Source: an uncultured bacterium
Lineage (GTDB): Bacteria; Babelota; Babeliae; Babelales; Vermiphilaceae
Assembly (NCBI GenBank): GCA_963713925.1
Contig: OY970212.1
Coordinates: 128,001 to 192,000 of the forward strand
Direction of reading: 5' to 3'
DNA length: 64,000 bases
Shown here: positions 1-64,000 of the stretch, piece by piece
Numbering within the stretch: the stretch's first letter is position 1
How the letters are laid out: every line of letters starts with the position of its first letter
The notes under the pieces: model-generated
What the model was told of the DNA's origin: nothing
Database searches by the model: none
What the model saw: the letters and a program-made list of their open reading frames with translations, nothing else
Made by a program: the position numbers and the translations under genes

Positions 1-2
1 CC

Positions 3-488
3 GGAATTGATCTCACCTATGCAGGTTTCGCGCAAGTCGGTTTTGATGTAGAGCTTTTACATCTTTTTGGAATTACCAAACAACGTCGAATAAAAATTGA
101 CCCGGCTCAAACAGAGTTGCTTTTACTTACAAAGGCATGCTCCTACAAAGATCCCGGCCTTGTGCAACGATTTAATTTGTATGGACAACTATTTGATTTC
201 TTCTGCGGTGCATCAATCAAGCTTGGATATCAATATTATAAACAAGGCGGAAGTTTGCTTTACTTGAAAGATTGTCTTCTTTCTCAAGTGATTGCCAATG
301 GAGCTAGAAATCTTGAGCAATGGACAATGCATCACATAATAGGTGTTGCAGAATATGATTTTTCATATCATCTATCGCAAGATTCTCGCTTTAAACCTTC
401 GTTGTCATTCTTTACACGGATTCCAATTGGTGGATCTAATATTGCACTCATCCCGACAGTCGGCTTGGTTTGCTCCTGTGCCTTCTAA
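3..488 (+). CDS. 5'-truncated hypothetical protein, possible outer-membrane barrel of the same family as 38534..40066
   Basis: Frame is open from the window edge (GIDLTYAGFAQVGFDVELLHLFG...). It ends in C-terminal Phe, and FDVELLHLFGITKQRR resembles LNLEVHWLFQNRQCR in 38534. Confidence 0.55.
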   Translation, partial: GIDLTYAGFAQVGFDVELLHLFGITKQRRIKIDPAQTELLLLTKACSYKDPGLVQRFNLYGQLFDFFCGASIKLGYQYYKQGGSLLYLKDCLLSQVIANGARNLEQWTMHHIIGVAEYDFSYHLSQDSRFKPSLSFFTRIPIGGSNIALIPTVGLVCSCAF

Positions 489-571
489 GTTCCGTTGAGT
501 TTTATAATATTAATCAAACGTTCTCAGATCGTTTAAGCATCACGCGAATAAAAATTCCGTGATGTAATAGG

Positions 572-645
572 CGTTCGTGGTGAGCGGCCTGTTCTACGAA
601 GCTTTAGCGAAGTAGAAAGCATCGTAAAGTCGAACCATTCGAACG
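572..645 (+). repeat. REP-like palindromic element family 1 (GTTCGTGGTGAGCG...GTCGAACCAtwCGAAC) with nested family-3 hairpin
   Basis: Matches copies at 13562, 13939 (reverse) and 59243 (reverse). Confidence 0.8.
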
Positions 646-697
646 TTTTCAAACACTCAAGTGAGCGTATTTATTGCAAAAAAGGAAACTGTTAAAA

Positions 698-3100
698 ATG
701 AAGATCAAATTCCTCCCTTCAATCTATTGTGCCATCTTTTCTTCCGTATTTTTTATCGTCAGTTCCGAACCTACCATCGGTTTTGAAGTGGTGCGTGATG
801 AGCCACGCCATTCAATTGATATATGGGTTGCTGCTACTTCGCAGGTGTGGGATCGATGCGATCGCGGCGACAATTCGTCAAATTATCATGATTCTGGATC
901 GCACAATGATCCGAACGATCGGGACAGAATATCGGATCATGAGCGCGACATGGCTCGTGAAGGTAGGCATGAGTCTCGAGAGAAAAATGATTACACGGAA
1001 GTATCGTCGACCGCGCACGGTTCGCGTCTCAATTTCGGTCCTCAAGTAAGGAAACGAATATCTCAACCGGGAGTTACTTTCAGGAGTGATGGGTTATTTG
1101 ATTCGTCCACATCACTGTCTGATTGGTCGGTGACCGATTTTTGTGGTGCAATCATCACCCAGAATGAAGCGTGTTATCAAGAGTTCAAAGAGAGTGCGCT
1201 GTGGCTTTCGAATGAAAGCGGTAGCAAGATTTTTATCAAACGTAGATTCGTGGAAGATGTTATACGGCGATATTCGTTGTATGAAAATCCTGCATTTATC
1301 CAAGTGATCAAAACACTGCCGTTCGTGCGTGAAAGTATGGCTCTTCTGGATTATGACATACGATGCGGAAATTTTTGGGTAGCTCCCGACGATCACGCGC
1401 GGAAATCGATTCGCACATTGCATGAGCAATTTGAAAAAGACAGGCGATACAAAGAGCAACGGGAAGTTTTACACAGCTATCACATTCCCGAAATAATTGC
1501 AGATCAAACTCGACCGAGTGTCACCGATCCGATGTATCACATCATCGATCCGAAGATGCAGCAGCTGTGGGACGCGCGACATGATGCTTATGAACAAACG
1601 AGAAATGACCCAACCGAGATTGCGCGAGAATACATGATCTCGGCGCAAACGCGCGATTATTTGCTCAATCACGGCATCAATCCCGACTCGCTACAATATT
1701 GCTGCGGCAACGCGATACAACAACAATTTCATAGAGAATATCTTTCGATCGCGAATGCTTTCGCGAAAATAGATGCGCTCGGCAAAGGCGAAGAAACAAT
1801 GCTCGATTTGATGTTCAAACTCATCAAAGAGGCGGCCGAGCATTATTATTACGAGATCGCGGCACTGGCTTCCGATTATTGTAATCAGGCTCTGTTAATA
1901 GCCGATAAATATCTGCAGGCATTCCATGAATATTGTCCGGTGTTATTGCAATATGCGGTAAAGGCGGCCTATGAAGTTGTAAAAACCGGTGTCGTGAGCT
2001 ATGCCAAGTTGGTAGCGGCCGTTACATTGGGAGTATATGATGCGGCGAAAAGCCTCGGCTATATGGCGATCCATCCGATACAAACAGTGGAAGACATGGC
2101 TACCGGCATGGCGCATTTGGGAATCATTCTGTTTAAACACGCAGTGCTCTGGCAAGAATATTTAGACTTATATGAGTATTATGAACCTGATCCGATCAAA
2201 AGAGCTGAAAGAGATAAAAAAGCCCGAGAATTACGTGCTCAAATAAAAAGCGATTATAAAACGGTTTATGAAACGGTAAGAGAATCAAGTAAGGGATTGG
2301 ATGAATTCGGCATCATGCGAAAAGGAGTCGCCTTTGCGGTCGAATGCGTGGTTTTGCACAAGGTGCAGGTAAAATTCTCCGGCGTCGTTAAAAAGACGGG
2401 GATCGCGGGAAAAATTAAGGCAAGTGCCAAGTCGTTTGCCGAAGATGCCAAGGCATTGCTCACAAACACACGGCCCGCTCGAGTAGCGGCGGCCATCGAG
2501 GGAGCTACCGCTCTGCTTGAAGCCGGAGGAATGACCGCTGAAGAATTGGCATTGCTCAACGCGGCGAAGGCTGCCGAAAGTGCGGCAACTGCGGCCGCAA
2601 ATGCCGGTAATGTGGCAAAAACGGCAGTGACCACCGCCGGTGAAATGGCTGAAGCCGTTACAGCAACCGTTGCCGAAGAAGCAGCTGAAGTAGCCGCAAA
2701 AGAAATCGTTGTAACCGGAGAAAAAGCTGCGGCCGAAGCTGCTGCAAAAGCCGTCGCGGAAGAGGCTGCATCTAAAACCGCAACCGCGGCCGAAAAAATC
2801 GTCCGCGCAGCAAGAACTGTCGAAGATATTTTGGAAGAATGTGTGAAGAAGCCTCAGAACAAGGCAAATTTTTTTACAAAGCAATACCAGAAAAGTGGAA
2901 ATTATCAAAGGGCTATGCAAGATTTTGAATCGTTATGTCCTAAAGATGTGAAACCGTTCACAAAGGGAGAAGTTTCTGGATTGCAAGGAAAGTTGGCGGA
3001 TGGAAGAAATGTTTCAGTAAGAACCGGAAGTTCGGGTGAAAATTTGCCAACTTTGCAAATACAAGAAGCTAAGATAAAAATTAAGATACGATATGCGTAA
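698..3100 (+). CDS. Putative polymorphic toxin 1 (signal peptide, central conserved domain, Ala/Glu/Thr linker, ~90 aa basic C-terminal tip)
   Basis: RBS aagga precedes ATG 698 and the N-terminus is hydrophobic. The tip (DFESL...GKLADGRNVSVRTGSS..PTLQIQ..KIRY) resembles small nuclease-type toxin tips as I recall them. Small acidic paralogous genes follow directly. Confidence 0.7.
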   Translation: MKIKFLPSIYCAIFSSVFFIVSSEPTIGFEVVRDEPRHSIDIWVAATSQVWDRCDRGDNSSNYHDSGSHNDPNDRDRISDHERDMAREGRHESREKNDYTEVSSTAHGSRLNFGPQVRKRISQPGVTFRSDGLFDSSTSLSDWSVTDFCGAIITQNEACYQEFKESALWLSNESGSKIFIKRRFVEDVIRRYSLYENPAFIQVIKTLPFVRESMALLDYDIRCGNFWVAPDDHARKSIRTLHEQFEKDRRYKEQREVLHSYHIPEIIADQTRPSVTDPMYHIIDPKMQQLWDARHDAYEQTRNDPTEIAREYMISAQTRDYLLNHGINPDSLQYCCGNAIQQQFHREYLSIANAFAKIDALGKGEETMLDLMFKLIKEAAEHYYYEIAALASDYCNQALLIADKYLQAFHEYCPVLLQYAVKAAYEVVKTGVVSYAKLVAAVTLGVYDAAKSLGYMAIHPIQTVEDMATGMAHLGIILFKHAVLWQEYLDLYEYYEPDPIKRAERDKKARELRAQIKSDYKTVYETVRESSKGLDEFGIMRKGVAFAVECVVLHKVQVKFSGVVKKTGIAGKIKASAKSFAEDAKALLTNTRPARVAAAIEGATALLEAGGMTAEELALLNAAKAAESAATAAANAGNVAKTAVTTAGEMAEAVTATVAEEAAEVAAKEIVVTGEKAAAEAAAKAVAEEAASKTATAAEKIVRAARTVEDILEECVKKPQNKANFFTKQYQKSGNYQRAMQDFESLCPKDVKPFTKGEVSGLQGKLADGRNVSVRTGSSGENLPTLQIQEAKIKIKIRYA

Positions 3101-3114
3101 TAATAGAGGAAAAT

Positions 3115-3522
3115 ATGGAAGAATGGATAGCGTGGGATCCGGTCAAATTAAATTCGGAATATTTTTATGTTTCGATGACCGATGTTGCCGGTCTTGAAAT
3201 AACATTAAGCCCACTGATAGAGAGTGGTGATAAAGTTATTAAAATTTGTTTTAAGGGGCTTGTTCAGGCATATCGATATACGGAAGAGTTGTATACGATA
3301 AAAACTATAGCATTTTTGCATGAAAAATATGAGCCTATCTTTTATACGCGCCGTTATTTTTTCAAAGTTAAAAACTCAGAATATATTGAATGGTTTTTTG
3401 ATATGGCCAGCGGCATTACCGATGCTACAGATCAACCATATCAACATTTCGTCATTTTTACATCTGATGCGCTCATTGACGTGATTTCAGCCGTAGAGCC
3501 GGTGGTTGAGTTCGAGGATTGA
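3115..3522 (+). CDS. Putative immunity protein 1a
   Basis: 135 aa, acidic/aromatic, starts 14 bp after the toxin stop with RBS gagga; paralog of the next gene. Confidence 0.7.
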   Translation: MEEWIAWDPVKLNSEYFYVSMTDVAGLEITLSPLIESGDKVIKICFKGLVQAYRYTEELYTIKTIAFLHEKYEPIFYTRRYFFKVKNSEYIEWFFDMASGITDATDQPYQHFVIFTSDALIDVISAVEPVVEFED

Positions 3523-3537
3523 TCTTTGGACACGAAT

Positions 3538-3951
3538 ATGAATGAAATATGGATTCGATGGCAGCCTATATCGGGTTTAAAAGTCCATTATTATATTGTA
3601 TCTATTACGGACAACGAACAGGGCTTTGAAATTATATTGGAACCGATGCGCAATACGGACAAAAATGTAAAAATTCGTTTCATAGAATCAATTGTCTCGT
3701 ATCGGTTAGTTGATGAGAGTTATGCTGCGGATTTAATTCCTACCAATGAAATGCGTGAAGATCCGACGACACCATGGTGTTTTTTTAGAGTTGAAAATTC
3801 AAGATACTTAAAGTGGTTTATTGATACATCATTGGGAATGGTAGAAATATATGGTCAAACGAAAGCATTTATCCATTTTTCAATTATAACACTTGATTCC
3901 GTGATTGATGTTATATCTCTTTCGGAACCGGTGGTTGAGTTCGAGGATTGA
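3538..3951 (+). CDS. Putative immunity protein 1b
   Basis: Shares W..W.P, YR..xE.Y, FF.V.NS.Y..WF, HF.I.T.D..IDVIS..EPVVEFED with 1a. Confidence 0.7.
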   Translation: MNEIWIRWQPISGLKVHYYIVSITDNEQGFEIILEPMRNTDKNVKIRFIESIVSYRLVDESYAADLIPTNEMREDPTTPWCFFRVENSRYLKWFIDTSLGMVEIYGQTKAFIHFSIITLDSVIDVISLSEPVVEFED

Positions 3952-3966
3952 TCTTTGGATACAAAC

Positions 3967-4083
3967 ATGAATGAAATATGGTTACCCTGGAAATCTATCC
4001 TTGATTTGAAGCTTCATGATAATATAGCCTCACTTAAACAGCGGCTGAAGTTTTGCTGCCAAATGTTCATATTTCAAACTTGA
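3967..4083 (+). pseudogene. Truncated third immunity paralog
   Basis: MNEIWLPWKSILDLKLH resembles MNEIWIRWQPISGLKVH of 1b. Similarity is lost after ~23 codons, with a stop at 4081-4083. Confidence 0.7.
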
Positions 4084-4117
4084 TTTTAAGCTAGTATTAT
4101 AAAAAGGATGTATAATA

Positions 4118-6862
4118 ATGAAATTAAGTTCGTATATTGGTATCGCACTTTCTATGGTCTCATGGAGTATGCAGTATACCGTGTGTTCAAAATCGGAAAC
4201 AGGAAATACTCTGATGGCTGTAAATACCAACCCTATTGATATTAAGAAAAAAGTTTTAAAAAATGGTCTGACTATTCTTGTCAGAGAAGTGCATACTATT
4301 CCGCAAGCAGCATTTCAAATATGGTATCAAGTTGGTTCTCGAGATGAAGCAACCGGAGAAAAGGGGATTGCTCATTTGATTGAGCACATGATTTTTAAAG
4401 GCACCTCAACCTATTCTGAATCAGATATTAATGAAATAGTGCATAAGCTTGCCGGAACTTGTAATGCATTCACCAGCTATGACTATACGGGATACACCTT
4501 TGATGTGCCAAGTCAGAACTGGAGGCCGGTTATTGATATTATCGCCGATTGCATGACCAATGCGCGTTTTGATAGCCAACATCTTGCATCAGAAATGAAA
4601 GCAGTCATTCAAGAATTGAAAATGCGTCGAGATAATTACCCTCTAACACTGGTTGAAAAACTGCGCGCTGCTATGTTTGCAGGACATCCATATCATTATC
4701 CTATCATCGGTGAAAAACAGGATCTCTTCAATGTACAGGGGCCTGATCTCAAACGATTCTACCAAAAACATTATCTTCCAAATAATGCAACCATTGTCGT
4801 GGTTGGCGATGTCAATGCGGCTGAAATATTTGATGTAGTTGAAAAAAAATTAGGAAACATTCCATCAAATCCCAACTATACGCGCGCCGATTTTCAATTG
4901 AATGAAGATATTATTTCTCGCACGGTTTCGTTGTTTCGAGAAATTACTCAACCGGTTTGCTTTGTTGCTTATCTGATTCCCGGGTCAACGACCGGAAATG
5001 ATGATTTGGTTGATTTGATACAGTATTTGCTTGGACATGGCAAAACATCTCGACTTCAACATTTGCTTGTTGAAGAAACTCAGTTGGTCACTTCGCTTGA
5101 TGTGTGGGCATGGAACTGCTTTGATTACAGCACAATTTTTGTTACTTTTGAGCCAAAAAACATGCAAGATCTTGGTCGCATCGAGCAGCTGATTCAAAAA
5201 GAAATTGATTCGCTTGCCAATGAGATTCCTGATGCGGAACTTCAACGCGCATTAAAACAGGCTCAAGTTGATTATTATAAGCTTCTTGAAAGTATACATG
5301 AGCAGGCGTCGCAAATTGGTAAATATTATTTGGCGACTAATAATGAATCATATGTTTACACCATGTTCACCGAGCCTATCGATTCATTAAAAGCTCGAGT
5401 GCGAAACTTAATTAAAACATATATGCGATCTTCCGTTGTGCATCGGGCAAATTTGCTTCCGCTGAACGAGAAAGATAAACAAGAATGGGCGCGGTTACAA
5501 AAAAAATCTGATGAGCTTGATACCACTATTCTTGCAAATCACAAACGTACGACTCCTGTTGAGCCCGGAAAAGCAGTTCATTCGATCAAGGCATCGCCAG
5601 TCAAAGATTTTAAATTTCCAAAAGCCGAGGTTATCCCTCTTGAAAATGGACTCACACTTCTTTTAAATAACAGTGGGCAAACGCCGCGCATCAGCATTGA
5701 GGGTGAGTTTAAGACAAAATATTATTATGATCCGGAAGACAAACAAGGTTTATTGAAATTCTTGTCATCGGTTATGGAAGAAGGAACGAAAAAATATACA
5801 AGCCGCCAATTGGCACAAGAGCTTGAATCGCGCGGGATGACTCTTGATATCTATCCGGGCGGATTTAGGATGAAGCTACTGGCCCAAGATTTGCAAAAAG
5901 GGCTTGAGCTTTTAATGGATGTGCTAACAAATGCACGGTTTGATGATGCTGATATTGAAAAGGTGCGGGCGCAAATGCTTGCAGATATCGATTCATTTTG
6001 GGACGAGCCAAAACGTTTTTCAAATTTCTTGCTCAAACAACAAATTTATAAGGGCCATCCATTTAGCAAGTCAGATATCGGGACAAAAGAGTCGATCAAA
6101 TCAATCACTAAGGCGGATTTGATCAATTGGTATAAAACACATATAACACCACAAGAAACTTCAATAGCTATTGTTGGGAATTATGACAAACAAAAGCTTA
6201 AAGCAGCCTTGGATGCAACACTCGCTCGCTGGACTGGGCCAAAAGTTTCATCAATTACATTCCCTCCATTGGCTCCTGTAAAAGCTGAAGAGAATATATT
6301 CACCATCAACCGAGATCAGGTTATTTTGGCTCTCGCAGGGCTTTCTATTGATCGACTGAATCCCGATTACAATAAGTTATTATTGTTTGATCAGGTGTTC
6401 GGTGGAGGTGTTCTTGGATCAATGGCTTCACGACTGTTTCAATTGCGTGAACATTCGGGATTATTCTACACCATTACCGGATCGACGGTGGTGGGAACAA
6501 CCGAGCAGCCCGGCATGGTGCTTGTCAAAACAATTGTATCCCTTGACCGTCTTGCAGAGGCTGAAAAAGCAATTAAGGAAACAATTGCAACAGTAATTGA
6601 CTCTATCACACCGGTAGAACTTGAACACGCAAAAGAAGCTATTATTAATAACTTGTCGAAGATGTTTGAATCAACAGGCACCATTGCGCAGGTACTTCTC
6701 TTTTTGAATCGATATAAATTACCTCAAGATTATTACGATACGCTAGCTTCACATTTGCAGAAAATAACTTTAGAGCAAGTGAAAGAAGCGGCGCGAAAAG
6801 TGCTTGATAATAATAAAATGTTATCGTATAAAGTTGGCCGTCAATTAGAAACAAAGAAATAA
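4118..6862 (+). CDS. M16 family zinc peptidase (PqqL/insulinase-like, fused two-half)
   Basis: HLIEH inverted zinc motif in GSRDE..GEKGIAHLIEHMIFKG; degenerate second half; hydrophobic N-terminus. Confidence 0.92.
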   Translation: MKLSSYIGIALSMVSWSMQYTVCSKSETGNTLMAVNTNPIDIKKKVLKNGLTILVREVHTIPQAAFQIWYQVGSRDEATGEKGIAHLIEHMIFKGTSTYSESDINEIVHKLAGTCNAFTSYDYTGYTFDVPSQNWRPVIDIIADCMTNARFDSQHLASEMKAVIQELKMRRDNYPLTLVEKLRAAMFAGHPYHYPIIGEKQDLFNVQGPDLKRFYQKHYLPNNATIVVVGDVNAAEIFDVVEKKLGNIPSNPNYTRADFQLNEDIISRTVSLFREITQPVCFVAYLIPGSTTGNDDLVDLIQYLLGHGKTSRLQHLLVEETQLVTSLDVWAWNCFDYSTIFVTFEPKNMQDLGRIEQLIQKEIDSLANEIPDAELQRALKQAQVDYYKLLESIHEQASQIGKYYLATNNESYVYTMFTEPIDSLKARVRNLIKTYMRSSVVHRANLLPLNEKDKQEWARLQKKSDELDTTILANHKRTTPVEPGKAVHSIKASPVKDFKFPKAEVIPLENGLTLLLNNSGQTPRISIEGEFKTKYYYDPEDKQGLLKFLSSVMEEGTKKYTSRQLAQELESRGMTLDIYPGGFRMKLLAQDLQKGLELLMDVLTNARFDDADIEKVRAQMLADIDSFWDEPKRFSNFLLKQQIYKGHPFSKSDIGTKESIKSITKADLINWYKTHITPQETSIAIVGNYDKQKLKAALDATLARWTGPKVSSITFPPLAPVKAEENIFTINRDQVILALAGLSIDRLNPDYNKLLLFDQVFGGGVLGSMASRLFQLREHSGLFYTITGSTVVGTTEQPGMVLVKTIVSLDRLAEAEKAIKETIATVIDSITPVELEHAKEAIINNLSKMFESTGTIAQVLLFLNRYKLPQDYYDTLASHLQKITLEQVKEAARKVLDNNKMLSYKVGRQLETKK

Positions 6863-6882
6863 TTATTCCAAGATTTGAAGAT

Positions 6883-6953
6883 ATAAAATGCCATGATTCG
6901 GGTCCCAAGCGCAGTGAAGTGAAGCTTGGGTTTGCTTGATCATGGCATTTTAT
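6883..6953. terminator. 15-bp inverted repeat (terminator-like) with a family-2 palindrome in its loop
   Basis: ataaaatgccatgat (6883-6897) pairs with atcatggcattttat (6939-6953); inner gggtcccaagc...gcttgggttt. Confidence 0.55.
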
Positions 6954-7013
6954 GTTTAGTGCTGATATGCTAGTATTGGTCAGTTATTTATATAAAATTT
7001 TGCAGTCGGAATT

Positions 7014-7826
7014 ATGAAGTCTATTTTACTTTTTTTGATGCTGTGTCCAGCATTTGATGTTCAATCGGCCAGTTGTTATGACGATATTAAAAGAATCAAA
7101 AGCGTGCTCAATGAGGCTGATCCCGATAAGGAATTAAGTTGTAGTAGGCAAAAATTGATTTTTAGTTGTATTGGATTTTCCAACAACCCAAGTACGCTCG
7201 ATGATGTGCTCGAGACATGTCTTCAGGAGGGGCAAAAGAAGATGGCATACAACAGCTTTATAGCTACTTTGGTGGGAGTCGGGGCAAATATTTCCGATGT
7301 TATATCTGGATCGAGCAAAAAAGATGAATATATAGTTACTGTGGCAAAAGCCACAAAGAAGCATTTGTTATGTAATGAACAAGTGCAGTTTAAAATTTTA
7401 TTGGGTACGAAGCTTTTTTCTGGTTGGTTGTTAAATGATTGGTTGTTGCTTGCAGCAGACACAGGAAGATATGAGGCGTTGCAGCCACTTATACAAGCAG
7501 GGGCGACAGTTTGCGCGACAGATTCTGATGGAAACACTATCCTTCACCTACTTACCCAAGATCCATACAAGAAAGAAGTTCCTAGTCCGAGCGATATTAT
7601 GTGTTCGAATGCTGTTGCATTAGAAGTCTTAGCAAAAAAAAACAGAGAAGGGGAAACGTTTCTTGATTGTGCGGATCCCAAAAAAGAAACAGGACAAAAG
7701 ATGATCCAAGGATGTTGGGATCGTTTTGTGCAAGAAGGCATTATTTCTGTCGGAGATAGAAGCCCCAGCTACACAAGAAAGAAGAAGCTTATGTTGGATG
7801 TTTTAAAGAAACAATCAGACGAGTAA
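7014..7826 (+). CDS. Secreted ankyrin-repeat-like protein
   Basis: Signal peptide; LLLAADTG..EALQPLIQAGA..ATDSDGNTILHLL and NREGETFLD ankyrin-type motifs. Confidence 0.7.
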   Translation: MKSILLFLMLCPAFDVQSASCYDDIKRIKSVLNEADPDKELSCSRQKLIFSCIGFSNNPSTLDDVLETCLQEGQKKMAYNSFIATLVGVGANISDVISGSSKKDEYIVTVAKATKKHLLCNEQVQFKILLGTKLFSGWLLNDWLLLAADTGRYEALQPLIQAGATVCATDSDGNTILHLLTQDPYKKEVPSPSDIMCSNAVALEVLAKKNREGETFLDCADPKKETGQKMIQGCWDRFVQEGIISVGDRSPSYTRKKKLMLDVLKKQSDE

Positions 7827-7845
7827 AAAAAATCAGAGGACGAGC

Positions 7846-8697
7846 GTGCAATCATCTTTTGAAACCAGGGGCCCCCAACTGGAACAAAGTGAGGTTGGGG
7901 TAAAAATATTTAAAAACATCATATGGGATTACTATTCAAATCATGCTCGAGCTTTTGCCTGGCGTCATGTTGATGATCCCTATAAAGTATTCGTGTCAGA
8001 AGTGATGTTGCAGCAAACACAAACAGCTCGTGTCATTGATAAATTTGCTGAATTTATGGCCCGATTCCCTACGATTGAAAATTTTGCGCACGCGGATTTT
8101 TTTGATGTGCTTCAAGCCTGGCAAGGGCTTGGGTATAATCGCAGAGGAAAGTTTCTGCATCAAGCGGCGCAAAAAATTGTTTCTCAGATGGACGGTAAAA
8201 TCCCCGATTCACCCGATATTTTAAAGACATTACCAGGCATCGGCCCAGCTACTGCGGCATCAATTTGTGCTTTCGCGTTTAATAAGCCAACCATTTTTAT
8301 AGAAACGAATATTAGAGCTGTATTCATCCATTTCTTTTTTCACAACGAAACGACAAAAATCTCCGATGCACAACTATTTCCGCTTGTTGAGCAAACGGTA
8401 GATCATGATCGAGCACGAGATTGGTATTATGCGCTTATGGATTATGGGGTTATGCTGAAAAAAGCTTTGCCCAACCCAAGCAGAAAAAGCAAACATCATA
8501 CTCGTCAATCGAAGTTTGAAGGTTCCGATCGACAAATTCGCGGCATGATTCTTAAGCTTCTTATTCAAGAAAAATCAGTTTCAATTGATCGACTTTTTCT
8601 CGCCATTGATCGAGAGCCGGAGCGCATCAACAAAGCGCTTTCGGAGCTTGTTGATGAAAAAATGGTGCAAATAAAACAGGGAACTATTTTTGTGTAG
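7846..8697 (+). CDS. mutY: A/G-specific adenine glycosylase, short form (no Fe-S cysteine cluster)
   Basis: PYKVFVSEVMLQQTQ, WQGLGYNRR, HhH LPGIGPATA, ALMDYG. Confidence 0.85.
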   Translation: MQSSFETRGPQLEQSEVGVKIFKNIIWDYYSNHARAFAWRHVDDPYKVFVSEVMLQQTQTARVIDKFAEFMARFPTIENFAHADFFDVLQAWQGLGYNRRGKFLHQAAQKIVSQMDGKIPDSPDILKTLPGIGPATAASICAFAFNKPTIFIETNIRAVFIHFFFHNETTKISDAQLFPLVEQTVDHDRARDWYYALMDYGVMLKKALPNPSRKSKHHTRQSKFEGSDRQIRGMILKLLIQEKSVSIDRLFLAIDREPERINKALSELVDEKMVQIKQGTIFV

Positions 8698-10231
8698 CTT
8701 CTGGAAATGTTCCCATTGATGATGCCATAAACACAGCCTCTGCCTGTCCCTTTTCTACAATAAAGCCGTTGTTCGAATGCACTTCTTTTGCATCAATCAT
8801 TCCACTGTATTGAATAAACGATTGATTGTTGGGTTGAGTAGGATCGATTTTCGTCTCAAACAAAGCTTTTTTTATTTTTGAATCGTGCAGGTAAATCGAA
8901 GAAGCACCATGCGCAACTGCCTGAGCGTAGTCTACACGTAGCTTGTTATTATTAAAAACAATGCTCCCTTTTTTCCGCGCGGTAGCAAATAAAAAAGTGG
9001 GAAAAATTTTTCTATCGGAACGCTTTGTTTTTTTACGTTGTATAGTGATGGTTCCTTCGGTTACATCTAAAGAAGCGACTCGTGCGTTAGTCATGATATT
9101 AACAACCGATTCTCCGGAACTTACAGAAAGTTTTGGAGCGTGCATTTTTCCGGTTACAATCGAACGAGGAAAGGAAATTAATTTGATCGATTTTCCGGTT
9201 TCTACATCAATATCGCATTCTCCCGCAATGCCTAAAGTTGAAGAGGGGTTGTGTAACAGCGAGAAGATTAATTCATTCTTCCTTTTACAATCAAACAATC
9301 CAAAATTATTAGCCTGCTGACTAAATGATTCATGCGCATTCAATGGTTGAGTTGTTGTATCATAATAATGAAGATTCACGGGCATGACCAGTTCACTGAA
9401 AGGTCTCTCGTTCAGTTTAGGATAGAGTGAATTCACGCTAGTATTCGCAGGTTTTTCCTGATCAAGCCGAGGATACAACGTGCCGAACGGTTGTACATCT
9501 TGTGAGGTGAAAACTTCAGAGTCAACAGGAGCAGTAGCTCCTTCGATTGTTCCGATCAAAGGAATAGTAGTCGAAGTTGATGTACCTACCTGCTGCAAAT
9601 CTTGAGGATTAAAAATTCCTGATAACGGTGGGGCGGACGGTTCGACGAACACAGCAGCCGAAGTAGATGCCGCTGCAGAATTATTAGCCCCCAATCTTCT
9701 AAATCCTCTATTATTTTCAAAAACGACTGTTGTTGCAGATAGCTCATCTGGCGTATCTCCGCCGATAGGCTTTGCAAGTTGTTTATATCTATCGACAGGT
9801 CTTGCATATCTCAAAGGCCATGGAATGCTGCCAATGTTTGGAGTTTTTAGATACGTAACTATTTTAAATAGAGGTGTATCCGATGACTTTATAACCAATT
9901 GATCATTCATATCGTTTCTTCGAGCAAACAATCGACCATTTTCCGAGACTATCGAAACAAAAGGTGCTATGTTTTCATCAATCTCAACATATGACTCTTG
10001 CGCATCGTCTCTTGCGAAAATTTTTGATCTCCAAAAACTAAAAAAGCTCGGCACGCTTGATAAAGGAGATTTTGTATACTTTCCGGCAGGTAGCACGATT
10101 GTTTTTTGGCTTCGATTTTGCCCGAAAACTAAGTTGTTATCTTTATCAATCTGCGGTATGTCGGCAGAAAAAGAGCCTGTGTAAAAACTAAGGACTGTTA
10201 TACCGACAAGAAACAATGAAAAAATTCGCAT
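8684..10231 (-). CDS. Secreted hypothetical protein, weak DUF2807/GIN-like flanks around a Pro/Ser/Thr-rich insert
   Basis: Signal peptide; VEIDENIAPFVSIVSENGRL; central low-complexity region with PSAPP, LYPRL, LYPKL. Confidence 0.6.
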   Translation of the reverse strand: MRIFSLFLVGITVLSFYTGSFSADIPQIDKDNNLVFGQNRSQKTIVLPAGKYTKSPLSSVPSFFSFWRSKIFARDDAQESYVEIDENIAPFVSIVSENGRLFARRNDMNDQLVIKSSDTPLFKIVTYLKTPNIGSIPWPLRYARPVDRYKQLAKPIGGDTPDELSATTVVFENNRGFRRLGANNSAAASTSAAVFVEPSAPPLSGIFNPQDLQQVGTSTSTTIPLIGTIEGATAPVDSEVFTSQDVQPFGTLYPRLDQEKPANTSVNSLYPKLNERPFSELVMPVNLHYYDTTTQPLNAHESFSQQANNFGLFDCKRKNELIFSLLHNPSSTLGIAGECDIDVETGKSIKLISFPRSIVTGKMHAPKLSVSSGESVVNIMTNARVASLDVTEGTITIQRKKTKRSDRKIFPTFLFATARKKGSIVFNNNKLRVDYAQAVAHGASSIYLHDSKIKKALFETKIDPTQPNNQSFIQYSGMIDAKEVHSNNGFIVEKGQAEAVFMASSMGTFPEATQK

Positions 10232-10403
10232 TTTAAAAACCTCATTTTTATATAAAATACTAATTAGCTCAATATGCTTGACAATATAGCATTAATTATT
10301 CAAGTTGACAAATGCTTCAATTTGTAGTTTGACGCTTTAATCTCATTCTCTTACACTGGAAAATGCTTATTTTTAAGATTTCTTAGCTCGAAAAGATACG
10401 TTT

Positions 10404-11075
10404 GTGTTCAATGTAGGTACTATTACCTTTATCCAACAATTCATAGCGGGCTTTATAGCCTATTTAATAACAGCCGGCTTGGTAGGTTGCTTTCAAGCAT
10501 GGGTTTGTACTTTAGTTGGGGATGATACGCCTGAGAAAGAAGGATATTTGACCGTCAACCCGCTGATGCATGCAGATGTGTTTGGCGTTATATGTTTATT
10601 GTTAATTGGAGTAGGATTTAATCCTTCAATGCCGATCAATCCATTTAATATGCCGTATCGCGGTCGGACAATTCGCTATGTAATAGCATTATTTTCAAAC
10701 GTTTTCATTTCTATTATCTTGTCAGCGCTTTGGATAGTCTTACTCGTTGTTTTCAGCATTGAAGCAGGACAAGAATCAACAAGCTCTGTTTTCTCTTTCT
10801 TTCAAGTAAATTCATTTTTTGACGCACTTATGTTGGTAGGACGCATGCTACTCAATACAAGCCTCTTTTTTGCTGTTCTTAATTTGGTGTACGACAGTTT
10901 TTTATTATTGGCATACGGTATTCGCGACAAAATCACAGAGCAGGAGAGAGAGATCATTGGATGGGTATTTTTGATCATGCCGATAGCCATACTCTATTTT
11001 TATGGACCATATTTATCATTCTTTATCCAGACAATTGTCATAGGTTTGGTAAGCTTTTTTCAGGGAATTCTATAG
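10404..11075 (+). CDS. Site-2 protease (M50)-like membrane protein lacking catalytic motifs
   Basis: GDDTP...[12 protein letters not shown] matches the YwhC-type M50 pattern; no HExxH or NLLP..LDG. Confidence 0.65.
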
Positions 11076-11079
11076 TATT

Positions 11080-12270
11080 ATGAATCCACAAGAGCAACTT
11101 ACATTATTAAAAAATGGCGCTTCAGCAATTATTCCCGAGGCTGAATTGCTCAAAAAATTGCAATCGGGTAAGAAATTGACAGTCAAATTTGGTGCCGATC
11201 CAACAGCCGCAGATCTTCATTTGGGGCATGCTGTTGTGCTTTGCAAATTGCGCCAGTTTCAAGATCTTGGTCATCATATTATTTTCTTAATCGGGGATTA
11301 TACTGCTCGCATTGGCGATCCAACAGGCAAATCAAAAACGCGCCCCCCGCTTACACAAGAAGTAATTGAGCAAAATGCAAAGACCTATTTTGCTCAAGTC
11401 GGGCGTATTTTAGATGAACGACGATTAACAGTGCGTTACAATTCGCAGTGGCTCGACAAATTATCAAGCAAAGATTTTGTGCAGTTGTGCGCAAAAACCA
11501 CGGTGTCTCAAATTATCGAGCGTGATGATTTTGCAAAACGTTTACAAGAACATCAACCAATTGGGCTTCATGAACTACTCTATCCATTGTTGCAAGGATA
11601 TGATTCTGTTGAACTCAAGGCAGATGTTGAACTTGGCGGCACCGATCAGACCTTCAATTTGATGATGGGAAGATTTTTGCAAGAGCACTATGGGCAAGAT
11701 GCGCAAGTCGTACTCACCACTCCGTTACTTGAAGGTTTGGATGGCGTACACAAGATGTCAAAATCGTTGGGAAATTCGATTGGATTGAATGAACCGGCCG
11801 ATCAAGCATATGGCAAGTTGATGTCTATTTCAGATCAACTTATTTTGCGTTATGCACATCTTTTGTTGCAAAAAACTGATGAGGAAATTGCTCATTACAA
11901 ACAAGAAATCGCATCTAGTCGAATTCACCCAATGACGCTCAAAAAACAAATCGCATATGGAGTTGTGGAACGTTTTTGGTCACGACAAGATGCCGATGCT
12001 GCGCAAGCTCAATTTGAAGCACTTTTTCAAAAGCGTGATTACTCTGCGGCACATGAAGTTGCTCTTACTGCAATTGCATCTCAGCTTACTGTAGTTGATC
12101 TCTTGAAAGCTCTGGCTGCAGTTAAAACATCATCAGAAGCATATCGCTTGATTGAATCAGGTGCGGTGAGTGTTGATGGCAATGTGATCAAAAATCCTAA
12201 AGAAATGATCACTCCGGTATCAGGAATGATTATCAAAGCAGGCAAACATCGTATCTATAAGCTCGCATGA
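11080..12270 (+). CDS. tyrS: Tyrosine--tRNA ligase
   Basis: [32 protein letters not shown]-terminal S4 domain. Confidence 0.97.
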
Positions 12271-12998
12271 ACATAATTCCTGAAGGTTTCTTGCTTGTTG
12301 ATAAACCGGCAGGCATTACCTCATATGATTGTATTCGAAGAATCAAACGCACCCTTTTTTCTCGGGCCATAAAAACTGCTCATCGCATTCGCGTTGGACA
12401 CTCGGGAACACTTGATACATTTGCAACAGGCCTTTTAATCGTTGCAATCGGACGTCAAGCAACAAAAAAATTATCTGAAGTTATTACTTTTGATAAAGTG
12501 TATCGCGCAAGAGCATCCATCTCGCTGCTAACCGACACGCTTGATCGCACCGGCAGAATAATTTATCAAGATCACAGTGCACACGCCGACGCGACAAAAC
12601 TTGAAAGCGCAATTATCGCATTCGGAGCAGGCTATGCACAAACTCCTCCTATTTTCAGCGCGCTGAAACATGAAGGCAGACGATTATCAGATCTCGCGCG
12701 AAGATCGATTGAATCAATTGATGTGCAAAAAATCGCACAAACAAAAGAACGATTCATACGCCTCCACTATTGTGAAATTTCACAAGTCGAACTCGATCGT
12801 TTTGATCTTTTTGCACATGTTTCCCATGGCACTTATATTCGAAGTTTAGTAAATGACGTGGCACAAAAAGCAGGCTATGCTGGAGCATGCACAATAGAGC
12901 TTAGGCGTCTTTCGATCGGACATTTTTCTGTTGACAAATCAGTGCATCTGGACGATATTTCTAGCGACAACATTGGTAGTCTTATCATTCCTGTATGA
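12267..12998 (+). CDS. truB: tRNA pseudouridine(55) synthase
   Basis: [37 protein letters not shown] overlap with tyrS. Confidence 0.95.
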
Positions 12999-13007
12999 GG
13001 TTGAAAT

Positions 13008-13445
13008 ATGAAACGATATCTATTTTCATTGCTTGTCATCGGAGCTTCAGTGCGTTGTGCTGATCAACAAGGGCCTGTTGATGCATTACGAAAAGAATGT
13101 GCACTTGTTGCCATAGATGCATTTTTGTTTGATGTTGAAAAAAAATCGAGTGCCGCTGATAAAAAAGCATATGAGCTCTCACTTCCTCAACGCGATTTCA
13201 TTATAAACGAGGAGTGGGGCAAAGTCACTCACCCTGCTATAAAAAGCATATTGTATGGTGATGATTATAAGGAGCGAGTTAAGTCTTTATATGCGAGATT
13301 CGCGACTCCGCAAACTCCGCGAAGAAAGCTGAGCTATCATGTTCCTGTTGATTCAGATCCACGAGCGGCCGAGCAATCGCAAAAAGAAGCTGCTCTCAAA
13401 AAAAGAATCGCCGCTGTATATCAAAAACTTGGTCTGGATAAATAA
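13008..13445 (+). CDS. Secreted hypothetical protein
   Basis: RBS gagg, signal-peptide-like N-terminus, 145 aa. Confidence 0.6.
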   Translation: MKRYLFSLLVIGASVRCADQQGPVDALRKECALVAIDAFLFDVEKKSSAADKKAYELSLPQRDFIINEEWGKVTHPAIKSILYGDDYKERVKSLYARFATPQTPRRKLSYHVPVDSDPRAAEQSQKEAALKKRIAAVYQKLGLDK

Positions 13446-13522
13446 GAGCTTGTATGCAAATTAAGCTTTCTAACTAAAAAGGGCTGGTTGTCGAATGAAG
13501 TTCATGTTGAATTTGGGTAAAA
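13446..13522 (+). mobile_element. Degenerate left end of the GAGCTTAT MITE
   Basis: TAA|gagcttgtatgcaaattaagctttctaactaaaaagggctggttgtc matches the left end of the 59357 and 40082 (reverse) copies. Confidence 0.7.
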
Positions 13523-13561
13523 TAAAATAGTCTCCAATTCGTGATGAGCGGAACATCTAAT

Positions 13562-13637
13562 CGTTCGTGGTGAGCGGAGTTGCGGGCCCCATGCTTAAAG
13601 CATGGGTAAGAATGCAACGCAGTCGAACCATACGAAC
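13562..13637 (+). repeat. Family-1 palindromic element with nested family-2 hairpin, upstream of GIY-YIG
   Basis: gttcgtggtgagcg...gggccccatgcttaaagcatgggtaa...gtcgaaccatacgaac. Confidence 0.85.
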
Positions 13638-13649
13638 AAGAAAATAGAT

Positions 13650-13934
13650 ATGCAAGACTTTTATATATATATTCTTAAATGCAGTGACGGCTCATATTAT
13701 ACCGGCCATACGGATAATATCGAGCTGCGAGTTCAAGAACATGAAACCGGTCGGTATGAAGGTTATACCGCGACACGCCTGCCTGTACAGGTAGTTTTTA
13801 TTGAAGTAATGGCCTCTCGTGGGGATGCGTTGGAAGCAGAAATGCAAATTAAGCAATGGTCGCGTAAGAAAAAAGAGGTTCTTATTGAATATGGATGGCG
13901 AGGCATGAAAAGTTTTGCAAAAAGATATAAATAG
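13650..13934 (+). CDS. Small stand-alone GIY-YIG nuclease
   Basis: FYIYILKCSDGSYYTGHTDN..R...H, E.QIK.WSR.KK. Confidence 0.92.
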   Translation: MQDFYIYILKCSDGSYYTGHTDNIELRVQEHETGRYEGYTATRLPVQVVFIEVMASRGDALEAEMQIKQWSRKKKEVLIEYGWRGMKSFAKRYK

Positions 13935-13938
13935 GGAA

Positions 13939-13982
13939 GTTCGTATGGTTCGACTTCGTTTCACTTCGCTCACCACGAACGG
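13939..13982 (-). repeat. Family-1 palindromic element, inverted, downstream of GIY-YIG
   Basis: gttcgtatggttcgac...cgctcaccacgaac is the reverse complement of the ends of the 13562 copy. Confidence 0.85.
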
Positions 13983-14055
13983 CTAATGTAAAAAATTTAA
14001 TTAAGCGTCGAAATGAATGCAATTTTTTCATGATTTTTAAAAAACTCAGCGAAAC

Positions 14056-14682
14056 TTAGCGGATCACATTTTTGCCAATATCTTTTGTTTTCACATTACG
14101 CTCTTTGGGAATTCCGGAGATCGTTTTCCGTTCCCCACCACTTTTGCGGCCTTTTTGGGGACGTACCACGACCTTTCCATTTGAGCGCTCTATAGAAACC
14201 AAACATCGTTTCCGCTCCGGGTCGGGTTGCATGGTGAACTGAGCTATTGGCCTGCGCAGTTCTTGCCCACTGAGTAGATCTTTTGCTTTTACAGTGTTTC
14301 CATAGTCATCTTTTGTTGCCAAGAAAATGATGATAGTAAACGTTTTTGAAAGTATGTTTTTTGGTAACTTAATTCTTACATATCCAAGTTCTTCATGATC
14401 AGTTCCTTGAGCAGCCGGAATAACATAATCATAAAAAGGAGTGATGCTCGTATGTATGAACTCATTTAGAATTTCTTCCGGGGCGATAAGCCTTCTTCTA
14501 TCGTCCAAAAATCGAACATGAAGATCTTCTTGTAAATAATTTTTGAGCTCGACAACATCATGCAAAATAACAAAAGGTTCGGATGCGTCCGGCCCTGCTT
14601 CGTGATCAAAAATGTCGGCAGAAAAAAGAATAAAAGGAGCGAGCAGCGCAATAGCGACAAATAGTCTTACGTTCATACGCAT
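14056..14682 (-). CDS. Secreted hypothetical protein (PQKG..KT.SG..N family)
   Basis: Signal peptide; C-terminal motif shared with the two adjacent genes. Confidence 0.65.
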   Translation of the reverse strand: MRMNVRLFVAIALLAPFILFSADIFDHEAGPDASEPFVILHDVVELKNYLQEDLHVRFLDDRRRLIAPEEILNEFIHTSITPFYDYVIPAAQGTDHEELGYVRIKLPKNILSKTFTIIIFLATKDDYGNTVKAKDLLSGQELRRPIAQFTMQPDPERKRCLVSIERSNGKVVVRPQKGRKSGGERKTISGIPKERNVKTKDIGKNVIR

Positions 14683-14703
14683 TCCTTTTTTTATAAGCTG
14701 TCT

Positions 14704-15276
14704 TTACTCATCATCGACGTCATCGAATCCGTCATCTTCATCATATTCCTTCTTTGCAAGGAGTGTGTGCTTAATTAAAGCTGCCATCAACTCTGTTGGG
14801 TTGATATTAGTCTTTTGAATGATGAGTCCACCTTTTGTTTTTCCACTAGAGCTGTTTTGCGGTTTCAAAACGCCATCTTCATAGGCGAGATATAAAAATT
14901 TTCCAGCAGGGAAGCGATAAGATTTTTGATCTACGTCTCCATTAGGCTTTGAAAAAGATACGTGAAGTATTGTTTGTTTTTCTTTATCAATTTTTGCTTG
15001 ATAAGGCACTATATCTTCTCCTTTTATTAATCGTTTTTTTTCAGGAAGAAGAAAGGTGTTGTTAAAATCGTCATTTTCCAATGTAACTTGTAATGGTACG
15101 GACATGTTGTTAATCAACTCAAATTCTGCAGGATTATTCTGAATTTTTAATTTTCTTGCTGCTGCATTCATTTTCGTAGGATCGACATCATGAACAACTC
15201 GATCTCGATCTGCTGGATGTATTTGCATTGATACAATCAAAATTCCAAATAACGCATGGAATAACTTACTTTTCAT
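14704..15276 (-). CDS. Secreted hypothetical protein, paralog
   Basis: Start MKSKLFHALFGILIVSMQIHP overlaps the upstream stop; FEL.N.M, Y.F..GK, LKPQ..GKT.GG motifs. Confidence 0.7.
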   Translation of the reverse strand: MKSKLFHALFGILIVSMQIHPADRDRVVHDVDPTKMNAAARKLKIQNNPAEFELINNMSVPLQVTLENDDFNNTFLLPEKKRLIKGEDIVPYQAKIDKEKQTILHVSFSKPNGDVDQKSYRFPAGKFLYLAYEDGVLKPQNSSSGKTKGGLIIQKTNINPTELMAALIKHTLLAKKEYDEDDGFDDVDDE

Positions 15277-15841
15277 TGTATCCGTCATCTTCTTCATCCG
15301 AATTATCTGCAGTGACTTGATATGCTTTATCAATATCTTGTTGTGTTACATTATTTCTTGGAATGGTATAGCCACTTTGAGTTTTTCCGTTGGTCCCTTT
15401 TTGAGGTTTTAATCTACCTTCTTCAAAACTAACGAATACTGATTTGCCTGGATTAAATTTATATACTCGATCAATTCTGGCGCCTTTTTTATCGATAAAA
15501 GTAATTTTAAGAGTGATTGGATCTTTATAATGCGCAAGTTCCAATGTGTATGATGAATCATTTTGAGGCTTTGTTAAAAGTTTTTTTGCCATGTGCATCA
15601 TTGGGTTTTCACCTGCATCAAGAGCCATTGCTTTAATTTCAGGACCATTTTGTACTTCTACCGTAATTCTTGAATTCATTTTGTTACGGAGTTCAAAATT
15701 GATGGTTTTTGGCCTGTTTGTTTCTATATAGGCGCGCGCTGCTTCATCATCAAAAATTGATCCTCTACGGTCTGCACAATTGGTTTGCATCGAAGCGATC
15801 AAAATTCCGACCATCGATAGTCGCTTTATATTCATTGACAT
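15266..15841 (-). CDS. Secreted hypothetical protein, paralog
   Basis: GILIASMQ leader; FELRNKM, YKFNPGK, LKPQKGTNGKTQSG; acidic tail like the neighbour. Confidence 0.7.
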   Translation of the reverse strand: MSMNIKRLSMVGILIASMQTNCADRRGSIFDDEAARAYIETNRPKTINFELRNKMNSRITVEVQNGPEIKAMALDAGENPMMHMAKKLLTKPQNDSSYTLELAHYKDPITLKITFIDKKGARIDRVYKFNPGKSVFVSFEEGRLKPQKGTNGKTQSGYTIPRNNVTQQDIDKAYQVTADNSDEEDDGYNEK

Positions 15842-15849
15842 ACCCCTTA

Positions 15850-15984
15850 TTTTACCCCATGTATAAAATGCATGGGGGGTCTCTGATTTTTTACCCCACG
15901 CTTCCGCCTCCGCTAATCCAACGTCGCCAAAGGCTATGTCGAGACAAGAGCCTCGGACGGGACAGGATCAATCGGGGGTCCCCT
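15850..15984. repeat. Cluster of family-2 (TACCCCA...GGGGxCC) and family-3 (cgccaaaggcta) hairpins
   Basis: ttttaccccatg...catggggggtc and ttttaccccacg...cgtcgccaaaggctatg...cgggggtcccc. Confidence 0.65.
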
Positions 15985-16143
15985 ATGGATCTGATGGGGG
16001 ATTCCCGTGATTAGCCCAATCATACCTGGGCTCTTGATTCTATTTCAAGAGTTTGATTACAAATTGAAAATGAGGGCTATTGCATTTGGCCAAAGACAGA
16101 TTTATGATGGAAATATAATCAAAACAATTATTTGGGAGTTTTT

Positions 16144-16566
16144 ATGAAGTTATTACGTCTTATATGCGCTTTTGCACTCTGTTTGACTGGAGTAGCTTTA
16201 CAGGCAAAACCAGAACAGGCAAAACCAGAAAACATTATTCATCTGAAGGACAAAAGAAAAAGCATAATTGCTGAGGCCGGGAAATATGACTTTGTGATAG
16301 TTAAATATTCAGCGCCCTGGTGTGGTCCATGCAAAACTCTTGCCCCGATAATAGAAAGATTGGCACGAGAGTTTCCTAATATAACTATTATTGAAATTGA
16401 TGTTGACGATTATCCGGCACCTTCTTACATAAGACATATTCCAACGCTGGAATTTTACGTTAAAGGTCAAAAAGTAGCTACAGTAGGAAATCAGAGTGAA
16501 CAAGGTATGCGAAACTTAATCAAGCAACATTTCAAACCTGTATGCGCAACGCCTTCAAAGAAATAA
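16144..16566 (+). CDS. Exported thioredoxin
   Basis: WCGPC, IPT cis-Pro loop, signal peptide ALQA. Confidence 0.9.
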   Translation: MKLLRLICAFALCLTGVALQAKPEQAKPENIIHLKDKRKSIIAEAGKYDFVIVKYSAPWCGPCKTLAPIIERLAREFPNITIIEIDVDDYPAPSYIRHIPTLEFYVKGQKVATVGNQSEQGMRNLIKQHFKPVCATPSKK

Positions 16567-16846
16567 TGAATTACAATAACGAAGCGCTCAACGGCTTTCA
16601 TATTTCGTTAAAATTTCGTAGAATGAATAAAAGTCTTTGTATTGCGCGTAAATCTTTTACCCAAATTTCACATACGTTTAATTTGGGGCCCAATTCTTCG
16701 ACCTGTTACGCCATAGCCTTATAGGCGACGGCGAAAGCTGCAATAAGCAGCGAAGAATTAAAAAACATTTACACTTGTAGTAGAATTGAAAGCCTGGGAA
16801 ATCCCGGGCTTTCATATTCAAAAACAATCTACTTATTTTGGAACCC

Positions 16847-17203
16847 ATGATACGAAATATTTTTTTGCTTCTGTGTGCAGCGTTATCAATGTCCGGCATG
16901 GCAATGAACAGACCAACCCAACCGAATAACAATCGAAAATCTTGTTCGACTTATATGAAGTGTCTCGGATATGTTTATGGTGCGAGTGCTACAGGAGCAT
17001 TATTTATGGTCGGAATCGCTCTAAATAACGTGCCATGTTCGAGTGTTGTCCTCGTAGCAGGGAGTTTGTTAATCGATAGACTCAAACGAGATTATCAAAG
17101 AGCTATGAATAAGAAAATGAGAGAAATGAGACAGGATAGACTAAATTTCGTTCGATCAATGCGAATTGCAAAAGCGGAACGGATTGCTTTGCTTAAGCAT
17201 TGA
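16847..17203 (+). CDS. Hypothetical secreted/membrane protein
   Basis: Signal peptide, two hydrophobic segments, basic tail. Confidence 0.5.
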   Translation: MIRNIFLLLCAALSMSGMAMNRPTQPNNNRKSCSTYMKCLGYVYGASATGALFMVGIALNNVPCSSVVLVAGSLLIDRLKRDYQRAMNKKMREMRQDRLNFVRSMRIAKAERIALLKH

Positions 17204-17210
17204 GATAAGC

Positions 17211-18173
17211 ATGAAACACTCAAATAAAGTTGACGTACGATCTTTAGTTAAGAATATTTCGCAAGAATGTTCCAAGTTCTACTGGGACCCCATGGTATGT
17301 GAACAATACGCATGGTGGCTTATTGAAGCAGTTACTGGCAAATCTCGAACTAATTTATTAACAATAGGTTCAATCGACTTGTCGGACTCACAGTTGGAAA
17401 AGATTCATCTTTACATCGATGAGCTTATCAATCAAAAAAAACCCCTTGCCTACATTATTGGCTGGACTCCATTTCTGGATTTAAAAATCCAGGTCGTACC
17501 ACCATTGCTTATTCCGCGCCCGGAGACTGAAGAATGGGTTGCTCATCTTATTGAATTGTTGCGTCCTCATGCGCAGCTATCTCTTTCTATCCTTGATCTG
17601 TGCACCGGCACCGGCTGCATCGGGCTCGCAATAGCAAAAGCTTATCCTCGCATGAAAGTCACCGCCGTTGATATTAATCCGCTTGCTGTTGAAGTCGCAT
17701 CTGAGAATGCGCGCATGAATGAAATTGGTAACATTGAAATTGTGCACTCCGATCTATTTAACAATATCACAACCGAGACTTTTGATATTATTATTAGTAA
17801 CCCTCCCTATATTTCAGCCCAAGAATTTGAAACTCTTGATGAAAGCGTCAAATTGTGGGAAGACTATAAAGCGTTGGTTGCAGATGATCAGGGGCTCGCA
17901 CTTATAAAGCGCATAATAGAACAGGCGCCAAGATACCTGAGAAAAAACAAAGAACTTGCAGCTATTATACCCCATGCCGAAAGCACGGGGGCCCCGACCG
18001 TAGGCAATCTTTGGATAGAAATTGGACATCAACAAGCACAGGCTGTAATCGCATATATGAAGCAAAATAAGTATGCGAATGCGCACAGCTATACTGACAT
18101 GTCACATAAAGAGAGAGTTGTAATAGGAACCTATGAAGCGGGAAAATCAGCAATGCATCACACTCCTGATTAA
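17211..18173 (+). CDS. prmC: Release factor glutamine methyltransferase
   Basis: PLAYIIG, LIPRPETE, LDLCTGTG, SNPPY, EIG..Q. Confidence 0.93.
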   Translation: MKHSNKVDVRSLVKNISQECSKFYWDPMVCEQYAWWLIEAVTGKSRTNLLTIGSIDLSDSQLEKIHLYIDELINQKKPLAYIIGWTPFLDLKIQVVPPLLIPRPETEEWVAHLIELLRPHAQLSLSILDLCTGTGCIGLAIAKAYPRMKVTAVDINPLAVEVASENARMNEIGNIEIVHSDLFNNITTETFDIIISNPPYISAQEFETLDESVKLWEDYKALVADDQGLALIKRIIEQAPRYLRKNKELAAIIPHAESTGAPTVGNLWIEIGHQQAQAVIAYMKQNKYANAHSYTDMSHKERVVIGTYEAGKSAMHHTPD

Positions 18174-18801
18174 ACAAAACAGCATTGTTTTGGCATGCGC
18201 AGAATTTGGCCAACAAACGATACTGACCGGGACGTTGCTCAAAGAACTCGCCCCGGCGCACACGTTTATTGACGGTCGAATATACAACTTCGGGCTCGCG
18301 CTTTCCACTCTTGAGACATATCTCCGACTCACACGCTACCACGGAGCGGTCATCGGCCTTATTTTTGATACGTCTCTTATTATCGATTCTTTTGCTTTGC
18401 CGCATAGCAATCTAGTGACCGGCAATGCTTTGAGTTCATATCACACTCGCACGCTGACATTCCAAAGATCTTCGCAAGATATGCCCGTAAACTACACCGC
18501 TGCAATTGGATGTGATCTTCTTTTGCAATATGAATTGTTATGCAGCGAGCTGGGATTGTCACTTGTTTTTGCAAGCACTCCGCTCCAGGCGTATGCGCGG
18601 ATGTATCGAGTGTTATACGGTGCTGCGTTTCGCCATTCATTGCTTCTTGATGCGGTTGAGCAACATGGCTCGAATATAGATCTGACCATCGATCAAACAC
18701 TTCTTTCGAGATTTATCAAACAACCGGCACATCAAGTGAATGCCCGTGACAATATGCTATGCATTGGCAGTTTTTACTGCATGAGAGATTTATTAGTATA
18801 A
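18133..18801 (+). CDS. Hypothetical protein (possibly degenerate PilM-like)
   Basis: 222 aa ORF overlapping the prmC end; the family guess rests only on context with the downstream bitopic protein. Confidence 0.45.
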   Translation: MKRENQQCITLLIKQNSIVLACAEFGQQTILTGTLLKELAPAHTFIDGRIYNFGLALSTLETYLRLTRYHGAVIGLIFDTSLIIDSFALPHSNLVTGNALSSYHTRTLTFQRSSQDMPVNYTAAIGCDLLLQYELLCSELGLSLVFASTPLQAYARMYRVLYGAAFRHSLLLDAVEQHGSNIDLTIDQTLLSRFIKQPAHQVNARDNMLCIGSFYCMRDLLV

Positions 18802-18822
18802 GAAGCTTAAAAAGGAATTGTC

Positions 18823-19371
18823 ATGGAGAAGAATCAGATAAACTTTGCTCAATTTGAACGATATTCAGCTCTAACGCAACGAAAGAAAGATATGCGGCTT
18901 GTTGCCCTGCTGGCATTATGCATGGGGCTCGCGCAGGCTCTGGTCGTTGGTTATTGGTATTTTAATTCAGCACGTGGCACTGACCACGCGCAAATACCGC
19001 CTTTTTACCCCACGCTATCGCGCGGGGGCCCCGTGGTTTCATCCTCTGTTCAACAAGTTCACATCCAAGAATCGAGCTCTCAGCAGAATCTCCTTGAAGT
19101 CTTAGCTCCCTTTTTGAACGGAAACAAAAAGCTCAAGCTCTCTTCTTTACACAAACAAAAAATGTATCCGCACAGCATTGTTTTCAACGAGCAAGGCATG
19201 AGTCTCACTGTTGCAATTGCCAACACGCAGTCATTGCAAAAGAGCATCGATGTTCTTGAAAAAACCTTAGAGACCCCACTCGCGGTGCAATCAATTAAAG
19301 AGATCAACAATCAAAGGCTTGTTTGTCTGGCAACAGAGTTAGGCAAAAAATTGATCTCTAAGATAAATTGA
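18823..19371 (+). CDS. Bitopic membrane protein (possibly PilN-like)
   Basis: RBS aagga; QINF...basic stretch then a single TM helix. Confidence 0.5.
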   Translation: MEKNQINFAQFERYSALTQRKKDMRLVALLALCMGLAQALVVGYWYFNSARGTDHAQIPPFYPTLSRGGPVVSSSVQQVHIQESSSQQNLLEVLAPFLNGNKKLKLSSLHKQKMYPHSIVFNEQGMSLTVAIANTQSLQKSIDVLEKTLETPLAVQSIKEINNQRLVCLATELGKKLISKIN

Positions 19372-19470
19372 AAAACCAACAATAATTAATCGAAAATTTG
19401 AGGCGCACATATTTGACGCACTCGGATTTTTGCGATAAAGTCACCCACAAAAGCAAAGTGAGGAGACTAT

Positions 19471-21072
19471 ATGAAGCAACAAATCCAGAAACTGTTTAAA
19501 GCTCTTATTATATGCATTGCATCGCAAAATTCTTTATTTGCTGTGCTGCAAAATGGATTTTTTCAATATAAGACCGGCGAGCATTCATCTCTTGTACTCG
19601 TAAATACGACTCGATTAGAAAATCAAATTCCGCATGAACTGCAACATTTCAAAAAACTTGCGTTTGAAACTCCGGAATATTTGGCTTATGCGCATACGCA
19701 TAACCAGGATATCATTTTTATAATCGATGATGTTTTTGGAGAAATAAGCCAGCTCAATCCTCAGGCTGCAATTACTGAAGGATCTCGTGTCGCACTCACT
19801 TGGCTGAGCGCTCACTATCGCTTTGCGACAAAGCCACTAGATAATATCAGGGTATTTGTCGTTTCCCACGATGTATCGCTCTCAGAAGAAGACGATATTC
19901 ATGCTATTATTAGTGGCCCGAGAGATCAGAACACAACTCAAACAAAAAATATTGAAGAGAAGTTTGAAAGTTATATTACAAGAATTAAACCATTCAAACA
20001 TGACAATCAAGAATCATTCACGCTACAACCGATTACTCTCGATATAAATCGAGAATCGCCCGTTCGATTTGATATCGGAAACGTGCCGGTTTCCGATCAT
20101 AAACAACGCATCGTCATCACCGGAGCGGCCGGATTTCTTGGATCGCATTTAAGCAAAAAAATTTTAGATGAAGGGCATACGGTTATTGGGCTTGATAATC
20201 TGTCTTGTTGCTCAGGGAAAAATCTTGAAGAACTTCTAAAATCATCTCGATTTCATTTTATCAAGCATGACATATCAAACTCTTACGATTTCAATGAACC
20301 AATAGACATCATCATTCATGCCGCGTCAGTACCAAGTCCCGAATATTATTATAAAATGCCGGTCGAAACGTTGCGCTCGGGATTGCATGGCATTGATAAT
20401 GCACTTGAGCTTGCATATAAATACAATGCTCGCTGCATGTTTACCTCCACTTCGGAAGTCTACGGTGATCCTTCTATTAGCCCTCAACCTGAATCATATG
20501 CCGGCAATGTAAGCCCGATAGGCAAACGCTCACAATATGATGAATCGAAACGAGGCGCGGAAACATTGATTTGGTTCTCATATAAGCAAAAACCGATTGA
20601 TATTCGCATAGCTCGCATTTTCAATACTTATGGCCCTGGTATGGAACTCAATGATGGTCGCGTAATTACTAACTTTATTCAAGCAACGTTATCGGAAAAA
20701 CCGCTTACTATTTATGGATCCGGACTGCAAACAAGAAGTTTTTGTTATGTAGATGATTTAATAGCTGGACTCTTTGAACTCACTGTAACTGAAAAAATTA
20801 ACCAAGATTCATCTTTTGAAGACAGAATTTTCAATGTCGGCAACCCGCATGAATTCACTGTTAATGAATGCGCATCAATCATGCAAGAAATAAGTCAAAA
20901 GCATCTCAATTATCAGCCTACCATACGTTGGATTGCAAACCCAGACGCTACAGATCCGAAACAAAGAAAACCAGACATTACACGCGCCCGCGAACTACTT
21001 GGATTTGAACCAAAAATTAATTTATACGCCGGGCTAGAAAAAACATTCTTGCATTTTAAGGATTTGCAATGA
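19471..21072 (+). CDS. UDP-glucuronate decarboxylase (Uxs)-like SDR with signal peptide and ~190 aa extra N-terminal domain
   Basis: GAAGFLG, TSEVYGDP, YDESK, RIFNTYGP, DGRVITNFI, QTRSFCYVDD, DP.QRKPDI. Confidence 0.88.
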   Translation: MKQQIQKLFKALIICIASQNSLFAVLQNGFFQYKTGEHSSLVLVNTTRLENQIPHELQHFKKLAFETPEYLAYAHTHNQDIIFIIDDVFGEISQLNPQAAITEGSRVALTWLSAHYRFATKPLDNIRVFVVSHDVSLSEEDDIHAIISGPRDQNTTQTKNIEEKFESYITRIKPFKHDNQESFTLQPITLDINRESPVRFDIGNVPVSDHKQRIVITGAAGFLGSHLSKKILDEGHTVIGLDNLSCCSGKNLEELLKSSRFHFIKHDISNSYDFNEPIDIIIHAASVPSPEYYYKMPVETLRSGLHGIDNALELAYKYNARCMFTSTSEVYGDPSISPQPESYAGNVSPIGKRSQYDESKRGAETLIWFSYKQKPIDIRIARIFNTYGPGMELNDGRVITNFIQATLSEKPLTIYGSGLQTRSFCYVDDLIAGLFELTVTEKINQDSSFEDRIFNVGNPHEFTVNECASIMQEISQKHLNYQPTIRWIANPDATDPKQRKPDITRARELLGFEPKINLYAGLEKTFLHFKDLQ

Positions 21073-21129
21073 GATGCGCGGTTTAGATAAACAAAGTAAA
21101 TGAAGCTACTAAAAAAAGGTGAGATGAAA

Positions 21130-22368
21130 ATGAAGCAAATAATATTATCTTTTTTACTTTTATCATTGGGTCAATTAGTCGCTGTAGCAAAACCATCTAT
21201 TACTATTTTAGGAACAGGGTATGTGGGACTTGTTTTGGGAGCGGGGTTGGCAGAACTTGGACATCATGTTATTTGCGCAGATATTGATACCTCAAAGATT
21301 AAATCACTAAAAAGCTCAAAATGTCCATTTTTCGAGCCAAATTTGGAGCCTCTTGTCGTTAAACATGCAGGATTAACTAAAAAACTTGAATTTACAAATG
21401 ATTTAGAAACGGCAATAGAAAAAAGTGATATTATATTTATCGCAGTGGCAACCCCCTCTCGAGATGATGGCTCCGCCGATCTTCAATATTTGTATAATGC
21501 GTTCCATTTAATTTGCGCTTGTATAAAAAAAGATCAACATAAAATTATTTGCATAAAAAGTACTGTCCCTGTTGGAACTGCACAAGAGCTGAGAATGAAG
21601 CTTGCGCAACAAGGCCTTGAAGAAAATATATCCATTGTTTCTAATCCTGAATTTTTGAGGCAAGGGACTGCAGTCACTGACTTCTTCAATCCGGATAGAA
21701 CAATTATTGGTGGAATAAATCAAAATGATATGGAAAACATAAGCTCACTTTTTGGTGCCATCACGCAAAAAAATCCAGTTGTTTTTACCGATAATTCAAC
21801 ATCAGAGCTTATAAAATATGCGGCTAATACATACTTGGCTGTAAGACTATCATTTATCAATGAAATCGATTCATTTTGTTCAAAAGTTGGCGCAAACATT
21901 ACAACACTTACAAAGGCCTTGGGTATGGATAAGCGTATTGGCCCTTACTATTTACGCCCAGGGCCAGGATTTGGTGGATCATGCCTTCCAAAAGATTCCC
22001 GTGCTCTTTTATATCAAGGAAACCAATACAATGTTCCGATGCGAATGATTAAAGCTACTTTGGAAGTGAATCAAGATCGAAAGCATGCTGTTGTTGAAAA
22101 AATAAAAGAGAAATGTGGAAATGATCTTGCTGAAAAAACAATTGGTATCATTGGTCTGTCATTCAAGCCAAATACTGACGACATCAGAGAATCGCCGGCG
22201 ATAGATATTATTAGGGAATTACTTGATTCTGGAGCTCATGTCATAGCGTACGATGATTTAGGAGGAGCGATTGAAAATATGAAAAAGATATTTCCTGATA
22301 TTCAATATGTAACTTCACAAAATGACATCATTGCATTAGCTGATACCTATGTTAACTTAAACAGTTAA
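21130..22368 (+). CDS. ugd: UDP-glucose 6-dehydrogenase, signal-peptide leader, shortened C-terminus
   Basis: GTGYVG, KSTVPVGT, NPEFLR, GFGGSCLPKD, FKPNTDDIRESP. Confidence 0.92.
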   Translation: MKQIILSFLLLSLGQLVAVAKPSITILGTGYVGLVLGAGLAELGHHVICADIDTSKIKSLKSSKCPFFEPNLEPLVVKHAGLTKKLEFTNDLETAIEKSDIIFIAVATPSRDDGSADLQYLYNAFHLICACIKKDQHKIICIKSTVPVGTAQELRMKLAQQGLEENISIVSNPEFLRQGTAVTDFFNPDRTIIGGINQNDMENISSLFGAITQKNPVVFTDNSTSELIKYAANTYLAVRLSFINEIDSFCSKVGANITTLTKALGMDKRIGPYYLRPGPGFGGSCLPKDSRALLYQGNQYNVPMRMIKATLEVNQDRKHAVVEKIKEKCGNDLAEKTIGIIGLSFKPNTDDIRESPAIDIIRELLDSGAHVIAYDDLGGAIENMKKIFPDIQYVTSQNDIIALADTYVNLNS

Positions 22369-22388
22369 GCAACCTATTAACAATAAGG

Positions 22389-23147
22389 ATGAGGATGAAG
22401 CGGCTAATTAATATAATTCTTCTATCAGGTTTTGCATTCAAATTACTAGGACATTATACGGCTGATGAATATATTACCCACGTTAAAAATGCTATAAAAA
22501 AGGCCAATAACTTAGAATCAAAACTTTCTCAAGATATTTTTAATATCGAAGGAATGTCTGGCCTTAAAATAAGGCACCTTCTTAATAATGTATGTGAACT
22601 TCCTGGGGGAAATTATTTCGAAATTGGGGCCTGGAAAGGATCCACATTTATTTCTGCTCTTTATAAAAATGATCGCTTGAATTCTAAAATCGTCTGTGAT
22701 ACCTGGCTATCTGGCACAAAAGAAGATTTTTTAGAAAATGTAAATACATTTATTCCAGAATCATCATTTTTCCTAATTAATGATGATTGCTTTCAAATTT
22801 CTTCTTCGCCAATATTTACAGAAAAAATAAATATTTATTTTTACGATGGGGAGCATTCTTATGAAGATCAATACAAAGCATTCACCTATTTTAATGATAT
22901 TTTCGATGATATTTTTATTGCGATCGTAGATGACTATTATTGGTATGATGTAAGACGGGGAACTGAAGATGCATTCGAAGATCTTGGCTATTCAATTCTA
23001 TTCGAAGAATATTTTGAACCTGATCTTTCAACACACCCTGAGTATGTTCAAAATGGCCTTTTTGATGGGCATGGTTGGTGGAATGGTCTCTATATTGCTG
23101 TAATTAAAAAATCAAATAAAGGAAATTCAAATGAAATTATCAATTAA
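22389..23147 (+). CDS. Class I SAM methyltransferase (Methyltransf_24-like)
   Basis: EIGAWKGST, YDGEHSY, VDD; hydrophobic leader. Confidence 0.8.
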   Translation: MRMKRLINIILLSGFAFKLLGHYTADEYITHVKNAIKKANNLESKLSQDIFNIEGMSGLKIRHLLNNVCELPGGNYFEIGAWKGSTFISALYKNDRLNSKIVCDTWLSGTKEDFLENVNTFIPESSFFLINDDCFQISSSPIFTEKINIYFYDGEHSYEDQYKAFTYFNDIFDDIFIAIVDDYYWYDVRRGTEDAFEDLGYSILFEEYFEPDLSTHPEYVQNGLFDGHGWWNGLYIAVIKKSNKGNSNEIIN

Positions 23148-23775
23148 CATACTTATGTTGCTGTGCTTTGCTAATGTATACAGCTCAAATCCATATCATT
23201 TAGACAATTTATTACCTTTAAATCTGTGGGGCTGGATCAACGAAAGTAACAAGCAGAGAATCGCTCAATTAATTCAGCAACATCATACTCAAGTAATAGT
23301 AGAACTTGGCTCATGGCTAGGCGCATTTACTCAATTTATCGCTGAAAATAGTGATAAAGATGCAAAAATTTATGCGATTGACGTTTGGGAAGAAACACCT
23401 GAATGCAAAGCAGCTATGTCATTATCAGAACAAGAATCAAAAAAGTTTTTTAGTAAGCTTTATCACCAATTTCTTTCAAATATAATACATCTCAATATGC
23501 AAGATAAGATTATACCCATTAAAATGACTACATTGGAAGCTGCACAGAAAATCGATATTATTCCGGATCTTGTGTATGTTGACGCATCTCATACAGAGAA
23601 CGATGTATACAATGATATAAAATATTGGTATCCAAAAATTGTTTCAGGAGGAATAATGTGTGGAGATGATTGGAGCTGGGACTCTGTAAGAAGAGGTGTA
23701 ACAAGAATAGCTCAGGAACTTGGTCAAACAATACATGTCGACAATAATTTTTGGTGGTTCAATCCTAAAAATTAA
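23131..23775 (+). CDS. Class I SAM methyltransferase (Methyltransf_24-like)
   Basis: ELGSWLG, YVDASH, GG.MCGDDW; signal peptide. Confidence 0.85.
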   Translation: MKLSINILMLLCFANVYSSNPYHLDNLLPLNLWGWINESNKQRIAQLIQQHHTQVIVELGSWLGAFTQFIAENSDKDAKIYAIDVWEETPECKAAMSLSEQESKKFFSKLYHQFLSNIIHLNMQDKIIPIKMTTLEAAQKIDIIPDLVYVDASHTENDVYNDIKYWYPKIVSGGIMCGDDWSWDSVRRGVTRIAQELGQTIHVDNNFWWFNPKN

Positions 23776-23796
23776 AACTCAAAAAAAAGGCATCAT

Positions 23797-24816
23797 ATGA
23801 AATTGTTAAATATACTATGCATAGGATCAGTAATACAATGCATATCTCTTTTCCCTTCAATCAATATATGGCAAAAAACCAACTTTATTTGGAATTTTGG
23901 AATAATTGCTTCAAGCAAAGTAGGATTAGACAAATTACCAATCCATTACTTTAGCACATCGCCGACATTCAACAAAGGCGCTTATCAAAATATAAAGAAA
24001 GGTGACATTGTTTGGGTTAAATGTGAATTCTTTCATTTATTTTGTAAACAAGTCTTACCTTACATCGATAATGAATTTGCTATAGTAATTGGTGATGGGG
24101 ATGAGTCATTCCCATCGCAATCGGGTTGCAGTCCAGAAGAAATAGAAGCAGTTCTTACAAACAAAAATATAATACATATTTTTGCACAAAATTATGATTA
24201 CTCTGGCCCAAGCACAAAAATAAGCCCTCTGCCTATCGGCATAGATTTTCACACCATAGCTTATAAAAGCGTTCACGGTGGTTGGGGTGAAGTTGGAACG
24301 CCGCAACAACAAGAAAATGATCTAAAGTGTATTTTAAGTACGTTCAAGCCAACATATCTTCGAAAGAAAAGGGCATTCGTAGATTTTCAATTGGCAGACA
24401 GTATATTACATGGAAACAACCAGAGATATCTTCAGCTTGGTGAAACGAGGACATCAATTTTTCAACGACTACTTCAAACAGGCTTGATAGATCATGGTGG
24501 TCGCATGAGAAGATCTGAGCTTTGGAAGACAAAAGGACAATATGTCTTTTCAGTTAGTCCTCACGGCAATGGACTTGATTGTCATCGAACCTGGGAAGAT
24601 CTTGCGCTTGGTTGCATAGTAATTGTTAAAACTTCCTCACTCGATCCCTTATATGAAGGATTGCCGGTAGTAATAGTCAAAGATTGGGGAGAAATTACGG
24701 AAGATAATATGACAAAATGGCTTAACCAATATGGTGATGCTTTCACAAACCCTTCATACCGAGAGAAATTAACAAATGCCTATTGGCTCAACAAAATAAA
24801 ATCAAAAATGGCGTAA
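23797..24816 (+). CDS. Exostosin/GT47-like glycosyltransferase
   Basis: SPHGNGLDCHRTWE.LALGCIVIV...LP.V.V.DW motif. Confidence 0.65.
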   Translation: MKLLNILCIGSVIQCISLFPSINIWQKTNFIWNFGIIASSKVGLDKLPIHYFSTSPTFNKGAYQNIKKGDIVWVKCEFFHLFCKQVLPYIDNEFAIVIGDGDESFPSQSGCSPEEIEAVLTNKNIIHIFAQNYDYSGPSTKISPLPIGIDFHTIAYKSVHGGWGEVGTPQQQENDLKCILSTFKPTYLRKKRAFVDFQLADSILHGNNQRYLQLGETRTSIFQRLLQTGLIDHGGRMRRSELWKTKGQYVFSVSPHGNGLDCHRTWEDLALGCIVIVKTSSLDPLYEGLPVVIVKDWGEITEDNMTKWLNQYGDAFTNPSYREKLTNAYWLNKIKSKMA

Positions 24817-24990
24817 TTGATCACTTATCCTTGATTCCGTATTGAATTAAATGGTGTGAGGTAAGCAAACTTACTTCATGCCTTTTTTTGTTTATATTCA
24901 AGAATCTTTTATCAATTGCTTTTGTCTATAAAAAAACGTCAATATAAAAAATAAGTCGCGATTGTTTGGTTTTTAATCTAGGGGCAAGGG

Positions 24991-25725
24991 GTGAATATGA
25001 CACATTTTTATCCGTTTTTGGTATCAATTGTTAATTTTTTTATATTCACAATAACAATGCCTATGGTACATATTTTTGGGGATAGTCATGCAGTATTTTC
25101 TTTCTCTCCTGATGCCATCCTGAAAACAGGAGTTTGGACAATATTTCAAAATAACCAACGGCACTACATTCCTTTTTCTATTCATTGGTTAGGTCCAATT
25201 ACGATGCATCGAGTTGGGAGAGATGGGCTCATTTTTCTTGACATTCGCAATTACAATATTCAAGAAAAAGATACAATAATTTTTGTATTTGGAGAAATTG
25301 ATGTACGTTGCCATATTAGAAAACAATGCGAACTTCAACAATGTCATTTTAATGAAATCATAGAGGAATTAGTTAGCAACTATTTAAAAACTATAAATAT
25401 CAATCGAGCAATGTATAAAGATCTTCACTGTATTATTTTTAACATAGTTCCCCCTAGCGATGCAGCATATAATCCAGATTTTCCTTTCTATGGGACACTT
25501 CAAGATAGGGTTCAGATTACGTATGCAATAAATAATACATTAAAACATTTTTGCAATTATCATGAAATTGACTTTTTAGAGATAAATGATTTGTTTATGG
25601 ACGCAGCAGGAGCATTAAGAAAAGATATAAGCGATGGAACTGTCCACATTCATCCTCAGCATAATCATTCTATAAAGGAAAGATTGCTGTCTATTTTATT
25701 AAAGAACAAATCAATAAGATCCTAA
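24991..25725 (+). CDS. SGNH/GDSL-like hydrolase or acyltransferase
   Basis: FGDSH, GEIDVR.H, C-terminal DGTVH. Confidence 0.7.
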   Translation: MNMTHFYPFLVSIVNFFIFTITMPMVHIFGDSHAVFSFSPDAILKTGVWTIFQNNQRHYIPFSIHWLGPITMHRVGRDGLIFLDIRNYNIQEKDTIIFVFGEIDVRCHIRKQCELQQCHFNEIIEELVSNYLKTININRAMYKDLHCIIFNIVPPSDAAYNPDFPFYGTLQDRVQITYAINNTLKHFCNYHEIDFLEINDLFMDAAGALRKDISDGTVHIHPQHNHSIKERLLSILLKNKSIRS

Positions 25726-25751
25726 ACCGGTTTCCGAGCAAAGATACTATA

Positions 25752-26837
25752 TCAATCATATATATAATTAAAAGTCATTCGAGGATTTATATATAATTTA
25801 TCATGGCCATTAATTATCATCGAAGCATGTAAAGTTACATGTTCACAAACAACCGGATATTGATAGGTGCAAGTAAAACCACTCATACGAAATACAACAG
25901 GATTTTTTTCCTGTCTAATAACAACCCCAACAAGTGGATCCGTAATTAATTCTGCAAAAGGAGCAGGTTGTGGTAAATAAGTACGCGTATGAAATCGCTT
26001 TAGTTCATCCCAATATTTTCTGACATAAAAATTATTTTTTAAACTATCCTCTGACAATATTTTCAATATCAATTTTTCCAAATCCGATGTAACCAATGCA
26101 GAATATCGACATCCCTTAAGGGAACTTCTTTTGTAAATGCCACATCCGCCGAATGCCGAATAAACTGGATACCAATCACTATTAAGATCTAACGACCTTT
26201 GCTTACCATACCACCAATCGTCTCCCACTACTTCCGGCCCCAAGGGCCATGTTGTGTCTCTTAGTGCATACCAATCGTAAAAATCTCCATTATTAACTAA
26301 AATTCCATTTGCAAAAACCGCATCCCATTCTTTTGCAGATAAAAAAACCTCTTTAATTCCTTCTAAATTAGGAAATATTTTAAAATCAAAATCCATCCAA
26401 ATAATATACGGATAGTTTTCATATTCTTCCGACATCGCCTTTTCTAACACTATGTTACGTGCCCGAGCAATAAGCTCGGGTCGAAATAAATCGTCTTTTG
26501 TTCTTGGATCAAAATCACAATTGATTATTGATTGTGACAAAACTGATTTTTCGATATTTTCAGAAAAAGCTGAAATTTTAGAATTATGGAAGGTCCATTG
26601 TTTAAGCATGCTCGGAGTTAAATCTGTTGAATTGTTTTCATACACAATGACACGATAATCTTCAAACATTGAGCCAATCGATTCTACAATAGAAATAGTT
26701 TGATTGAGCTGCTTGTCAACATTTTTGCACACACCACATATTAATACTTTGGCGGGTATAGTTGCGGAATTTATCATAAAAATATAAAAGGCTAATATAT
26801 GGAATATTAGTCTCAGCTGTCCTAAATTACCATGCAT
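25752..26837 (-). CDS. CAP59/GT69-like glycosyltransferase, paralog 2
   Basis: CGVCKN, YENNSTD, ARARN, DxD, YDWYALRD, SAFGG, CEHV.LH, INP. Confidence 0.7.
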   Translation of the reverse strand: MHGNLGQLRLIFHILAFYIFMINSATIPAKVLICGVCKNVDKQLNQTISIVESIGSMFEDYRVIVYENNSTDLTPSMLKQWTFHNSKISAFSENIEKSVLSQSIINCDFDPRTKDDLFRPELIARARNIVLEKAMSEEYENYPYIIWMDFDFKIFPNLEGIKEVFLSAKEWDAVFANGILVNNGDFYDWYALRDTTWPLGPEVVGDDWWYGKQRSLDLNSDWYPVYSAFGGCGIYKRSSLKGCRYSALVTSDLEKLILKILSEDSLKNNFYVRKYWDELKRFHTRTYLPQPAPFAELITDPLVGVVIRQEKNPVVFRMSGFTCTYQYPVVCEHVTLHASMIINGHDKLYINPRMTFNYIYD

Positions 26838-27888
26838 AAGTAAAAAGCATCCTTGGATTGATGTACAACTTATCATGACCGTGTGCAATCATAGAAGCAT
26901 GTAATGTTACATGCTCACATACGGAAGGATATTGAAATGTGTGTGTATTCATTCTCCAGATAATCGCATCTCGAGCAGTTCTTATTGCGATACCAACCCA
27001 AGGGTCTGTAATCGCAGGACCTTGTACAATTGGCTTTTCATAATATCTAATGGTGTGAAATGTTTTTCGTTCATGCCAATACTTCTTCACAAATTGATTA
27101 TTTCGAAGGCGCTCATCAGATAGAATGCGTGAAACTAATGTTTCCAAGTCAGGTGTAATCAATGCCGAATAATGACATCCTTGAAGTGATGATCTTTTAT
27201 AAACTCCGCATCCACCAAATGCGGAATAAACGGGATACCAGTTGCTATTTTTTGATAAAGTTAAATGTTTTTTTTGCCACCAATCATTGCCAATCACCTC
27301 AGGTCCAAGAGGATAATTTTTGTCTCGCAATGCGTACCAGTCGTATGTTTCTTCGGTTCCAACCACAACTCCGTTTGCAAAAACGGCATCCCACTCTTCG
27401 GTTGAGTAAAAAACTTCTTTAATACCTTCAAAGTTTGGCATAATTCTAAAATCAAGATCAAGCCAAATAATATATGGATAATCTTCATATTCTGCCGACA
27501 TTGCTTTATTTAACGCTATATTTCTTGCTCGAGAAATTCGTTCAGGTCGAAATAATTCTTTGAAATAAGTGCAAAAATTGACGATCTCCTTTGCTAGCAA
27601 AGCTTCAGAAACTACTTCGGTAAAAATAGAAACTCGGGCGTTTTGTTGTGACCATTGTATGAGCTTCTTAATAGTAGAATCCGTTGAATTATTTTCGTAT
27701 ATGATGACCCTATAATCATCAAACATACTCCCAATAGATTCTACTATATTTATAGTGCAAGGTATTTTACTTTCAATATTCTTACAAACACCACAAATAA
27801 GGACCTGTGTTGGTATGGTTGTATAAATAAATTGATAGCTGCTTAATACCAACAAACCTACCAAGCATTTCTTTAAAGACATAACCAA
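26827..27888 (-). CDS. CAP59/GT69-like glycosyltransferase, paralog 1
   Basis: Same motifs; tandem duplicate; signal peptide. Confidence 0.7.
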   Translation of the reverse strand: MVMSLKKCLVGLLVLSSYQFIYTTIPTQVLICGVCKNIESKIPCTINIVESIGSMFDDYRVIIYENNSTDSTIKKLIQWSQQNARVSIFTEVVSEALLAKEIVNFCTYFKELFRPERISRARNIALNKAMSAEYEDYPYIIWLDLDFRIMPNFEGIKEVFYSTEEWDAVFANGVVVGTEETYDWYALRDKNYPLGPEVIGNDWWQKKHLTLSKNSNWYPVYSAFGGCGVYKRSSLQGCHYSALITPDLETLVSRILSDERLRNNQFVKKYWHERKTFHTIRYYEKPIVQGPAITDPWVGIAIRTARDAIIWRMNTHTFQYPSVCEHVTLHASMIAHGHDKLYINPRMLFTYAW

Positions 27889-27906
27889 CTCCCGGCAAAA
27901 ATAATT

Positions 27907-28635
27907 TTATAGATCTTTATGCCTAAAAATTGCGTACCCATTGCGCAATTGCCAATTAAATTCTATGAGTTCATAATGAGGATCTTGCAGTAATGAATGA
28001 TAATTTTCATAGTTTTTAAAAGCATTGATATCATCAAGTAAAATGAATTTAGCTCCATACACGAGCTTTAATTCTGATTTTCCTGAAAATTCTGATCCGT
28101 CAATCAAAACAATATCGAAAAAATCTATTCCGTTAACCTGTTTAATATGTTCGATACCATTTTTAATAACATCATGAGATACAATGTATTGAATATCAAT
28201 ACCTAACCATCTTAAAACTTCCTGCAGAGGATAATTATTGAGATTGGTATGTGTCGAATAATAAAAATCAATGATCTCTTTTTTAGAAGGAAAAGCCTCA
28301 GCCGGAATTGATGAAACATTATAACATTTTACCCGCGGTTCATGAGCATATCTTCCTTGCAATGCAGCAAACCTCGTTTGAGAAATTTCCATACAGTACA
28401 ACGTTGGTTTATTTGGATTTCTTTGAATTCCTAAGGCAAAAGCTTCTGTGCTACCAGCACCGTTTGAAGATCCTATTTCTAAAATCGTTTTAATATCTTC
28501 AGTCTCGGAAATTCTGTAAATTGCCTGATAAAAAGAATCATTTTTAATTTCTGCAGGAATGATGATGCGATCAAGTGCAGAATTAGCATTTAAAGAAGGA
28601 ACAAAAAACAGTCCAAATAAATATTTTAATTTCAT
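27907..28635 (-). CDS. SAM-dependent methyltransferase-like protein
   Basis: LEIGSSNGAGST, LIDGSEF, LDD; signal peptide SLNA. Confidence 0.7.
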   Translation of the reverse strand: MKLKYLFGLFFVPSLNANSALDRIIIPAEIKNDSFYQAIYRISETEDIKTILEIGSSNGAGSTEAFALGIQRNPNKPTLYCMEISQTRFAALQGRYAHEPRVKCYNVSSIPAEAFPSKKEIIDFYYSTHTNLNNYPLQEVLRWLGIDIQYIVSHDVIKNGIEHIKQVNGIDFFDIVLIDGSEFSGKSELKLVYGAKFILLDDINAFKNYENYHSLLQDPHYELIEFNWQLRNGYAIFRHKDL

Positions 28636-28653
28636 TAAAATCCTCTTTATTTA

Positions 28654-29478
28654 TTAATTAATATCATTCCAAATAACTATATCACCCATTTTAATTGGCA
28701 CTTCATGAAGAACTTTTACTGATTTGCCTCTTTGTCGTAAAAGGTTTACAAACTCTGGAATTGAAAGAGGATTTATTTGAGGAAAGTGATTATAAATCAT
28801 GTAGCCTCTGGGAGCAAGATCAATAATAGACTCCATATATTTCATTTGTTCATCTCTATCAATTTCAGAAAAAGCATAGTTGCTGATGACTAAATCATAT
28901 TTTTTAGGTGAACCTAAATCAGTATGATTAATAGTTTTGAAGTTTTTGATTGCAAAATGAGATAAATACTTATTAATTAAAGGAGTAACCGCAGGAATAT
29001 CAATCATCGTATAGCTTCCAAAACCTGAAATGTCATTGACAATTTTGCATTGTCCTCCAAATCCTCCGCCTATTTCAACAATGTCAAAATTACTCAGGTC
29101 TCCAAATTCTCTCTGTAAATCCCCAAAAACTTTTACATATCTTAAAACGGTTGGTGAAATAGTTCCTATTTCAGGATAGTGAAAGCTAATAGGTGCTCCA
29201 AAAGAATCTTCTGCACAAATTTTGCTTAAATACGGTAGAATGTGAGAATAATGACATTTTATTTCATTTAAAAAAAATACACCGAAATCATAAATACCAC
29301 ATGTTTCTACAATGCCACGATATACAGGATTACTTCTGAATGTTCGGAAAACTGCATCATTTTGTGCAGCCAACAGACAAAAAGCTGGGTATGTATTATT
29401 ATCTGATATGCTTTTGGAAAAAATTGATTCAAAAGTGATAGTAAAAAAGCCTATAAACAATAAGGTGAGTCTCTTCAT
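28654..29478 (-). CDS. Putative sugar O-methyltransferase
   Basis: VEIGGGFGG, YDLVISNYAFSE; hydrophobic leader. Confidence 0.75.
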   Translation of the reverse strand: MKRLTLLFIGFFTITFESIFSKSISDNNTYPAFCLLAAQNDAVFRTFRSNPVYRGIVETCGIYDFGVFFLNEIKCHYSHILPYLSKICAEDSFGAPISFHYPEIGTISPTVLRYVKVFGDLQREFGDLSNFDIVEIGGGFGGQCKIVNDISGFGSYTMIDIPAVTPLINKYLSHFAIKNFKTINHTDLGSPKKYDLVISNYAFSEIDRDEQMKYMESIIDLAPRGYMIYNHFPQINPLSIPEFVNLLRQRGKSVKVLHEVPIKMGDIVIWNDIN

Positions 29479-29508
29479 TTTAATACCTTTCAGTGTTAAT
29501 TATTATCT

Positions 29509-30399
29509 TTATTCAATAGGACACAATTCAAATTCAAAACTTTTCAACTTTCCAGCCCAAAACGAGTAGTTCGACAATGGACGAATCAAACAATCAAAAC
29601 GAGTCATCGCAAACATATCTTCCAGAACGTTTCTGGTATGATGGTTGCCTGATTTCCGATAGTCATATTCGATGTTTGGGTAGTCTTTCAATTCTGAGTT
29701 CAAAGAGTTAACAAGCTTTTCCGGCTCTTGATCATCGGTAAAAATGAAAACATACAGAGGTTGATTATTGTATTGCTCGGAAAGTTTTTTAAGATGTTCT
29801 ACATAAAATGGCAGAGGAGGAAATTTGAGCGGAAAAATATGATCTACAAACTGTGCCGGTCTAGGCCCCTTGTGATCATAAGAAAGGGCTGGATCAAAAC
29901 CACCACCTCGCCTGATATGAAGGGCAACGGTGATTTTATTTTCGGGTAAGTCAGGCTCTTGAAATCTGTTGATCGGCTTGATCATGGAGCGTAGTTGATT
30001 CATAAATAGTGTATCATGCCAATCAACCGGAAAATAAATCATGGCATGCTCATTATAACTCATGTTTCTATCCCAAGCGAATTCGCTGAAATAGGGAACT
30101 TCGTAAATTACATCTTTGTTCACGTCAATCCGCATGTCTTGACGTGAAAGTCGAATAATCTTTCTATTTCTTACGTTATCAAATGGGATTTCTGATTTAT
30201 GGAGCACGAGCTGATCGGAATAAGGGAATGATTTGTACAACAACGGAATACCATATTTATATGAAATCCATTTCGCATGGGCGTATGAAATAAGATTATC
30301 ACCAAATCTACCTCCACTAAAACCATAGGTTACATATGCGCGAGCGTGTGCAACGCCATGCACCAGAAATAAAATACTCACTAAAATGTGCTTCATCAT
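29509..30399 (-). CDS. GT11-like (alpha-1,2-fucosyltransferase-like) glycosyltransferase
   Basis: GRFGDNL, ALHIRRG, FTDD, SNYSFWA; signal peptide AHA; adjacent to gmd/fcl. Confidence 0.7.
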   Translation of the reverse strand: MMKHILVSILFLVHGVAHARAYVTYGFSGGRFGDNLISYAHAKWISYKYGIPLLYKSFPYSDQLVLHKSEIPFDNVRNRKIIRLSRQDMRIDVNKDVIYEVPYFSEFAWDRNMSYNEHAMIYFPVDWHDTLFMNQLRSMIKPINRFQEPDLPENKITVALHIRRGGGFDPALSYDHKGPRPAQFVDHIFPLKFPPLPFYVEHLKKLSEQYNNQPLYVFIFTDDQEPEKLVNSLNSELKDYPNIEYDYRKSGNHHTRNVLEDMFAMTRFDCLIRPLSNYSFWAGKLKSFEFELCPIE

Positions 30400-30401
30400 G
30401 T

Positions 30402-31640
30402 TCATCCTATCGTAATACAAACATCTTCATCATCCAAAAACGAAATTTCATCAATATTCGCACATAAATCGTCAAACAACAATTCTTTTAAATCACACCT
30501 ACGCGTTAAAAATGTTGAACCGGACAGAGGGTATCTAAAATTTTCTGATGCATGTACGGGCTGCCATGCAAGTGCCCCGAATGATAATTCCACATAGGTT
30601 GAACCGGATGCGCGAAGATCATTGGCCGCATTAAAATATGCAACTTTTGCTCCCGTTTTTTCAAGATAATGTATTGCGCGTTGCGCATCTTGGTCAGAAA
30701 TATTTGTTGGTTCAGTAGAAACTAAAAGATAATCCGACGTACAATTGTCAATTGTGACATGCAATTGGCATCTCGGTGAAGACTTCGTAATGCGAGAAAC
30801 TGTTTTCCCTACACACTTTTTTTCAATATTTATCGGAATCTTCAATGGTTGATACGGAGCACGGGCCAATATGTAATCGCACAAAAAATGCTGTAATGAC
30901 TTATCAACTTGATGATCGTTAATTGGATTAAACTCGTTGTAAATATAGAGCACTTTTTCTATACATTTGTGTCTTCGGCCGCACATTTCAATTATAGGTG
31001 CCATAATTGCCTTATCGCAGGTCATTGGATAAAAATCGCCTTCGTACAAAACGTCTTTTAGTTTTATTTGTTTGAATATCCATGCGTAATAGGTTCTTAA
31101 ATGTGAAATCGGCAATTTACCTGGCGATTGGCGAAAGCGATTTGCTCGGATGATATCATCAGAAAATGGCTTACAAAAGCCAATCGTGTTATGTCGGTCG
31201 AATAAAAATTGGCCAAATGTCATCCATACGTCACTGTCGGCGTATACCCTATTGAGGTATTTCAAAACGTTACTATCAGCAAGCCAATCATCGCCATCAA
31301 CGTTGACTATGATAACTTCATCGGGACATGCATGAATAGCGTTATAAAAATTTGCCATTGCGCCACGGCGGGTTGAATTTGAAATGAGAGTCACTTTGTC
31401 TTGGGCATTATGCCTTTTGATTGTTTCCGTGACTCTTTCAAATGTTGTATCTGATGAGCAATCATCAATATAGACAACATGAAAACTCAAATAATCTTGA
31501 GTCAATATCGATGTAAGATTGCGTTCAACCCATTGCTCATTGTTGTAGGAGGGCACAACAATTACAAAGAATTTTTCTGCGTGAATCTGGATGAAAGCGA
31601 GGCTTCCAAGCAAATATGCAAAAAAGTGTAATAGCTTCAT
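30402..31640 (-). CDS. GT2 glycosyltransferase
   Basis: VVPSYN, IDDCSSD, VDGDDW; signal peptide IHA. Confidence 0.85.
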   Translation of the reverse strand: MKLLHFFAYLLGSLAFIQIHAEKFFVIVVPSYNNEQWVERNLTSILTQDYLSFHVVYIDDCSSDTTFERVTETIKRHNAQDKVTLISNSTRRGAMANFYNAIHACPDEVIIVNVDGDDWLADSNVLKYLNRVYADSDVWMTFGQFLFDRHNTIGFCKPFSDDIIRANRFRQSPGKLPISHLRTYYAWIFKQIKLKDVLYEGDFYPMTCDKAIMAPIIEMCGRRHKCIEKVLYIYNEFNPINDHQVDKSLQHFLCDYILARAPYQPLKIPINIEKKCVGKTVSRITKSSPRCQLHVTIDNCTSDYLLVSTEPTNISDQDAQRAIHYLEKTGAKVAYFNAANDLRASGSTYVELSFGALAWQPVHASENFRYPLSGSTFLTRRCDLKELLFDDLCANIDEISFLDDEDVCITIG

Positions 31641-31658
31641 ACTTTCGCTCCCTTTTAC

Positions 31659-32543
31659 TTATCTTTCTATAAATGTCGGGCAACATTCCATGTGAGCCCC
31701 TTTATTGTGAATTTTATGCAACCGAGAAATATCTATTTTGTTGCCAGATAAAAATTGCTCTAGCAAGTGTGCTGCACTCATTTCAGACATGTGTCTATTT
31801 CCTTGATAGTCTTGTTGCACCAAATTGAGTGGCATATTCACTATTTTGGAAAAAGTGAAGCATATACCTTTTTTGTGCAAAACCGATCTGTATTGTTCAT
31901 GCCAGTGAGCTTCCAATGTATTAGGCGAATGATACGTCAAAGATGAGATAACCGGCAGAATGTCTGCTTTTCTGTAAAGGGTCATATCAACTGTGTTGGG
32001 ATATCCCCAATCGCATGATCCGTTTGCCAATGTCCATTCAAAAATATCTCCGGATTGTCGTCCTGTAGGAATCGGTTGTTTACAGTTGAGCATATAACAT
32101 TCAGATAAGTTGAAGCCAAGCCTGAAATAAAAACCATATGCGCCAAATTGCTTGAGTTGCTTGGCGCAGAATAGCATGTCAAAGTCATCCTTGACGACTA
32201 TGTCATCAACGGCAAAAACAACAAACTCATTGCCAGTTCTTTTTAATGCGTGCTCGGTAAGCGGCTTGAAATCAGCGCGTGGGTTGCTCCCTTGTCGCGT
32301 GAATTGTGCCTGTGGAAATGTTTGAGCGACAATATCGTATCCCTTTTGATATTGATCATTGCTTGAGCGATAAATAACTTCAATTCGAGAAAGGCCGGTA
32401 ACATAGGTATCAATCGATTCAAGCAATGCATAAAGTTGCATCGGTCTATCAAATGAAAAGATGATCATATCAACATTCGGCTGCTGAGCGAAGCCGGAAA
32501 AGAATGAAAAAAAAGAAAGAAACATTACTAGTTTTAACTTCAT
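31659..32543 (-). CDS. GT-A fold glycosyltransferase-like protein
   Basis: IFSFDRPMQLYALLESI, FAVDD; signal peptide GFA. Confidence 0.65.
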   Translation of the reverse strand: MKLKLVMFLSFFSFFSGFAQQPNVDMIIFSFDRPMQLYALLESIDTYVTGLSRIEVIYRSSNDQYQKGYDIVAQTFPQAQFTRQGSNPRADFKPLTEHALKRTGNEFVVFAVDDIVVKDDFDMLFCAKQLKQFGAYGFYFRLGFNLSECYMLNCKQPIPTGRQSGDIFEWTLANGSCDWGYPNTVDMTLYRKADILPVISSLTYHSPNTLEAHWHEQYRSVLHKKGICFTFSKIVNMPLNLVQQDYQGNRHMSEMSAAHLLEQFLSGNKIDISRLHKIHNKGAHMECCPTFIER

Positions 32544-33367
32544 ACCTTTATCTCCAAAGAGGTTACCGTACCATATTTTGGTTTGCTACGAATATACATA
32601 TCAAGGCGGGATTGGAATTCTCTATTCACTTTTGAGTCGTTAAGCGGGGTTCCATAATTATAGATGTACAGGACATCGGGAATAAATCGAGAGTGTGTTC
32701 CAGTCATTTCAAGCATCGGGATCATTAATGCAACATCCCAAGCCATCGGATAAAATACGCCTTCATACAGGAGATCCTCTTTTTTTATCATCTTAAAAAG
32801 TTTTGCATAAAAGGTGCGTAAATGGGATGTATGCCATTCATATGATCGGTATGTTTTTTGTTCAATGACCCAACGCGGCAATTCGTGAAACCAGCTTGCC
32901 TGATTTAATGGCCACCATATGAACGTGCCATAGGTCATCCACACTTCGCCTGATTCATATTCTTGCGCAAGTCGTTCAAGCACATGCTCATGAGCAAACC
33001 AATCATCACCATCGAGCAATACTACTATTTCATCATCATCGCACGAATGTATTGCCTGATAGATATTTGCCAGAGCGCCTTGGCGTTGTTCATTGTTAAT
33101 GAACAACGCTTTATGTGCGTGTCGATGTTGTGCAATGTATTCTTGCACTAATCGAGCCGTGTCATCAGTTGATACGTCGTTAACATAGATAATTCTGAAA
33201 TCATCATATTCTTGATTCAGAGCTGAACTTAAGTTGCGTTCAAGCCATTCTTGATTATTGTACGAGGGAATTACGATGACAAAGCGTGGCAATGCTTCAC
33301 AGAAAGACATGCACAATACCACCTGTGACACAACGAAAAACTTAATAATTATTTTTTGTAGAATCAC
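32540..33367 (-). CDS. GT2 glycosyltransferase
   Basis: VIPSYN, VNDVSTD, LDGDDW; paralog of 30402. Confidence 0.85.
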
Positions 33368-34478
33368 CGTAAAGCTCCTGTTCCATCATATCGGCAACCA
33401 ACATATTAAAATTGTAATATGGTTTCCAACCAAGTGTTTGACGCGCTTTAGAAGAATCTCCGAGTAAAAAATCAACTTCGGGCGGACGGAAATATTGCGG
33501 GTCAACAAACACGAGTTCTTGACCAGTTTCAGCATTGTACCCAACTTCTTCAACTCCGGAGCCTTTCCAAGCAATCTTTATATCAACATATGCAAAGGCA
33601 GCCTCAACAAACTCACGAACAGAATGAGCTTCTCCTGTTGCAACCACGTAATCATCGGGTTCATCCTGTTGCAGCATTAACCACATTGCCTGGACATAAT
33701 CTTTTGCATGTCCCCAATCACGCATTGCATCAAGATTTCCCAAATAGAGAGCTTTCTGCTCTCCCCGAAAAATTGCCCCGACAGCGCGTGTGATTTTGCG
33801 TGTGACAAAAGTTTCGCCGCGATAGGGAGATTCATGATTGAATAAGATTCCATTGACTGCATATATGCCATATGATTCGCGATAATTTCTTGTGATCCAA
33901 TAGGCATAGAGTTTTGCTACACCATAAGGAGAGCGTGGATAAAAAGGGGTAGTTTCTTTTTGAGGAATTTCAACAACTTTACCAAACATTTCGCTTGTAG
34001 ATGCTTGATAAAAGCGAACTGTTTTTTCAAGTCCAGCGGATCGAATTGCTTCCAGCAAATATAATGTTCCCAATCCATCGGATAAACCGGTATATTCCGG
34101 CATCAAAAAAGATACTTTTACATGGCTTTGAGCCGCAAGGTTGTATACTTCATCGGGTTTTATTTCTCTCATCAAGCGGATAAGATTAGATGTATCAGTC
34201 AAATCTCCATAATGAAGAAAAAATCGATGATCTCTTTTTTCATGAAGGTCGTGATACAACTTATCGATTCGAAATGTGTTTATTGAAGAACTTCTTCTTT
34301 TAATTCCGTGAACTTCATATCCCTTATCAAGCAGAAGTTCAGCCAAGTAGGCTCCATCTTGGCCGGTTATTCCGGTTATAAAAGCTTTTTTTCTTTGAAC
34401 AGTGTTTCCCCCGCGCACTTCTGTTGTGATGATCGAGCAAAACAAGGCGCACAGGATGAATTGAATTATATGCTTCAT
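33342..34478 (-). CDS. gmd: GDP-mannose 4,6-dehydratase with signal-peptide-like leader
   Basis: [42 protein letters not shown]. Confidence 0.96.
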
Positions 34479-34538
34479 AATACTATCATTCTACTTTTTA
34501 TTTATACCCATGCGGTTTTGTAATGCGCATGAGCTAAT

Positions 34539-35537
34539 TTACTCTTTTATATGATTTGTTTGGTGATACCACGCAATAGTTTTTGCAATTCCTTCTTCAA
34601 GTGAGGTTGATGCTTTCCAGCCTAGAGCATTTATTCGATCGACATTGAGCAGTTTTCGAGGAGTGCCATCAGGCTTTGTGTTGTCATACACCAATTCTCC
34701 TTCAAAGCCGACCGCTTTTTTTATTTTTTCAGCCAACTGGCCAATGGTAAGCTCTTGTCCCGTGCCGACGTTAACAACCTCATCGCCGGTGTAATTATTC
34801 ATTAGGAAAACGCATGCATCAGCACAATCGTCGACATATAAAAATTCTCGATATACTTTTCCAGTCCCCCAAATGACAACATTTTCGGCATTAGTTTCTT
34901 TTGCGCAAATCATTTTGGAAAGTAATGCAGGCAATACGTGAGACATTGTCAGATTAAAATTATCGCCCGGGCCATAGAGATTGGTTGGCATGCACGCAAT
35001 AAAATTAGTTCCGAGTTGACGATTATATGACTGACACAATGAGATACCGGCTATTTTTGCAATAGCATATGCTTCATTGGTTTTTTCCAAACCACCACTC
35101 AAGAGATATTCTTCTTTAATGGGTTGTGGACAATCGCGTGGATAGATGCAAGAAGTGCCTAAAAATAATAATTTTTTCACGCCATATTTATAGGATGAAT
35201 TAATAACATTGAGTTCAATCGCCAAATTTCTGAAAATAAAATCAGCCGGATAATCTCGATTGGCTACAATTCCTCCAACTTTTGCTGCCGCAAGAAAGAC
35301 ATATTCAGGACGTTCATTTGCAAAGAATGTTTCAACATCTTCTTGTCTGCATAAATCGAGCTCTTTAGATGTTCGTGTAATAATGTTTGTGTAACCTAAA
35401 GATTTAAGTCTGCGTACAATAGCTGAACCTACAAGTCCGGTGTGCCCGGCAACATAAATCTTTGCATCAAAAGGCATGCCCGCCTGTATGTGAACAAAGG
35501 TGCTCAAAATTATCAAGAATAGCTTCATTATTTTCAT
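34539..35537 (-). CDS. fcl: GDP-L-fucose synthase with signal-peptide-like leader
   Basis: [41 protein letters not shown]. Confidence 0.95.
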
Positions 35538-35680
35538 GGTTTGACTCCTCTTTTTTTTACTATCATCGCTTTGTTTTATTGGTTTGGTATACTATAGCGC
35601 AATGAAATGAGTGTCAATATACCCAAGCGTCATTTTATTATTATTGAGATTTTGGGAATATCGAAAGCGATGCAATATCC

Positions 35681-36241
35681 ATGACTTTTAAAACTCTCGG
35701 TCTCATTTTAAAGCACAAACATTACATCATTTTGCTATTGCTTGGAATGTCATACATCTTTTCGCAAGAAATTCCGGTTCCCGTTCCGCATATTGATCAA
35801 AATCAATTGCCCAAACAGCCGATGAATGTGAATTTTAACGTCTTGAATAAAAACAGCAATCTGGGATTTCAAGGGAATTCTTCCTGTTTGTGCACCTTTT
35901 TTTTTGATGAGCGCTTAAAGCATTGCTTACTGCAGCTTTCAGATGAAGAATTTAATCGAGAAGTAAAAAGTTATCACGATAATCGAATTAAGCATGTATG
36001 GAGAATGCTTGATCGTAATCAAAAAATACAATTTTTATCTACCGTTGATGAAGTATTATATCAACGAATTATCGGTATGATGGAGCCTTTGCCAGAAATG
36101 CCAAAAACAAAACGAGAATGGTTAGCATTAGCTAAAGAAGCTGAAGGGAAAAAGCGAGCTTTAGAGAAATGTGAAAAGGTCATCAATGGGATATTTTATG
36201 TAGCAGGGCTAGCGGTAACCGCAATCATATTTGGCAAATAG
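35681..36241 (+). CDS. Hypothetical membrane/secreted protein
   Basis: N-terminal hydrophobic segment and C-terminal TM. Confidence 0.55.
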   Translation: MTFKTLGLILKHKHYIILLLLGMSYIFSQEIPVPVPHIDQNQLPKQPMNVNFNVLNKNSNLGFQGNSSCLCTFFFDERLKHCLLQLSDEEFNREVKSYHDNRIKHVWRMLDRNQKIQFLSTVDEVLYQRIIGMMEPLPEMPKTKREWLALAKEAEGKKRALEKCEKVINGIFYVAGLAVTAIIFGK

Positions 36242-36335
36242 CCGCACTGAAGCTCATGAATATCTGAAAAAATGGTTGAATAGGACGAGCTCAATAACAA
36301 ACTAATCTCAAAATTAGATCATAGATAGGAAAATA

Positions 36336-37064
36336 TTGATGAATATCAAACTAATTTTCTTTGCACTGTTTCTTGGACAACTACAAGCGGGCGACTCGAC
36401 AAAAAATAGTACGCAACTGACGCCCGAAAAAAACCCTTTAAGTAGTTTTCTCAATGTCTCATTTAACCTGGTCAATAACAACTCCAATAGTTTGTCATCG
36501 GAAATGCAACAAGCATCGGTGCAAAAACAAACGAACGAACAGAGCCTTTTGGTCGACCCGCGATTACTCGCATTAACTGACGTGGTTAAACGGCATTGGC
36601 TCGGCACGACATGCACCATAGTTGGAGTGTGCGCCTTCAGTTCATATATGCTTTTATTTGCTTACATTATGCGAAATAAAAGCTGGATTCATTATGCGAC
36701 TGATGCATGGCACTGCTGGAGAAGCGACGTGTCGATTGATGTGTTAAAACAAGTAGATCCTTCGCTTACAGCTCGAGAACTATGGAAAACGATCCAGAAC
36801 AAATATCTCGAAAATCGAGACAGATCTCCAAACAATCAAGCGGCTGATTGTTTGACGCTTTTTATCAATGAAACATCATATGAAATAGATAGACTTAATA
36901 CATTTATTGAGACGTGCAATACTATTGAAAAACGATACCTTTTTTATATCATACCGACTATTACGCATTCACGTTCTCTTGCATCGGAAAAGCTTTCGCG
37001 TTTACAATTGATGCAACATGCTGTTACTAATACTGTTGTGGCGGCTCTGACGAACCCGATATGA
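36336..37064 (+). CDS. Hypothetical protein (signal peptide plus TM)
   Basis: RBS agga; shares NV.FN..N.NSN with the upstream gene. Confidence 0.6.
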   Translation: MMNIKLIFFALFLGQLQAGDSTKNSTQLTPEKNPLSSFLNVSFNLVNNNSNSLSSEMQQASVQKQTNEQSLLVDPRLLALTDVVKRHWLGTTCTIVGVCAFSSYMLLFAYIMRNKSWIHYATDAWHCWRSDVSIDVLKQVDPSLTARELWKTIQNKYLENRDRSPNNQAADCLTLFINETSYEIDRLNTFIETCNTIEKRYLFYIIPTITHSRSLASEKLSRLQLMQHAVTNTVVAALTNPI

Positions 37065-37095
37065 ATCTCAAAATAGACGGACCTATTTTGAGATT
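37064..37095. terminator. 13-bp perfect hairpin
   Basis: aatctcaaaatag-acggac-ctattttgagatt immediately after the stop. Confidence 0.5.
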
Positions 37096-37120
37096 GGATT
37101 AATGATGATTTATTTTTAAG

Positions 37121-37654
37121 TTGATGTGCAATATGCCGCTTCCACGTTTCATTTTCTTTTCCGTTTTTGTTATCTACGCTTTACATGCTCAAGATAATGA
37201 ACAACTTTCTCCTTTTGATACGGCGGTGCAAGAAATTGCACAACAACCAATCAATACACCCCAAACCAGTACACCCCAAATTCCATTTGGGGACCCCGAG
37301 ATAAATAACAAATCAGAATCACACTTTTTAAATTACGAAAACTGCAAAAAAGCAATCGATTTCATTGCTCTGGCATCGGCATTTATACGCGTGTATGTTC
37401 GATATCAACGCATTTATGGACCTCCCGTTGAGCCGGATTGGCTTGATAAAGCATGGAGTGCCATTTGTCCGGATATTATTCAAGATGCATCGCAACACAG
37501 CAGACTTTTTAAAGAAACCCTGGAAATAACGTTTGAAACAGTAACTATCAAAACGGTGGCGAAACTCATACTTTTTTGTTGGAAGGGCGATGCTTTTACG
37601 ATGATGAAAGCAACAGCTCTCAAAATTCGCCGATTTTTTTGGTTGCTTGTATAA
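37121..37654 (+). CDS. Secreted hypothetical protein
   Basis: Signal peptide LHA; its 3' end is duplicated at 38279-38444. Confidence 0.6.
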   Translation: MMCNMPLPRFIFFSVFVIYALHAQDNEQLSPFDTAVQEIAQQPINTPQTSTPQIPFGDPEINNKSESHFLNYENCKKAIDFIALASAFIRVYVRYQRIYGPPVEPDWLDKAWSAICPDIIQDASQHSRLFKETLEITFETVTIKTVAKLILFCWKGDAFTMMKATALKIRRFFWLLV

Positions 37655-37771
37655 GGCTGATTTTGCAAAGGCAAAACCGCAGATTTAAAAAATAAGCGTT
37701 TAACAAGCATTGCAACATGTTATACTTATGTCCACAAGCTATATTTCATTATTTTCGCAAGGTGACTGACA

Positions 37772-38122
37772 ATGAAAATCAATAGTACTATGATAACAAC
37801 AGCGTTCGAACTTCCGGGATATAAAATCAACCAATCACTCGGGATGGTCAAAGGCATTTCGGTAAGATCACGCAGTATTATCGGCGGAATCGGAGCCGGA
37901 ATACAAACTCTTTTCGGAGGAAATATTTCATTGTATACAAGTCTATGCGAAAAAACTCGTCAGGAAGCTTTTACTATTTTAATTGCACAAGCAGAGGCAT
38001 TAGGAGCAAATGCAATCATCGGAATGCGTTATGATGCTACGGAAATTGCTGCCGGAGTCACTGAGGTAATAGCATATGGAACAGCCGTTATTGCCGATAC
38101 CGGGTTGAAGAGTAATTTTTGA
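37772..38122 (+). CDS. YbjQ/UPF0145 family protein
   Basis: LGMVKG..VRSR, FGG....YT, A...[18 protein letters not shown]. Confidence 0.92.
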
Positions 38123-38278
38123 CAACAAGGCGACTATTTTATTTGTGAATAACTACAGCAACCCTGTCATATTTTTATCCATTTGGTTATTTATAGCTAA
38201 CCAAATTGTCAACAAATTGATATTTTTAACTTACTATTTTTAACCATAAAAGCCTTATTTCACACATTTTTTATCCCT

Positions 38279-38444
38279 GCAATACAGCAGACTTTTTTAA
38301 AGAAACGCTTGAGATAACGTTTGAAACTGTAGCCATCAAAACGGCGGCGAAACTCATACTCTTTTGATGGAAGGGCGATGCCGTTGCCATGATGAAAGCA
38401 ACAGCTCTCAAAATACGCAGATTTTTTTCGTTGTTGATTTAGGC
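38279..38444 (+). pseudogene. Displaced 3' fragment of the 37121..37654 gene
   Basis: Diverged direct repeat of 37492-37657 with a +1 T frameshift and TGT>TGA stop. Confidence 0.85.
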
Positions 38445-38533
38445 GTATGGACGGACCTGAATACCTCCCCTTGTTTTTATGTAAAAGCTGACTTAAGATA
38501 AAAAACGTTCAATGGCTCAAAAAAGGAAGTTGG

Positions 38534-40066
38534 ATGAAAAGTAATCTTCGCGTCAGTATTCCGGTGTTTTTATCATGTGCCGTCGGAACGCTTATTAACG
38601 CGTTCACCGGAAATCCGTGCTGCATTCCACAGCGTCGGGATCCTATTATTTGTTATGACGACTGTTATGAATATACAAGTCAGACCTTCATGTATACACA
38701 TCCTATTACGCATAATATTGCTGCATACAAAGATATTTGGCACAGTCTTGTTTACACTCAAGCTCCGGACAGCACTGCATTTCAAATTATAGGAATTGGC
38801 CAAGGGTCAAATTACAACCATAACGTTGTTCGTTATTTTTTATTCGACAAGAAAACATCACTTACGTTCCGTGGTGATGATGCTCCTGATGCGCGATATC
38901 GTGACGTTCGTTCGGAATGGTTTGGCATTAACAACGACAATTTTGCTGCAGATTTAACTCTCAATCCAAAACAAAATCAATTAGGTTTCTTTGTTAATGT
39001 GTATCAGCCGCTTGATACCTTCTTTAATCACCCTTTTTTTGATGATTGGTGGTTAGAAGTTCGTGTTCCGTTTGTACTTGTTGATAACAACATAGGATTA
39101 ATTCAAACGAATTTACACAATCCGGGAACAGCTCAAGGCCCTGAAGATGTTATTCAGGCATTTAATCAACCGCTCTGGAAATTCGGCAGAATGGGTATTC
39201 CCAAGACACGTGCCGGAATTGCAGATATCAGTTTTCTTTTGGGGTCAACCTATTTGAGCAATGGATTTGATGAATTTGCATATTACTCTGGATTTAGCAT
39301 TCCGATTCGTGGATCGACAGACAATCATTACATTTTTGATTCAGTAATGGGAAACAACGGCCACGTTTCATACGATGGCGGCGTTAACTTACAAGTAGGG
39401 CTCAACTGTGACACAGATTGTTACGTTGCTGCATGGTTTTTAAATCTTGAGGTGCATTGGTTGTTTCAAAATAGGCAATGCAGAACATTTGATTTGATGG
39501 ACAAGCCATGGAGCCGCTATTTGTATTACAACAAAAAGGATGGGTTGCCAAATCAGAATGTTTCCGGAGTGAACGTACTTACCCGAGAATGTAAAATCAG
39601 ACCTTATGCTATGTGTGAATTTAACACTGGCTGGCGATGGATCACTGATTCGCTTGAGGCGAATGTGAGTTATTCTTTGTGGGGACATGGTACGGAAGGC
39701 ATCCAGTTGCTCTGCCCTTTTGAAGAAGAGTGGGGTATCGCCGGCGTAGGCCCGTTAAGTCCGCAGCAGCCCGGACTCGCTGCTTCGGCGAGCAATAGCA
39801 CCATTAAAAACCTGGCACCTAATGATGTTGATCCGGATGGAAATCCTATTTTTGTAACCGTCAAAGCCTCTGATCTTAATATTCGCTCGGTACAAAGTCG
39901 CAGCGCGATTGCGCATCGAATTAATGCCTCAATAGGTTTTCATTCATTCGGCAGTTACGCCGATGGATTCTTGGGATTTGGTGGATACTATGAATGGCCT
40001 CAGCCGCATTTCACGAGCACATTGCAAGTGTGGGGCTTGTGGGCCAAGTTTGGCGCTTCGTTCTAA
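38534..40066 (+). CDS. Cys-rich probable outer-membrane beta-barrel protein
   Basis: Signal peptide, aromatic/Gly amphipathic strands, terminal ...WAKFGASF. Confidence 0.55.
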   Translation: MKSNLRVSIPVFLSCAVGTLINAFTGNPCCIPQRRDPIICYDDCYEYTSQTFMYTHPITHNIAAYKDIWHSLVYTQAPDSTAFQIIGIGQGSNYNHNVVRYFLFDKKTSLTFRGDDAPDARYRDVRSEWFGINNDNFAADLTLNPKQNQLGFFVNVYQPLDTFFNHPFFDDWWLEVRVPFVLVDNNIGLIQTNLHNPGTAQGPEDVIQAFNQPLWKFGRMGIPKTRAGIADISFLLGSTYLSNGFDEFAYYSGFSIPIRGSTDNHYIFDSVMGNNGHVSYDGGVNLQVGLNCDTDCYVAAWFLNLEVHWLFQNRQCRTFDLMDKPWSRYLYYNKKDGLPNQNVSGVNVLTRECKIRPYAMCEFNTGWRWITDSLEANVSYSLWGHGTEGIQLLCPFEEEWGIAGVGPLSPQQPGLAASASNSTIKNLAPNDVDPDGNPIFVTVKASDLNIRSVQSRSAIAHRINASIGFHSFGSYADGFLGFGGYYEWPQPHFTSTLQVWGLWAKFGASF

Positions 40067-40081
40067 AAAATGACACACTTA

Positions 40082-40319
40082 GAGCTTATATGAAATTCCC
40101 AGAAGTTGCTCATTGCTATGTCAGGGCAGAATTTATTTCAGGATCTACTTAACCTGGATCCAGCCTTTTACCCAAATTCAGCGTGCGCTTCATTTGGGAC
40201 CCAGCCTTCGCTTATCCAGGCTTTCGGGCTTGGTAAGCTACGGCGGACAAGTTGCTGAAACAAGTGCCTCTTGACAACCAACCCCTTTTAGTTAGAAAGC
40301 TTAATTTTCGGATAAGCTC
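40082..40319 (-). mobile_element. MITE (TIR GAGCTTATccGAAAaTT), 238 bp, with nested palindromes
   Basis: Imperfect TIRs; TTA/TCA flanks; colinear with the 59357 and 63361 copies. Confidence 0.85.
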
Positions 40320-41369
40320 TCATTCTTTAATCGGGATCAAACTTTTGTATAGTCCCTGTTTATCAATTTTTGCAATCCACATTTCATGGTCTTGGCGGCC
40401 GTAGGCAAGGACAATGGAGTCGTCAGCATCAATAAAACCGCACGGAAATACGGCAACAATGGAACCCCAATACGGTTTGTAGGTTGTGCCATGATAAAAG
40501 TTTTTTCCAATAATCGGGAATGAACTCATTCCGGTTATGTTAAAGGGAAATTGCGTAGAAAAAGTGTAAGCACCGATAAAATAATGGCGGGCCAGTTTAG
40601 GATGATGTACTGATTTCATCATCAATGATGAATGAAAAAATGATAGGTAGTGATCTCTATATCGCAGTGCTGTAGTTCCTCCGCGAGGCTCACCCCATTG
40701 CCAATCAATTCTTGCTTCAGTTGTTCCTATCGATTGGCAAAATTCCGTGCCCGTCAAATCAGGTTTAAATATTTTGTGCGGGGTAATACTGTATCCCAAC
40801 AATAATGTATCTTGAGACACAAAAGGAACCCAGTTTTTTTCTCGTTGGTTGTTATCACATCCTTCAAAGAGCGATAATCTTTCGATCTGTTCGATGAGCA
40901 CTTTTTGAGGTGCACGCCCTTTGCATGATAATCGAGCAACATGCATACGAAATCCTTTTTTACTGATAACCGGATCTACGTTATCGCTATAAATCAAATA
41001 GAGCTTATCTTTAATCGAGACAAGTCGACCGTCTTCCGCACGTGAAGGAATCGTTGAGTTGGGACGGAAATCCAAAAGCATCGGCTTTGAAATAGGTTTC
41101 AAATCTTCATTGAGCCACACAAGGCCTATGTATGAGACAAAAGAATTTTTCGGATCGGGTATAACACGAAAACTCATCAAAATGTTGTGCTGCCAACGAA
41201 TAATTGAAGGATTAAAAGCGGTAGGATATTCTTCAAGAATGATCTGCTTTGTCTCTCGGACAAAATCTTGGCTGAAGTTTTCTAAATCAATGTGTGAGCT
41301 CTGCAAAAAACGAACGTATATAAGAGCAATGCAACAAGAGAACTTAGGAAATGTCATAGATATTCTCAT
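40320..41369 (-). CDS. Five-bladed beta-propeller glycoside phosphorylase/transferase-like (GH130/GT108-like)
   Basis: FNPSI, AEDGRL, EKNW, RGGT, FFH, VFP.G, YG.QD. Confidence 0.65.
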   Translation of the reverse strand: MRISMTFPKFSCCIALIYVRFLQSSHIDLENFSQDFVRETKQIILEEYPTAFNPSIIRWQHNILMSFRVIPDPKNSFVSYIGLVWLNEDLKPISKPMLLDFRPNSTIPSRAEDGRLVSIKDKLYLIYSDNVDPVISKKGFRMHVARLSCKGRAPQKVLIEQIERLSLFEGCDNNQREKNWVPFVSQDTLLLGYSITPHKIFKPDLTGTEFCQSIGTTEARIDWQWGEPRGGTTALRYRDHYLSFFHSSLMMKSVHHPKLARHYFIGAYTFSTQFPFNITGMSSFPIIGKNFYHGTTYKPYWGSIVAVFPCGFIDADDSIVLAYGRQDHEMWIAKIDKQGLYKSLIPIKE

Positions 41370-42450
41370 CTACTGAGACATCAGTTATTGCTTTAGTGCT
41401 TATTGATTCAGCTTGCTCGATGTCAGCGTGTGAGCAGGGCATTAAGCTTTCATACAATCGTTTCTTGTCCAATTGTGCAACCCATATCTCAAAATCTTGT
41501 CGGCCGTAGGTAATCCAAATATATTCTTTTTCAGCGATGATTCCCATGGGAAATACGACGCGCAATGGCTTCCAGGTAGGATATGCAGGCGCATTGTAAA
41601 AATTTTTTTCCACAATTGGCAGGGGACTTATGTCAGTAACTGCAAACGGCGGTTCGCTTGAAAATCGGTAGGCTCCCATGACATAGTGGGACATTTTTTT
41701 CCCGTCTGAATGAACCGTTTCCATTTCTTGTGACGAATGAAAAAATGAAATGTATTTTCCTTCATCTAAAATTGCCGGTGTTCCGCCACGCAACACTCCC
41801 CATGGCCAATGTATATTGCATTGTGTTGAAGATACTGTCTGACAATAGCCATCTTCATATGATGGCTTGAGAATGATGTGCGGATTTTGACTGTAGGCAA
41901 GCAAAAGTGAGTCCTGATAATTAAAAGGAGTCCAATTCTTTTGCCATCTGGTAAGCGATCCGAAAGATGAGTTTAAGCATAATGGGTTTTCTACAAAAAA
42001 AGTGTCTCCATCTTGCTGCATCTGAGCAACAAACATTCTCCGTGTGACAAAATCATCAATTTTTGTGAAATTGCAGTATAAAATGTGGAGCTTTCCTTGA
42101 ATGACAATCAAGCGTGGGTCTTGATTTTGATTAAAAGAAGAATCAGTATCTTTTATTTTCAAAATCTGAGGTCGGCTTATTGGGTTAAATTCTTCATCGA
42201 GCCACACACATCCAACTTGAAAAGTTGATCTCATATGCGTGTCTCTCACTCGAAAACACATGAGTAATGAATTTTGCCAGCGAATGACAGATGCGTTAAA
42301 TGCTCCGGGATACCCGGGGATATGTATCTGCTTGGTTTGAAGAACAAAGTCTTGACAATAATCTGTGAGATCAATCAATGCCGCGCGTGATACATTTGAC
42401 AGTACCAACAGATATATCAGTAAAAATCTAACAATTTCCACTTTGATCAT
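41344..42450 (-). CDS. Paralog of 40320 gene
   Basis: FNASV, QDPRL, QKNW, RGGT, VFP.G, YGRQD; signal peptide SRA. Confidence 0.65.
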   Translation of the reverse strand: MIKVEIVRFLLIYLLVLSNVSRAALIDLTDYCQDFVLQTKQIHIPGYPGAFNASVIRWQNSLLMCFRVRDTHMRSTFQVGCVWLDEEFNPISRPQILKIKDTDSSFNQNQDPRLIVIQGKLHILYCNFTKIDDFVTRRMFVAQMQQDGDTFFVENPLCLNSSFGSLTRWQKNWTPFNYQDSLLLAYSQNPHIILKPSYEDGYCQTVSSTQCNIHWPWGVLRGGTPAILDEGKYISFFHSSQEMETVHSDGKKMSHYVMGAYRFSSEPPFAVTDISPLPIVEKNFYNAPAYPTWKPLRVVFPMGIIAEKEYIWITYGRQDFEIWVAQLDKKRLYESLMPCSHADIEQAESISTKAITDVSVDENIYDIS

Positions 42451-43316
42451 TCATTTTTACTTTCATTAAAAGGTAGTTCCATTTTTCGGCATTCCCAACA
42501 CTCAAATGGAAATGAATCGTATAAGACTTGCAAGTCACATTGGACGGGCGGCTCTCCGCCTAAAATTAAGGCTTCTTCAATCGAAGTTGCAGCTTTGAAT
42601 TCTGGGCGATTCGTTCCCCAATAATAGTCTTGATATTTTAACAGGGGCTCATTTTCGGTGACCTTCAAAAGCCGGGCCGGAATACCGAAAGCTTCAGCTA
42701 CAACAAGTCCATGTAATGAGCTTGAGATAACGAATTTACTATCAACTATTTTTTCAACAACGATGTCCCATGGTTCAGTGGGATACACCACATTTTGATA
42801 TACATCCTTGGGAAATAATTGTTCTTCAGAGTAGTGAGGAATAATAATGTATTCATATTTCGGATTCTTTTTTCTTTTGAATTCAGGAAAAAAATAGGGC
42901 ATAAGTAACGCGGGGTCACCATATACTTCTGGGCATGTGATGCCAAAATTTTCGATCAAAAATTGTCGCGTTATTGGCCCTCTGACTGCGCGAACATCGA
43001 GTCCATTAAATCTATAATATTTCAGATCAAGCCATTTGCCGTTGACTCCTGAGCCCCAAATGACATCATTATCGCGGGCAAACGTCATTATTGAGCCGAT
43101 GGCTAATAATTTCTTTTCTTTCACTCCAGCATTTTTATCAAATACGCGAACCGATGTTTGCACGATCCGTTCAACTAATTTGAGCGACAAGTAATCGCCG
43201 AAATTAATAAATTTATCGTTCCAGTAGTAAAGCGGGAGCGCTTTGTTCGATAATGCATTGTTCCCGATTAAGCAAAAAGAAAAAAGTATAAAAATAAAAA
43301 AATTAGATCGCTTCAT
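42447..43316 (-). CDS. Polysaccharide pyruvyl transferase
   Basis: NFGD.LS, WGSG, AVRGP, GDPA, SSSLHG..AEAFG; signal peptide. Confidence 0.88.
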   Translation of the reverse strand: MKRSNFFIFILFSFCLIGNNALSNKALPLYYWNDKFINFGDYLSLKLVERIVQTSVRVFDKNAGVKEKKLLAIGSIMTFARDNDVIWGSGVNGKWLDLKYYRFNGLDVRAVRGPITRQFLIENFGITCPEVYGDPALLMPYFFPEFKRKKNPKYEYIIIPHYSEEQLFPKDVYQNVVYPTEPWDIVVEKIVDSKFVISSSLHGLVVAEAFGIPARLLKVTENEPLLKYQDYYWGTNRPEFKAATSIEEALILGGEPPVQCDLQVLYDSFPFECWECRKMELPFNESKNE

Positions 43317-43427
43317 ATTGATCTCATTCTCACTTTTTTTGTCAGACCAAAATCCTTAATAGGAGAGAGTTTACCAGAGATCACATTTTAAAAACAACCT
43401 AATAGTTAGATTGCATATGAAAAGATT

Positions 43428-44111
43428 CTATTTCTTATGTTTACGCACATATCGCACAATCCATTGTGTAACCATTGGAAGCAATGCGACGAAAGCGCAT
43501 AGAACTAATATCCCCATCATGCGCCACGAGACAATATCGTGCAGGCTTTCCATCGTGCGCAATTGCCCGCCCGCTAGGGTATAGACCAAAGTTAATGGTA
43601 ATGACCCAAGTAGGGTGGTCCAAAAAACAGTAAACAGCGAAATGTGTGAAAAGACTGCCAGTGCATTAATAAAACTCAATGGCACAATCCCCAAAAATTG
43701 GAGCATCAATAAATAACTCGCCCCATGTTTTTTTATTTTTTCTTCGTATTGACCATATTTCTGGCGCAACTGATCGTGCATATACCGAGTAAACAGAAAT
43801 TGAAAAACAAAATAACTAATGATCGAGGCGATAACGCATCCCAGTACGGTGTACACAAATCCAACCCATGGCCCGAACAAAAAGGCTCCCGTAACACCAA
43901 ACAAGGGCACGAGAGGCAAACCTATGATAAGCACAACCGTCATGACCGAGAGAAATATGAAGCTTGCAAGCGCATAATGGCGCGGCACTTGTTGTGATAA
44001 TGAAAGAATAGCCTGTTTTATCGGCTGAAATCCGGCAGAAGTTATATATCGTCCGACTAAGAAGAACAAGAGAATACCACATGCGATAAAAACGACCTGC
44101 TTTAATTTCAT
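43428..44111 (-). CDS. TVP38/DedA (VTT) family membrane protein
   Basis: TGAFLFG.W.G, TM pattern, degenerate R..P..P..N motif (QFLGIVPLSFIN), T.LGSLP. Confidence 0.8.
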   Translation of the reverse strand: MKLKQVVFIACGILLFFLVGRYITSAGFQPIKQAILSLSQQVPRHYALASFIFLSVMTVVLIIGLPLVPLFGVTGAFLFGPWVGFVYTVLGCVIASIISYFVFQFLFTRYMHDQLRQKYGQYEEKIKKHGASYLLMLQFLGIVPLSFINALAVFSHISLFTVFWTTLLGSLPLTLVYTLAGGQLRTMESLHDIVSWRMMGILVLCAFVALLPMVTQWIVRYVRKHKK

Positions 44112-44208
44112 AACAATCCTATCATTGAGTAGTGCATAACCCGATACATTAATTATAAAAAAAGAAGCACACATCTTGATAGATATGCGCTTCTTTAAAA
44201 ATAGTAGT

Positions 44209-45063
44209 TTATTCAGATTCTGAAGTCGAGAGATTAGACACTGATGATGATGGTGATAATGATTGCGATAAATCTTCTAGGTTGTTTGAATCATTGGAAT
44301 TGTGGCTCGTGCTTGATGGAAGCAAAGAACGAGTCGGGTTAAGAAAGCCGGCTGTTATCGCGGCATGAAGAGTTTGATGTATTACTCTTTCAAAACCTTT
44401 ATTTTGTTTAGAAAATTCTTCTTGCATAGTTGTTCTAACCGTGTTGGCAACCTCTAGCGTGAGCTCTTTTTTGAAAGTATCAAACTCTTGTTTCAAATAG
44501 TCCCTCGTTACTTGTTCATCTCTCATTTTGGTGATTTGATTCAAAACAAGGTCCTTCGCACTCGCCACTTGGTGCATAAAATTTGGCAACGTTTCTTCTG
44601 TCAATGTATTCACCTTTGTATCAACATCGACCAAAAGCCCATTCAAAACATTAGTTTTTTTATTTAATGTATTAGTATCGGTTTTTAATCCAGCAAGGGT
44701 TAGTGTTGTTTTTTGATTGAATTTCCAAAGATTGACATTAAGAGTTTCAACGCGACCTTGAGTTTTTTTCGCAATGCCTGTCAGCGTCGTCACCTCTTTA
44801 TGTACGTCTCCCAGCTCTCTTTTCACATCCGTTGTTGCATTGCTAAGGTTATCAATCTTACCCTCAACCACCCCAAGCTGTTCCTTAATCTCACCAAGCT
44901 CTCTCCATTGAATAAACTTTAATCTAATAAGCTCAGCACCGAGAATAATGGTTGGCGCGGCTGCTCCGGTGAAAATGAGCCATATTTTATCAGCGGCGTT
45001 TGTTTTTTCAACAAAGGATGCGCATGCAAGACTCAAGAAGACAAGTTTTTTTGTGATGTTCAT
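44209..45063 (-). CDS. Signal peptide + TM + long coiled coil + Ser-rich tail protein
   Basis: Heptad periodicity over ~aa 55-215; Ser-rich C-terminus. Confidence 0.6.
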   Translation of the reverse strand: MNITKKLVFLSLACASFVEKTNAADKIWLIFTGAAAPTIILGAELIRLKFIQWRELGEIKEQLGVVEGKIDNLSNATTDVKRELGDVHKEVTTLTGIAKKTQGRVETLNVNLWKFNQKTTLTLAGLKTDTNTLNKKTNVLNGLLVDVDTKVNTLTEETLPNFMHQVASAKDLVLNQITKMRDEQVTRDYLKQEFDTFKKELTLEVANTVRTTMQEEFSKQNKGFERVIHQTLHAAITAGFLNPTRSLLPSSTSHNSNDSNNLEDLSQSLSPSSSVSNLSTSESE

Positions 45064-45254
45064 TCAATAAATCCTTGTGAATGTTTTTTGAAACATTGCA
45101 AAGTGTAAACTTTTTTTTATAACTTGTACATTGTCATACATATAGAAATAGCTGTGGATCAAAGATTTCAAGCGAAGCCTAAAATATCTTGTTTTTGGGT
45201 CCCCGCACGCAGTGTAGGGTATCAGCATGGGGTTTTAAAAAAGAGGAATAACTC

Positions 45255-45929
45255 ATGTGTTTTTCTGCCAATGTTAGTTTTGTAAGTGCCGGAATTCTGG
45301 CCCTCATCGGCATCACCTGCTTTGCTCTTTCAAAAACAAAGGGCGAGCGATTTGTGTCATCAATACCTCTGTTTTTCAGTATTCAGCAACTCATAGAAGG
45401 ATTTCTGTGGCTTACCTTGCCGGGAAATTCATCATTTGCTTCGTTGTTGACATACAAATATCTCTTTTTTGCACTGGTGTGGTGGCCGATTTGGATGCCG
45501 ATTTGCATTGCCGTGTATGAAACGAATTTTTGGAGAAAGGGAGCGATCGGTATATGCGCGATCTTAGGAATTTGCACCGGTATTTTTTATCTCAAACAAC
45601 TTTTTTTGTATGGCGCAACAGCAAGTATACATAACACACACATAGCCTATGACTTGGTGCAACCACTGAGTTTGCCGATGGGTATTATTCTCACACTGCT
45701 CTATTTTGTATGCGCGATCATTCCCTTTTTTATATCGAGTCGTCGATATATGTGGGCTTTGGGGGCGGCTATCTCAGCTTCATACGTCATCTCGTTTATT
45801 TTTTACTATGCGAACCTTGGTTCAATATGGTGCTTCTGTGCCGCCATTATAAGCGCACTGACATTGTGGATACTATGGCAAAATCAGAAAGAACATCGAA
45901 ACGAAATAGTGGACACGGATTATTTTTAA
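45255..45929 (+). CDS. Multi-pass membrane protein (MCFSA..SF, DUF6629-like)
   Basis: MCFSA.VSF, P.FF..QQ..EG..W, S.WCF.AA; RBS gagga. Confidence 0.75.
   Translation: MCFSANVSFVSAGILALIGITCFALSKTKGERFVSSIPLFFSIQQLIEGFLWLTLPGNSSFASLLTYKYLFFALVWWPIWMPICIAVYETNFWRKGAIGICAILGICTGIFYLKQLFLYGATASIHNTHIAYDLVQPLSLPMGIILTLLYFVCAIIPFFISSRRYMWALGAAISASYVISFIFYYANLGSIWCFCAAIISALTLWILWQNQKEHRNEIVDTDYF
45859..45929 (+). repeat. 71-bp direct repeat, left copy
   Basis: 69/71 identical to 49780-49850. Confidence 0.95.
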
Positions 45930-45964
45930 GCATCAGATCTTCATGGTTACTACTGTATAAGTAG

Positions 45965-46309
45965 CTATGCTCGAGTTTTTTCATGGGATAATGAGTCTGC
46001 TAAGTCGATAGCCTCTTGAAGGTATTTTTTCATTTCTTCTAATGTTTTACATCTTTGTTTGTAAATTGGTTTTGTCCAATCTTCATTCCGAATAATCCTT
46101 ATCATAAAAGAACCATCCGGCTTAGTTGCGGGATAATAACCCACATCTACGCAAAGAGCTTCTCCAAACTCTATTTGAATTAGATCCTCTGTAAAGAAAA
46201 ACTTTTGATCATCAAAAGGAATCTCAGGAGCTATTTCAAAACTATCATATTCAAGTACGCCTGACTTTATATCGATAGCATACAAGTAATTGCTTTTAAA
46301 TTTTTTCAT
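45965..46309 (-). CDS. Putative immunity protein 2e
   Basis: EDLIQ...VDVGYYP...G.F....W..PIY...CK...MKKYLQEAIDLAD family. Confidence 0.75.
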   Translation of the reverse strand: MKKFKSNYLYAIDIKSGVLEYDSFEIAPEIPFDDQKFFFTEDLIQIEFGEALCVDVGYYPATKPDGSFMIRIIRNEDWTKPIYKQRCKTLEEMKKYLQEAIDLADSLSHEKTRA

Positions 46310-46634
46310 GGGATAACGAATCGGCTAAATCGATAGCCTCTTGCAAGTATCTTTTCATTTCATCTATTGATTTACAACACTTGTCATATGAGGGCTTTTC
46401 CCAATCTTCATGTAAAATAACTTCTACCATGAAAAATCCGTTAGGCTTACTTGCCGGATAATAACCTACATCCACACAAAGAGTTTCTCCAAACCCTATT
46501 TGAATAAGATCTTCTGTGAAAAAAAGATTTTGATTTTTAAAGGGAGCGTTAGGATTTATTTCAAAATTATCATAATCGAGTGAGCCGGATCTCAATTGTA
46601 TATTTTTTAAGAAAGAGCTTTTAAATATTTTCAT
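46296..46634 (-). CDS. Putative immunity protein 2d
   Basis: Same family motifs. Confidence 0.75.
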   Translation of the reverse strand: MKIFKSSFLKNIQLRSGSLDYDNFEINPNAPFKNQNLFFTEDLIQIGFGETLCVDVGYYPASKPNGFFMVEVILHEDWEKPSYDKCCKSIDEMKRYLQEAIDLADSLSHEKI

Positions 46635-46677
46635 AATCAGTCTTTTAAATGATACCGATATTCTTCATATTGATTCA

Positions 46678-47025
46678 TTACGATTGTGCACGTGGCATGC
46701 GATACATTTCATCGGCAAGATTGATTGCTTCTTGGAGATACTTTTTCATGTCTTCCAATGATTTACATTGCTTTTTATAAATTGGTTCATCCCAATTTTC
46801 ATCTAAAATAACTTCTATCGAAAAAAAGCCATCGGGTTCAAATTCAGGGTACCAGCCGACATCCACAATAATTGATTTCCCAAAATTCATTTGAATAATG
46901 TCTTCTTTATATGATAATTCTTGTTTTTCAAATGATACTAATGGATCTATATCAAAATCATCAAACGTCAACTTTCCACTTTTAACTGTAATGTTTTTTA
47001 GATATGGGCTTTTAAATTTTTTCAT
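46678..47025 (-). CDS. Putative immunity protein 2c
   Basis: Same family motifs. Confidence 0.75.
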   Translation of the reverse strand: MKKFKSPYLKNITVKSGKLTFDDFDIDPLVSFEKQELSYKEDIIQMNFGKSIIVDVGWYPEFEPDGFFSIEVILDENWDEPIYKKQCKSLEDMKKYLQEAINLADEMYRMPRAQS

Positions 47026-47341
47026 GGGATAACGAATCGGCTAAATCGATAGCCTCTTGCAGGTATAGTTTCATTTCGTTGATCGATTTACAACGCTTAT
47101 CATATAAGGGCTTTTCCCAATTGCTTTCATGGATAACAAAAATCCTAAATGCGCCCTTGGTATCTATTGAAGGATACCACCCAACATCAATGGTGTAATT
47201 TTTGGGATAGTTAATCTGTATTAAATCTTCTTGTAACAATAGTTTTTGACTTTTAAGTGGAATATTTGGATCGATTTCGAAGCTGTCAAAAATGCGATTA
47301 AACCTCTTAAGTTTAATTTCGCTCAAATATGGACTATTCAT
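47012..47341 (-). CDS. Putative immunity protein 2b
   Basis: Same family motifs. Confidence 0.75.
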   Translation of the reverse strand: MNSPYLSEIKLKRFNRIFDSFEIDPNIPLKSQKLLLQEDLIQINYPKNYTIDVGWYPSIDTKGAFRIFVIHESNWEKPLYDKRCKSINEMKLYLQEAIDLADSLSHEKI

Positions 47342-47697
47342 TATGATTGTGCGTGGGGCGTTCGATACATTTCATCGGCAACATCGATTGCTTCTTGAAA
47401 ATATTTTTTCATTGTTTTTACATCTTTACAATATTTTTTGTAAATAGGATTTTGCCAATCATAGTTGATAGCGACCATTATTTGAAATTGACCATCTTTC
47501 TCAAACTCCGGATTCCATCCAACATCAACTGTAATGGGTTTTCCATCCTTAAAACTTATTAAATAAATAATATCGGAAGCAAGTAAAGATTCTTGTTCTT
47601 CAAGTGATAGATCCGGATCGATTTGAAAATCGTCGATGATCAAACTACTTGATTTGATATCGATATCTGAAAGATAATCACTCTTAAAATATTTCAT
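47341..47697 (-). CDS. Putative immunity protein 2a (toxin-proximal)
   Basis: Starts 5 bp after the toxin stop; same family. Confidence 0.75.
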   Translation of the reverse strand: MKYFKSDYLSDIDIKSSSLIIDDFQIDPDLSLEEQESLLASDIIYLISFKDGKPITVDVGWNPEFEKDGQFQIMVAINYDWQNPIYKKYCKDVKTMKKYFQEAIDVADEMYRTPHAQS

Positions 47698-47702
47698 CTA
47701 TT

Positions 47703-49691
47703 TTATATCCTTATACCACTTTCTTTTAAAAGATTTTTGTATTCTTGATAAGGTATTGGATGTCCATGTATAGTGTTTGTGGTCATTTCTATTCTACTGT
47801 ACTGTGTTTCAATACCATTTTTGGCGCCAATGATTTTACCCCAATCCATAACCTTCCATCTGCCATCTTTTACCGAGATTCCTTGTTCCCAGCCTAACCG
47901 TTCAAGTTGTTCTATATTTACTCCCGGCTTATATCTTGCATTTCCATGACGGGTGCTTTCTACAATCTCTTTCCAACTGAGCCTAGGCTGAGGACGATGT
48001 TTTGGATAATCTTGTGCCCATTCAACTTTTGATGCCCCATTTTTTGATTGATCGATACGACTTGATTGATCGGTTTTTGTCTGGCGCAAGTTATTACTCG
48101 TGCTGTCATCAATCATTTTAAAAATTTGTCCATCGGGAGTGGTGGCAACAAATTCGCGTTGACGATTTTTGTAAAACTTACGCAGTTTTTGAGCAGCTTT
48201 CTTTGCGCCTTTGATCAGTTTCCTGGCACTTTTCATCAAAGTGTAATCGGCACTCAATTCACCGCCAACACGGCCGAAGTCTCGCAGCGAATGCTCTAAC
48301 TTGTATGTTCCGTCATGGATGCCTTTAAACCGATCGGTAATGCCTTTGAACTTTTCACTCAGTTCGGCTTCTGCCGCTTCTTTGCCTTCAAAGCAATACA
48401 GGCCGAGCGTTTCGCCTATTTCAACGCCGAGTTGAAATGCGCTGTAACATAAGAATGCTTCTTTTACTCCCGGGACAAACACTCCAGCAGTGATCACTCC
48501 GGCAACCATGAGACCTTGGACAATAGTTTCCGGAATTCTGCTTTGCACCCCGTCAACATAGCCTCCCCATGTGGCGGTCGAATAATCCATTAATGCAGCA
48601 CAAAAGTTGTTTACTTTGGATGCTTTTGTGCAATAGCCTTGCGCATTAAGAGCTCTGCCTGAATCAATCGTTTGTACGAGCTCCGTTATATTCTCACGCA
48701 TCCAAATACTTTTAAATGGATGACTACTTTGCTCAAGAAGCCGGATTGAATCAAGATGGATCTCTTTCTGAATTTCATTTCCATACAAAGTATTCCAATC
48801 GCTCGGATTGAGATTATGTTCTTTGATATAATCATTCAGCTCTTGCGCATTAAATTCATGCACGGCAAAAACATCCCGTGAAAGAGTGATAAGATCTTTT
48901 TTGTATCGATCTGGAACTTCGCTTGGATCAACTACCTTTTCGATCCAACAACGCATGTTTTTGTTGTAATCTTGAAACTCAGGGAAATCTTTTCTGAAGT
49001 GTTCATGAATGATGAGGTATTTTTCTTCTTTTGCGGAAGTTGCTTCCGGTTTTTGTTCCCGAACCGGTTTTGAGTCATTTGAGGCTTGTTGATTCGAAAT
49101 AGCTTGTTCTTGAGCCGCTTTTGACTCATTAGGCGTTTGATAATCAGGGAGAGGTCCATGGGCCCGAGGCTCTTTGGATAGTAAAAGAATTCGTCGCGCT
49201 TCAGCTTTCTTTTGAGCAACCCATTCTTCTTGCGGTACTTTCCTAGAGTCATTACTATTTATTCTCCAACGAGATTGTGGTATTTCAGCTTCCTTCAGAA
49301 CTTGTTCATAAGCACGGTATTCTTCTTTCGTGAGTGTAAATTTTTGATCGTTATCGTATACGATATATACAACATCAATACCATCGGATTCGATCTGATT
49401 GGGAGACTTGTTTTCTTGAGAATTGTCATATCCAAGAAGTTTTTTTATTCCTTTATAAGTCAAATAACCAGCACCTATAGTTGCAACAACGATACTTATG
49501 ATCGGAATTTCCGATATTCTATCAAAAAACTTGTTTTGATTCTTTTGTCTATCATTATTTCCGTTTTGACTATTCCTGTTGCCTTGATCCAAAAGATTGG
49601 GGCCGTTGTTGTTCGGGTCATACGGATCATAATAAGATGAAATATTTTGTATTGAGAAGATCGATAGGATGATAAAAAGAAGTGTGCGCAT
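47703..49691 (-). CDS. Putative polymorphic toxin 2 (signal peptide, central conserved domain, C-terminal PKH...HGHP tip)
   Basis: RBS agagga before ATG 49691. The tip PKH..SWKEIVEST..G.ARY...IGA..G.ET...RIE....IHGHPI resembles RNase-type toxin tips. Five paralogous small genes follow. Confidence 0.78.
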   Translation of the reverse strand: MRTLLFIILSIFSIQNISSYYDPYDPNNNGPNLLDQGNRNSQNGNNDRQKNQNKFFDRISEIPIISIVVATIGAGYLTYKGIKKLLGYDNSQENKSPNQIESDGIDVVYIVYDNDQKFTLTKEEYRAYEQVLKEAEIPQSRWRINSNDSRKVPQEEWVAQKKAEARRILLLSKEPRAHGPLPDYQTPNESKAAQEQAISNQQASNDSKPVREQKPEATSAKEEKYLIIHEHFRKDFPEFQDYNKNMRCWIEKVVDPSEVPDRYKKDLITLSRDVFAVHEFNAQELNDYIKEHNLNPSDWNTLYGNEIQKEIHLDSIRLLEQSSHPFKSIWMRENITELVQTIDSGRALNAQGYCTKASKVNNFCAALMDYSTATWGGYVDGVQSRIPETIVQGLMVAGVITAGVFVPGVKEAFLCYSAFQLGVEIGETLGLYCFEGKEAAEAELSEKFKGITDRFKGIHDGTYKLEHSLRDFGRVGGELSADYTLMKSARKLIKGAKKAAQKLRKFYKNRQREFVATTPDGQIFKMIDDSTSNNLRQTKTDQSSRIDQSKNGASKVEWAQDYPKHRPQPRLSWKEIVESTRHGNARYKPGVNIEQLERLGWEQGISVKDGRWKVMDWGKIIGAKNGIETQYSRIEMTTNTIHGHPIPYQEYKNLLKESGIRI

Positions 49692-49779
49692 GGTTACTAC
49701 TCCTCTGATGTATTGTTTGCGATTCATGCATCACAATAGCACAAAAGAGAATGGATGGAAATCTGTAAACCGGACTGCT

Positions 49780-49850
49780 TGACAGTGTGGATACTATGGC
49801 AAAATCAGAAAGAGCATCGAAACGAAATAGTGGACACGGATTATTTTTAA
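49780..49850 (+). repeat. 71-bp direct repeat, right copy (orphan 3' end of the 45255 gene)
   Basis: Its TAA overlaps the uvrB stop (TTAA). Confidence 0.95.
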
Positions 49851-51814
49851 CCGACAATCTTTTTCAGCTGCATCCATTCATCGCGCAATGCGATTGCTTT
49901 TTCAAAATCAAGTTCTTGAGCGGCAACTTTCATAAGCTCTTCAAGCTCAATCATGCGCGCTTTTGCTTGCTCGGGAGATGATGCGAGTTGTTTCTTTTTG
50001 GAGCGCTTTTGTTCAGATGCCTGTGCGATTGCTTTTTGAATGTCAGTGATGGTTTTTGAGACTTCGCGACGAACCGTTTTTGGAATAATGTTATGCTCTT
50101 GGTTATATGCCTGTTGCAATGCTCTGCGTCGTTCTGTTTCATCCATCGCGCCACGCATTGATTGCGTGATCGTGTCGCAATAGAGGATTACTTTCGATTC
50201 AGTGTTACGCGCCGCTCGCCCGATAATCTGTATTAATGATCGTTTGTCGCGCAAGAAGCTTTCAATATCTGCATCCATGATGGCAACCAGCGCAACTTCA
50301 GGAAGATCAAGCCCTTCACGCAGTAAGTTAACTCCAACCAAACAATCAAAAATGCCAAGACGAAGCTTTTGAATAAGCTCAGTCCGTTGTGGCGTTTTGA
50401 GCTCGGAATGTAAGTAACAGACTTTAATTTTTCGTTCTTCTAAATAATGGGCCAACTCTTCGGCCAATTGTTTGGTCAAAACGGTCACTAATGTACGGAA
50501 GCCTTTATCAGTTGTTTTTTCAATTTCGGTAACCAAATGATCGAGCTGCCCTAAACGGGGGTGCATTTCAACCACCGGATCAAGCAATCCGGTCGGACGA
50601 ATTAATTGCTCAACAATCTGATCAGAGTGTTTTAATTCATAATCACTGGGAGTTGCAGAAACAAAGATCACATCTTTAAAATATTTTTCTATTTCTTCAA
50701 ATTTAAGCGGTCTATTATCAGCAGCTGAAGGAAGGCGGAAGCCAAACTCAATCAATGATGTTTTGCGCGCCTTATCTCCCGCATACATGCCGCGCAATTG
50801 CGGAAGCGCAATGTGAGATTCATCAATAATAAGCAAGAAATCTTTAGGGAAGAAATCAAACAAGCATGCCGGTTGTTCTCCCGCTGCACGTCCATCAAAA
50901 TGGGCTGAATAGTTTTCAATACCCGAACAGTATCCAACCTCTTGCAACATTTCAAGATCATGTGCAACACGTTTTTCAATGCGCTCGCGATAAATAGGGT
51001 TTTGCAGCTTCGGCGCCCATTGTTCAAGCTCCATTTTGATCGTTTTCATGGCCGCTTCTTGTTTGTCTTTGGTTGTTACAAAGTGCTTGGCCGGATAAAT
51101 AACGGTGTCTTGAATATCTTGAATAACATAGTTGTTCATTTTATCAACTAATTGCATCGATTCTAAGGTGTCTCCAAAGAGCTCAAAGCGTAATTTTTCT
51201 TTGATATAGGGCAATATGATCTCGATGGTGTTGCCCATGACGGTGAATGTCCCTGCTTTTTTTTCGGCATCATTGCGTTCATATTGAATAAAAATGAGGC
51301 GACGTAAGATATCATTGCGATCAATCGTCATGCCGACGGTCAGTGGAATGGCTAATTTACGCAACTCTTCTGGGTCACCAAGTGAATAGATGCATGAAAC
51401 AGAAGAAATGATAATAGTGTCCGGTCGATTAAAGAGTGACGCCGTTGCTTCAACACGTAACCGCTCAATTTCACTATTTACCTTGGTTTCTTTGGGGATA
51501 TAAATATCTTGTGCCGGGAGGTAAGATTCTGGTTGATAATAATCATAATAGCTGACGAAATACCCAACCTTATTTTCAGGGAAGAATTGACTAAACTCTT
51601 CATATAATTGGGCGGCAAGCGTCTTGTTGGGCGATAGAATCAAAACAGGCTTGTTTTGATTGGCTATCACGTTGGCCAAGGTAAAGGTCTTACCCGAGCC
51701 AGTCACACCAACTAGCGTCGAAACACCGGGTCTGCCTTTGACCAATTGCTTGATCGCTTCAGGCTGACTACCGGCCGGTTTATAAGGTGAATGAAGTTTA
51801 AAAATATTTTTCAT
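49847..51814 (-). CDS. uvrB: Excinuclease ABC subunit B
   Basis: GVTGSGKT, YYDYYQPE, DESH, NLLREGLD, GRAARN, C-terminal UVR domain. Confidence 0.98.
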   Translation of the reverse strand: MKNIFKLHSPYKPAGSQPEAIKQLVKGRPGVSTLVGVTGSGKTFTLANVIANQNKPVLILSPNKTLAAQLYEEFSQFFPENKVGYFVSYYDYYQPESYLPAQDIYIPKETKVNSEIERLRVEATASLFNRPDTIIISSVSCIYSLGDPEELRKLAIPLTVGMTIDRNDILRRLIFIQYERNDAEKKAGTFTVMGNTIEIILPYIKEKLRFELFGDTLESMQLVDKMNNYVIQDIQDTVIYPAKHFVTTKDKQEAAMKTIKMELEQWAPKLQNPIYRERIEKRVAHDLEMLQEVGYCSGIENYSAHFDGRAAGEQPACLFDFFPKDFLLIIDESHIALPQLRGMYAGDKARKTSLIEFGFRLPSAADNRPLKFEEIEKYFKDVIFVSATPSDYELKHSDQIVEQLIRPTGLLDPVVEMHPRLGQLDHLVTEIEKTTDKGFRTLVTVLTKQLAEELAHYLEERKIKVCYLHSELKTPQRTELIQKLRLGIFDCLVGVNLLREGLDLPEVALVAIMDADIESFLRDKRSLIQIIGRAARNTESKVILYCDTITQSMRGAMDETERRRALQQAYNQEHNIIPKTVRREVSKTITDIQKAIAQASEQKRSKKKQLASSPEQAKARMIELEELMKVAAQELDFEKAIALRDEWMQLKKIVG

Positions 51815-51885
51815 ATAGAAATTTTACCACAACTCATATTTTTGTAAAATGAACTAAAATTACAGGCATACTTCAGGGGAATTGG

Positions 51886-54219
51886 TTATGCAAAATCCAA
51901 GAGAGCTCTGCCTGTATGACTGTCTGTCTCTCCGGACAGGTCGCGCTTGATTTTTGCCATCAAAGCATTTCGTTTTGCACAATATTTTCTATATTCGGGA
52001 GTATCTTGCCCCAGGCTAAATGGATAAATTTTTATATCCTCGCCAGCTTTTTTGGGATTGAGTGCGTAATCATTGGTAAGGATCATGCAATGCTCAATTC
52101 TATCGGAGTCAAAATCGTACATTTTTGGGTGCGCATGAGTATCATTTTTATTGGTGTAAGTATATTTCGTAATTTTTTCAGGCTTTGTTTTAAGAATATC
52201 AACAACCTTCGAAATATTATGAGTCAGGTTTTGGGAACCATTGGTATTATTTTCCCCGTCGATTTCAAAAAGAGCTTTATATCCTCCCGGTACAGCCGGA
52301 TACATATAATTCGATGCTTCTTTTGGATCAATTGAAAATAAAAGTAAAGTTCCCTTATTTTCTGCCTGTTTATGCAGTTGCGTTAATTCTTCAATTTCTT
52401 GTTCATATTTTGAATAATAATTTTCAAAACCTGCGGTCTTGAAAATATCCTTCATATTAAAATCAACTTTGCTCATATCTCTATTATCATACCAGTAAGA
52501 AAAGGTGCAACTTCCCGAATTTGTGGTGTTTCCAAAGAGGGCATGATTCATAAATAACAACTTTGGCCTTAAATCGTCTGTTCTTCCTTCTGAAAGCAAT
52601 GTTTCACGAATGGTTTGCTGTTCCGGGGTATTCTCATATCCGGGCTCAAATCTTAAAAAGCGATAATTTTTAAATCGTTTCCCAGCCTTGATTGCCATCA
52701 AATTGGTAAACAAATCTTGTAAAATATCCCAATCCCATTTACACCCATGCACAAAGGTCAAGCGGCCATCTTTTTGTTCTTTTTGCTCTTGTTGATGTAT
52801 TTTCTTTATAAAATTCATTGTTGCTGTTTGTGCGAATGCATTCTGAAAAGTCTCTTTGATATCATCATCATGTTCTAAAAAATGTTCCTGTGTTTGACTC
52901 AAGTGATTAAATTCAGAATCTATTTTTTTGGAGCGTGTGGGTGAGGGTAAAGCAAGAACGACATCATATTTATATTCTAATCTTGGCCTGTACCATGGGA
53001 TAGAGTAGTTGTTATACAATGCCGTAAGGTGACAGTATCTCGCGAACAAATAATTCCAGTTTAATGGTGCTCTTTTTTGCGATTGCTTCTTGATGAGCTC
53101 AGGTTTATCTTTCAAAAGAATTGAGTCAACTCGGTGAAAGGTCTGTTGTTCATTCCAAAAATTTTGTATGACTGTTGGGTCTTTTTCGTATGTCTCAATT
53201 GTTTGTTTTATTGCATCAAGAATCTTTCCACGAGATTTAAAAGAAGTTCTAAACAAAATAGTTCTCAATGCTTCTGCGTTTAGACGATTAATGTTTGAGG
53301 TTATGCTCTCGGTCAAAGACGCTAGTTCCGATGATGAAATAGTATTGGCCAATTTTTCAAGTTCGTTCGAATTAAAATCCTGAAAGTTATTTCGTACATG
53401 GGGCACTATTGTGGATTTCAAATCATTAGTTAAGGCTCTATTGGAAGCATTCAAATAAACGAAAATATTTTTAACACATGCTGTGGTTAATGGCTTTGTC
53501 TTGACCTGCTTCATAAGATCTATTGAATTACCGGTCTTGGACGCAATGCGGGATAATGTTTCGGAATCTACTTCAGAGAATTTGTTGCCGACGACGCTCA
53601 ATAGTTTTTGTACATCGGAATCATTATTAATTTTCTTTTCACCAAATTCATTTTCTATAAACAAATTTGTTAAAAGAGTGTTCGTTGTTTCAGGATTAAG
53701 ATGTGAAATATCTTGATCTGCGGCAGATATGAATGAGTTTCTTGCCTCAGGTAGTTGCATTAAAAACTGGAATCCAACAGGGGAAACCTTTTTCCAATCA
53801 GATGCGGCAACTTGTGTAAATTCTTGAGCGAATGTTTGTGGACCAACTTTTTCATCAATGAGAGAGCCAAGTCTTTCTTCATAATGGTTAAGCATTGCCC
53901 CGAGAAGTTCAGTTTTTTTCTTGCTTATAAAATCGAAAGTTTTTGAGCCCCATTTATCTTTGTCATTTACTTCGGATTCATCAAGCCATTGTAAGCCTTT
54001 TTGAACGGCTGAGTATTGCACATTGAACTTGGCTGCTTTGAATCGAGTTGACACGTTTTTGAGCTTATTCTGAGCCAAATCTAACCATTGCCCAGCTTCA
54101 GATTTCATTCCTGCAAACATCTCAGGGGTCATTTTATCATGCAGATGGGCAGTCATAGGGTGGGTTGAGGCCATTGCCAAGAGGGCGCTCCATAGGGTAA
54201 ATCGTATAATAATAGTCAT
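51886..54219 (-). CDS. Large secreted hypothetical protein
   Basis: Signal peptide; helical N-half; globular C-domain (TFVHG, LFMN..LFGN, GSCT). Confidence 0.65.
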   Translation of the reverse strand: MTIIIRFTLWSALLAMASTHPMTAHLHDKMTPEMFAGMKSEAGQWLDLAQNKLKNVSTRFKAAKFNVQYSAVQKGLQWLDESEVNDKDKWGSKTFDFISKKKTELLGAMLNHYEERLGSLIDEKVGPQTFAQEFTQVAASDWKKVSPVGFQFLMQLPEARNSFISAADQDISHLNPETTNTLLTNLFIENEFGEKKINNDSDVQKLLSVVGNKFSEVDSETLSRIASKTGNSIDLMKQVKTKPLTTACVKNIFVYLNASNRALTNDLKSTIVPHVRNNFQDFNSNELEKLANTISSSELASLTESITSNINRLNAEALRTILFRTSFKSRGKILDAIKQTIETYEKDPTVIQNFWNEQQTFHRVDSILLKDKPELIKKQSQKRAPLNWNYLFARYCHLTALYNNYSIPWYRPRLEYKYDVVLALPSPTRSKKIDSEFNHLSQTQEHFLEHDDDIKETFQNAFAQTATMNFIKKIHQQEQKEQKDGRLTFVHGCKWDWDILQDLFTNLMAIKAGKRFKNYRFLRFEPGYENTPEQQTIRETLLSEGRTDDLRPKLLFMNHALFGNTTNSGSCTFSYWYDNRDMSKVDFNMKDIFKTAGFENYYSKYEQEIEELTQLHKQAENKGTLLLFSIDPKEASNYMYPAVPGGYKALFEIDGENNTNGSQNLTHNISKVVDILKTKPEKITKYTYTNKNDTHAHPKMYDFDSDRIEHCMILTNDYALNPKKAGEDIKIYPFSLGQDTPEYRKYCAKRNALMAKIKRDLSGETDSHTGRALLDFA

Positions 54220-54447
54220 AGGTCACCTTATGAAAAATAGAGGATTCTATTCCTATATATCATACTATAAATATTCAAATTGTCAATTTGTGCAGGTATA
54301 GCCTATACCTGAAATCGATTTTCGGGTAGGAAGGCTTTTTTATGTATTTTTTGCAGGTATAAACAGCATTGCAAAAACTATATTAGAAATTTCTTGAATT
54401 ATGCTCAGTAACATTGATATCTTAGTAGGCGAGCATATAAAATTATA

Positions 54448-55716
54448 GTGGTAAAAAGGGAAATCATGGAGCGTTTCGTAGGGGAAAAGCAGGTAAAATA
54501 TCATATTTTATTAGTCATTTTATTATTGGTCGCTGCCGTTTGTGCCCCACGCCTTTTTCTGGCTATGCGCTCTTTTTTATCAAAAAGCCAGGTTTCCACC
54601 ACCCCTTCAGGACTTATGCTCGGTGTTGATCTTTGTGATAAAGCGGCGCTTAAAAAACTTCTACAATCCAAAGGCTCCTTTGCGCTTGTGGCAAATCGGC
54701 TGAGCCTGACCAGCTCAGGGCTGCATACCATTGATCACCTTGTTTGCCAAGGCTTTGTTCCGCAATACTGTTTGTCCACGCATGAGTTTCATTTCTCAAA
54801 GGCAGACGCATCTTATTTATATCAAGCATCCGGAACTGCCGTTCCCTGTATCAATTTGTATGTTGAGAATGCGCTTAATACAGAGCCGCTTCAGGCTGTT
54901 GATACTATCATCTTTGATATGTCGGATCGAGGACTCGTCCAAGATGCGTATCAAAAAATGGTATTGGATGTTATGACCTATGCCCACTCGAATCAAAAAA
55001 AGCTCATTATTCTCGATCGTCCAACGCAGGTGAGCAGCTCCATAGAGGGGACATTAAAACGTATCGCGTCAGATGCTTACACCATACAACTGCCCATTGC
55101 TCATGGATTAACGCTCGGGGAACTTGCCACCTTTTATAATCATCAGCTTTTTCATAACGAAATTGATATGCATATCAATCAGATGAAACATTTTACAAGA
55201 GATGTCACGGACTTTACCGGCAATGATGCTACCTATATAAAAATGGTGCTCAAGCCATTTGAAGCAATTGCTCCCTTTGATATCACACCACCAACCGATG
55301 CATGTCACCAATGCATTCTACTGGCCGATTCTCTGTCATTTGATCGGCATAATTGGTTTGATTTACGCGCCCAGCTCAAAAAATATGGCATCGATGCGCG
55401 CATGTATCGCTATTATAATGAACTCAAAAAAGAATATATGAGTGGATTGCAGCTTTTTGCGATGCCGGGGCAAACGAAAAAGCCACTGCAAACAACTGTT
55501 TTTCTCCTGCAATTTTTTAAACAAAAAGGCCTGGGTTTTCATTTAAATGAACAGTTTGATACGGTTGTCGGCAATCACAAAATACGAAACTACATCGAGG
55601 GTAAAGTGACAAAAGATGTTTTCACCAATGAAACGAATGCTGAACTTTCAACCTACTTTCAAAATGTGTATCCAGCATTTTTATATCAACCGGTTCCGAT
55701 TGTTCTAACGTTATAA
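54448..55716 (+). CDS. DUF1343/NamZ-like protein, degenerate
   Basis: ILDRP, LPIAHGLTLGELA; PEHG and QDxG motifs altered; N-terminal TM. Confidence 0.75.
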   Translation: MVKREIMERFVGEKQVKYHILLVILLLVAAVCAPRLFLAMRSFLSKSQVSTTPSGLMLGVDLCDKAALKKLLQSKGSFALVANRLSLTSSGLHTIDHLVCQGFVPQYCLSTHEFHFSKADASYLYQASGTAVPCINLYVENALNTEPLQAVDTIIFDMSDRGLVQDAYQKMVLDVMTYAHSNQKKLIILDRPTQVSSSIEGTLKRIASDAYTIQLPIAHGLTLGELATFYNHQLFHNEIDMHINQMKHFTRDVTDFTGNDATYIKMVLKPFEAIAPFDITPPTDACHQCILLADSLSFDRHNWFDLRAQLKKYGIDARMYRYYNELKKEYMSGLQLFAMPGQTKKPLQTTVFLLQFFKQKGLGFHLNEQFDTVVGNHKIRNYIEGKVTKDVFTNETNAELSTYFQNVYPAFLYQPVPIVLTL

Positions 55717-55765
55717 AATGCCCCCAAACGAAAGCTTTTGGGGCCCCCTAAAGAAGGAGTAATGT

Positions 55766-56983
55766 ATGCGGTATTTGTATATAGTGTGCGTACTACTCAT
55801 GCAAAATCTTGCTGCGTACAAACTTGGCATTGATCAATTTTCCCCTCAAGATCTGCGCGTTCTTGGCTACAAACCTGATGCTCGCATAGCACTTGTTACC
55901 AATCAAACCGGCATGAACAGTATCGGCAAAAGCACGCTTGATATTCTGAGGGCGCATCGCCTCACGGTGAGTTGCTTGTGTGCCCCTGAACATGGAGTTG
56001 ATGGAAAAATACAAGCCGGCATTCCTGTGGCAGATTCAACGCAGAAAAAAACACGCATTCCTATTATTAGTTTGTATGGGCATGGCAGAAAAGATTTAAC
56101 GCCTGATTTTTTTGATACATTTGATCTGTTTGTCTTTCACCTACAAGATGCGGGGATGCGCCATTATACTCATGTCGCTACCTTATTATATGTTTTAGAA
56201 TTGGCAAGCATACACAACAAAGGATGTATTGTGCTCGATAGGCCAAACCCGCTGGGGCACATCATGGAAGGCCCGGTCATTGAAAAACCGATGGTAAAAA
56301 ATGGGGTAGCATCATTTTTAGGTTCTGTTCCGTTGCCGTTACGCCATGGCATGACTATTGGGGAAATCGCTCTTTTTTTAAACAAACATGTTTTGAAAAA
56401 ATCGATACCGCTGCATGTTGTTTGCCTGTGTGATTATGAACGAACGATGCATGTCAAACCGCATGATTGTAAAACGCTTTCGCCTAATATCCAAAGTAAA
56501 AAAGCGTGCATGGGCTACAGCTTTTTAGGCCTGCTTGGTGAAGTGCGCCCCTTTGATGTCGGCATTGCAACTGATCATGCCTTTTGCAGATTCGGATTGC
56601 CACATTCTGTTGCCGATAAACAGCAATGGATTGCGTTAAAAAATTCGCTTCACAAAAAAGGAGTAATATCCGAATATAGTGCATATAAACGAAAAGATGT
56701 CACTCACCACGGCCTGACTATACGCGCATTTGATCCTTTGAAAAGCTCAAGTTGCACATTATTTTGCGACATCATTGCTCACTTTAAAAAATGTGGAGTT
56801 ACATGTTCATTCTCAGATCATTTTGATACCGCAGCCGGATCTGAATTGCTTCAAAATCTTGCACAAGGTCTCGTGAAAAAAGAATCTGGCGTTGCAACAC
56901 TTTCGCAGCAATTAAAACAATTTTATACAAAAGCCCAATCCTGTTTTCTGTATAAGCCATATCCGCAAATGCTCGTGCCCTAA
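55766..56983 (+). CDS. DUF1343/NamZ exo-beta-N-acetylmuramidase-like protein
   Basis: LVTNQTG, APEHG, SLYG, LQDAG.R.YT, VLDRPNPLG, PLRHGMTIGE, SPN. Confidence 0.88.
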   Translation: MRYLYIVCVLLMQNLAAYKLGIDQFSPQDLRVLGYKPDARIALVTNQTGMNSIGKSTLDILRAHRLTVSCLCAPEHGVDGKIQAGIPVADSTQKKTRIPIISLYGHGRKDLTPDFFDTFDLFVFHLQDAGMRHYTHVATLLYVLELASIHNKGCIVLDRPNPLGHIMEGPVIEKPMVKNGVASFLGSVPLPLRHGMTIGEIALFLNKHVLKKSIPLHVVCLCDYERTMHVKPHDCKTLSPNIQSKKACMGYSFLGLLGEVRPFDVGIATDHAFCRFGLPHSVADKQQWIALKNSLHKKGVISEYSAYKRKDVTHHGLTIRAFDPLKSSSCTLFCDIIAHFKKCGVTCSFSDHFDTAAGSELLQNLAQGLVKKESGVATLSQQLKQFYTKAQSCFLYKPYPQMLVP

Positions 56984-56985
56984 TA

Positions 56986-58047
56986 TTAAACAGTTACCTG
57001 TTTTGCCGAAGCTTTTAATACCTGATCTCTTCGCTGCAATGTAAGATCGACAAGTCGATTAATTTGTTTTTTATCTGAATTTTGTAAAGCTTCAGACCAT
57101 ATTGTTTCTAATATTTCTCTGTTTAATGTTATATATGGTTGCAGCATTGATGAATCACAATGCGATATATAACAAGGTCGCATTCTTTTGTCATTCTTAT
57201 AATATTGTATCCACAAACAATTACGCCATGTACAATAGGTAATTCCTTGCTCATGATAACGTTTCCACATTTTTAAACTTTTCTCATAATCGAAGAAATC
57301 TTTAAATGCTTCATGCAGCTCATCCATGGTGGCGTTTTCTAAAGTGATTGCTTGATCAAAGGGAAAAGGAATATCCCAATCATCATTTCGAAGATCACTG
57401 TATGCAACCCGCACAAAGGAAAAATCTCCATATTGGCTCTGTTGTTGATCATATATTCCTGCATTATCAATGAGAGCAAGATATGCTCTATCCTCATTGT
57501 ACTGGACAATTTGATTTCCAAAATTCAAATCCCACTGGCCAAATACAAAATAAAATAATCTCATTGCATCCATCATCTTTGAATCAATTATCTTTGAAAG
57601 ATAATCAGGGTCTTCGTTTTGAAGATCAACATCTGGGTCCACAAAAAATTGCAAACTCCCTTCTTGCCCATTCACAATCCTTAAAACTGTTGGCGGCACA
57701 AGATGAAGATTCAAAATGGATGATGCTTTATAGGCTGCTACCTCAGCAAATCTACACTCGGAAAGCTTGAATACAGCTTTAACGCCACTTTCAAGAATGA
57801 CCAAAAATACTTCGTTATCAAAATCTGATATTTTACCTATGGATGATAAATACTCTTGCATGGGGATACACGAAGTCACTTGTTCATGTGTTAATCGGTT
57901 TTCTATATCTCGGTGATCTAAATTATGATCCCATCTTGGATGAGAGTATGATCGAGCGTTCTCAAGATGGCTTTGGGCGATAATAATGACAACGCTCGCG
58001 CACGAAAAAACTAAGCTGAAGAATAGAATCATACGTTTTTTCATCAA
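56986..58047 (-). CDS. Secreted PI3/PI4-kinase-like (atypical kinase) protein
   Basis: AVFK, EVAAY, LVPPTV.R, GSLQFFV, GQWDLNFGN, LALIDN. Confidence 0.75.
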   Translation of the reverse strand: MMKKRMILFFSLVFSCASVVIIIAQSHLENARSYSHPRWDHNLDHRDIENRLTHEQVTSCIPMQEYLSSIGKISDFDNEVFLVILESGVKAVFKLSECRFAEVAAYKASSILNLHLVPPTVLRIVNGQEGSLQFFVDPDVDLQNEDPDYLSKIIDSKMMDAMRLFYFVFGQWDLNFGNQIVQYNEDRAYLALIDNAGIYDQQQSQYGDFSFVRVAYSDLRNDDWDIPFPFDQAITLENATMDELHEAFKDFFDYEKSLKMWKRYHEQGITYCTWRNCLWIQYYKNDKRMRPCYISHCDSSMLQPYITLNREILETIWSEALQNSDKKQINRLVDLTLQRRDQVLKASAKQVTV

Positions 58048-58132
58048 TTCACCTTTCTTGACAATGTTGATGATGTTTTTAACCTGAATAAGTAAATATC
58101 AATAAAAAACAAATTAATCAACAGGGCTATGC

Positions 58133-59200
58133 ATGCTAATATATTTCTGTCTATTCATTCTATCGGTTTTTTACACACCTTTTCTAAAAGCAAGCGATTC
58201 AAAAGATCAGCCACAATGGAATTCTTCATTGGATCACATGAAAATTGAACAACAACTAATGAAACAACCGATTGTGAAATTGGAAGATATGCGTACTTAT
58301 CTTGAAAACTCAGGAAAGATAGCACATTTCTCTAATCAGGTGTATCTCGCTACATTAGCAAGTGGGTTATTGGGAGTATTCAAGCCAGAAAAAGAATTGA
58401 AAGATGCTTTTGCAGAAGTTGCAGCATATAAAGCAAGCAAATACCTTGGATTGCATCTGGTCCCTCCAACGGTTCTAAAAACATTTGATGATCAAAAAGG
58501 TAGTCTTCAATTCTTTGCCCCCTCAAAATACGATTTATTCAAAAAAGATGACTGTGAAAAAGCGACAGCGCTTCTAACAAAAGAACAAAAAAGCAATGGC
58601 GCTTTATTTCGATTCATATTTGGCCAATGGGATATTCATAATGGAAATCATATAATAGCCTCAGACGATGCCGATACATCTGCTCACCTTGCGCTTATTG
58701 ATAATGGCGCTATATCTAATACAACGCATACCCGTTATAGTCAACACTCATATGTCAGAAGATTCTACCGAGAACCACTAGCTTCTGATGAACTTGAGAG
58801 GACTGAGGCTGAAGAATTTCCGTTCGATCGTGCATTTAATATACGCTTTCCCATAACGAGAGAAATAGCCCAAGAAAAATTCAAAGGATTCACAATTACC
58901 GATGATGTTTTAGAGCGTTGGAATCAATATGGAGGGAGAAAAGAATTTGTGATTTGGGAAGATTCTCTCTGGGTAAAATATTACCAAGAAGATACTGTTG
59001 TACCGAATTCTACTGATTATTATTCTGCAGACACCTTGGAAAATTTAAAAAAACTCAACATTTTGGCATTAGAAAAAATATTTAGCGATGCAAGAGAAGC
59101 AAGCAGTAAATTCTGTACAAATCGCTATCTAAAACAAATTTTATCGAGAAGAGATATTGTGTTAGCAGAAGCTAAAAAGTCTATGGCTGACAGCAAGTAA
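58133..59200 (+). CDS. Secreted PI3/PI4-kinase-like protein, divergently transcribed paralog
   Basis: GVFKP, EVAAY, LVPPTV, GSLQFF, GQWDIHNGN, LALIDNG; signal peptide LKA. Confidence 0.78.
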   Translation: MLIYFCLFILSVFYTPFLKASDSKDQPQWNSSLDHMKIEQQLMKQPIVKLEDMRTYLENSGKIAHFSNQVYLATLASGLLGVFKPEKELKDAFAEVAAYKASKYLGLHLVPPTVLKTFDDQKGSLQFFAPSKYDLFKKDDCEKATALLTKEQKSNGALFRFIFGQWDIHNGNHIIASDDADTSAHLALIDNGAISNTTHTRYSQHSYVRRFYREPLASDELERTEAEEFPFDRAFNIRFPITREIAQEKFKGFTITDDVLERWNQYGGRKEFVIWEDSLWVKYYQEDTVVPNSTDYYSADTLENLKKLNILALEKIFSDAREASSKFCTNRYLKQILSRRDIVLAEAKKSMADSK

Positions 59201-59242
59201 TCTTATTATAAATTAAATGTCCATCTCGAGATTAGAAAAGAA

Positions 59243-59316
59243 GTTCGTATGGTTCAATTCCGCTGCGCTACACTCACCACGAACGGAGAGAACCCCATGC
59301 GAAAGCATGGGTAAAA
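59243..59316 (-). repeat. Family-1 element followed by a family-2 hairpin
   Basis: gttcgtatggttc...ctcaccacgaacgg; ccccatgcgaaagcatgggtaaaa. Confidence 0.8.
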
Positions 59317-59356
59317 ACGGAGAACAGATTTTTTTTAGTTTCGGAAAGAAGCCTAA

Positions 59357-59500
59357 GAGCTTATACGAAAATTAAGTTTTCTAACTAAAAAAGGGTTGGT
59401 TGTCATGCTGAACTTGTTTCAGCATCCAGGTTAATTAGATCCTGAAATAAATTCAGGATGACATGAAAATAAGGAACTTCTGGGATTTTCGGATAAGCTC
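59357..59500 (+). mobile_element. Minimal MITE (144 bp) with TAA target duplication
   Basis: TAA|gagcttatacgaaaatt...attttcggataagctc|TAA; internal gtcatgctgaacttgtttcagcatc / gatcctgaaataaattcaggatgac palindromes. Confidence 0.88.
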
Positions 59501-59634
59501 TAAAGTTTCAAATTTTGCAATAATAAAATAAAAAAGTCTGATGAGGTTCACCGAACCAATGAAGCAATTGAAAATTGCGTATGGTGAGTTGAATCTCAAG
59601 AATCTTTAAAACCTCGGTTTTAAATGCCTGGATT

Positions 59635-59663
59635 CCAAAGGAGGTGTCTGCCACCTCCTTTGG
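59635..59663. terminator. 12-bp GC-rich hairpin downstream of the thioredoxin gene
   Basis: ccaaaggaggtg-tctgc-cacctcctttgg. Confidence 0.5.
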
Positions 59664-59684
59664 TGCATGTCCCTGCACAAGGGA

Positions 59685-60356
59685 CTAAACTAGGCTTTTA
59701 ATCTTGTTTTTTGTCCACGAAAATCCATCTTTTATTTTTGTTCCCGCATACTGTGCGCTACTCTTAATTTTTTTTAATACTGAATTTTTTTCCTTTAATG
59801 GCGCATACAGTAAAGCAATAATGTTCTCTTGCTCTTCTTTTGATTTGCTATTAAATAGGCGCAATAATTCGTTCTCGCGAGTGCGATCATTCTGAATGTG
59901 AGCAGTTTTGTGTTGTTGCGTTGGTTTTATCGCGCTTTTTTTGCCTTGTGATTTTGACGATGATGAAGATTTTTTCCCAGATAATGAATTCACATTATTC
60001 TTAATGTCACTCGCGCTGCCGCCACCAAAATGGGTTAAATGGCTTTGTTCTTTTCCGTCAACAAAATATTTGAAGGTTGGAAGACTTCGTATATCATGCG
60101 CATCTGCAACTTTTTTCACGGTATCGACATCAACTTCAAGAAATTTTACATCAGGAAATTCTTTTGCAATCGATTCATATGGCGCTTTCATGCCTTTACA
60201 TGCACTGCACCATGGAGCGAAAAATTTCACTACCACTATTCCTGATTTTGTTTCTCTTTCAAAATCGGCAGGAGATGCAATGCTTATGACTTTTGCATAT
60301 GCAACGCCTGACATGAACAGCCCGCTCAGCATTACTATTTTTTTCATTGTTTTCAT
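59685..60356 (-). CDS. Exported thioredoxin with basic C-terminal extension
   Basis: FFAPWCSAC, LPT; signal peptide AYA. Confidence 0.85.
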   Translation of the reverse strand: MKTMKKIVMLSGLFMSGVAYAKVISIASPADFERETKSGIVVVKFFAPWCSACKGMKAPYESIAKEFPDVKFLEVDVDTVKKVADAHDIRSLPTFKYFVDGKEQSHLTHFGGGSASDIKNNVNSLSGKKSSSSSKSQGKKSAIKPTQQHKTAHIQNDRTRENELLRLFNSKSKEEQENIIALLYAPLKEKNSVLKKIKSSAQYAGTKIKDGFSWTKNKIKSLV

Positions 60357-60756
60357 AACAACATCCCTTCTTTTTAATAATGTGTATTACTTTCCTTCAT
60401 ACTACTGAGTCAAATAATCAAGGCGCAAGATATATTTCTTGACATTTTGCAACTTCGCGATTGTTTTCAAAATGTATTTATAATGTCAAAAAGTTGTTGA
60501 AAAATTTTAGAATATTTTTTGCAAAAAAAATTTGGAAAAACTCATTGATTCTAAGGTCTTAAACCGTTACATTATGTGTATGCTTTTTTGAAACGATTAT
60601 TCACATAGAAAGAAATCATAAATTTTTGGTTCTCTGCTTCAGAAATTGGCCGCACATATCCCCGACTTCGGGGGCAGGATAGAATAGTCTCGTTTTAAAG
60701 GTGCATATAAAAAGGTGTAGTAGCATGATTAAGATGGTCGTAATCGAAAGGATACC

Positions 60757-63309
60757 ATGGACACGCAACACGTAACACAATCTGTCGGGTCTTTGTTTGG
60801 GACACAAGCTTCGACAGAAAATAATAATGTAAGTATGTTTCGAGTAACGGCTGTTGACGGCACTTTGGTGCCATTACATATAGCGCAGTTACAAGATTCT
60901 ATTTACTGGGCTTCTCAGGGGTATGAGAGAAGCATTTCAGTCTCGTTAGTTCTTGAAGAAGTGATGCGCAATGTATTTGACGGTATAACGACCAAAGAAC
61001 TTGCAGACGCTCTGATTCTTGCCTCAAGCGCGTACATTGAAAAAGATCCGGCCTATTCAGCGCTTGCGTCGCAACTGATGCTCAAAAAATTGTATAAAGA
61101 AGTGGTTGGTTCTTCTATCCGCTCTTTAACAATGACTCAAGAATATCGCCAATCGTTTGTTTCAGGAATACACAAAGGGGTGACCGAACAAATATTTGAT
61201 TCGCGTTTGCTTGATTATGATCTTGAAATGATTTCATCAGCATTGGTCATTGAGCGAGACCATTTGTTTGGTTACATGGGTATGAGAACATTGTATGAGC
61301 GCTATTATGCTCGAACAGAATCGCAACAACGTTTTGAATTGCCACAGGCATTCTGGATGCGCGTTGCGATGGGATTATGCTACAACGAAAGAAACAAAAC
61401 TGCCAAAGCCATTGAATTTTATCATTTGATGTCGAGCATGCGCTATGTTCCGGGCACTCCGACTTTGCTTCACTCCGGACTTATGCGTCCACAACTCAGT
61501 TCGTGTTTCTTGGGGACTGTTGAAGATGATTTGAAACATATTTTCAAATGTCTTGGCGATAATGCACAGCTTTCAAAATGGTCTGGGGGCGTAGCCTATG
61601 ACTGGACAAACGTGCGTGCAACTGGTGCGATGGTCAAAAGTATCAAAACAGAAAGCCAAGGGTTAATTCCATATCTTAAGATCGCAAACGATGTGACTGC
61701 TGCAATTAATAGATCAGGGAAACGTCGCAGCGCTGCTGTTGTATATCTTGAAACATGGCATTTGGATGTTGAAGATTTCTTAGATTTGCGTCGAAACACC
61801 GGTGATGAGCGTCGTCGTGCCCATGATATCAACACGGCAAATTGGGTGCCTGATTTGTTTATCAAGCGAATAATAAACAATGAGCAGTGGACTCTCTTTT
61901 CACCGGATGAAGTATCAGATTTGCATCATATGTATGGAAAAGCATTTGAAAAACGATACCAAGAATATGAACGTATGGCGCAAGAAGGCCACATTAAAAA
62001 GTTTAAGGTGATCGAAGCGGCCGTGCTTTGGCGTAAGATGTTGTCACGTCTGTTTGAAACCGGACACCCTTGGATCACTTTTAAAGATCCATCAAACATT
62101 CGCTCTCCACAAGATCATGCAGGAGTGATCCACAATTCAAACTTGTGCACCGAAATTACGCTCAACACCAGCGCACAAGAAACTGCGGTGTGCAACTTGG
62201 GTTCCGTCAACTTGGCTCGGCACATTAGCAATGGCCGCATTGATGACGAGATGCTTAAAGAGACCGTTACAACTGCGATTCGCATGCTTGATAACGTGAT
62301 CGATATTAACTTCTATCCAACAGCAGAAGCTGAATTTTCAAATATCAAGCATCGTCCGATCGGATTAGGCTTGATGGGCTTCCAAGATGCACTCTACAAA
62401 CTTGATATTGCATTTGATGAGCCGGCTTCGCTTGATTGTGCTGATGAAGTGATGGAAAAAATTTCCTATCACGCGATTATGTCATCTTCGCTTTTGGCAA
62501 AAGAACGGGGAACCTATGCTTCATATCATGGTTCCAAATGGGATCGTGGATTATTCCCACAAGATACTCTTGATTTGCTTGAACAAGAACGTGGCATGCC
62601 GATTGAAGTTTCCAGAACCGGAAAACTTGATTGGACGCCGGTTCGCGAACATGTGAAACAATATGGTATGCGTAACTCAAACACTATGGCAATTGCACCA
62701 ACAGCAACGATTTCCAACATTGTGGGCAGCTTCCCGTGCATTGAACCGATTTACAAAAACTTGTATGTTAAAGCAAATATGAGTGGCGAATTTACCGTTG
62801 TAAACGAGTATTTGGTCGAAGATCTCAAGAAATTGAATTTGTGGAATGATGAAATGCTTGATCAACTCAAGTATTATGACGGAAGCGTGCAAATGATTGC
62901 TTCTATCCCATATCATATCAAACACAAATACAAAGAAGCATTTGAAATCTCTCCTGAGTGGCTTGTTGAGCTGACTGCCGCGCGTGGTAAGTGGATTGAT
63001 CAAAGTCAGTCACACAATGTATTCTTAAAAGGGACTTCCGGAAAACAACTGAGCGACTTATATATTCTTGGTTGGAAGAAAGGAATGAAAACCTTCTATT
63101 ACTTACGCACCCTCGGCGCGACACAAATTGAGAAATCAACGCTTGATGCTAAAAAGTATGGATTCACACAAAAACGTGAATACACTACGACACAGCAAGC
63201 GCCAACAGCATCGGTTGAAACCGTTACTGAAAATGTAACTGTTGATATCAAGATGACAAAAACAAGCTGCTCGATTTCTGCTGATCCGAGCTGTGAAGTG
63301 TGTCAATAA
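60757..63309 (+). CDS. nrdA: Class I ribonucleotide reductase alpha subunit
   Basis: ATP-cone-like N-terminus, TPTL, LSSC, SNLCTEI, CNLGS, APTAT, YYLR, C-terminal CxxC. Confidence 0.97.
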   Translation: MDTQHVTQSVGSLFGTQASTENNNVSMFRVTAVDGTLVPLHIAQLQDSIYWASQGYERSISVSLVLEEVMRNVFDGITTKELADALILASSAYIEKDPAYSALASQLMLKKLYKEVVGSSIRSLTMTQEYRQSFVSGIHKGVTEQIFDSRLLDYDLEMISSALVIERDHLFGYMGMRTLYERYYARTESQQRFELPQAFWMRVAMGLCYNERNKTAKAIEFYHLMSSMRYVPGTPTLLHSGLMRPQLSSCFLGTVEDDLKHIFKCLGDNAQLSKWSGGVAYDWTNVRATGAMVKSIKTESQGLIPYLKIANDVTAAINRSGKRRSAAVVYLETWHLDVEDFLDLRRNTGDERRRAHDINTANWVPDLFIKRIINNEQWTLFSPDEVSDLHHMYGKAFEKRYQEYERMAQEGHIKKFKVIEAAVLWRKMLSRLFETGHPWITFKDPSNIRSPQDHAGVIHNSNLCTEITLNTSAQETAVCNLGSVNLARHISNGRIDDEMLKETVTTAIRMLDNVIDINFYPTAEAEFSNIKHRPIGLGLMGFQDALYKLDIAFDEPASLDCADEVMEKISYHAIMSSSLLAKERGTYASYHGSKWDRGLFPQDTLDLLEQERGMPIEVSRTGKLDWTPVREHVKQYGMRNSNTMAIAPTATISNIVGSFPCIEPIYKNLYVKANMSGEFTVVNEYLVEDLKKLNLWNDEMLDQLKYYDGSVQMIASIPYHIKHKYKEAFEISPEWLVELTAARGKWIDQSQSHNVFLKGTSGKQLSDLYILGWKKGMKTFYYLRTLGATQIEKSTLDAKKYGFTQKREYTTTQQAPTASVETVTENVTVDIKMTKTSCSISADPSCEVCQ

Positions 63310-63312
63310 TCA

Positions 63313-63348
63313 TACCCCACGCACGCTTACGCTGAGCGTGGGGGCCCC
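63313..63348 (+). repeat. Family-2 hairpin
   Basis: taccccacgc...gcgtgggggcccc. Confidence 0.75.
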
Positions 63349-63360
63349 ATAAAAACTTAG

Positions 63361-63628
63361 GAGCTTATACGAAAAATTAAGCTGTCCGAATAACAAAGGT
63401 CGGCTGTCAAGAGGCACTTGTTTCAGCAACTTGTCCGTACGTCTTCGCCAAAGGCTACGCCGCACACGGCCGTAGCTTGGGTGAAAAAGCCTGGATAAGC
63501 AAATGCCGGGTCCCAAATGAAGCGCACGCTGAATTTGGGTAAAAGGCTGGATCTAGGTTAAGTGGATCCTGAAATAAATTCAGGATGACGAAGTAATAAG
63601 GAACTTTCGGAAATTTTCGGATAAGCTC
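63361..63628 (+). mobile_element. MITE (268 bp) with multiple nested palindromes, between nrdA and nrdB
   Basis: TAG|gagcttatacgaaaaatt...aattttcggataagctc|TAA. Confidence 0.88.
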
Positions 63629-63699
63629 TAAAACATAACAGCATTTCAGAAAACCTCGGGAAAGAGATTCAAAGCTTTCCCGAATATTAGGAAAATATC

Positions 63700-64000
63700 A
63701 TGGCAAAACAAGGAATTGTAAACAACTCAACAATTGATCCAAACAAAATATTGCCGATGCGCTATCTCTGGGCGCGTAAGCACTATAAAGACGGCGTTGC
63801 AAACAATTGGACTCCTGAAGAAGTTTCCATGCAAAAAGATGTTGAGCAATGGAAGTCAAATGATGTACTCACGCCGACTGAACGTCGCTTGATTATGTGG
63901 AATCTTGGCTTTTTCTCAACAGCTGAGTCACTGACGGCAAACAATTTGGTGCTCACGGTGTATAAACACGTAACAAACCCTGAATGCCGTCAATATCTGC
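63700..64000 (+). CDS. nrdB: Ribonucleotide reductase beta subunit, 3'-truncated (not in ORF track)
   Basis: Manual translation: MAKQG...ILPMRYLWARKHYKDGVANNWTPEEVSMQKD...NLGFFSTAESLTANN...NPECRQYL. Confidence 0.93.
   Translation, partial: MAKQGIVNNSTIDPNKILPMRYLWARKHYKDGVANNWTPEEVSMQKDVEQWKSNDVLTPTERRLIMWNLGFFSTAESLTANNLVLTVYKHVTNPECRQYL

Follow-up and report, generated by a model that had tools for sequence, protein, structure and literature searches.

The combination of a signal peptide with a lineage-specific constant domain has been described as a toxin class for other lineages (PMC3482391). MafB-N (Neisseria), Microscilla-N as well as APD1 and APD2 (Amoebophilus) bear a signal peptide, a lineage-restricted constant domain and a variable tip, in loci without a repeat stalk or dedicated secretion gene (PMC3482391). 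A similar arrangement, with a putative signal peptide, was found in a gene family of the Babelota (Dependentiae), two members of which, toxin genes 1 and 2, are located in the window analysed here, a stretch of 64,000 nucleotides from contig OY970212.1 (GCA_963713925.1). However, the Babelota constant domain, in the following called carrier, can lie far behind the putative signal peptide and occurs in 85 genera, whereas the domains of MafB, Microscilla-N and APD directly follow the signal peptide and are restricted to one genus or species, APD1, APD2 and Microscilla-N being set apart by their description. The carrier was unmatched to the one MafB compared (hhalign probability 0.65) and has no MafB-N/DUF1020 domain, and the two window loci showed neither a MafA-like partner nor a lipobox, although the tip of gene 1 (tip 1) also resides in a Neisseria maf cassette.

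Tips are also shared with CDI, Rhs and pyocin systems. Tip 1 is found C-terminally in CdiA-like as well as Rhs proteins, and together with its immunity family it is carried by a Fil_haemagg_2/PT-VENN protein and by Rhs proteins; the tip of gene 2 (tip 2) is found on an Rhs protein of Salmonella bongori (PDB 8QJC) and, with its immunity family, on an S-pyocin-like protein of Klebsiella. In contrast, the Babelota carrier proteins showed no FHA, VENN, YD-repeat, PAAR or pyocin domain. TPS/FHA repeats and VENN gave no Pfam match on the window genes or on seven paralogs, and the marks of Rhs and type VI secretion systems (YD-repeat core, PAAR/VgrG, sheath genes) were absent; VipB was not found in the source genome (95.75% complete), the control search being positive in E. 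coli. A preliminary description of this DNA had seen no Rhs, FHA, LXG, PAAR or intein motifs, and neither window protein matched Rhs, FHA, LXG, PAAR or Hint.

Putative toxin-immunity arrays in small-genome bacteria dwelling in protists were described for the Bodo saltans endosymbiont (PMC8163844) and Odyssella (PMC3482391). The Bodo system belongs to an alphaproteobacterium possessing a T6SS and consists of three operons that contain orphan modules (PMC8163844; carriers compared by description), whereas in Babelota many full-length genes are scattered on the chromosome, followed mainly by spare immunity genes. According to a survey of polymorphic toxins, immunity genes are mostly missing from intracellular bacteria, which were inferred to rarely fight conspecifics, with Odyssella as exception (PMC3482391). 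A single-cell study described its Babelota genomes as devoid of toxin-antitoxin systems, in a screen for a different class of systems (PMC12644861).

Homology of the two window genes

Both open reading frames had been delimited correctly in the preliminary description (Table 1). Gene 1 encodes a signal-peptide-like N-terminus, in which no lipobox was seen by sequence reading, a variable region, a divergent carrier, an Ala-rich linker and a basic tip of ~98 aa. Gene 2 encodes a signal-peptide-like N-terminus, a variable region, a carrier ending in TTPDG, a linker and a basic tip of ~110 aa. Direct comparison yielded only 29.3 bits (E 6e-4, 20% identity over 132 aa) and gene 1 ranks with the most divergent family members, as might be expected if the motif were common to both genes by chance. 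Such a coincidence is hardly conceivable and was ruled out by leave-one-out profiles: the profile from the other eight paralogs detected gene 1 at E 6.7e-10 (next ORF 0.91; 4,106 ORFs) and a profile without the gene-2 clade detected gene 2 at E 3.1e-13, the next-best ORF in these searches scoring 0.6–0.9. With a profile from four third-party paralogs, gene 2 was retrieved at 5.9e-16 and gene 1 at 7.7e-4. The central region proposed to be common to both loci is therefore significant in profile searches, and the homology of gene 1 and gene 2 is real despite the weak pairwise score.

The two genes are also connected by a natural chimera. A third paralog (C1:1236210-1238087) combines the body of gene 2 (43% over 510 aligned residues, E 5e-119) with the tip of gene 1 (40%, E 5e-12); one immunity-1 and one immunity-2 gene come next, in this order, and the paralog shows tip swapping directly. 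In total, the source genome (1.32 Mb) holds nine family members including both window genes, bearing seven different tips, among them Ntox21, EndoU and two Ntox17 above Pfam cut-offs; a CdiI_ImmP gene follows another. The N-terminal part of gene 1 recurs in a split pair (C1:545101/545828), which was left uncounted, its downstream ORF having no carrier match. As had been proposed, tips 1 and 2 do not align to each other, and the small downstream genes, two paralogs after gene 1 and five after gene 2, belong to unrelated families (hhalign probability 0.04).

Table 1. Features of the two toxin loci in the window
Feature	Position	Strand	Basis
Toxin gene 1 (P0001, 800 aa)	698..3100	+	ORF read from sequence, ATG at 698
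Gene 1 N-terminus resembling a signal peptide (approximately aa 1-23)	698..766	+	sequence reading and family hydropathy
Gene 1 carrier core with CCGNAIQQQFHRE motif	1556..2110	+	profile E 2.6e-34 (profile itself contains the gene 1 sequence)
Tip 1, unnamed alpha+beta toxin-like domain	2804..3097	+	sequence comparison and model
Immunity candidate 1a (135 aa)	3115..3522	+	sequence comparison
Immunity candidate 1b (42% identity to paralog 1a)	3526..3951	+	sequence comparison
71-nt direct repeat, left copy, at 3′ end of DUF6629 gene	45859..45929	+	
Four further immunity-2 paralogs (47012-47341, 46678-47025, 46296-46634, 45965-46309)	45965..47341	-	
Immunity candidate 2a, first of five paralogs	47341..47697	-	sequence comparison
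Toxin gene 2 (P0002, 662 aa)	47703..49691	-	ORF read from sequence
Tip 2, homologous to the Rhs toxin domain from S. bongori (PDB 8QJC)	47706..48035	-	E 2.5e-19
Gene 2 carrier	48105..48932	-	structure model and family comparison
TP[DE]G junction of gene 2	about 48129-48143	-	
71-nt direct repeat, right copy (97% identical to left)	49780..49850	+	

The carrier domain and its distribution

The conserved motif reported earlier exists, but its form is CyGNqLQqqLHqE instead of GNxIQxxxH, and it is part of a ~190-aa domain; the motifs quoted begin at residue 320 of gene 1 (nt 1655) and residue 287 of gene 2 (nt 48833). The carrier is composed of this ~190-aa core and Gly/Ala helices, frequently with TP[DE]G at the end, a clean copy of which is absent from gene 1. 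The helices follow the core as described, but their hydrophobicity is only moderate: a Kyte-Doolittle mean of 1.6 over 19 residues is attained by 15% of 117, with a median of 1.34. For the gene 2 carrier, the core was confidently modelled as two short strands and a three-helix bundle (pLDDT ~90) and the Gly/Ala helices with lower confidence. In family members, the carrier is located up to ~800 aa past the putative signal peptide, from which a variable region separates it, and some members have two copies. Hydropathy alone was used to assess the signal peptides, a hydrophobic stretch being present in the first 45 aa of 81% of 123 members (control residues 60–105: 4%).

The carrier core was detected in 133 of 261 genomes of the phylum (85 of 145 genera; no carrier in the other 128) and in 1,109 clusters at 50% identity, the copy number ranging from 0 to at least 17 per genome. 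Toxin-immunity pairs on one common carrier are present in about half of the species-level genomes of this reduced and obligately intracellular phylum. Some copies may be truncated, as 17 of 129 matched ORFs either ran into a contig end or continued for less than 200 aa past the core. Among the matches listed (150 of the 1,109 clusters), all six relatives with organism names are Babeliales/Dependentiae, and single-query searches found no carrier in phages, plasmids or viral contigs. A GTDB pattern scan of low reach detected three carrier loci in one record only, and crowded word-index queries gave at least 24 and at least 5 matches. None of 85 carriers matched a Pfam family at E<=0.01, no NCBIfam match was obtained on the two window genes, and neither a PDB sequence search (best E 0.92) nor Foldseek with the carrier model (E<=0.001) returned a match. 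The best VIA-align score (Z 8.7, to a designed helical protein) is in the generic helical-bundle range, and these structure-search misses do not establish a new fold. The carrier may be lineage-specific to Babelota and, in agreement with the earlier view, is apparently unnamed. Its language-model look-alike is PT-TG (PF14449; 0.88), a lead only.

Exchangeable tips and their downstream genes

The C-termini are not invariant, the tips of 112 relatives falling into 30 clusters. Pfam toxin families at E<=1e-3 were matched by 46 tips (39 above the curated cut-off), including EndoU, Ntox17, Ntox21, Ntox35 and colicin D/E3; tips with named families are nucleases, mostly RNases, and no ubiquitin-system or ankyrin domain was found among the 112. 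The other 66 have no Pfam toxin match, so the carrier profile can be used as a mining tool for new candidate antibacterial enzymes and antidotes. An adjacent downstream ORF on the same strand follows in 110 of 112 cases; 98 of these 110 have no Pfam match, and CdiI_N and CdiI_ImmP followers occur in relatives. With respect to net charge, 80% of the tips are basic and 94% of the followers acidic. Of 421 pairs with a common downstream family, 387 also share the tip family (shuffles: mean 39, maximum 87); a single EndoU cluster accounts for 300 of the 387, and of the remaining 96 pairs 87 couple too; the statistic indicates association only, and related genomes are not independent. The polymorphic toxin layout proposed earlier, i.e. 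a constant carrier, a variable tip and a cognate downstream gene, thus extends across the phylum. It is nearly certain that these genes form a phylum-wide polymorphic toxin-immunity family with a conserved carrier, exchangeable tips and tip-specific followers that move together.

The homology and structure comparisons of both tips that had been suggested led to PDB 8QJC for tip 2 and teneurin-2 for tip 1. In tip 1, R775, S778 and T785 are invariant and K796, R798 and Y799 nearly so, and aa 787 is Gln, where relatives nearly always have Glu. Its model (pLDDT 91) matched best residues 2573–2666 of teneurin-2 (Z 6.9, rmsd 3.1, 81 aligned); comparison with the CDI complex 5T86 for the BECR fold gave Z 4.3 (rmsd 3.3, 70 aligned). 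PPR/TPR matches were discarded, their scores being sums over designed repeats. A word-index search with tip 1 matched only tip 1 itself, and its language-model look-alikes, unnamed clusters (0.92–0.93) and Ntox37 (0.83), are leads only. In the alignment of tip 2, H565, R586, H642 and H644 correspond to the proposed catalytic H1437, K1458, H1515 and H1517 of 8QJC, the predicted RNase residues of the Salmonella Rhs toxin thus being retained in tip 2; RNase fold and activity are a prediction in the S. bongori preprint as well. By homology, the tips are not new, but stem from the repertoire of polymorphic toxin domains shared among bacteria.

The immunity-1 family is located downstream of tip 1 at all five tip-1 loci of the source genome and, outside the phylum, at a Duffyella CdiA-like locus (follower hhalign 97.8%), and the immunity-2 family downstream of tip 2 at the Klebsiella S-pyocin-like locus (97.5%), likewise outside the phylum; neither immunity family had a match in the PDB. 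Tip 1 also occurs on three further source-genome genes without carrier, each with immunity-1 genes, and one of these matches PT-HINT. Since toxins that combine a signal peptide with a Hint-like part and bear tip 1 and immunity 1 are present in the same genome, tips move between two carrier classes; unlike PT-HINT toxins, the Babelota carrier family has no Hint match. Orphan tip/immunity cassettes were not found at the two window loci, which contain spare immunity genes only, and at locus L085 a tip is repeated downstream.

Direct repeats of the neighbouring gene end bracket several islands, which therefore look inserted and excisable. In the window, the 71-nt pair flanks a 3,921-bp island consisting of gene 2 and its five immunity genes, and repeats of 171, 83, 81 and 39 nt were found elsewhere. 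Several loci, gene 1 included, showed no flanking repeat. In a relative genome (G153), the DUF6629 gene has no adjoining toxin island, but the site is not a clean empty site, as the downstream neighbour differs too.

Export, targets and alternative explanations

As noted before, secretion genes are not found nearby: none of the 42 further window ORFs matched a secretion family at E<=1e-8. The source genome encodes two secretins and two T2SSF genes; CdiB/ShlB gave no match there, nor in any control genome. Judging from the hydropathy proxy, the protein would leave the cytoplasm by Sec, the follower neutralising the tip inside the producer, and may cross the outer membrane via the type II secretion system or vesicles. 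The carrier could then serve for display or uptake, the tip being freed near the TP[DE]G junction to cut tRNA or rRNA of a neighbouring bacterium in the same protist, most probably a related strain of Babelota or a different endosymbiont. Taken as a whole, this chain from family through Sec export and delivery to RNase action on a neighbouring bacterium is probable. The T2SS/vesicle route leaves the entry of a ~70 kDa protein into another bacterium's cytoplasm unexplained.

The tips might instead be released into the protist to cut host cytosolic or mitochondrial RNA, the followers protecting the producer only; nucleotide supply, killing of the host or host addiction would be possible purposes. 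RNase tips such as EndoU could act on host RNA just as well, and the Sec/T2SS route naturally delivers to the host compartment. Babelota live as strict intracellular parasites and have large secretomes; Chromulinavorax replicates wrapped in a host mitochondrion and sheds outer-membrane vesicles (PMC6561590). Furthermore, the toxin operons of the Bodo endosymbiont were proposed as a host-addiction device (PMC8163844), and APD1/APD2 of Amoebophilus, with constant N-termini and variable tips, were predicted to be host-directed (PMC3482391). Yet self-protection alone does not need arrays of 2–5 diverged immunity paralogs, nor an immunity-2 gene retained behind a gene whose present tip is tip 1; the named tips belong to interbacterial systems, and the absence of ubiquitin-system and ankyrin domains from the 112 tips points the same way. 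We consider host-directed action unlikely. Immunity genes that are spare or do not match the tip of their locus are in keeping with a defence against toxins arriving from kin.

Even less probable are selfish addiction cassettes that persist as their loss harms the cell, export being incidental or vestigial. Repeat-bracketed islands and the variable copy number would suit them, but an intracellular toxin-antitoxin pair needs neither a hydrophobic N-terminus nor a large carrier, both of which are widespread in the family, and several loci lack a repeat. That the released RNases degrade viral RNA as niche defence against giant viruses or phages in a shared protist is very improbable: giant viruses and bacterial symbionts including Babelota do co-occur in single protist cells (PMC12644861), but cognate immunity turnover fits bacterial rivals better. 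Overall, the analysis suggests that intracellular Babelota fight rival bacteria within a shared host. The abundance of carrier toxins points to strong competition inside protists, and the family makes superinfection exclusion and co-infection accessible to tests.

The family also poses in compact form how a rival is entered by a Sec-exported protein without needle or stalk. Tentatively, the carrier could be a self-contained entry module of an unnamed delivery class which, after Sec/T2SS or vesicle export, crosses the envelope of another bacterium or of the bacterium-like mitochondrion in the protist and frees the RNase tip at TP[DE]G, perhaps by means of conserved Cys, His, Glu or Asp residues of the carrier. 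If so, about half of an obligately intracellular phylum would possess a strain-specific kill-and-immunity code, spread as repeat-flanked islands, that decides on ownership of the host cell.

With regard to the surroundings, a promoter/terminator scan was near chance (19 versus 13.5 ± 4.4), and no RNA data set was listed for the region. One low-depth soil DNA run matched it without differences or joints, which is uninformative on excision. TLC ATP/ADP translocases are present in the source genome.

Homology of the window genes and tip exchange in the source genome

The positions and downstream sets of small paralogs reported in the preliminary description were confirmed for both genes (table). 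Pfam and NCBIfam searches gave no match for gene 1, gene 2 or any of the seven small downstream genes (followers). The claimed homology of the central regions of genes 1 and 2 was marginal in a direct alignment (29.3 bits, E 6e-4), yet leave-one-out profiles searched against the 4,106 ORFs of the source genome (G000) recovered both (E 6.7e-10 for gene 1, 3.1e-13 for gene 2), the next-best ORF scoring 0.6-0.9. A profile of four paralogs belonging to neither window-gene clade likewise recovered gene 2 (5.9e-16) and gene 1 (7.7e-4). By these profile comparisons, the two genes are truly homologous, gene 1 being a divergent member.

Nine genes of the source genome (one 1.32 Mb contig, 95.75% complete) contain the carrier region, and their tips are of seven kinds: two genes have tip 1, two Ntox17, and one each tip 2, Ntox21 and EndoU; the last two tips are without Pfam match, and a CdiI_ImmP gene follows one of them. 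Downstream of the Ntox21 carrier, four small acidic genes that are unrelated to each other look like a polyimmunity run; one of them weakly resembles colicin immunity genes. In the chimera, which combines similarity to gene 2 with similarity to tip 1, an immunity-1 gene comes first downstream and an immunity-2 gene second. Tip 1 also forms the C-terminus of three genes without carrier, which represent a second toxin class in this genome; one has a PT-HINT match, while the other two are Hint-like by eye. Since tip-1 genes on other bodies and the chimera keep immunity-1 followers, the follower travels with the tip and not with the body.

Coordinates of the features (C1, contig of the source genome; L002-L009, loci fetched from it; other L handles, loci of relatives)
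Feature	Location	Strand	Remarks
Gene 1	window 698-3100	+	800 aa (tip 1, aa 703-800); two related 135-141-aa genes downstream
Gene 2	window 47703-49691	-	662 aa (tip 2, aa 553-662); five related 109-118-aa genes downstream
Chimera	C1:1236210-1238087		43% identity to gene 2 (510 aligned residues), 40% to tip 1
Hint-like tip-1 gene	C1:74454-76001 (L002)		PT-HINT match; signal-peptide-like start; immunity-1 pair
Hint-like tip-1 gene	C1:555946-557688 (L004)		signal-peptide-like start; immunity-1 pair
Hint-like tip-1 gene	C1:1206015-1207153 (L009)		signal-peptide-like start; immunity-1 pair; apparently split over two reading frames
Four small acidic genes behind the Ntox21 carrier	C1:93029-94893 (L003:4030-5894)
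ORFs without carrier match in our search	C1:545101-548972 (L004:2102-5973)		ORF like gene 1 N-terminus, then 498-aa ORF with an Ala-rich linker and a tip weakly matching Tox-REase-3 (E 0.099); four small genes related to each other come next
Presumed serine-recombinase-like ORF	C1:604059-605582 (L005)		by eye, from a motif; at one of the carrier loci, convergent with its immunity gene
Tip 1 joined to another long body	L177:1-2907 (genome G146)		then immunity 1, orphan partial tip, second immunity 1
Two cores or several matched stretches	L090:1886-5809; L158:3325-6990; proteins P0026-P0028		within one 1,200-1,450-aa protein
71-nt direct repeats	window 45859-45929 / 49780-49850		97% identical; duplicate DUF6629 gene end; enclose gene 2 and five followers
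171-nt repeats	L004:11923-12093 / 14770-14940		around Hint-like tip-1 gene
83-nt repeats	L006:2740-2822 / 7357-7439		around EndoU carrier and a neighbouring gene
81-nt repeats	L009:3819-3899 / 6073-6153		around Hint-like tip-1 gene
39-nt repeats	L007:790-828 / 5983-6021		around another carrier
Polysaccharide-synthesis region	window 19471-43316
777-aa protein gene	window 51886-54219		adjoins uvrB
NamZ-like (exo-beta-N-acetylmuramidase) genes	window 54448-56983		tandem pair

The carrier and its distribution in the phylum

Most carriers have a hydrophobic N-terminus (81% of 123 versus 4% in the control), followed by a variable region and the core; the core is present in duplicate in two of the proteins fetched. 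The consensus of 125 segments reads R..A...Y.L...L...CyGNqLQqqLHqE...N..G...A..D.CW..L...G...G...HP..T...tpeG; its G, N, R, G and Q are conserved in at least 90%, H in 78% and C in 68%. The conserved Cys, His, Glu and Asp could have a structural, metal-binding or catalytic role. An AlphaFold model was confident for the core (two short strands and a three-helix bundle, pLDDT about 90), while the helices past it were poorly placed (mean 69, pTM 0.54). Searches of Pfam and PDB sequences gave no match and fold searches no clear one, and the carrier appears to be without an existing toxin-domain name; comparison with one MafB was also negative. TP[DE]G at the border of body and tip sits where VENN-type junctions lie in other toxin classes, and is for this reason read as a putative recombination or processing point.

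A nine-sequence carrier profile had matches in 73 of 201 genomes, and a 117-sequence profile in 133 of 261 genomes (among those listed mostly 0.8-1.7 Mb) and 85 of 145 genera. The latter profile also matched 1,109 protein clusters at 50% identity for E<=0.001 and 853 for 1e-10. Among the matches listed, all six relatives with an organism name were Candidatus Babeliales or Dependentiae. From 150 matches listed for the nine-sequence profile, 135 were used for a tip survey (nine of the source genome and six weak or contig-edge ones were excluded) and merged into 125 regions, 120 of which were fetched and yielded 129 ORFs; after removal of 17 that were cut by a contig end or had <200 aa past the core, 112 were kept.

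This profile search of related genomes, proposed in the preliminary description together with the layout of constant carrier, variable tip and cognate downstream gene, bore that layout out, as did the chimera. The last 100 aa of the 112 carriers fell into 30 clusters. Pfam named 46 tips at E<=0.001 (EndoU 28, Ntox17 6, Ntox35 6, Ntox21 4, Colicin_D 1, Cytotoxic 1), 39 of these 46 exceeded the curated cut-off, and two further tips were weak DUF4258 matches. A same-strand ORF lay within -150 to +150 nt in 110 of the 112 and within -40 to +45 nt in 108, these being raw counts. The followers formed 37 clusters, and 12 of 110 had a Pfam match (four CdiI families, one transposase). By net charge, tips were basic in 80% and followers acidic in 94%. 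Among 421 pairs sharing a follower family, 387 also shared the tip family (shuffles: mean 39, maximum 87); 300 of the coupled pairs came from one EndoU group, and 87 of the other 96 pairs coupled too, with kin genomes not being independent.

Predicted tip activities and probable target

For the Salmonella bongori Rhs toxin domain, to which tip 2 is homologous, preprint 10.1101/2024.02.26.582050 gives a prediction of an RNase fold, in which H1437, K1458, H1515 and H1517 are put forward as catalytic residues, and states that cloning required the immunity gene. Gene 2 has H565, R586, H642 and H644 at these positions. A Klebsiella S-pyocin-like protein ends in tip 2, and its follower matches immunity 2. 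Variants of tip 2 occur in relatives at loci L047, L067 and L099. Tip 1 is without a family name. It was found in 31 of 261 phylum genomes. Two Rhs proteins also end in it, as does a Fil_haemagg_2/PT-VENN protein of Duffyella, and it forms a cassette in what we take, from the N-terminal sequence and the layout of an unannotated record, to be a Neisseria maf island. In hhalign comparisons, immunity 1 matched the Duffyella follower (97.8%) and, weakly, a Streptococcus follower (55.9%). The long body joined to tip 1 at L177, a locus of a relative, may be a further carrier class. The predicted model of tip 1 was confident (pLDDT 91), with middling fold matches (teneurin-2 2573-2666, Z 6.9; CDI toxin 5T86, Z 4.3); from its alpha+beta fold and conserved R/S/T/K/R/Y, we infer a putative RNase.

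At the level of sequence, a carrier, exchangeable nuclease-type tips and cognate followers are thus established. The toxins probably target bacteria: the tips, which are those of interbacterial systems, would act on other bacteria, and spare and non-cognate immunity genes, which serve against incoming toxins, would guard the producer. A host or mitochondrial target, as argued for a Bodo endosymbiont in PMC8163844, is the main alternative and appears unlikely. For a bacterial target, entry into the target cell is the weakest step, as no T6SS sheath gene was found in the source genome. This genome encodes TLC ATP/ADP translocases and has two T2SSF genes as well as two secretins; PMC4776705 reports a pair of gspD copies for every TM6 genome that it examined. 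These traits and the organism names of the carrier relatives are the basis on which the source genome is placed in Babelota.

Domain tests set the carrier family apart from MafB, CdiA and Rhs. Going by the description in PMC3482391, it would work like the Sec-dependent toxins that are built on constant domains specific to a lineage, namely MafB-N, Microscilla-N and APD1/2. It is a real phylum-wide system of known kind with an apparently new carrier. The literature searched (main texts, mostly outside subscription journals) yielded no account of such toxins from Babelota, and an earlier mention is possible; the word 'toxin' is absent from PMC4776705, and the sole mentions in PMC4378268 are HicAB and MNT-HEPN.

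Direct repeats and other features of the window

A repeat pair surrounded the toxin in five of 12 source-genome regions scanned. The five pairs differ in sequence, all but the 39-nt pair being ends of neighbouring genes, and share no common att sequence; scans of the gene 1 and chimera loci revealed no flanking repeats. In relatives, toxin and follower were bracketed at about three of 26 loci (L045, L061, L068; ~7 kb windows). Such bracketing suggests homology-assisted insertion or duplication of the toxin islands.

The window also contains a tandem NamZ-like gene pair and a 777-aa signal-peptide-like protein without Pfam family, possibly a host-directed effector. A large region for polysaccharide synthesis encodes epimerases, UDP-glucose dehydrogenase, glycosyltransferases and pyruvyl transferase; its GC content is lower (0.33-0.35 at 22-30 kb), and many of its ORFs lack a strong Pfam match.

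Follow-up and report, generated by a model that had tools for sequence, protein, structure and literature searches.

Fifteen of the 16 ORFs of a glycan biosynthesis locus (positions 19471–35537 of the window, by which we mean the whole 64,000-nucleotide stretch of DNA analyzed) begin with a predicted signal peptide. These include the genes for Gmd, Fcl and Ugd-type sugar-precursor enzymes, which are normally confined to the cytoplasm. We lean towards the view that the enzymes are sent by Sec to the envelope and that a fucose/xylose/O-methyl glycan is built there from host-derived precursors. If true, a sugar chain is assembled outside the bacterial cytoplasm with building blocks that the host likely supplies; a literature search found no published account of such a leadered sugar-building pathway.

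Leaders in the locus and in the genome

Leaders were scored by a heuristic rule (not SignalP) requiring a net basic n-region and an uncharged 8-residue window with a mean Kyte-Doolittle value of at least 2.3. The sequence-only reading had reported leaders on nearly all enzymes of the locus and had quoted those of Uxs, Ugd, Gmd and Fcl. All four are present as written, and the sole ORF of the locus failing the rule is SGNH-like (24997). The features are:

19471..21072, + strand: Uxs-like NAD-dependent SDR, likely UDP-GlcA decarboxylase, leadered; PF01370 at 214–457, GAGGAG before the ATG
21130..22368, + strand: Ugd nucleotide-sugar dehydrogenase, leadered, C-terminus about 45 aa short; TIGR03026 above cut-off
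22395..23147, + strand: methyltransferase 1, leadered; PF13578 E 2.9e-5, just under cut-off
23131..23775, + strand: methyltransferase 2, leadered; PF13578 E 1.7e-14
23797..24816, + strand: GT47/GT114-like transferase, leadered, likely xylosyltransferase; PDB matches to chlorovirus A075L only
24997..25725, + strand: SGNH-like hydrolase/acyltransferase, hydrophobic N-terminus, rule-negative; PF13472 E 1e-3, below cut-off
25752..26837, - strand: CAP59/GT2-like GT-A transferase a, leadered; PF00535, PF11735 just below cut-off
26827..27882, - strand: CAP59/GT2-like GT-A transferase b, leadered; profile match and viral homologue
27907..28635, - strand: putative methyltransferase 3, leadered; no family match
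28654..29478, - strand: putative sugar O-methyltransferase, leadered; TIGR04371 above cut-off
29509..30396, - strand: putative fucosyltransferase ('GT11-like'), leadered; no family match
30402..31640, - strand: GT2 transferase a, leadered; PF00535 from residue 27
31659..32543, - strand: GTX, family-less transferase with predicted GT-A fold, leadered, conserved DD motif; model and GT-A matches
32540..33367, - strand: GT2 transferase b, leadered; PF00535 from residue 31, GGAG before a GTG start that overlaps the gmd stop
33342..34478, - strand: Gmd, GDP-mannose 4,6-dehydratase, leadered; TIGR01472 584 bits, cut-off 415
34539..35537, - strand: Fcl, GDP-L-fucose synthase, leadered; NF047922 468 bits, cut-off 500, GAGGAG before the leader ATG
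42447..43316, - strand: polysaccharide pyruvyltransferase, leadered, unlinked to the locus but possibly of the same glycan line; PF04230 E 9e-16

In the 15 leadered proteins a basic n-region and a hydrophobic h-region stand ahead of the domain, as in Sec/SPase-I substrates, and the catalytic domain, except in Uxs, sets in right after the leader (residues 30–33 in Gmd, 25–27 in Fcl, 23 in Ugd, 27 and 31 in the GT2 transferases). Catalytic motifs are intact: GITGQDG, TSE and YxxxK in Gmd, GGSCLPKD in Ugd, and the SDR motifs in Uxs. A start-choice procedure picked the leader start for 13 of the 15 called locus genes and a downstream start for gmd and GT2 transferase b.

As a specificity check the rule was applied to internal Met residues, where it fired at 41 of 4092; the housekeeping controls TyrS, UvrB and NrdA, suggested beforehand, were negative. 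It gives false positives (CTP synthase, iPGM, a NUDIX protein, L15 and GlmU) and false negatives too. Genome-wide 467 of 1167 called genes are rule-positive, rising to 519 (44%) with alternative starts. The longest rule-positive run in the genome is the leadered locus with 18 genes, not counting the SGNH ORF, which is not among the called genes; the runner-up has 10. Dependentiae (Chromulinavorax, Babela) are alike in having a signal-peptide-rich proteome, 44% of Chromulinavorax proteins carrying a predicted signal peptide according to the main text of PMC6561590, and in lacking LPS genes (same text). A text-word search turned up no passage on glycosylation in the main texts of PMC6561590 and PMC4378268. 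Because of this 44% background, in both the bacterium's own proteome and Chromulinavorax, leaders by themselves are unremarkable here; the unusual point is that they sit on these particular enzymes. The sequence-only reading had overlooked the background as well as a wider exported enzyme set (TrxR-Trx).

The genome, a single contig of 1.32 Mb (95.75% complete), encodes NTT carriers, and TatC, LpxC, DsbB, MetK and ManC were not found in it. All three organism-named GTX homologues and the single named leadered Gmd belong to 'Candidatus Dependentiae', which hints at a Dependentiae/Babelota origin. The source bacterium is likely a parasite of protists.

Conservation of the precursor-enzyme leaders

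Predicted leaders are a conserved feature across Babeliales, as the earlier proposal of an exported pathway demanded. They precede Gmd in 17 of 25 copies from relatives (15 by rule, 2 by eye; 16 of 20 genomes), Fcl in 38 of 78 parsed proteins phylum-wide, ManC in 10 of 20 read, and Ugd in 11 of 11 same-family relatives (10 by rule) against 0 of 6 from other families. The GlmU control is leadered in 2 of 25 cases, and all 25 have a Shine-Dalgarno-backed ATG 6–9 codons before the domain. Leadered Gmd cores are 54–69% identical across genera. None of 19 named Gmd proteins from outside Babelota has a leader, nor did the rule find any in a non-Babeliales Gmd clade (FastTree 0.92). Some Babeliales have ordinary leaderless loci, e.g. 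L036 with an ABC transporter.

True starts could instead lie downstream of the leaders. A GTG suggested at VQRKK in gmd does not exist there; the in-frame GTG is V21, which the start-choice procedure favors over the leader start, and neither start has a Shine-Dalgarno match. No ATG lies within 12 codons before the Rossmann motif in 13 of the 17 leadered Gmd, a Shine-Dalgarno-backed downstream ATG is lacking in most leadered Ugd, and in most leadered Gmd and Ugd no downstream ATG would leave the enzyme intact. An ATG or GTG at most 12 codons from the domain is retained in 33 of the 38 leadered Fcl and thus allows a cytoplasmic isoform; a Shine-Dalgarno-backed internal start is found in just three. 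Fcl of the locus, for which NF047922 is the best model by far (E 1e-140) and which adjoins gmd, retains the ancestral Met at residue 21.

Ugd has GGSCLPKD and passes TIGR03026, but its PF03720 match covers only positions 1–69 of 103, and 387 residues follow the Rossmann motif as against 430–468 in 15 full-length relatives. The enzyme may be crippled in the present genome, and its truncation weakens the xylose arm there. In Uxs the domain begins at about residue 213 behind a 190-aa region without a match among the relatives' loci compared; the best NCBIfam model, NF008872, scores far below cut-off, and ugd and an A075L-like gene lie nearby. All four parsed Uxs of relatives are leaderless, so the leader is seen in the present genome only.

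ManC, Gmd, Fcl and transferases are all leadered together in four relatives (G001, G008, G010, G014). Three are mixed: G018 has leadered ManC with leaderless Gmd and Fcl, G023 leadered Gmd with leaderless Fcl, and G024 leaderless ManC with leadered Gmd and Fcl. A WecB-WecC fusion and a bi-domain oxidoreductase, neighbors in the same loci, are consistently leaderless. Fcl is present in 81 of 201 genomes, and decayed genes occur (split Gmd in G030, broken Fcl in G039).

Transferases, methyltransferases and viral homologues

The 23797 protein matches A075L with E 3e-10, the alignment being significant just for its C-terminal 86 residues; membership in GT114 would call for full-length similarity and equivalents of the A075L catalytic residues Asp73, Arg158 and Arg208. 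Its Atlas neighbors are RXYLT1/exostosin-like. A viral contig (L303) encodes leaderless homologues of four locus genes, beginning at residues 22–27 of the locus proteins: those of the 23797 protein (44% identity, from residue 22), of CAP59/GT2-like a (42%) and b (41% identity with that same homologue, starting at residue 23), and of the 27907 protein (33%, from residue 26). The four genes occupy a 33%-GC block between flanks of 38–39%, and together this suggests that incoming genes acquire leaders.

All four methyltransferases are leadered as claimed, while for the 27907 protein profile searches returned no family match; its label presumably reflects a SAM-binding motif. The label 'GT11-like' for the 29509 protein could not be upheld, as no Pfam (including PF01531, E 0.005–0.01), NCBIfam, PDB or phage match was obtained; we take it to stem from motifs only. 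Its homologues lie close to gmd in relatives' loci. The predicted structure of GTX (pLDDT 93) matches GT-A folds at E 1e-8, D113 and D114 are invariant among homologues, and 105 of 120 database homologues are leadered; the model assigns it a GT-A fold with a DxD-like motif. Relatives' loci hold further eukaryote-like families (GT6, GT14, GT17, GT23/NodZ, GT32-like, Anp1, sulfotransferase).

Site of action and comparison with known systems

As predicted Sec/SPase-I signal peptides, the leaders would take the enzymes across the inner membrane. SecY, SecDF, YidC, LepB (SPase I) and four S49 signal-peptide peptidases are encoded, and since no TatC was found, the enzymes would be exported unfolded by Sec, binding cofactors after folding. 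Host nucleotides would be present in the periplasm, because MetK was not found, NadE gave nothing above cut-off, and import would run through inner-membrane carriers (four TLC genes and one EamA); OprB and BBP7 porins are also encoded. A putatively exported NADPH-type TrxR-Trx, conserved across the order, supports such transit: the long form is leadered in 21 of 25 parsed cases, with a short leaderless TrxR alongside. Judged from its leaders, the pathway is part of a broader exported, cofactor-dependent enzyme set.

Gmd and Fcl would then convert GDP-Man to GDP-Fuc, Ugd and Uxs would yield UDP-Xyl, GT-A and GT-B transferases would add the sugars straight from nucleotide donors, and methyltransferases would cap. 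Addition outside the cytoplasm would make a flippase unnecessary; profile searches bore out the earlier statement that flippase, Wzy, ABC exporter, priming transferase, manB/manC and galU are all lacking from the locus. An envelope glycolipid or a protein of the surface would serve as acceptor, with the glycan taking the place of the missing LPS on infectious particles. The protist host would likely supply GDP-mannose, SAM and NAD(P)H. The earlier idea of host-derived precursors thus holds in part: the failure to find ManC and MetK fits a supply of GDP-Man and SAM, whereas no host source is required for UDP-Glc because a leaderless galU, with pgm/pmm, is encoded outside the locus. On the whole the first interpretation is partly supported.

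The envelope is favored over the host side because leaders of several TrxR and GT homologues, inspected by eye, resemble lipoprotein signals or anchors that stay uncleaved, and because three relatives have PMT-like membrane transferases next to their loci. It is possible, though we doubt it, that the exported enzymes are released by a type II secretion/PulD channel or by outer-membrane vesicles into host cytosol or vacuole, where they would glycosylate the outer surface of the parasite or host targets with the host's own GDP-Man, UDP-Glc, NADPH and SAM, in a chlorovirus-like manner. T2SS/pilus genes (GspC, GspD, two GspF) could pass enzymes onward, and leadered ankyrin, WD40, AAA, DnaJ, PP2C and GNAT proteins suggest a path to the host cytosol, which contains every substrate required. 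Most hosts already make GDP-Fuc, however, so secreting Gmd and Fcl would be less valuable. Main-text statements in PMC4378268, where signal-peptide-bearing ankyrin and AAA proteins are inferred to act in amoeba cytoplasm, and in PMC6561590, where growth in host cytoplasm and vesicle release are described, favor release; the anchored appearance of some homologues does not. Nor does the effector-associated 'xAD' motif, a post hoc and weak marker (after the h-region in 7 of 19 effector-like and 0 of 23 envelope proteins), which is at the predicted cleavage site of none of the 15 locus proteins tested.

The three mixed genomes speak against the envelope line, as do the leaderless, cytoplasmic GalU with no nucleotide-sugar exporter or transporter identified in the genome, and the gmd starts. 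The mixed genomes, the V21 choice, the start codons near the Fcl domain and two ABC exporters elsewhere in the genome, unlinked to the locus and without assigned substrate, would suit dual targeting, in which a cytoplasmic form made from a downstream start carries out the nucleotide-sugar chemistry, or a cytoplasm-facing inner-membrane tether acting as a metabolon. We regard this as improbable given the scarcity of usable internal starts in Gmd, Ugd and Fcl described above. By the positive-inside rule, moreover, a protein whose basic n-region precedes its hydrophobic core is oriented N-in, C-out. No Wzx or Wzy was named among 64 of 80 multi-TM proteins scanned (18 membrane proteins belong to no family), and a genome-wide search for the priming transferase PF02397 was negative, the sole PF00953 protein being MraY-type. 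The 44% background (here and in PMC6561590), a rule with errors in both directions, the truncated Ugd and the Uxs leader confined to this genome likewise weigh against an envelope pathway. Background, truncation, decay in G030 and G039 and the patchy occurrence of Fcl would agree with neutral accretion, whereby recombination adds leaders to genes the cell could do without, and the enzymes so exported have little function. This seems very unlikely in view of the intact motifs, the conserved leadered Gmd cores, the four wholly leadered pathways and the neighbors that stay leaderless.

Among known systems, Wzx/Wzy or ABC O-antigen, capsule and colanic-acid clusters (manC-gmd-fcl-ugd) make precursors in the cytoplasm, build on undecaprenyl-PP and then flip. 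The locus shares the Gmd, Fcl, Ugd and GT2 families and an operon-like layout with them but differs in its leaders and in that priming transferase, Wzx, Wzy and LpxC were not found; a cluster of this type was rejected on these grounds, together with the missing exporter in the locus. In the Golgi, type II transferases and UXS1 work in the lumen with nucleotide-sugar transporters, while GMD, FX and UGDH are cytosolic and their products imported. Nucleotide-sugar-dependent transferases predicted beyond a membrane and the eukaryote-like families in relatives' loci are points of likeness, whereas most locus leaders look cleavable, no transporter was identified here, and Golgi precursor enzymes stay cytosolic. 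The effector glycosyltransferases that intracellular bacteria secrete are lone enzymes that carry no Sec leader and leave through type III/IV systems; they would resemble the present enzymes in using host nucleotide sugars outside the bacterial cytoplasm, but the locus is a whole pathway with precursor synthesis. Chlorovirus PBCV-1, whose A075L is the only PDB match of the 23797 protein (over 86 residues), has an autonomous N-glycosylation comprising A118R GMD, A295L GMER, the xylosyltransferase A075L and the methyltransferases A064R/A061L, as set out in passages of PMC9614988 and PMC11571054. It is alike in making GDP-Fuc from host GDP-Man and in its exostosin-like xylosyltransferase, fucosyltransferase and O-methyltransferases (same passages). 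Soluble for the most part, the viral transferases have no signal peptides (PMC9614988), whereas in the present case the enzymes appear to be given export signals by a cell that has a cytoplasm of its own.

Leaders in the glycan locus

The glycan locus at window 19471–35537 contains 16 ORFs, which are arranged as two converging blocks:

Plus strand block: a uxs-like gene, ugd, two methyltransferases, a GT47/GT114-like gene and an SGNH-like gene
Minus strand block: fcl, gmd, two GT2s, a family-less transferase (GTX), a putative fucosyltransferase, two more putative methyltransferases and two CAP59-like genes

Signal-peptide-like N-terminal leaders were scored by a rule of our own, not SignalP, which demands a net basic n-region and an uncharged 8-residue window with a mean hydropathy of at least 2.3. 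Except for the SGNH-like ORF all ORFs of the locus are positive (15 of 16), confirming the sequence-only reading that nearly every enzyme carries a leader. The rule was positive on 41 of 4092 internal methionines, and the housekeeping controls suggested by that reading, TyrS, UvrB and NrdA, are all negative. The rule also has false positives: CTP synthase, iPGM, a NUDIX protein, L15 and GlmU in a scan of 493 positive proteins. Our reference exported proteins were taken from the rule-positive set and thus show likeness, not sensitivity. Shine-Dalgarno matches precede the leader starts in most locus genes, and four gene junctions overlap by 4–26 bases. Two observations count against the leader starts: gmd has no Shine-Dalgarno match at either start, and the start picker took downstream starts for gmd and gt2b.

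The plus strand block includes further unfavorable results. The Uxs leader is present only in this genome and in none of four parsed relatives (one more could not be parsed). It is separated from the catalytic domain by about 190 residues (window 19543–20100), a region matching neither a Pfam family nor any of the compared loci. Ugd ends about 45 residues early (window 22300–22368), with no downstream remnant in any frame. In the one DNA run that matched, depth was low and no differences appeared; since it had zero cover across the ugd end, the shortening may be a real deletion or an assembly error. PDB sequence searches with the GT11-like protein and with MT2 and MT3, the second and third methyltransferases of the locus, gave no match, nor did a phage search with the GT11-like protein. 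No structured RNA was detected in the window at gathering score.

Recurrence of leaders in relatives and a viral counterpart

Conservation in orthologs, which the sequence-only reading had named as a check, was found for several enzymes: leaders recur in Gmd, Fcl, Ugd and ManC of relatives. True Gmd is present in 21 of 40 relatives. Leaving out a split copy in relative G030, 20 genomes supply 25 intact copies; 17 of these carry a leader, 15 of them recognized by the rule and 2 by eye. Their leaders diverge in sequence, and 13 of the 17 have no ATG in the last 12 codons ahead of the Rossmann motif. Named Gmd proteins from outside the Babelota are all negative (0/19), and in a midpoint-rooted FastTree of the Gmd core, leaving out six database rows without the motif, a non-Babeliales clade (0.92) holds no rule-positive member. 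In the ESM Atlas the cluster nearest to Gmd (367 aa) is commonest in Chlamydiota, where leadered Gmd may occur too; no Chlamydiota name appeared among the matches listed (two lists of 120 each), and ten leadered clusters carried no names.

Fcl is present in 81 of 201 genomes of the phylum. The rule is positive in 38 of 78 parsed copies, including one likely false positive and missing several leaders visible by eye. By family, leadered Fcl accounts for 28 of 41 copies in the same family, 10 of 25 in five others and 0 of 12 in six more. Among 11 same-family genomes Ugd is positive in 10 and leadered by eye in the eleventh; it is positive in 0 of 6 others. ManC is leadered in 10 of 20 copies read, and GTX in 105 of 120 database homologues among the matches listed. 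As a control we used GlmU, which is positive in 2 of 25 parsed genomes and has a canonical start at the domain in all 25. The apparent GlmU leader of this genome, absent in 23 of 25 and accompanied by a canonical internal start, is a chance ORF extension. For Gmd, Fcl, Ugd and ManC this explanation was rejected because the leaders recur and because of the placement of Shine-Dalgarno motifs.

Leaderless counterparts of four locus genes were found on a viral contig (L303) of 225 kb with bacterial-type translation signals (Shine-Dalgarno motifs). Its methyltransferase and glycosyltransferase cassette (L303:53–6663) encodes homologues of the GT47-like protein, the two CAP59-like proteins and MT3 (33–44% identity), which start at residues 22–27 of their locus counterparts. 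Only one of the seven viral ORFs is rule-positive, and it is not among these homologues. The locus counterparts lie in a block of 33% GC flanked by 38–39%. These four genes may have arrived recently and subsequently gained leaders.

Cellular setting and probable site of action

The genome consists of one contig of 1.32 Mb (95.75% complete), and all three organism-named GTX homologues belong to 'Candidatus Dependentiae'. Genome-wide 519 of 1167 called genes (44%) are rule-positive. For Chromulinavorax, Deeg et al. (PMC6561590) likewise report 44% signal peptides, a lack of LPS genes, vesicle release and growth in the cytoplasm of the host. By themselves, leaders are hence nothing unusual in this genome. 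The locus is its longest run of leadered genes, with 18, the next longest having 10. Pagnier et al. (PMC4378268) infer secretion of ankyrin and AAA proteins that carry signal peptides, and describe growth within a vacuole.

SecY, SecD/F, YidC, LepB and GspC/D/F are encoded, as are OprB and BBP7 porins, two DsbD, four TLC-family nucleotide carriers and one EamA carrier. The genome also has four genes for S49 signal-peptide peptidases (L097:12744–15366; L076:17748–18662), three of them in tandem, which fits a heavy load of cleaved leaders. Of the genes that the sequence-only reading proposed to look for in the genome, manC and metK were not found, while galU is present; GalU, PgmG and GlmM are all leaderless. 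TatC, LpxC, DsbB and Bac_transf were likewise not detected, and NadE gave nothing above cut-off. These absences rest on family searches across the genome, set-wise scanning having covered the rule-positive proteins but not the other 650 or so. Of 80 multi-TM proteins 64 were scanned, and none of these bore a Wzx, Wzy or PMT name; 18 multi-TM proteins have no family and two ABC exporters no substrate assignment.

Leaders also occur in a second glycan cluster (L050:3499–7195; G000:57683–61379) with an NAD epimerase, a GTX paralogue, an unidentified protein and a GT6, in an unlinked GT2 and in an unlinked pyruvyltransferase. Other leadered cofactor-dependent proteins are thioredoxins (two within the window, at 16144–16566 and 59685–60356), an SDR, six GNATs, a nitroreductase, an Fe/Mn-SOD, a ferritin, DnaJ and two AAA proteins. 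A long TrxR-thioredoxin fusion is conserved across the order, and of 25 parsed genomes 21 have it with a leader; here it lies at L083:9078–10571 (G000:729360–730853) beside a short leaderless, cytoplasmic TrxR. At window 45965–47697 five tandem short paralogous ORFs (109–118 aa) follow a 662-aa leadered protein, resembling a toxin-immunity array.

Sec would export the enzymes as unfolded chains, folding with their cofactors on the far side. Periplasmic use of host SAM, NAD and NTPs appears feasible, since MetK and NadE were not found and nucleotides imported across the inner membrane pass through the periplasm. GDP-Man would be host-derived here; in relatives with leadered ManC it would form outside, with Man-1-P and GTP as the substrates. 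GDP-Fuc would arise through Gmd and Fcl, and UDP-Xyl through Ugd and Uxs. GTX shows a GT-A fold in the predicted structure (pLDDT 93). The only PDB match of the GT47-like protein is chlorovirus A075L, described in PMC11571054 as a beta-xylosyltransferase. Together with the enzyme families and the parallel to the chlorovirus PBCV-1, this match makes a fucose/xylose/O-methyl glycan the likely product.

We consider assembly of the glycan in the envelope the best reading and somewhat more likely than not. Release of the exported enzymes to the host side is rather unlikely; the choice of the envelope draws, weakly, on anchor-like leaders seen by eye, PMT-like neighbors in three relatives and a post hoc motif. 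Taking both sites together, export in some form is probable. Against export count leadered and leaderless steps mixed along one pathway in three relatives (G018, G023, G024), and 33 of 38 leadered Fcl retain a start codon at most 12 codons from the domain, with a good Shine-Dalgarno motif in only 3. Dual or cytoplasmic action of the enzymes nevertheless seems improbable to us, and neutral accretion of leaders more improbable still.

Building on envelope assembly we tentatively propose, at slightly less than even chance, that the Babeliales periplasm is cytosol-like and reducing and holds host NADPH, GTP, SAM and sugar phosphates. The whole pathway (ManC, Gmd, Fcl, Ugd, transferases and methyltransferases) would have moved in, each newly acquired gene gaining a signal peptide, and would form a coat in place of LPS that needs neither lipid carriers nor flippases.

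Of 466 leadered soluble proteins, 86 show an 'xAD' tripeptide after the hydrophobic core, against 8 and 7 in control windows placed internally. Effector-like proteins have it in 7 of 19 cases, envelope proteins in 0 of 23, and it may be a signal at the mature end that directs secretion onward. In six loci from several relatives (L028, L030, L032, L033, L038, L039) a leaderless WecB-WecC fusion and/or a bi-domain oxidoreductase lies directly upstream of the ManC/Gmd/Fcl genes; in some of them a PMT-like membrane transferase and a HIT protein are close by.

Comparison with known glycan systems

In textbook bacterial glycan synthesis nucleotide sugars, NAD(P)H and SAM stay cytoplasmic, and glycans are exported on lipid carriers. 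If the precursor enzymes themselves are exported, this would be a second architecture. It would suggest what coats these LPS-less diderm cells, and from the 44% of signal peptides in Dependentiae, so far without explanation, testable statements on periplasm chemistry could be drawn. The soluble transferases, including the widespread family-less GT-A group of GTX (621 homologues), could be useful enzymes. A literature search of openly accessible main texts found no publication on leadered nucleotide-sugar enzymes in Dependentiae/Babelota. By the respective membership tests the locus belongs to neither the Wzx/Wzy nor the ABC clusters, and the architecture is of a new kind if export holds. According to Speciale et al. 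(PMC9614988), PBCV-1 makes GDP-Fuc from host GDP-Man and employs leaderless soluble transferases and O-methyltransferases. Chlorovirus glycosylation is alike in its working, but here the line would be placed behind a Sec translocon.
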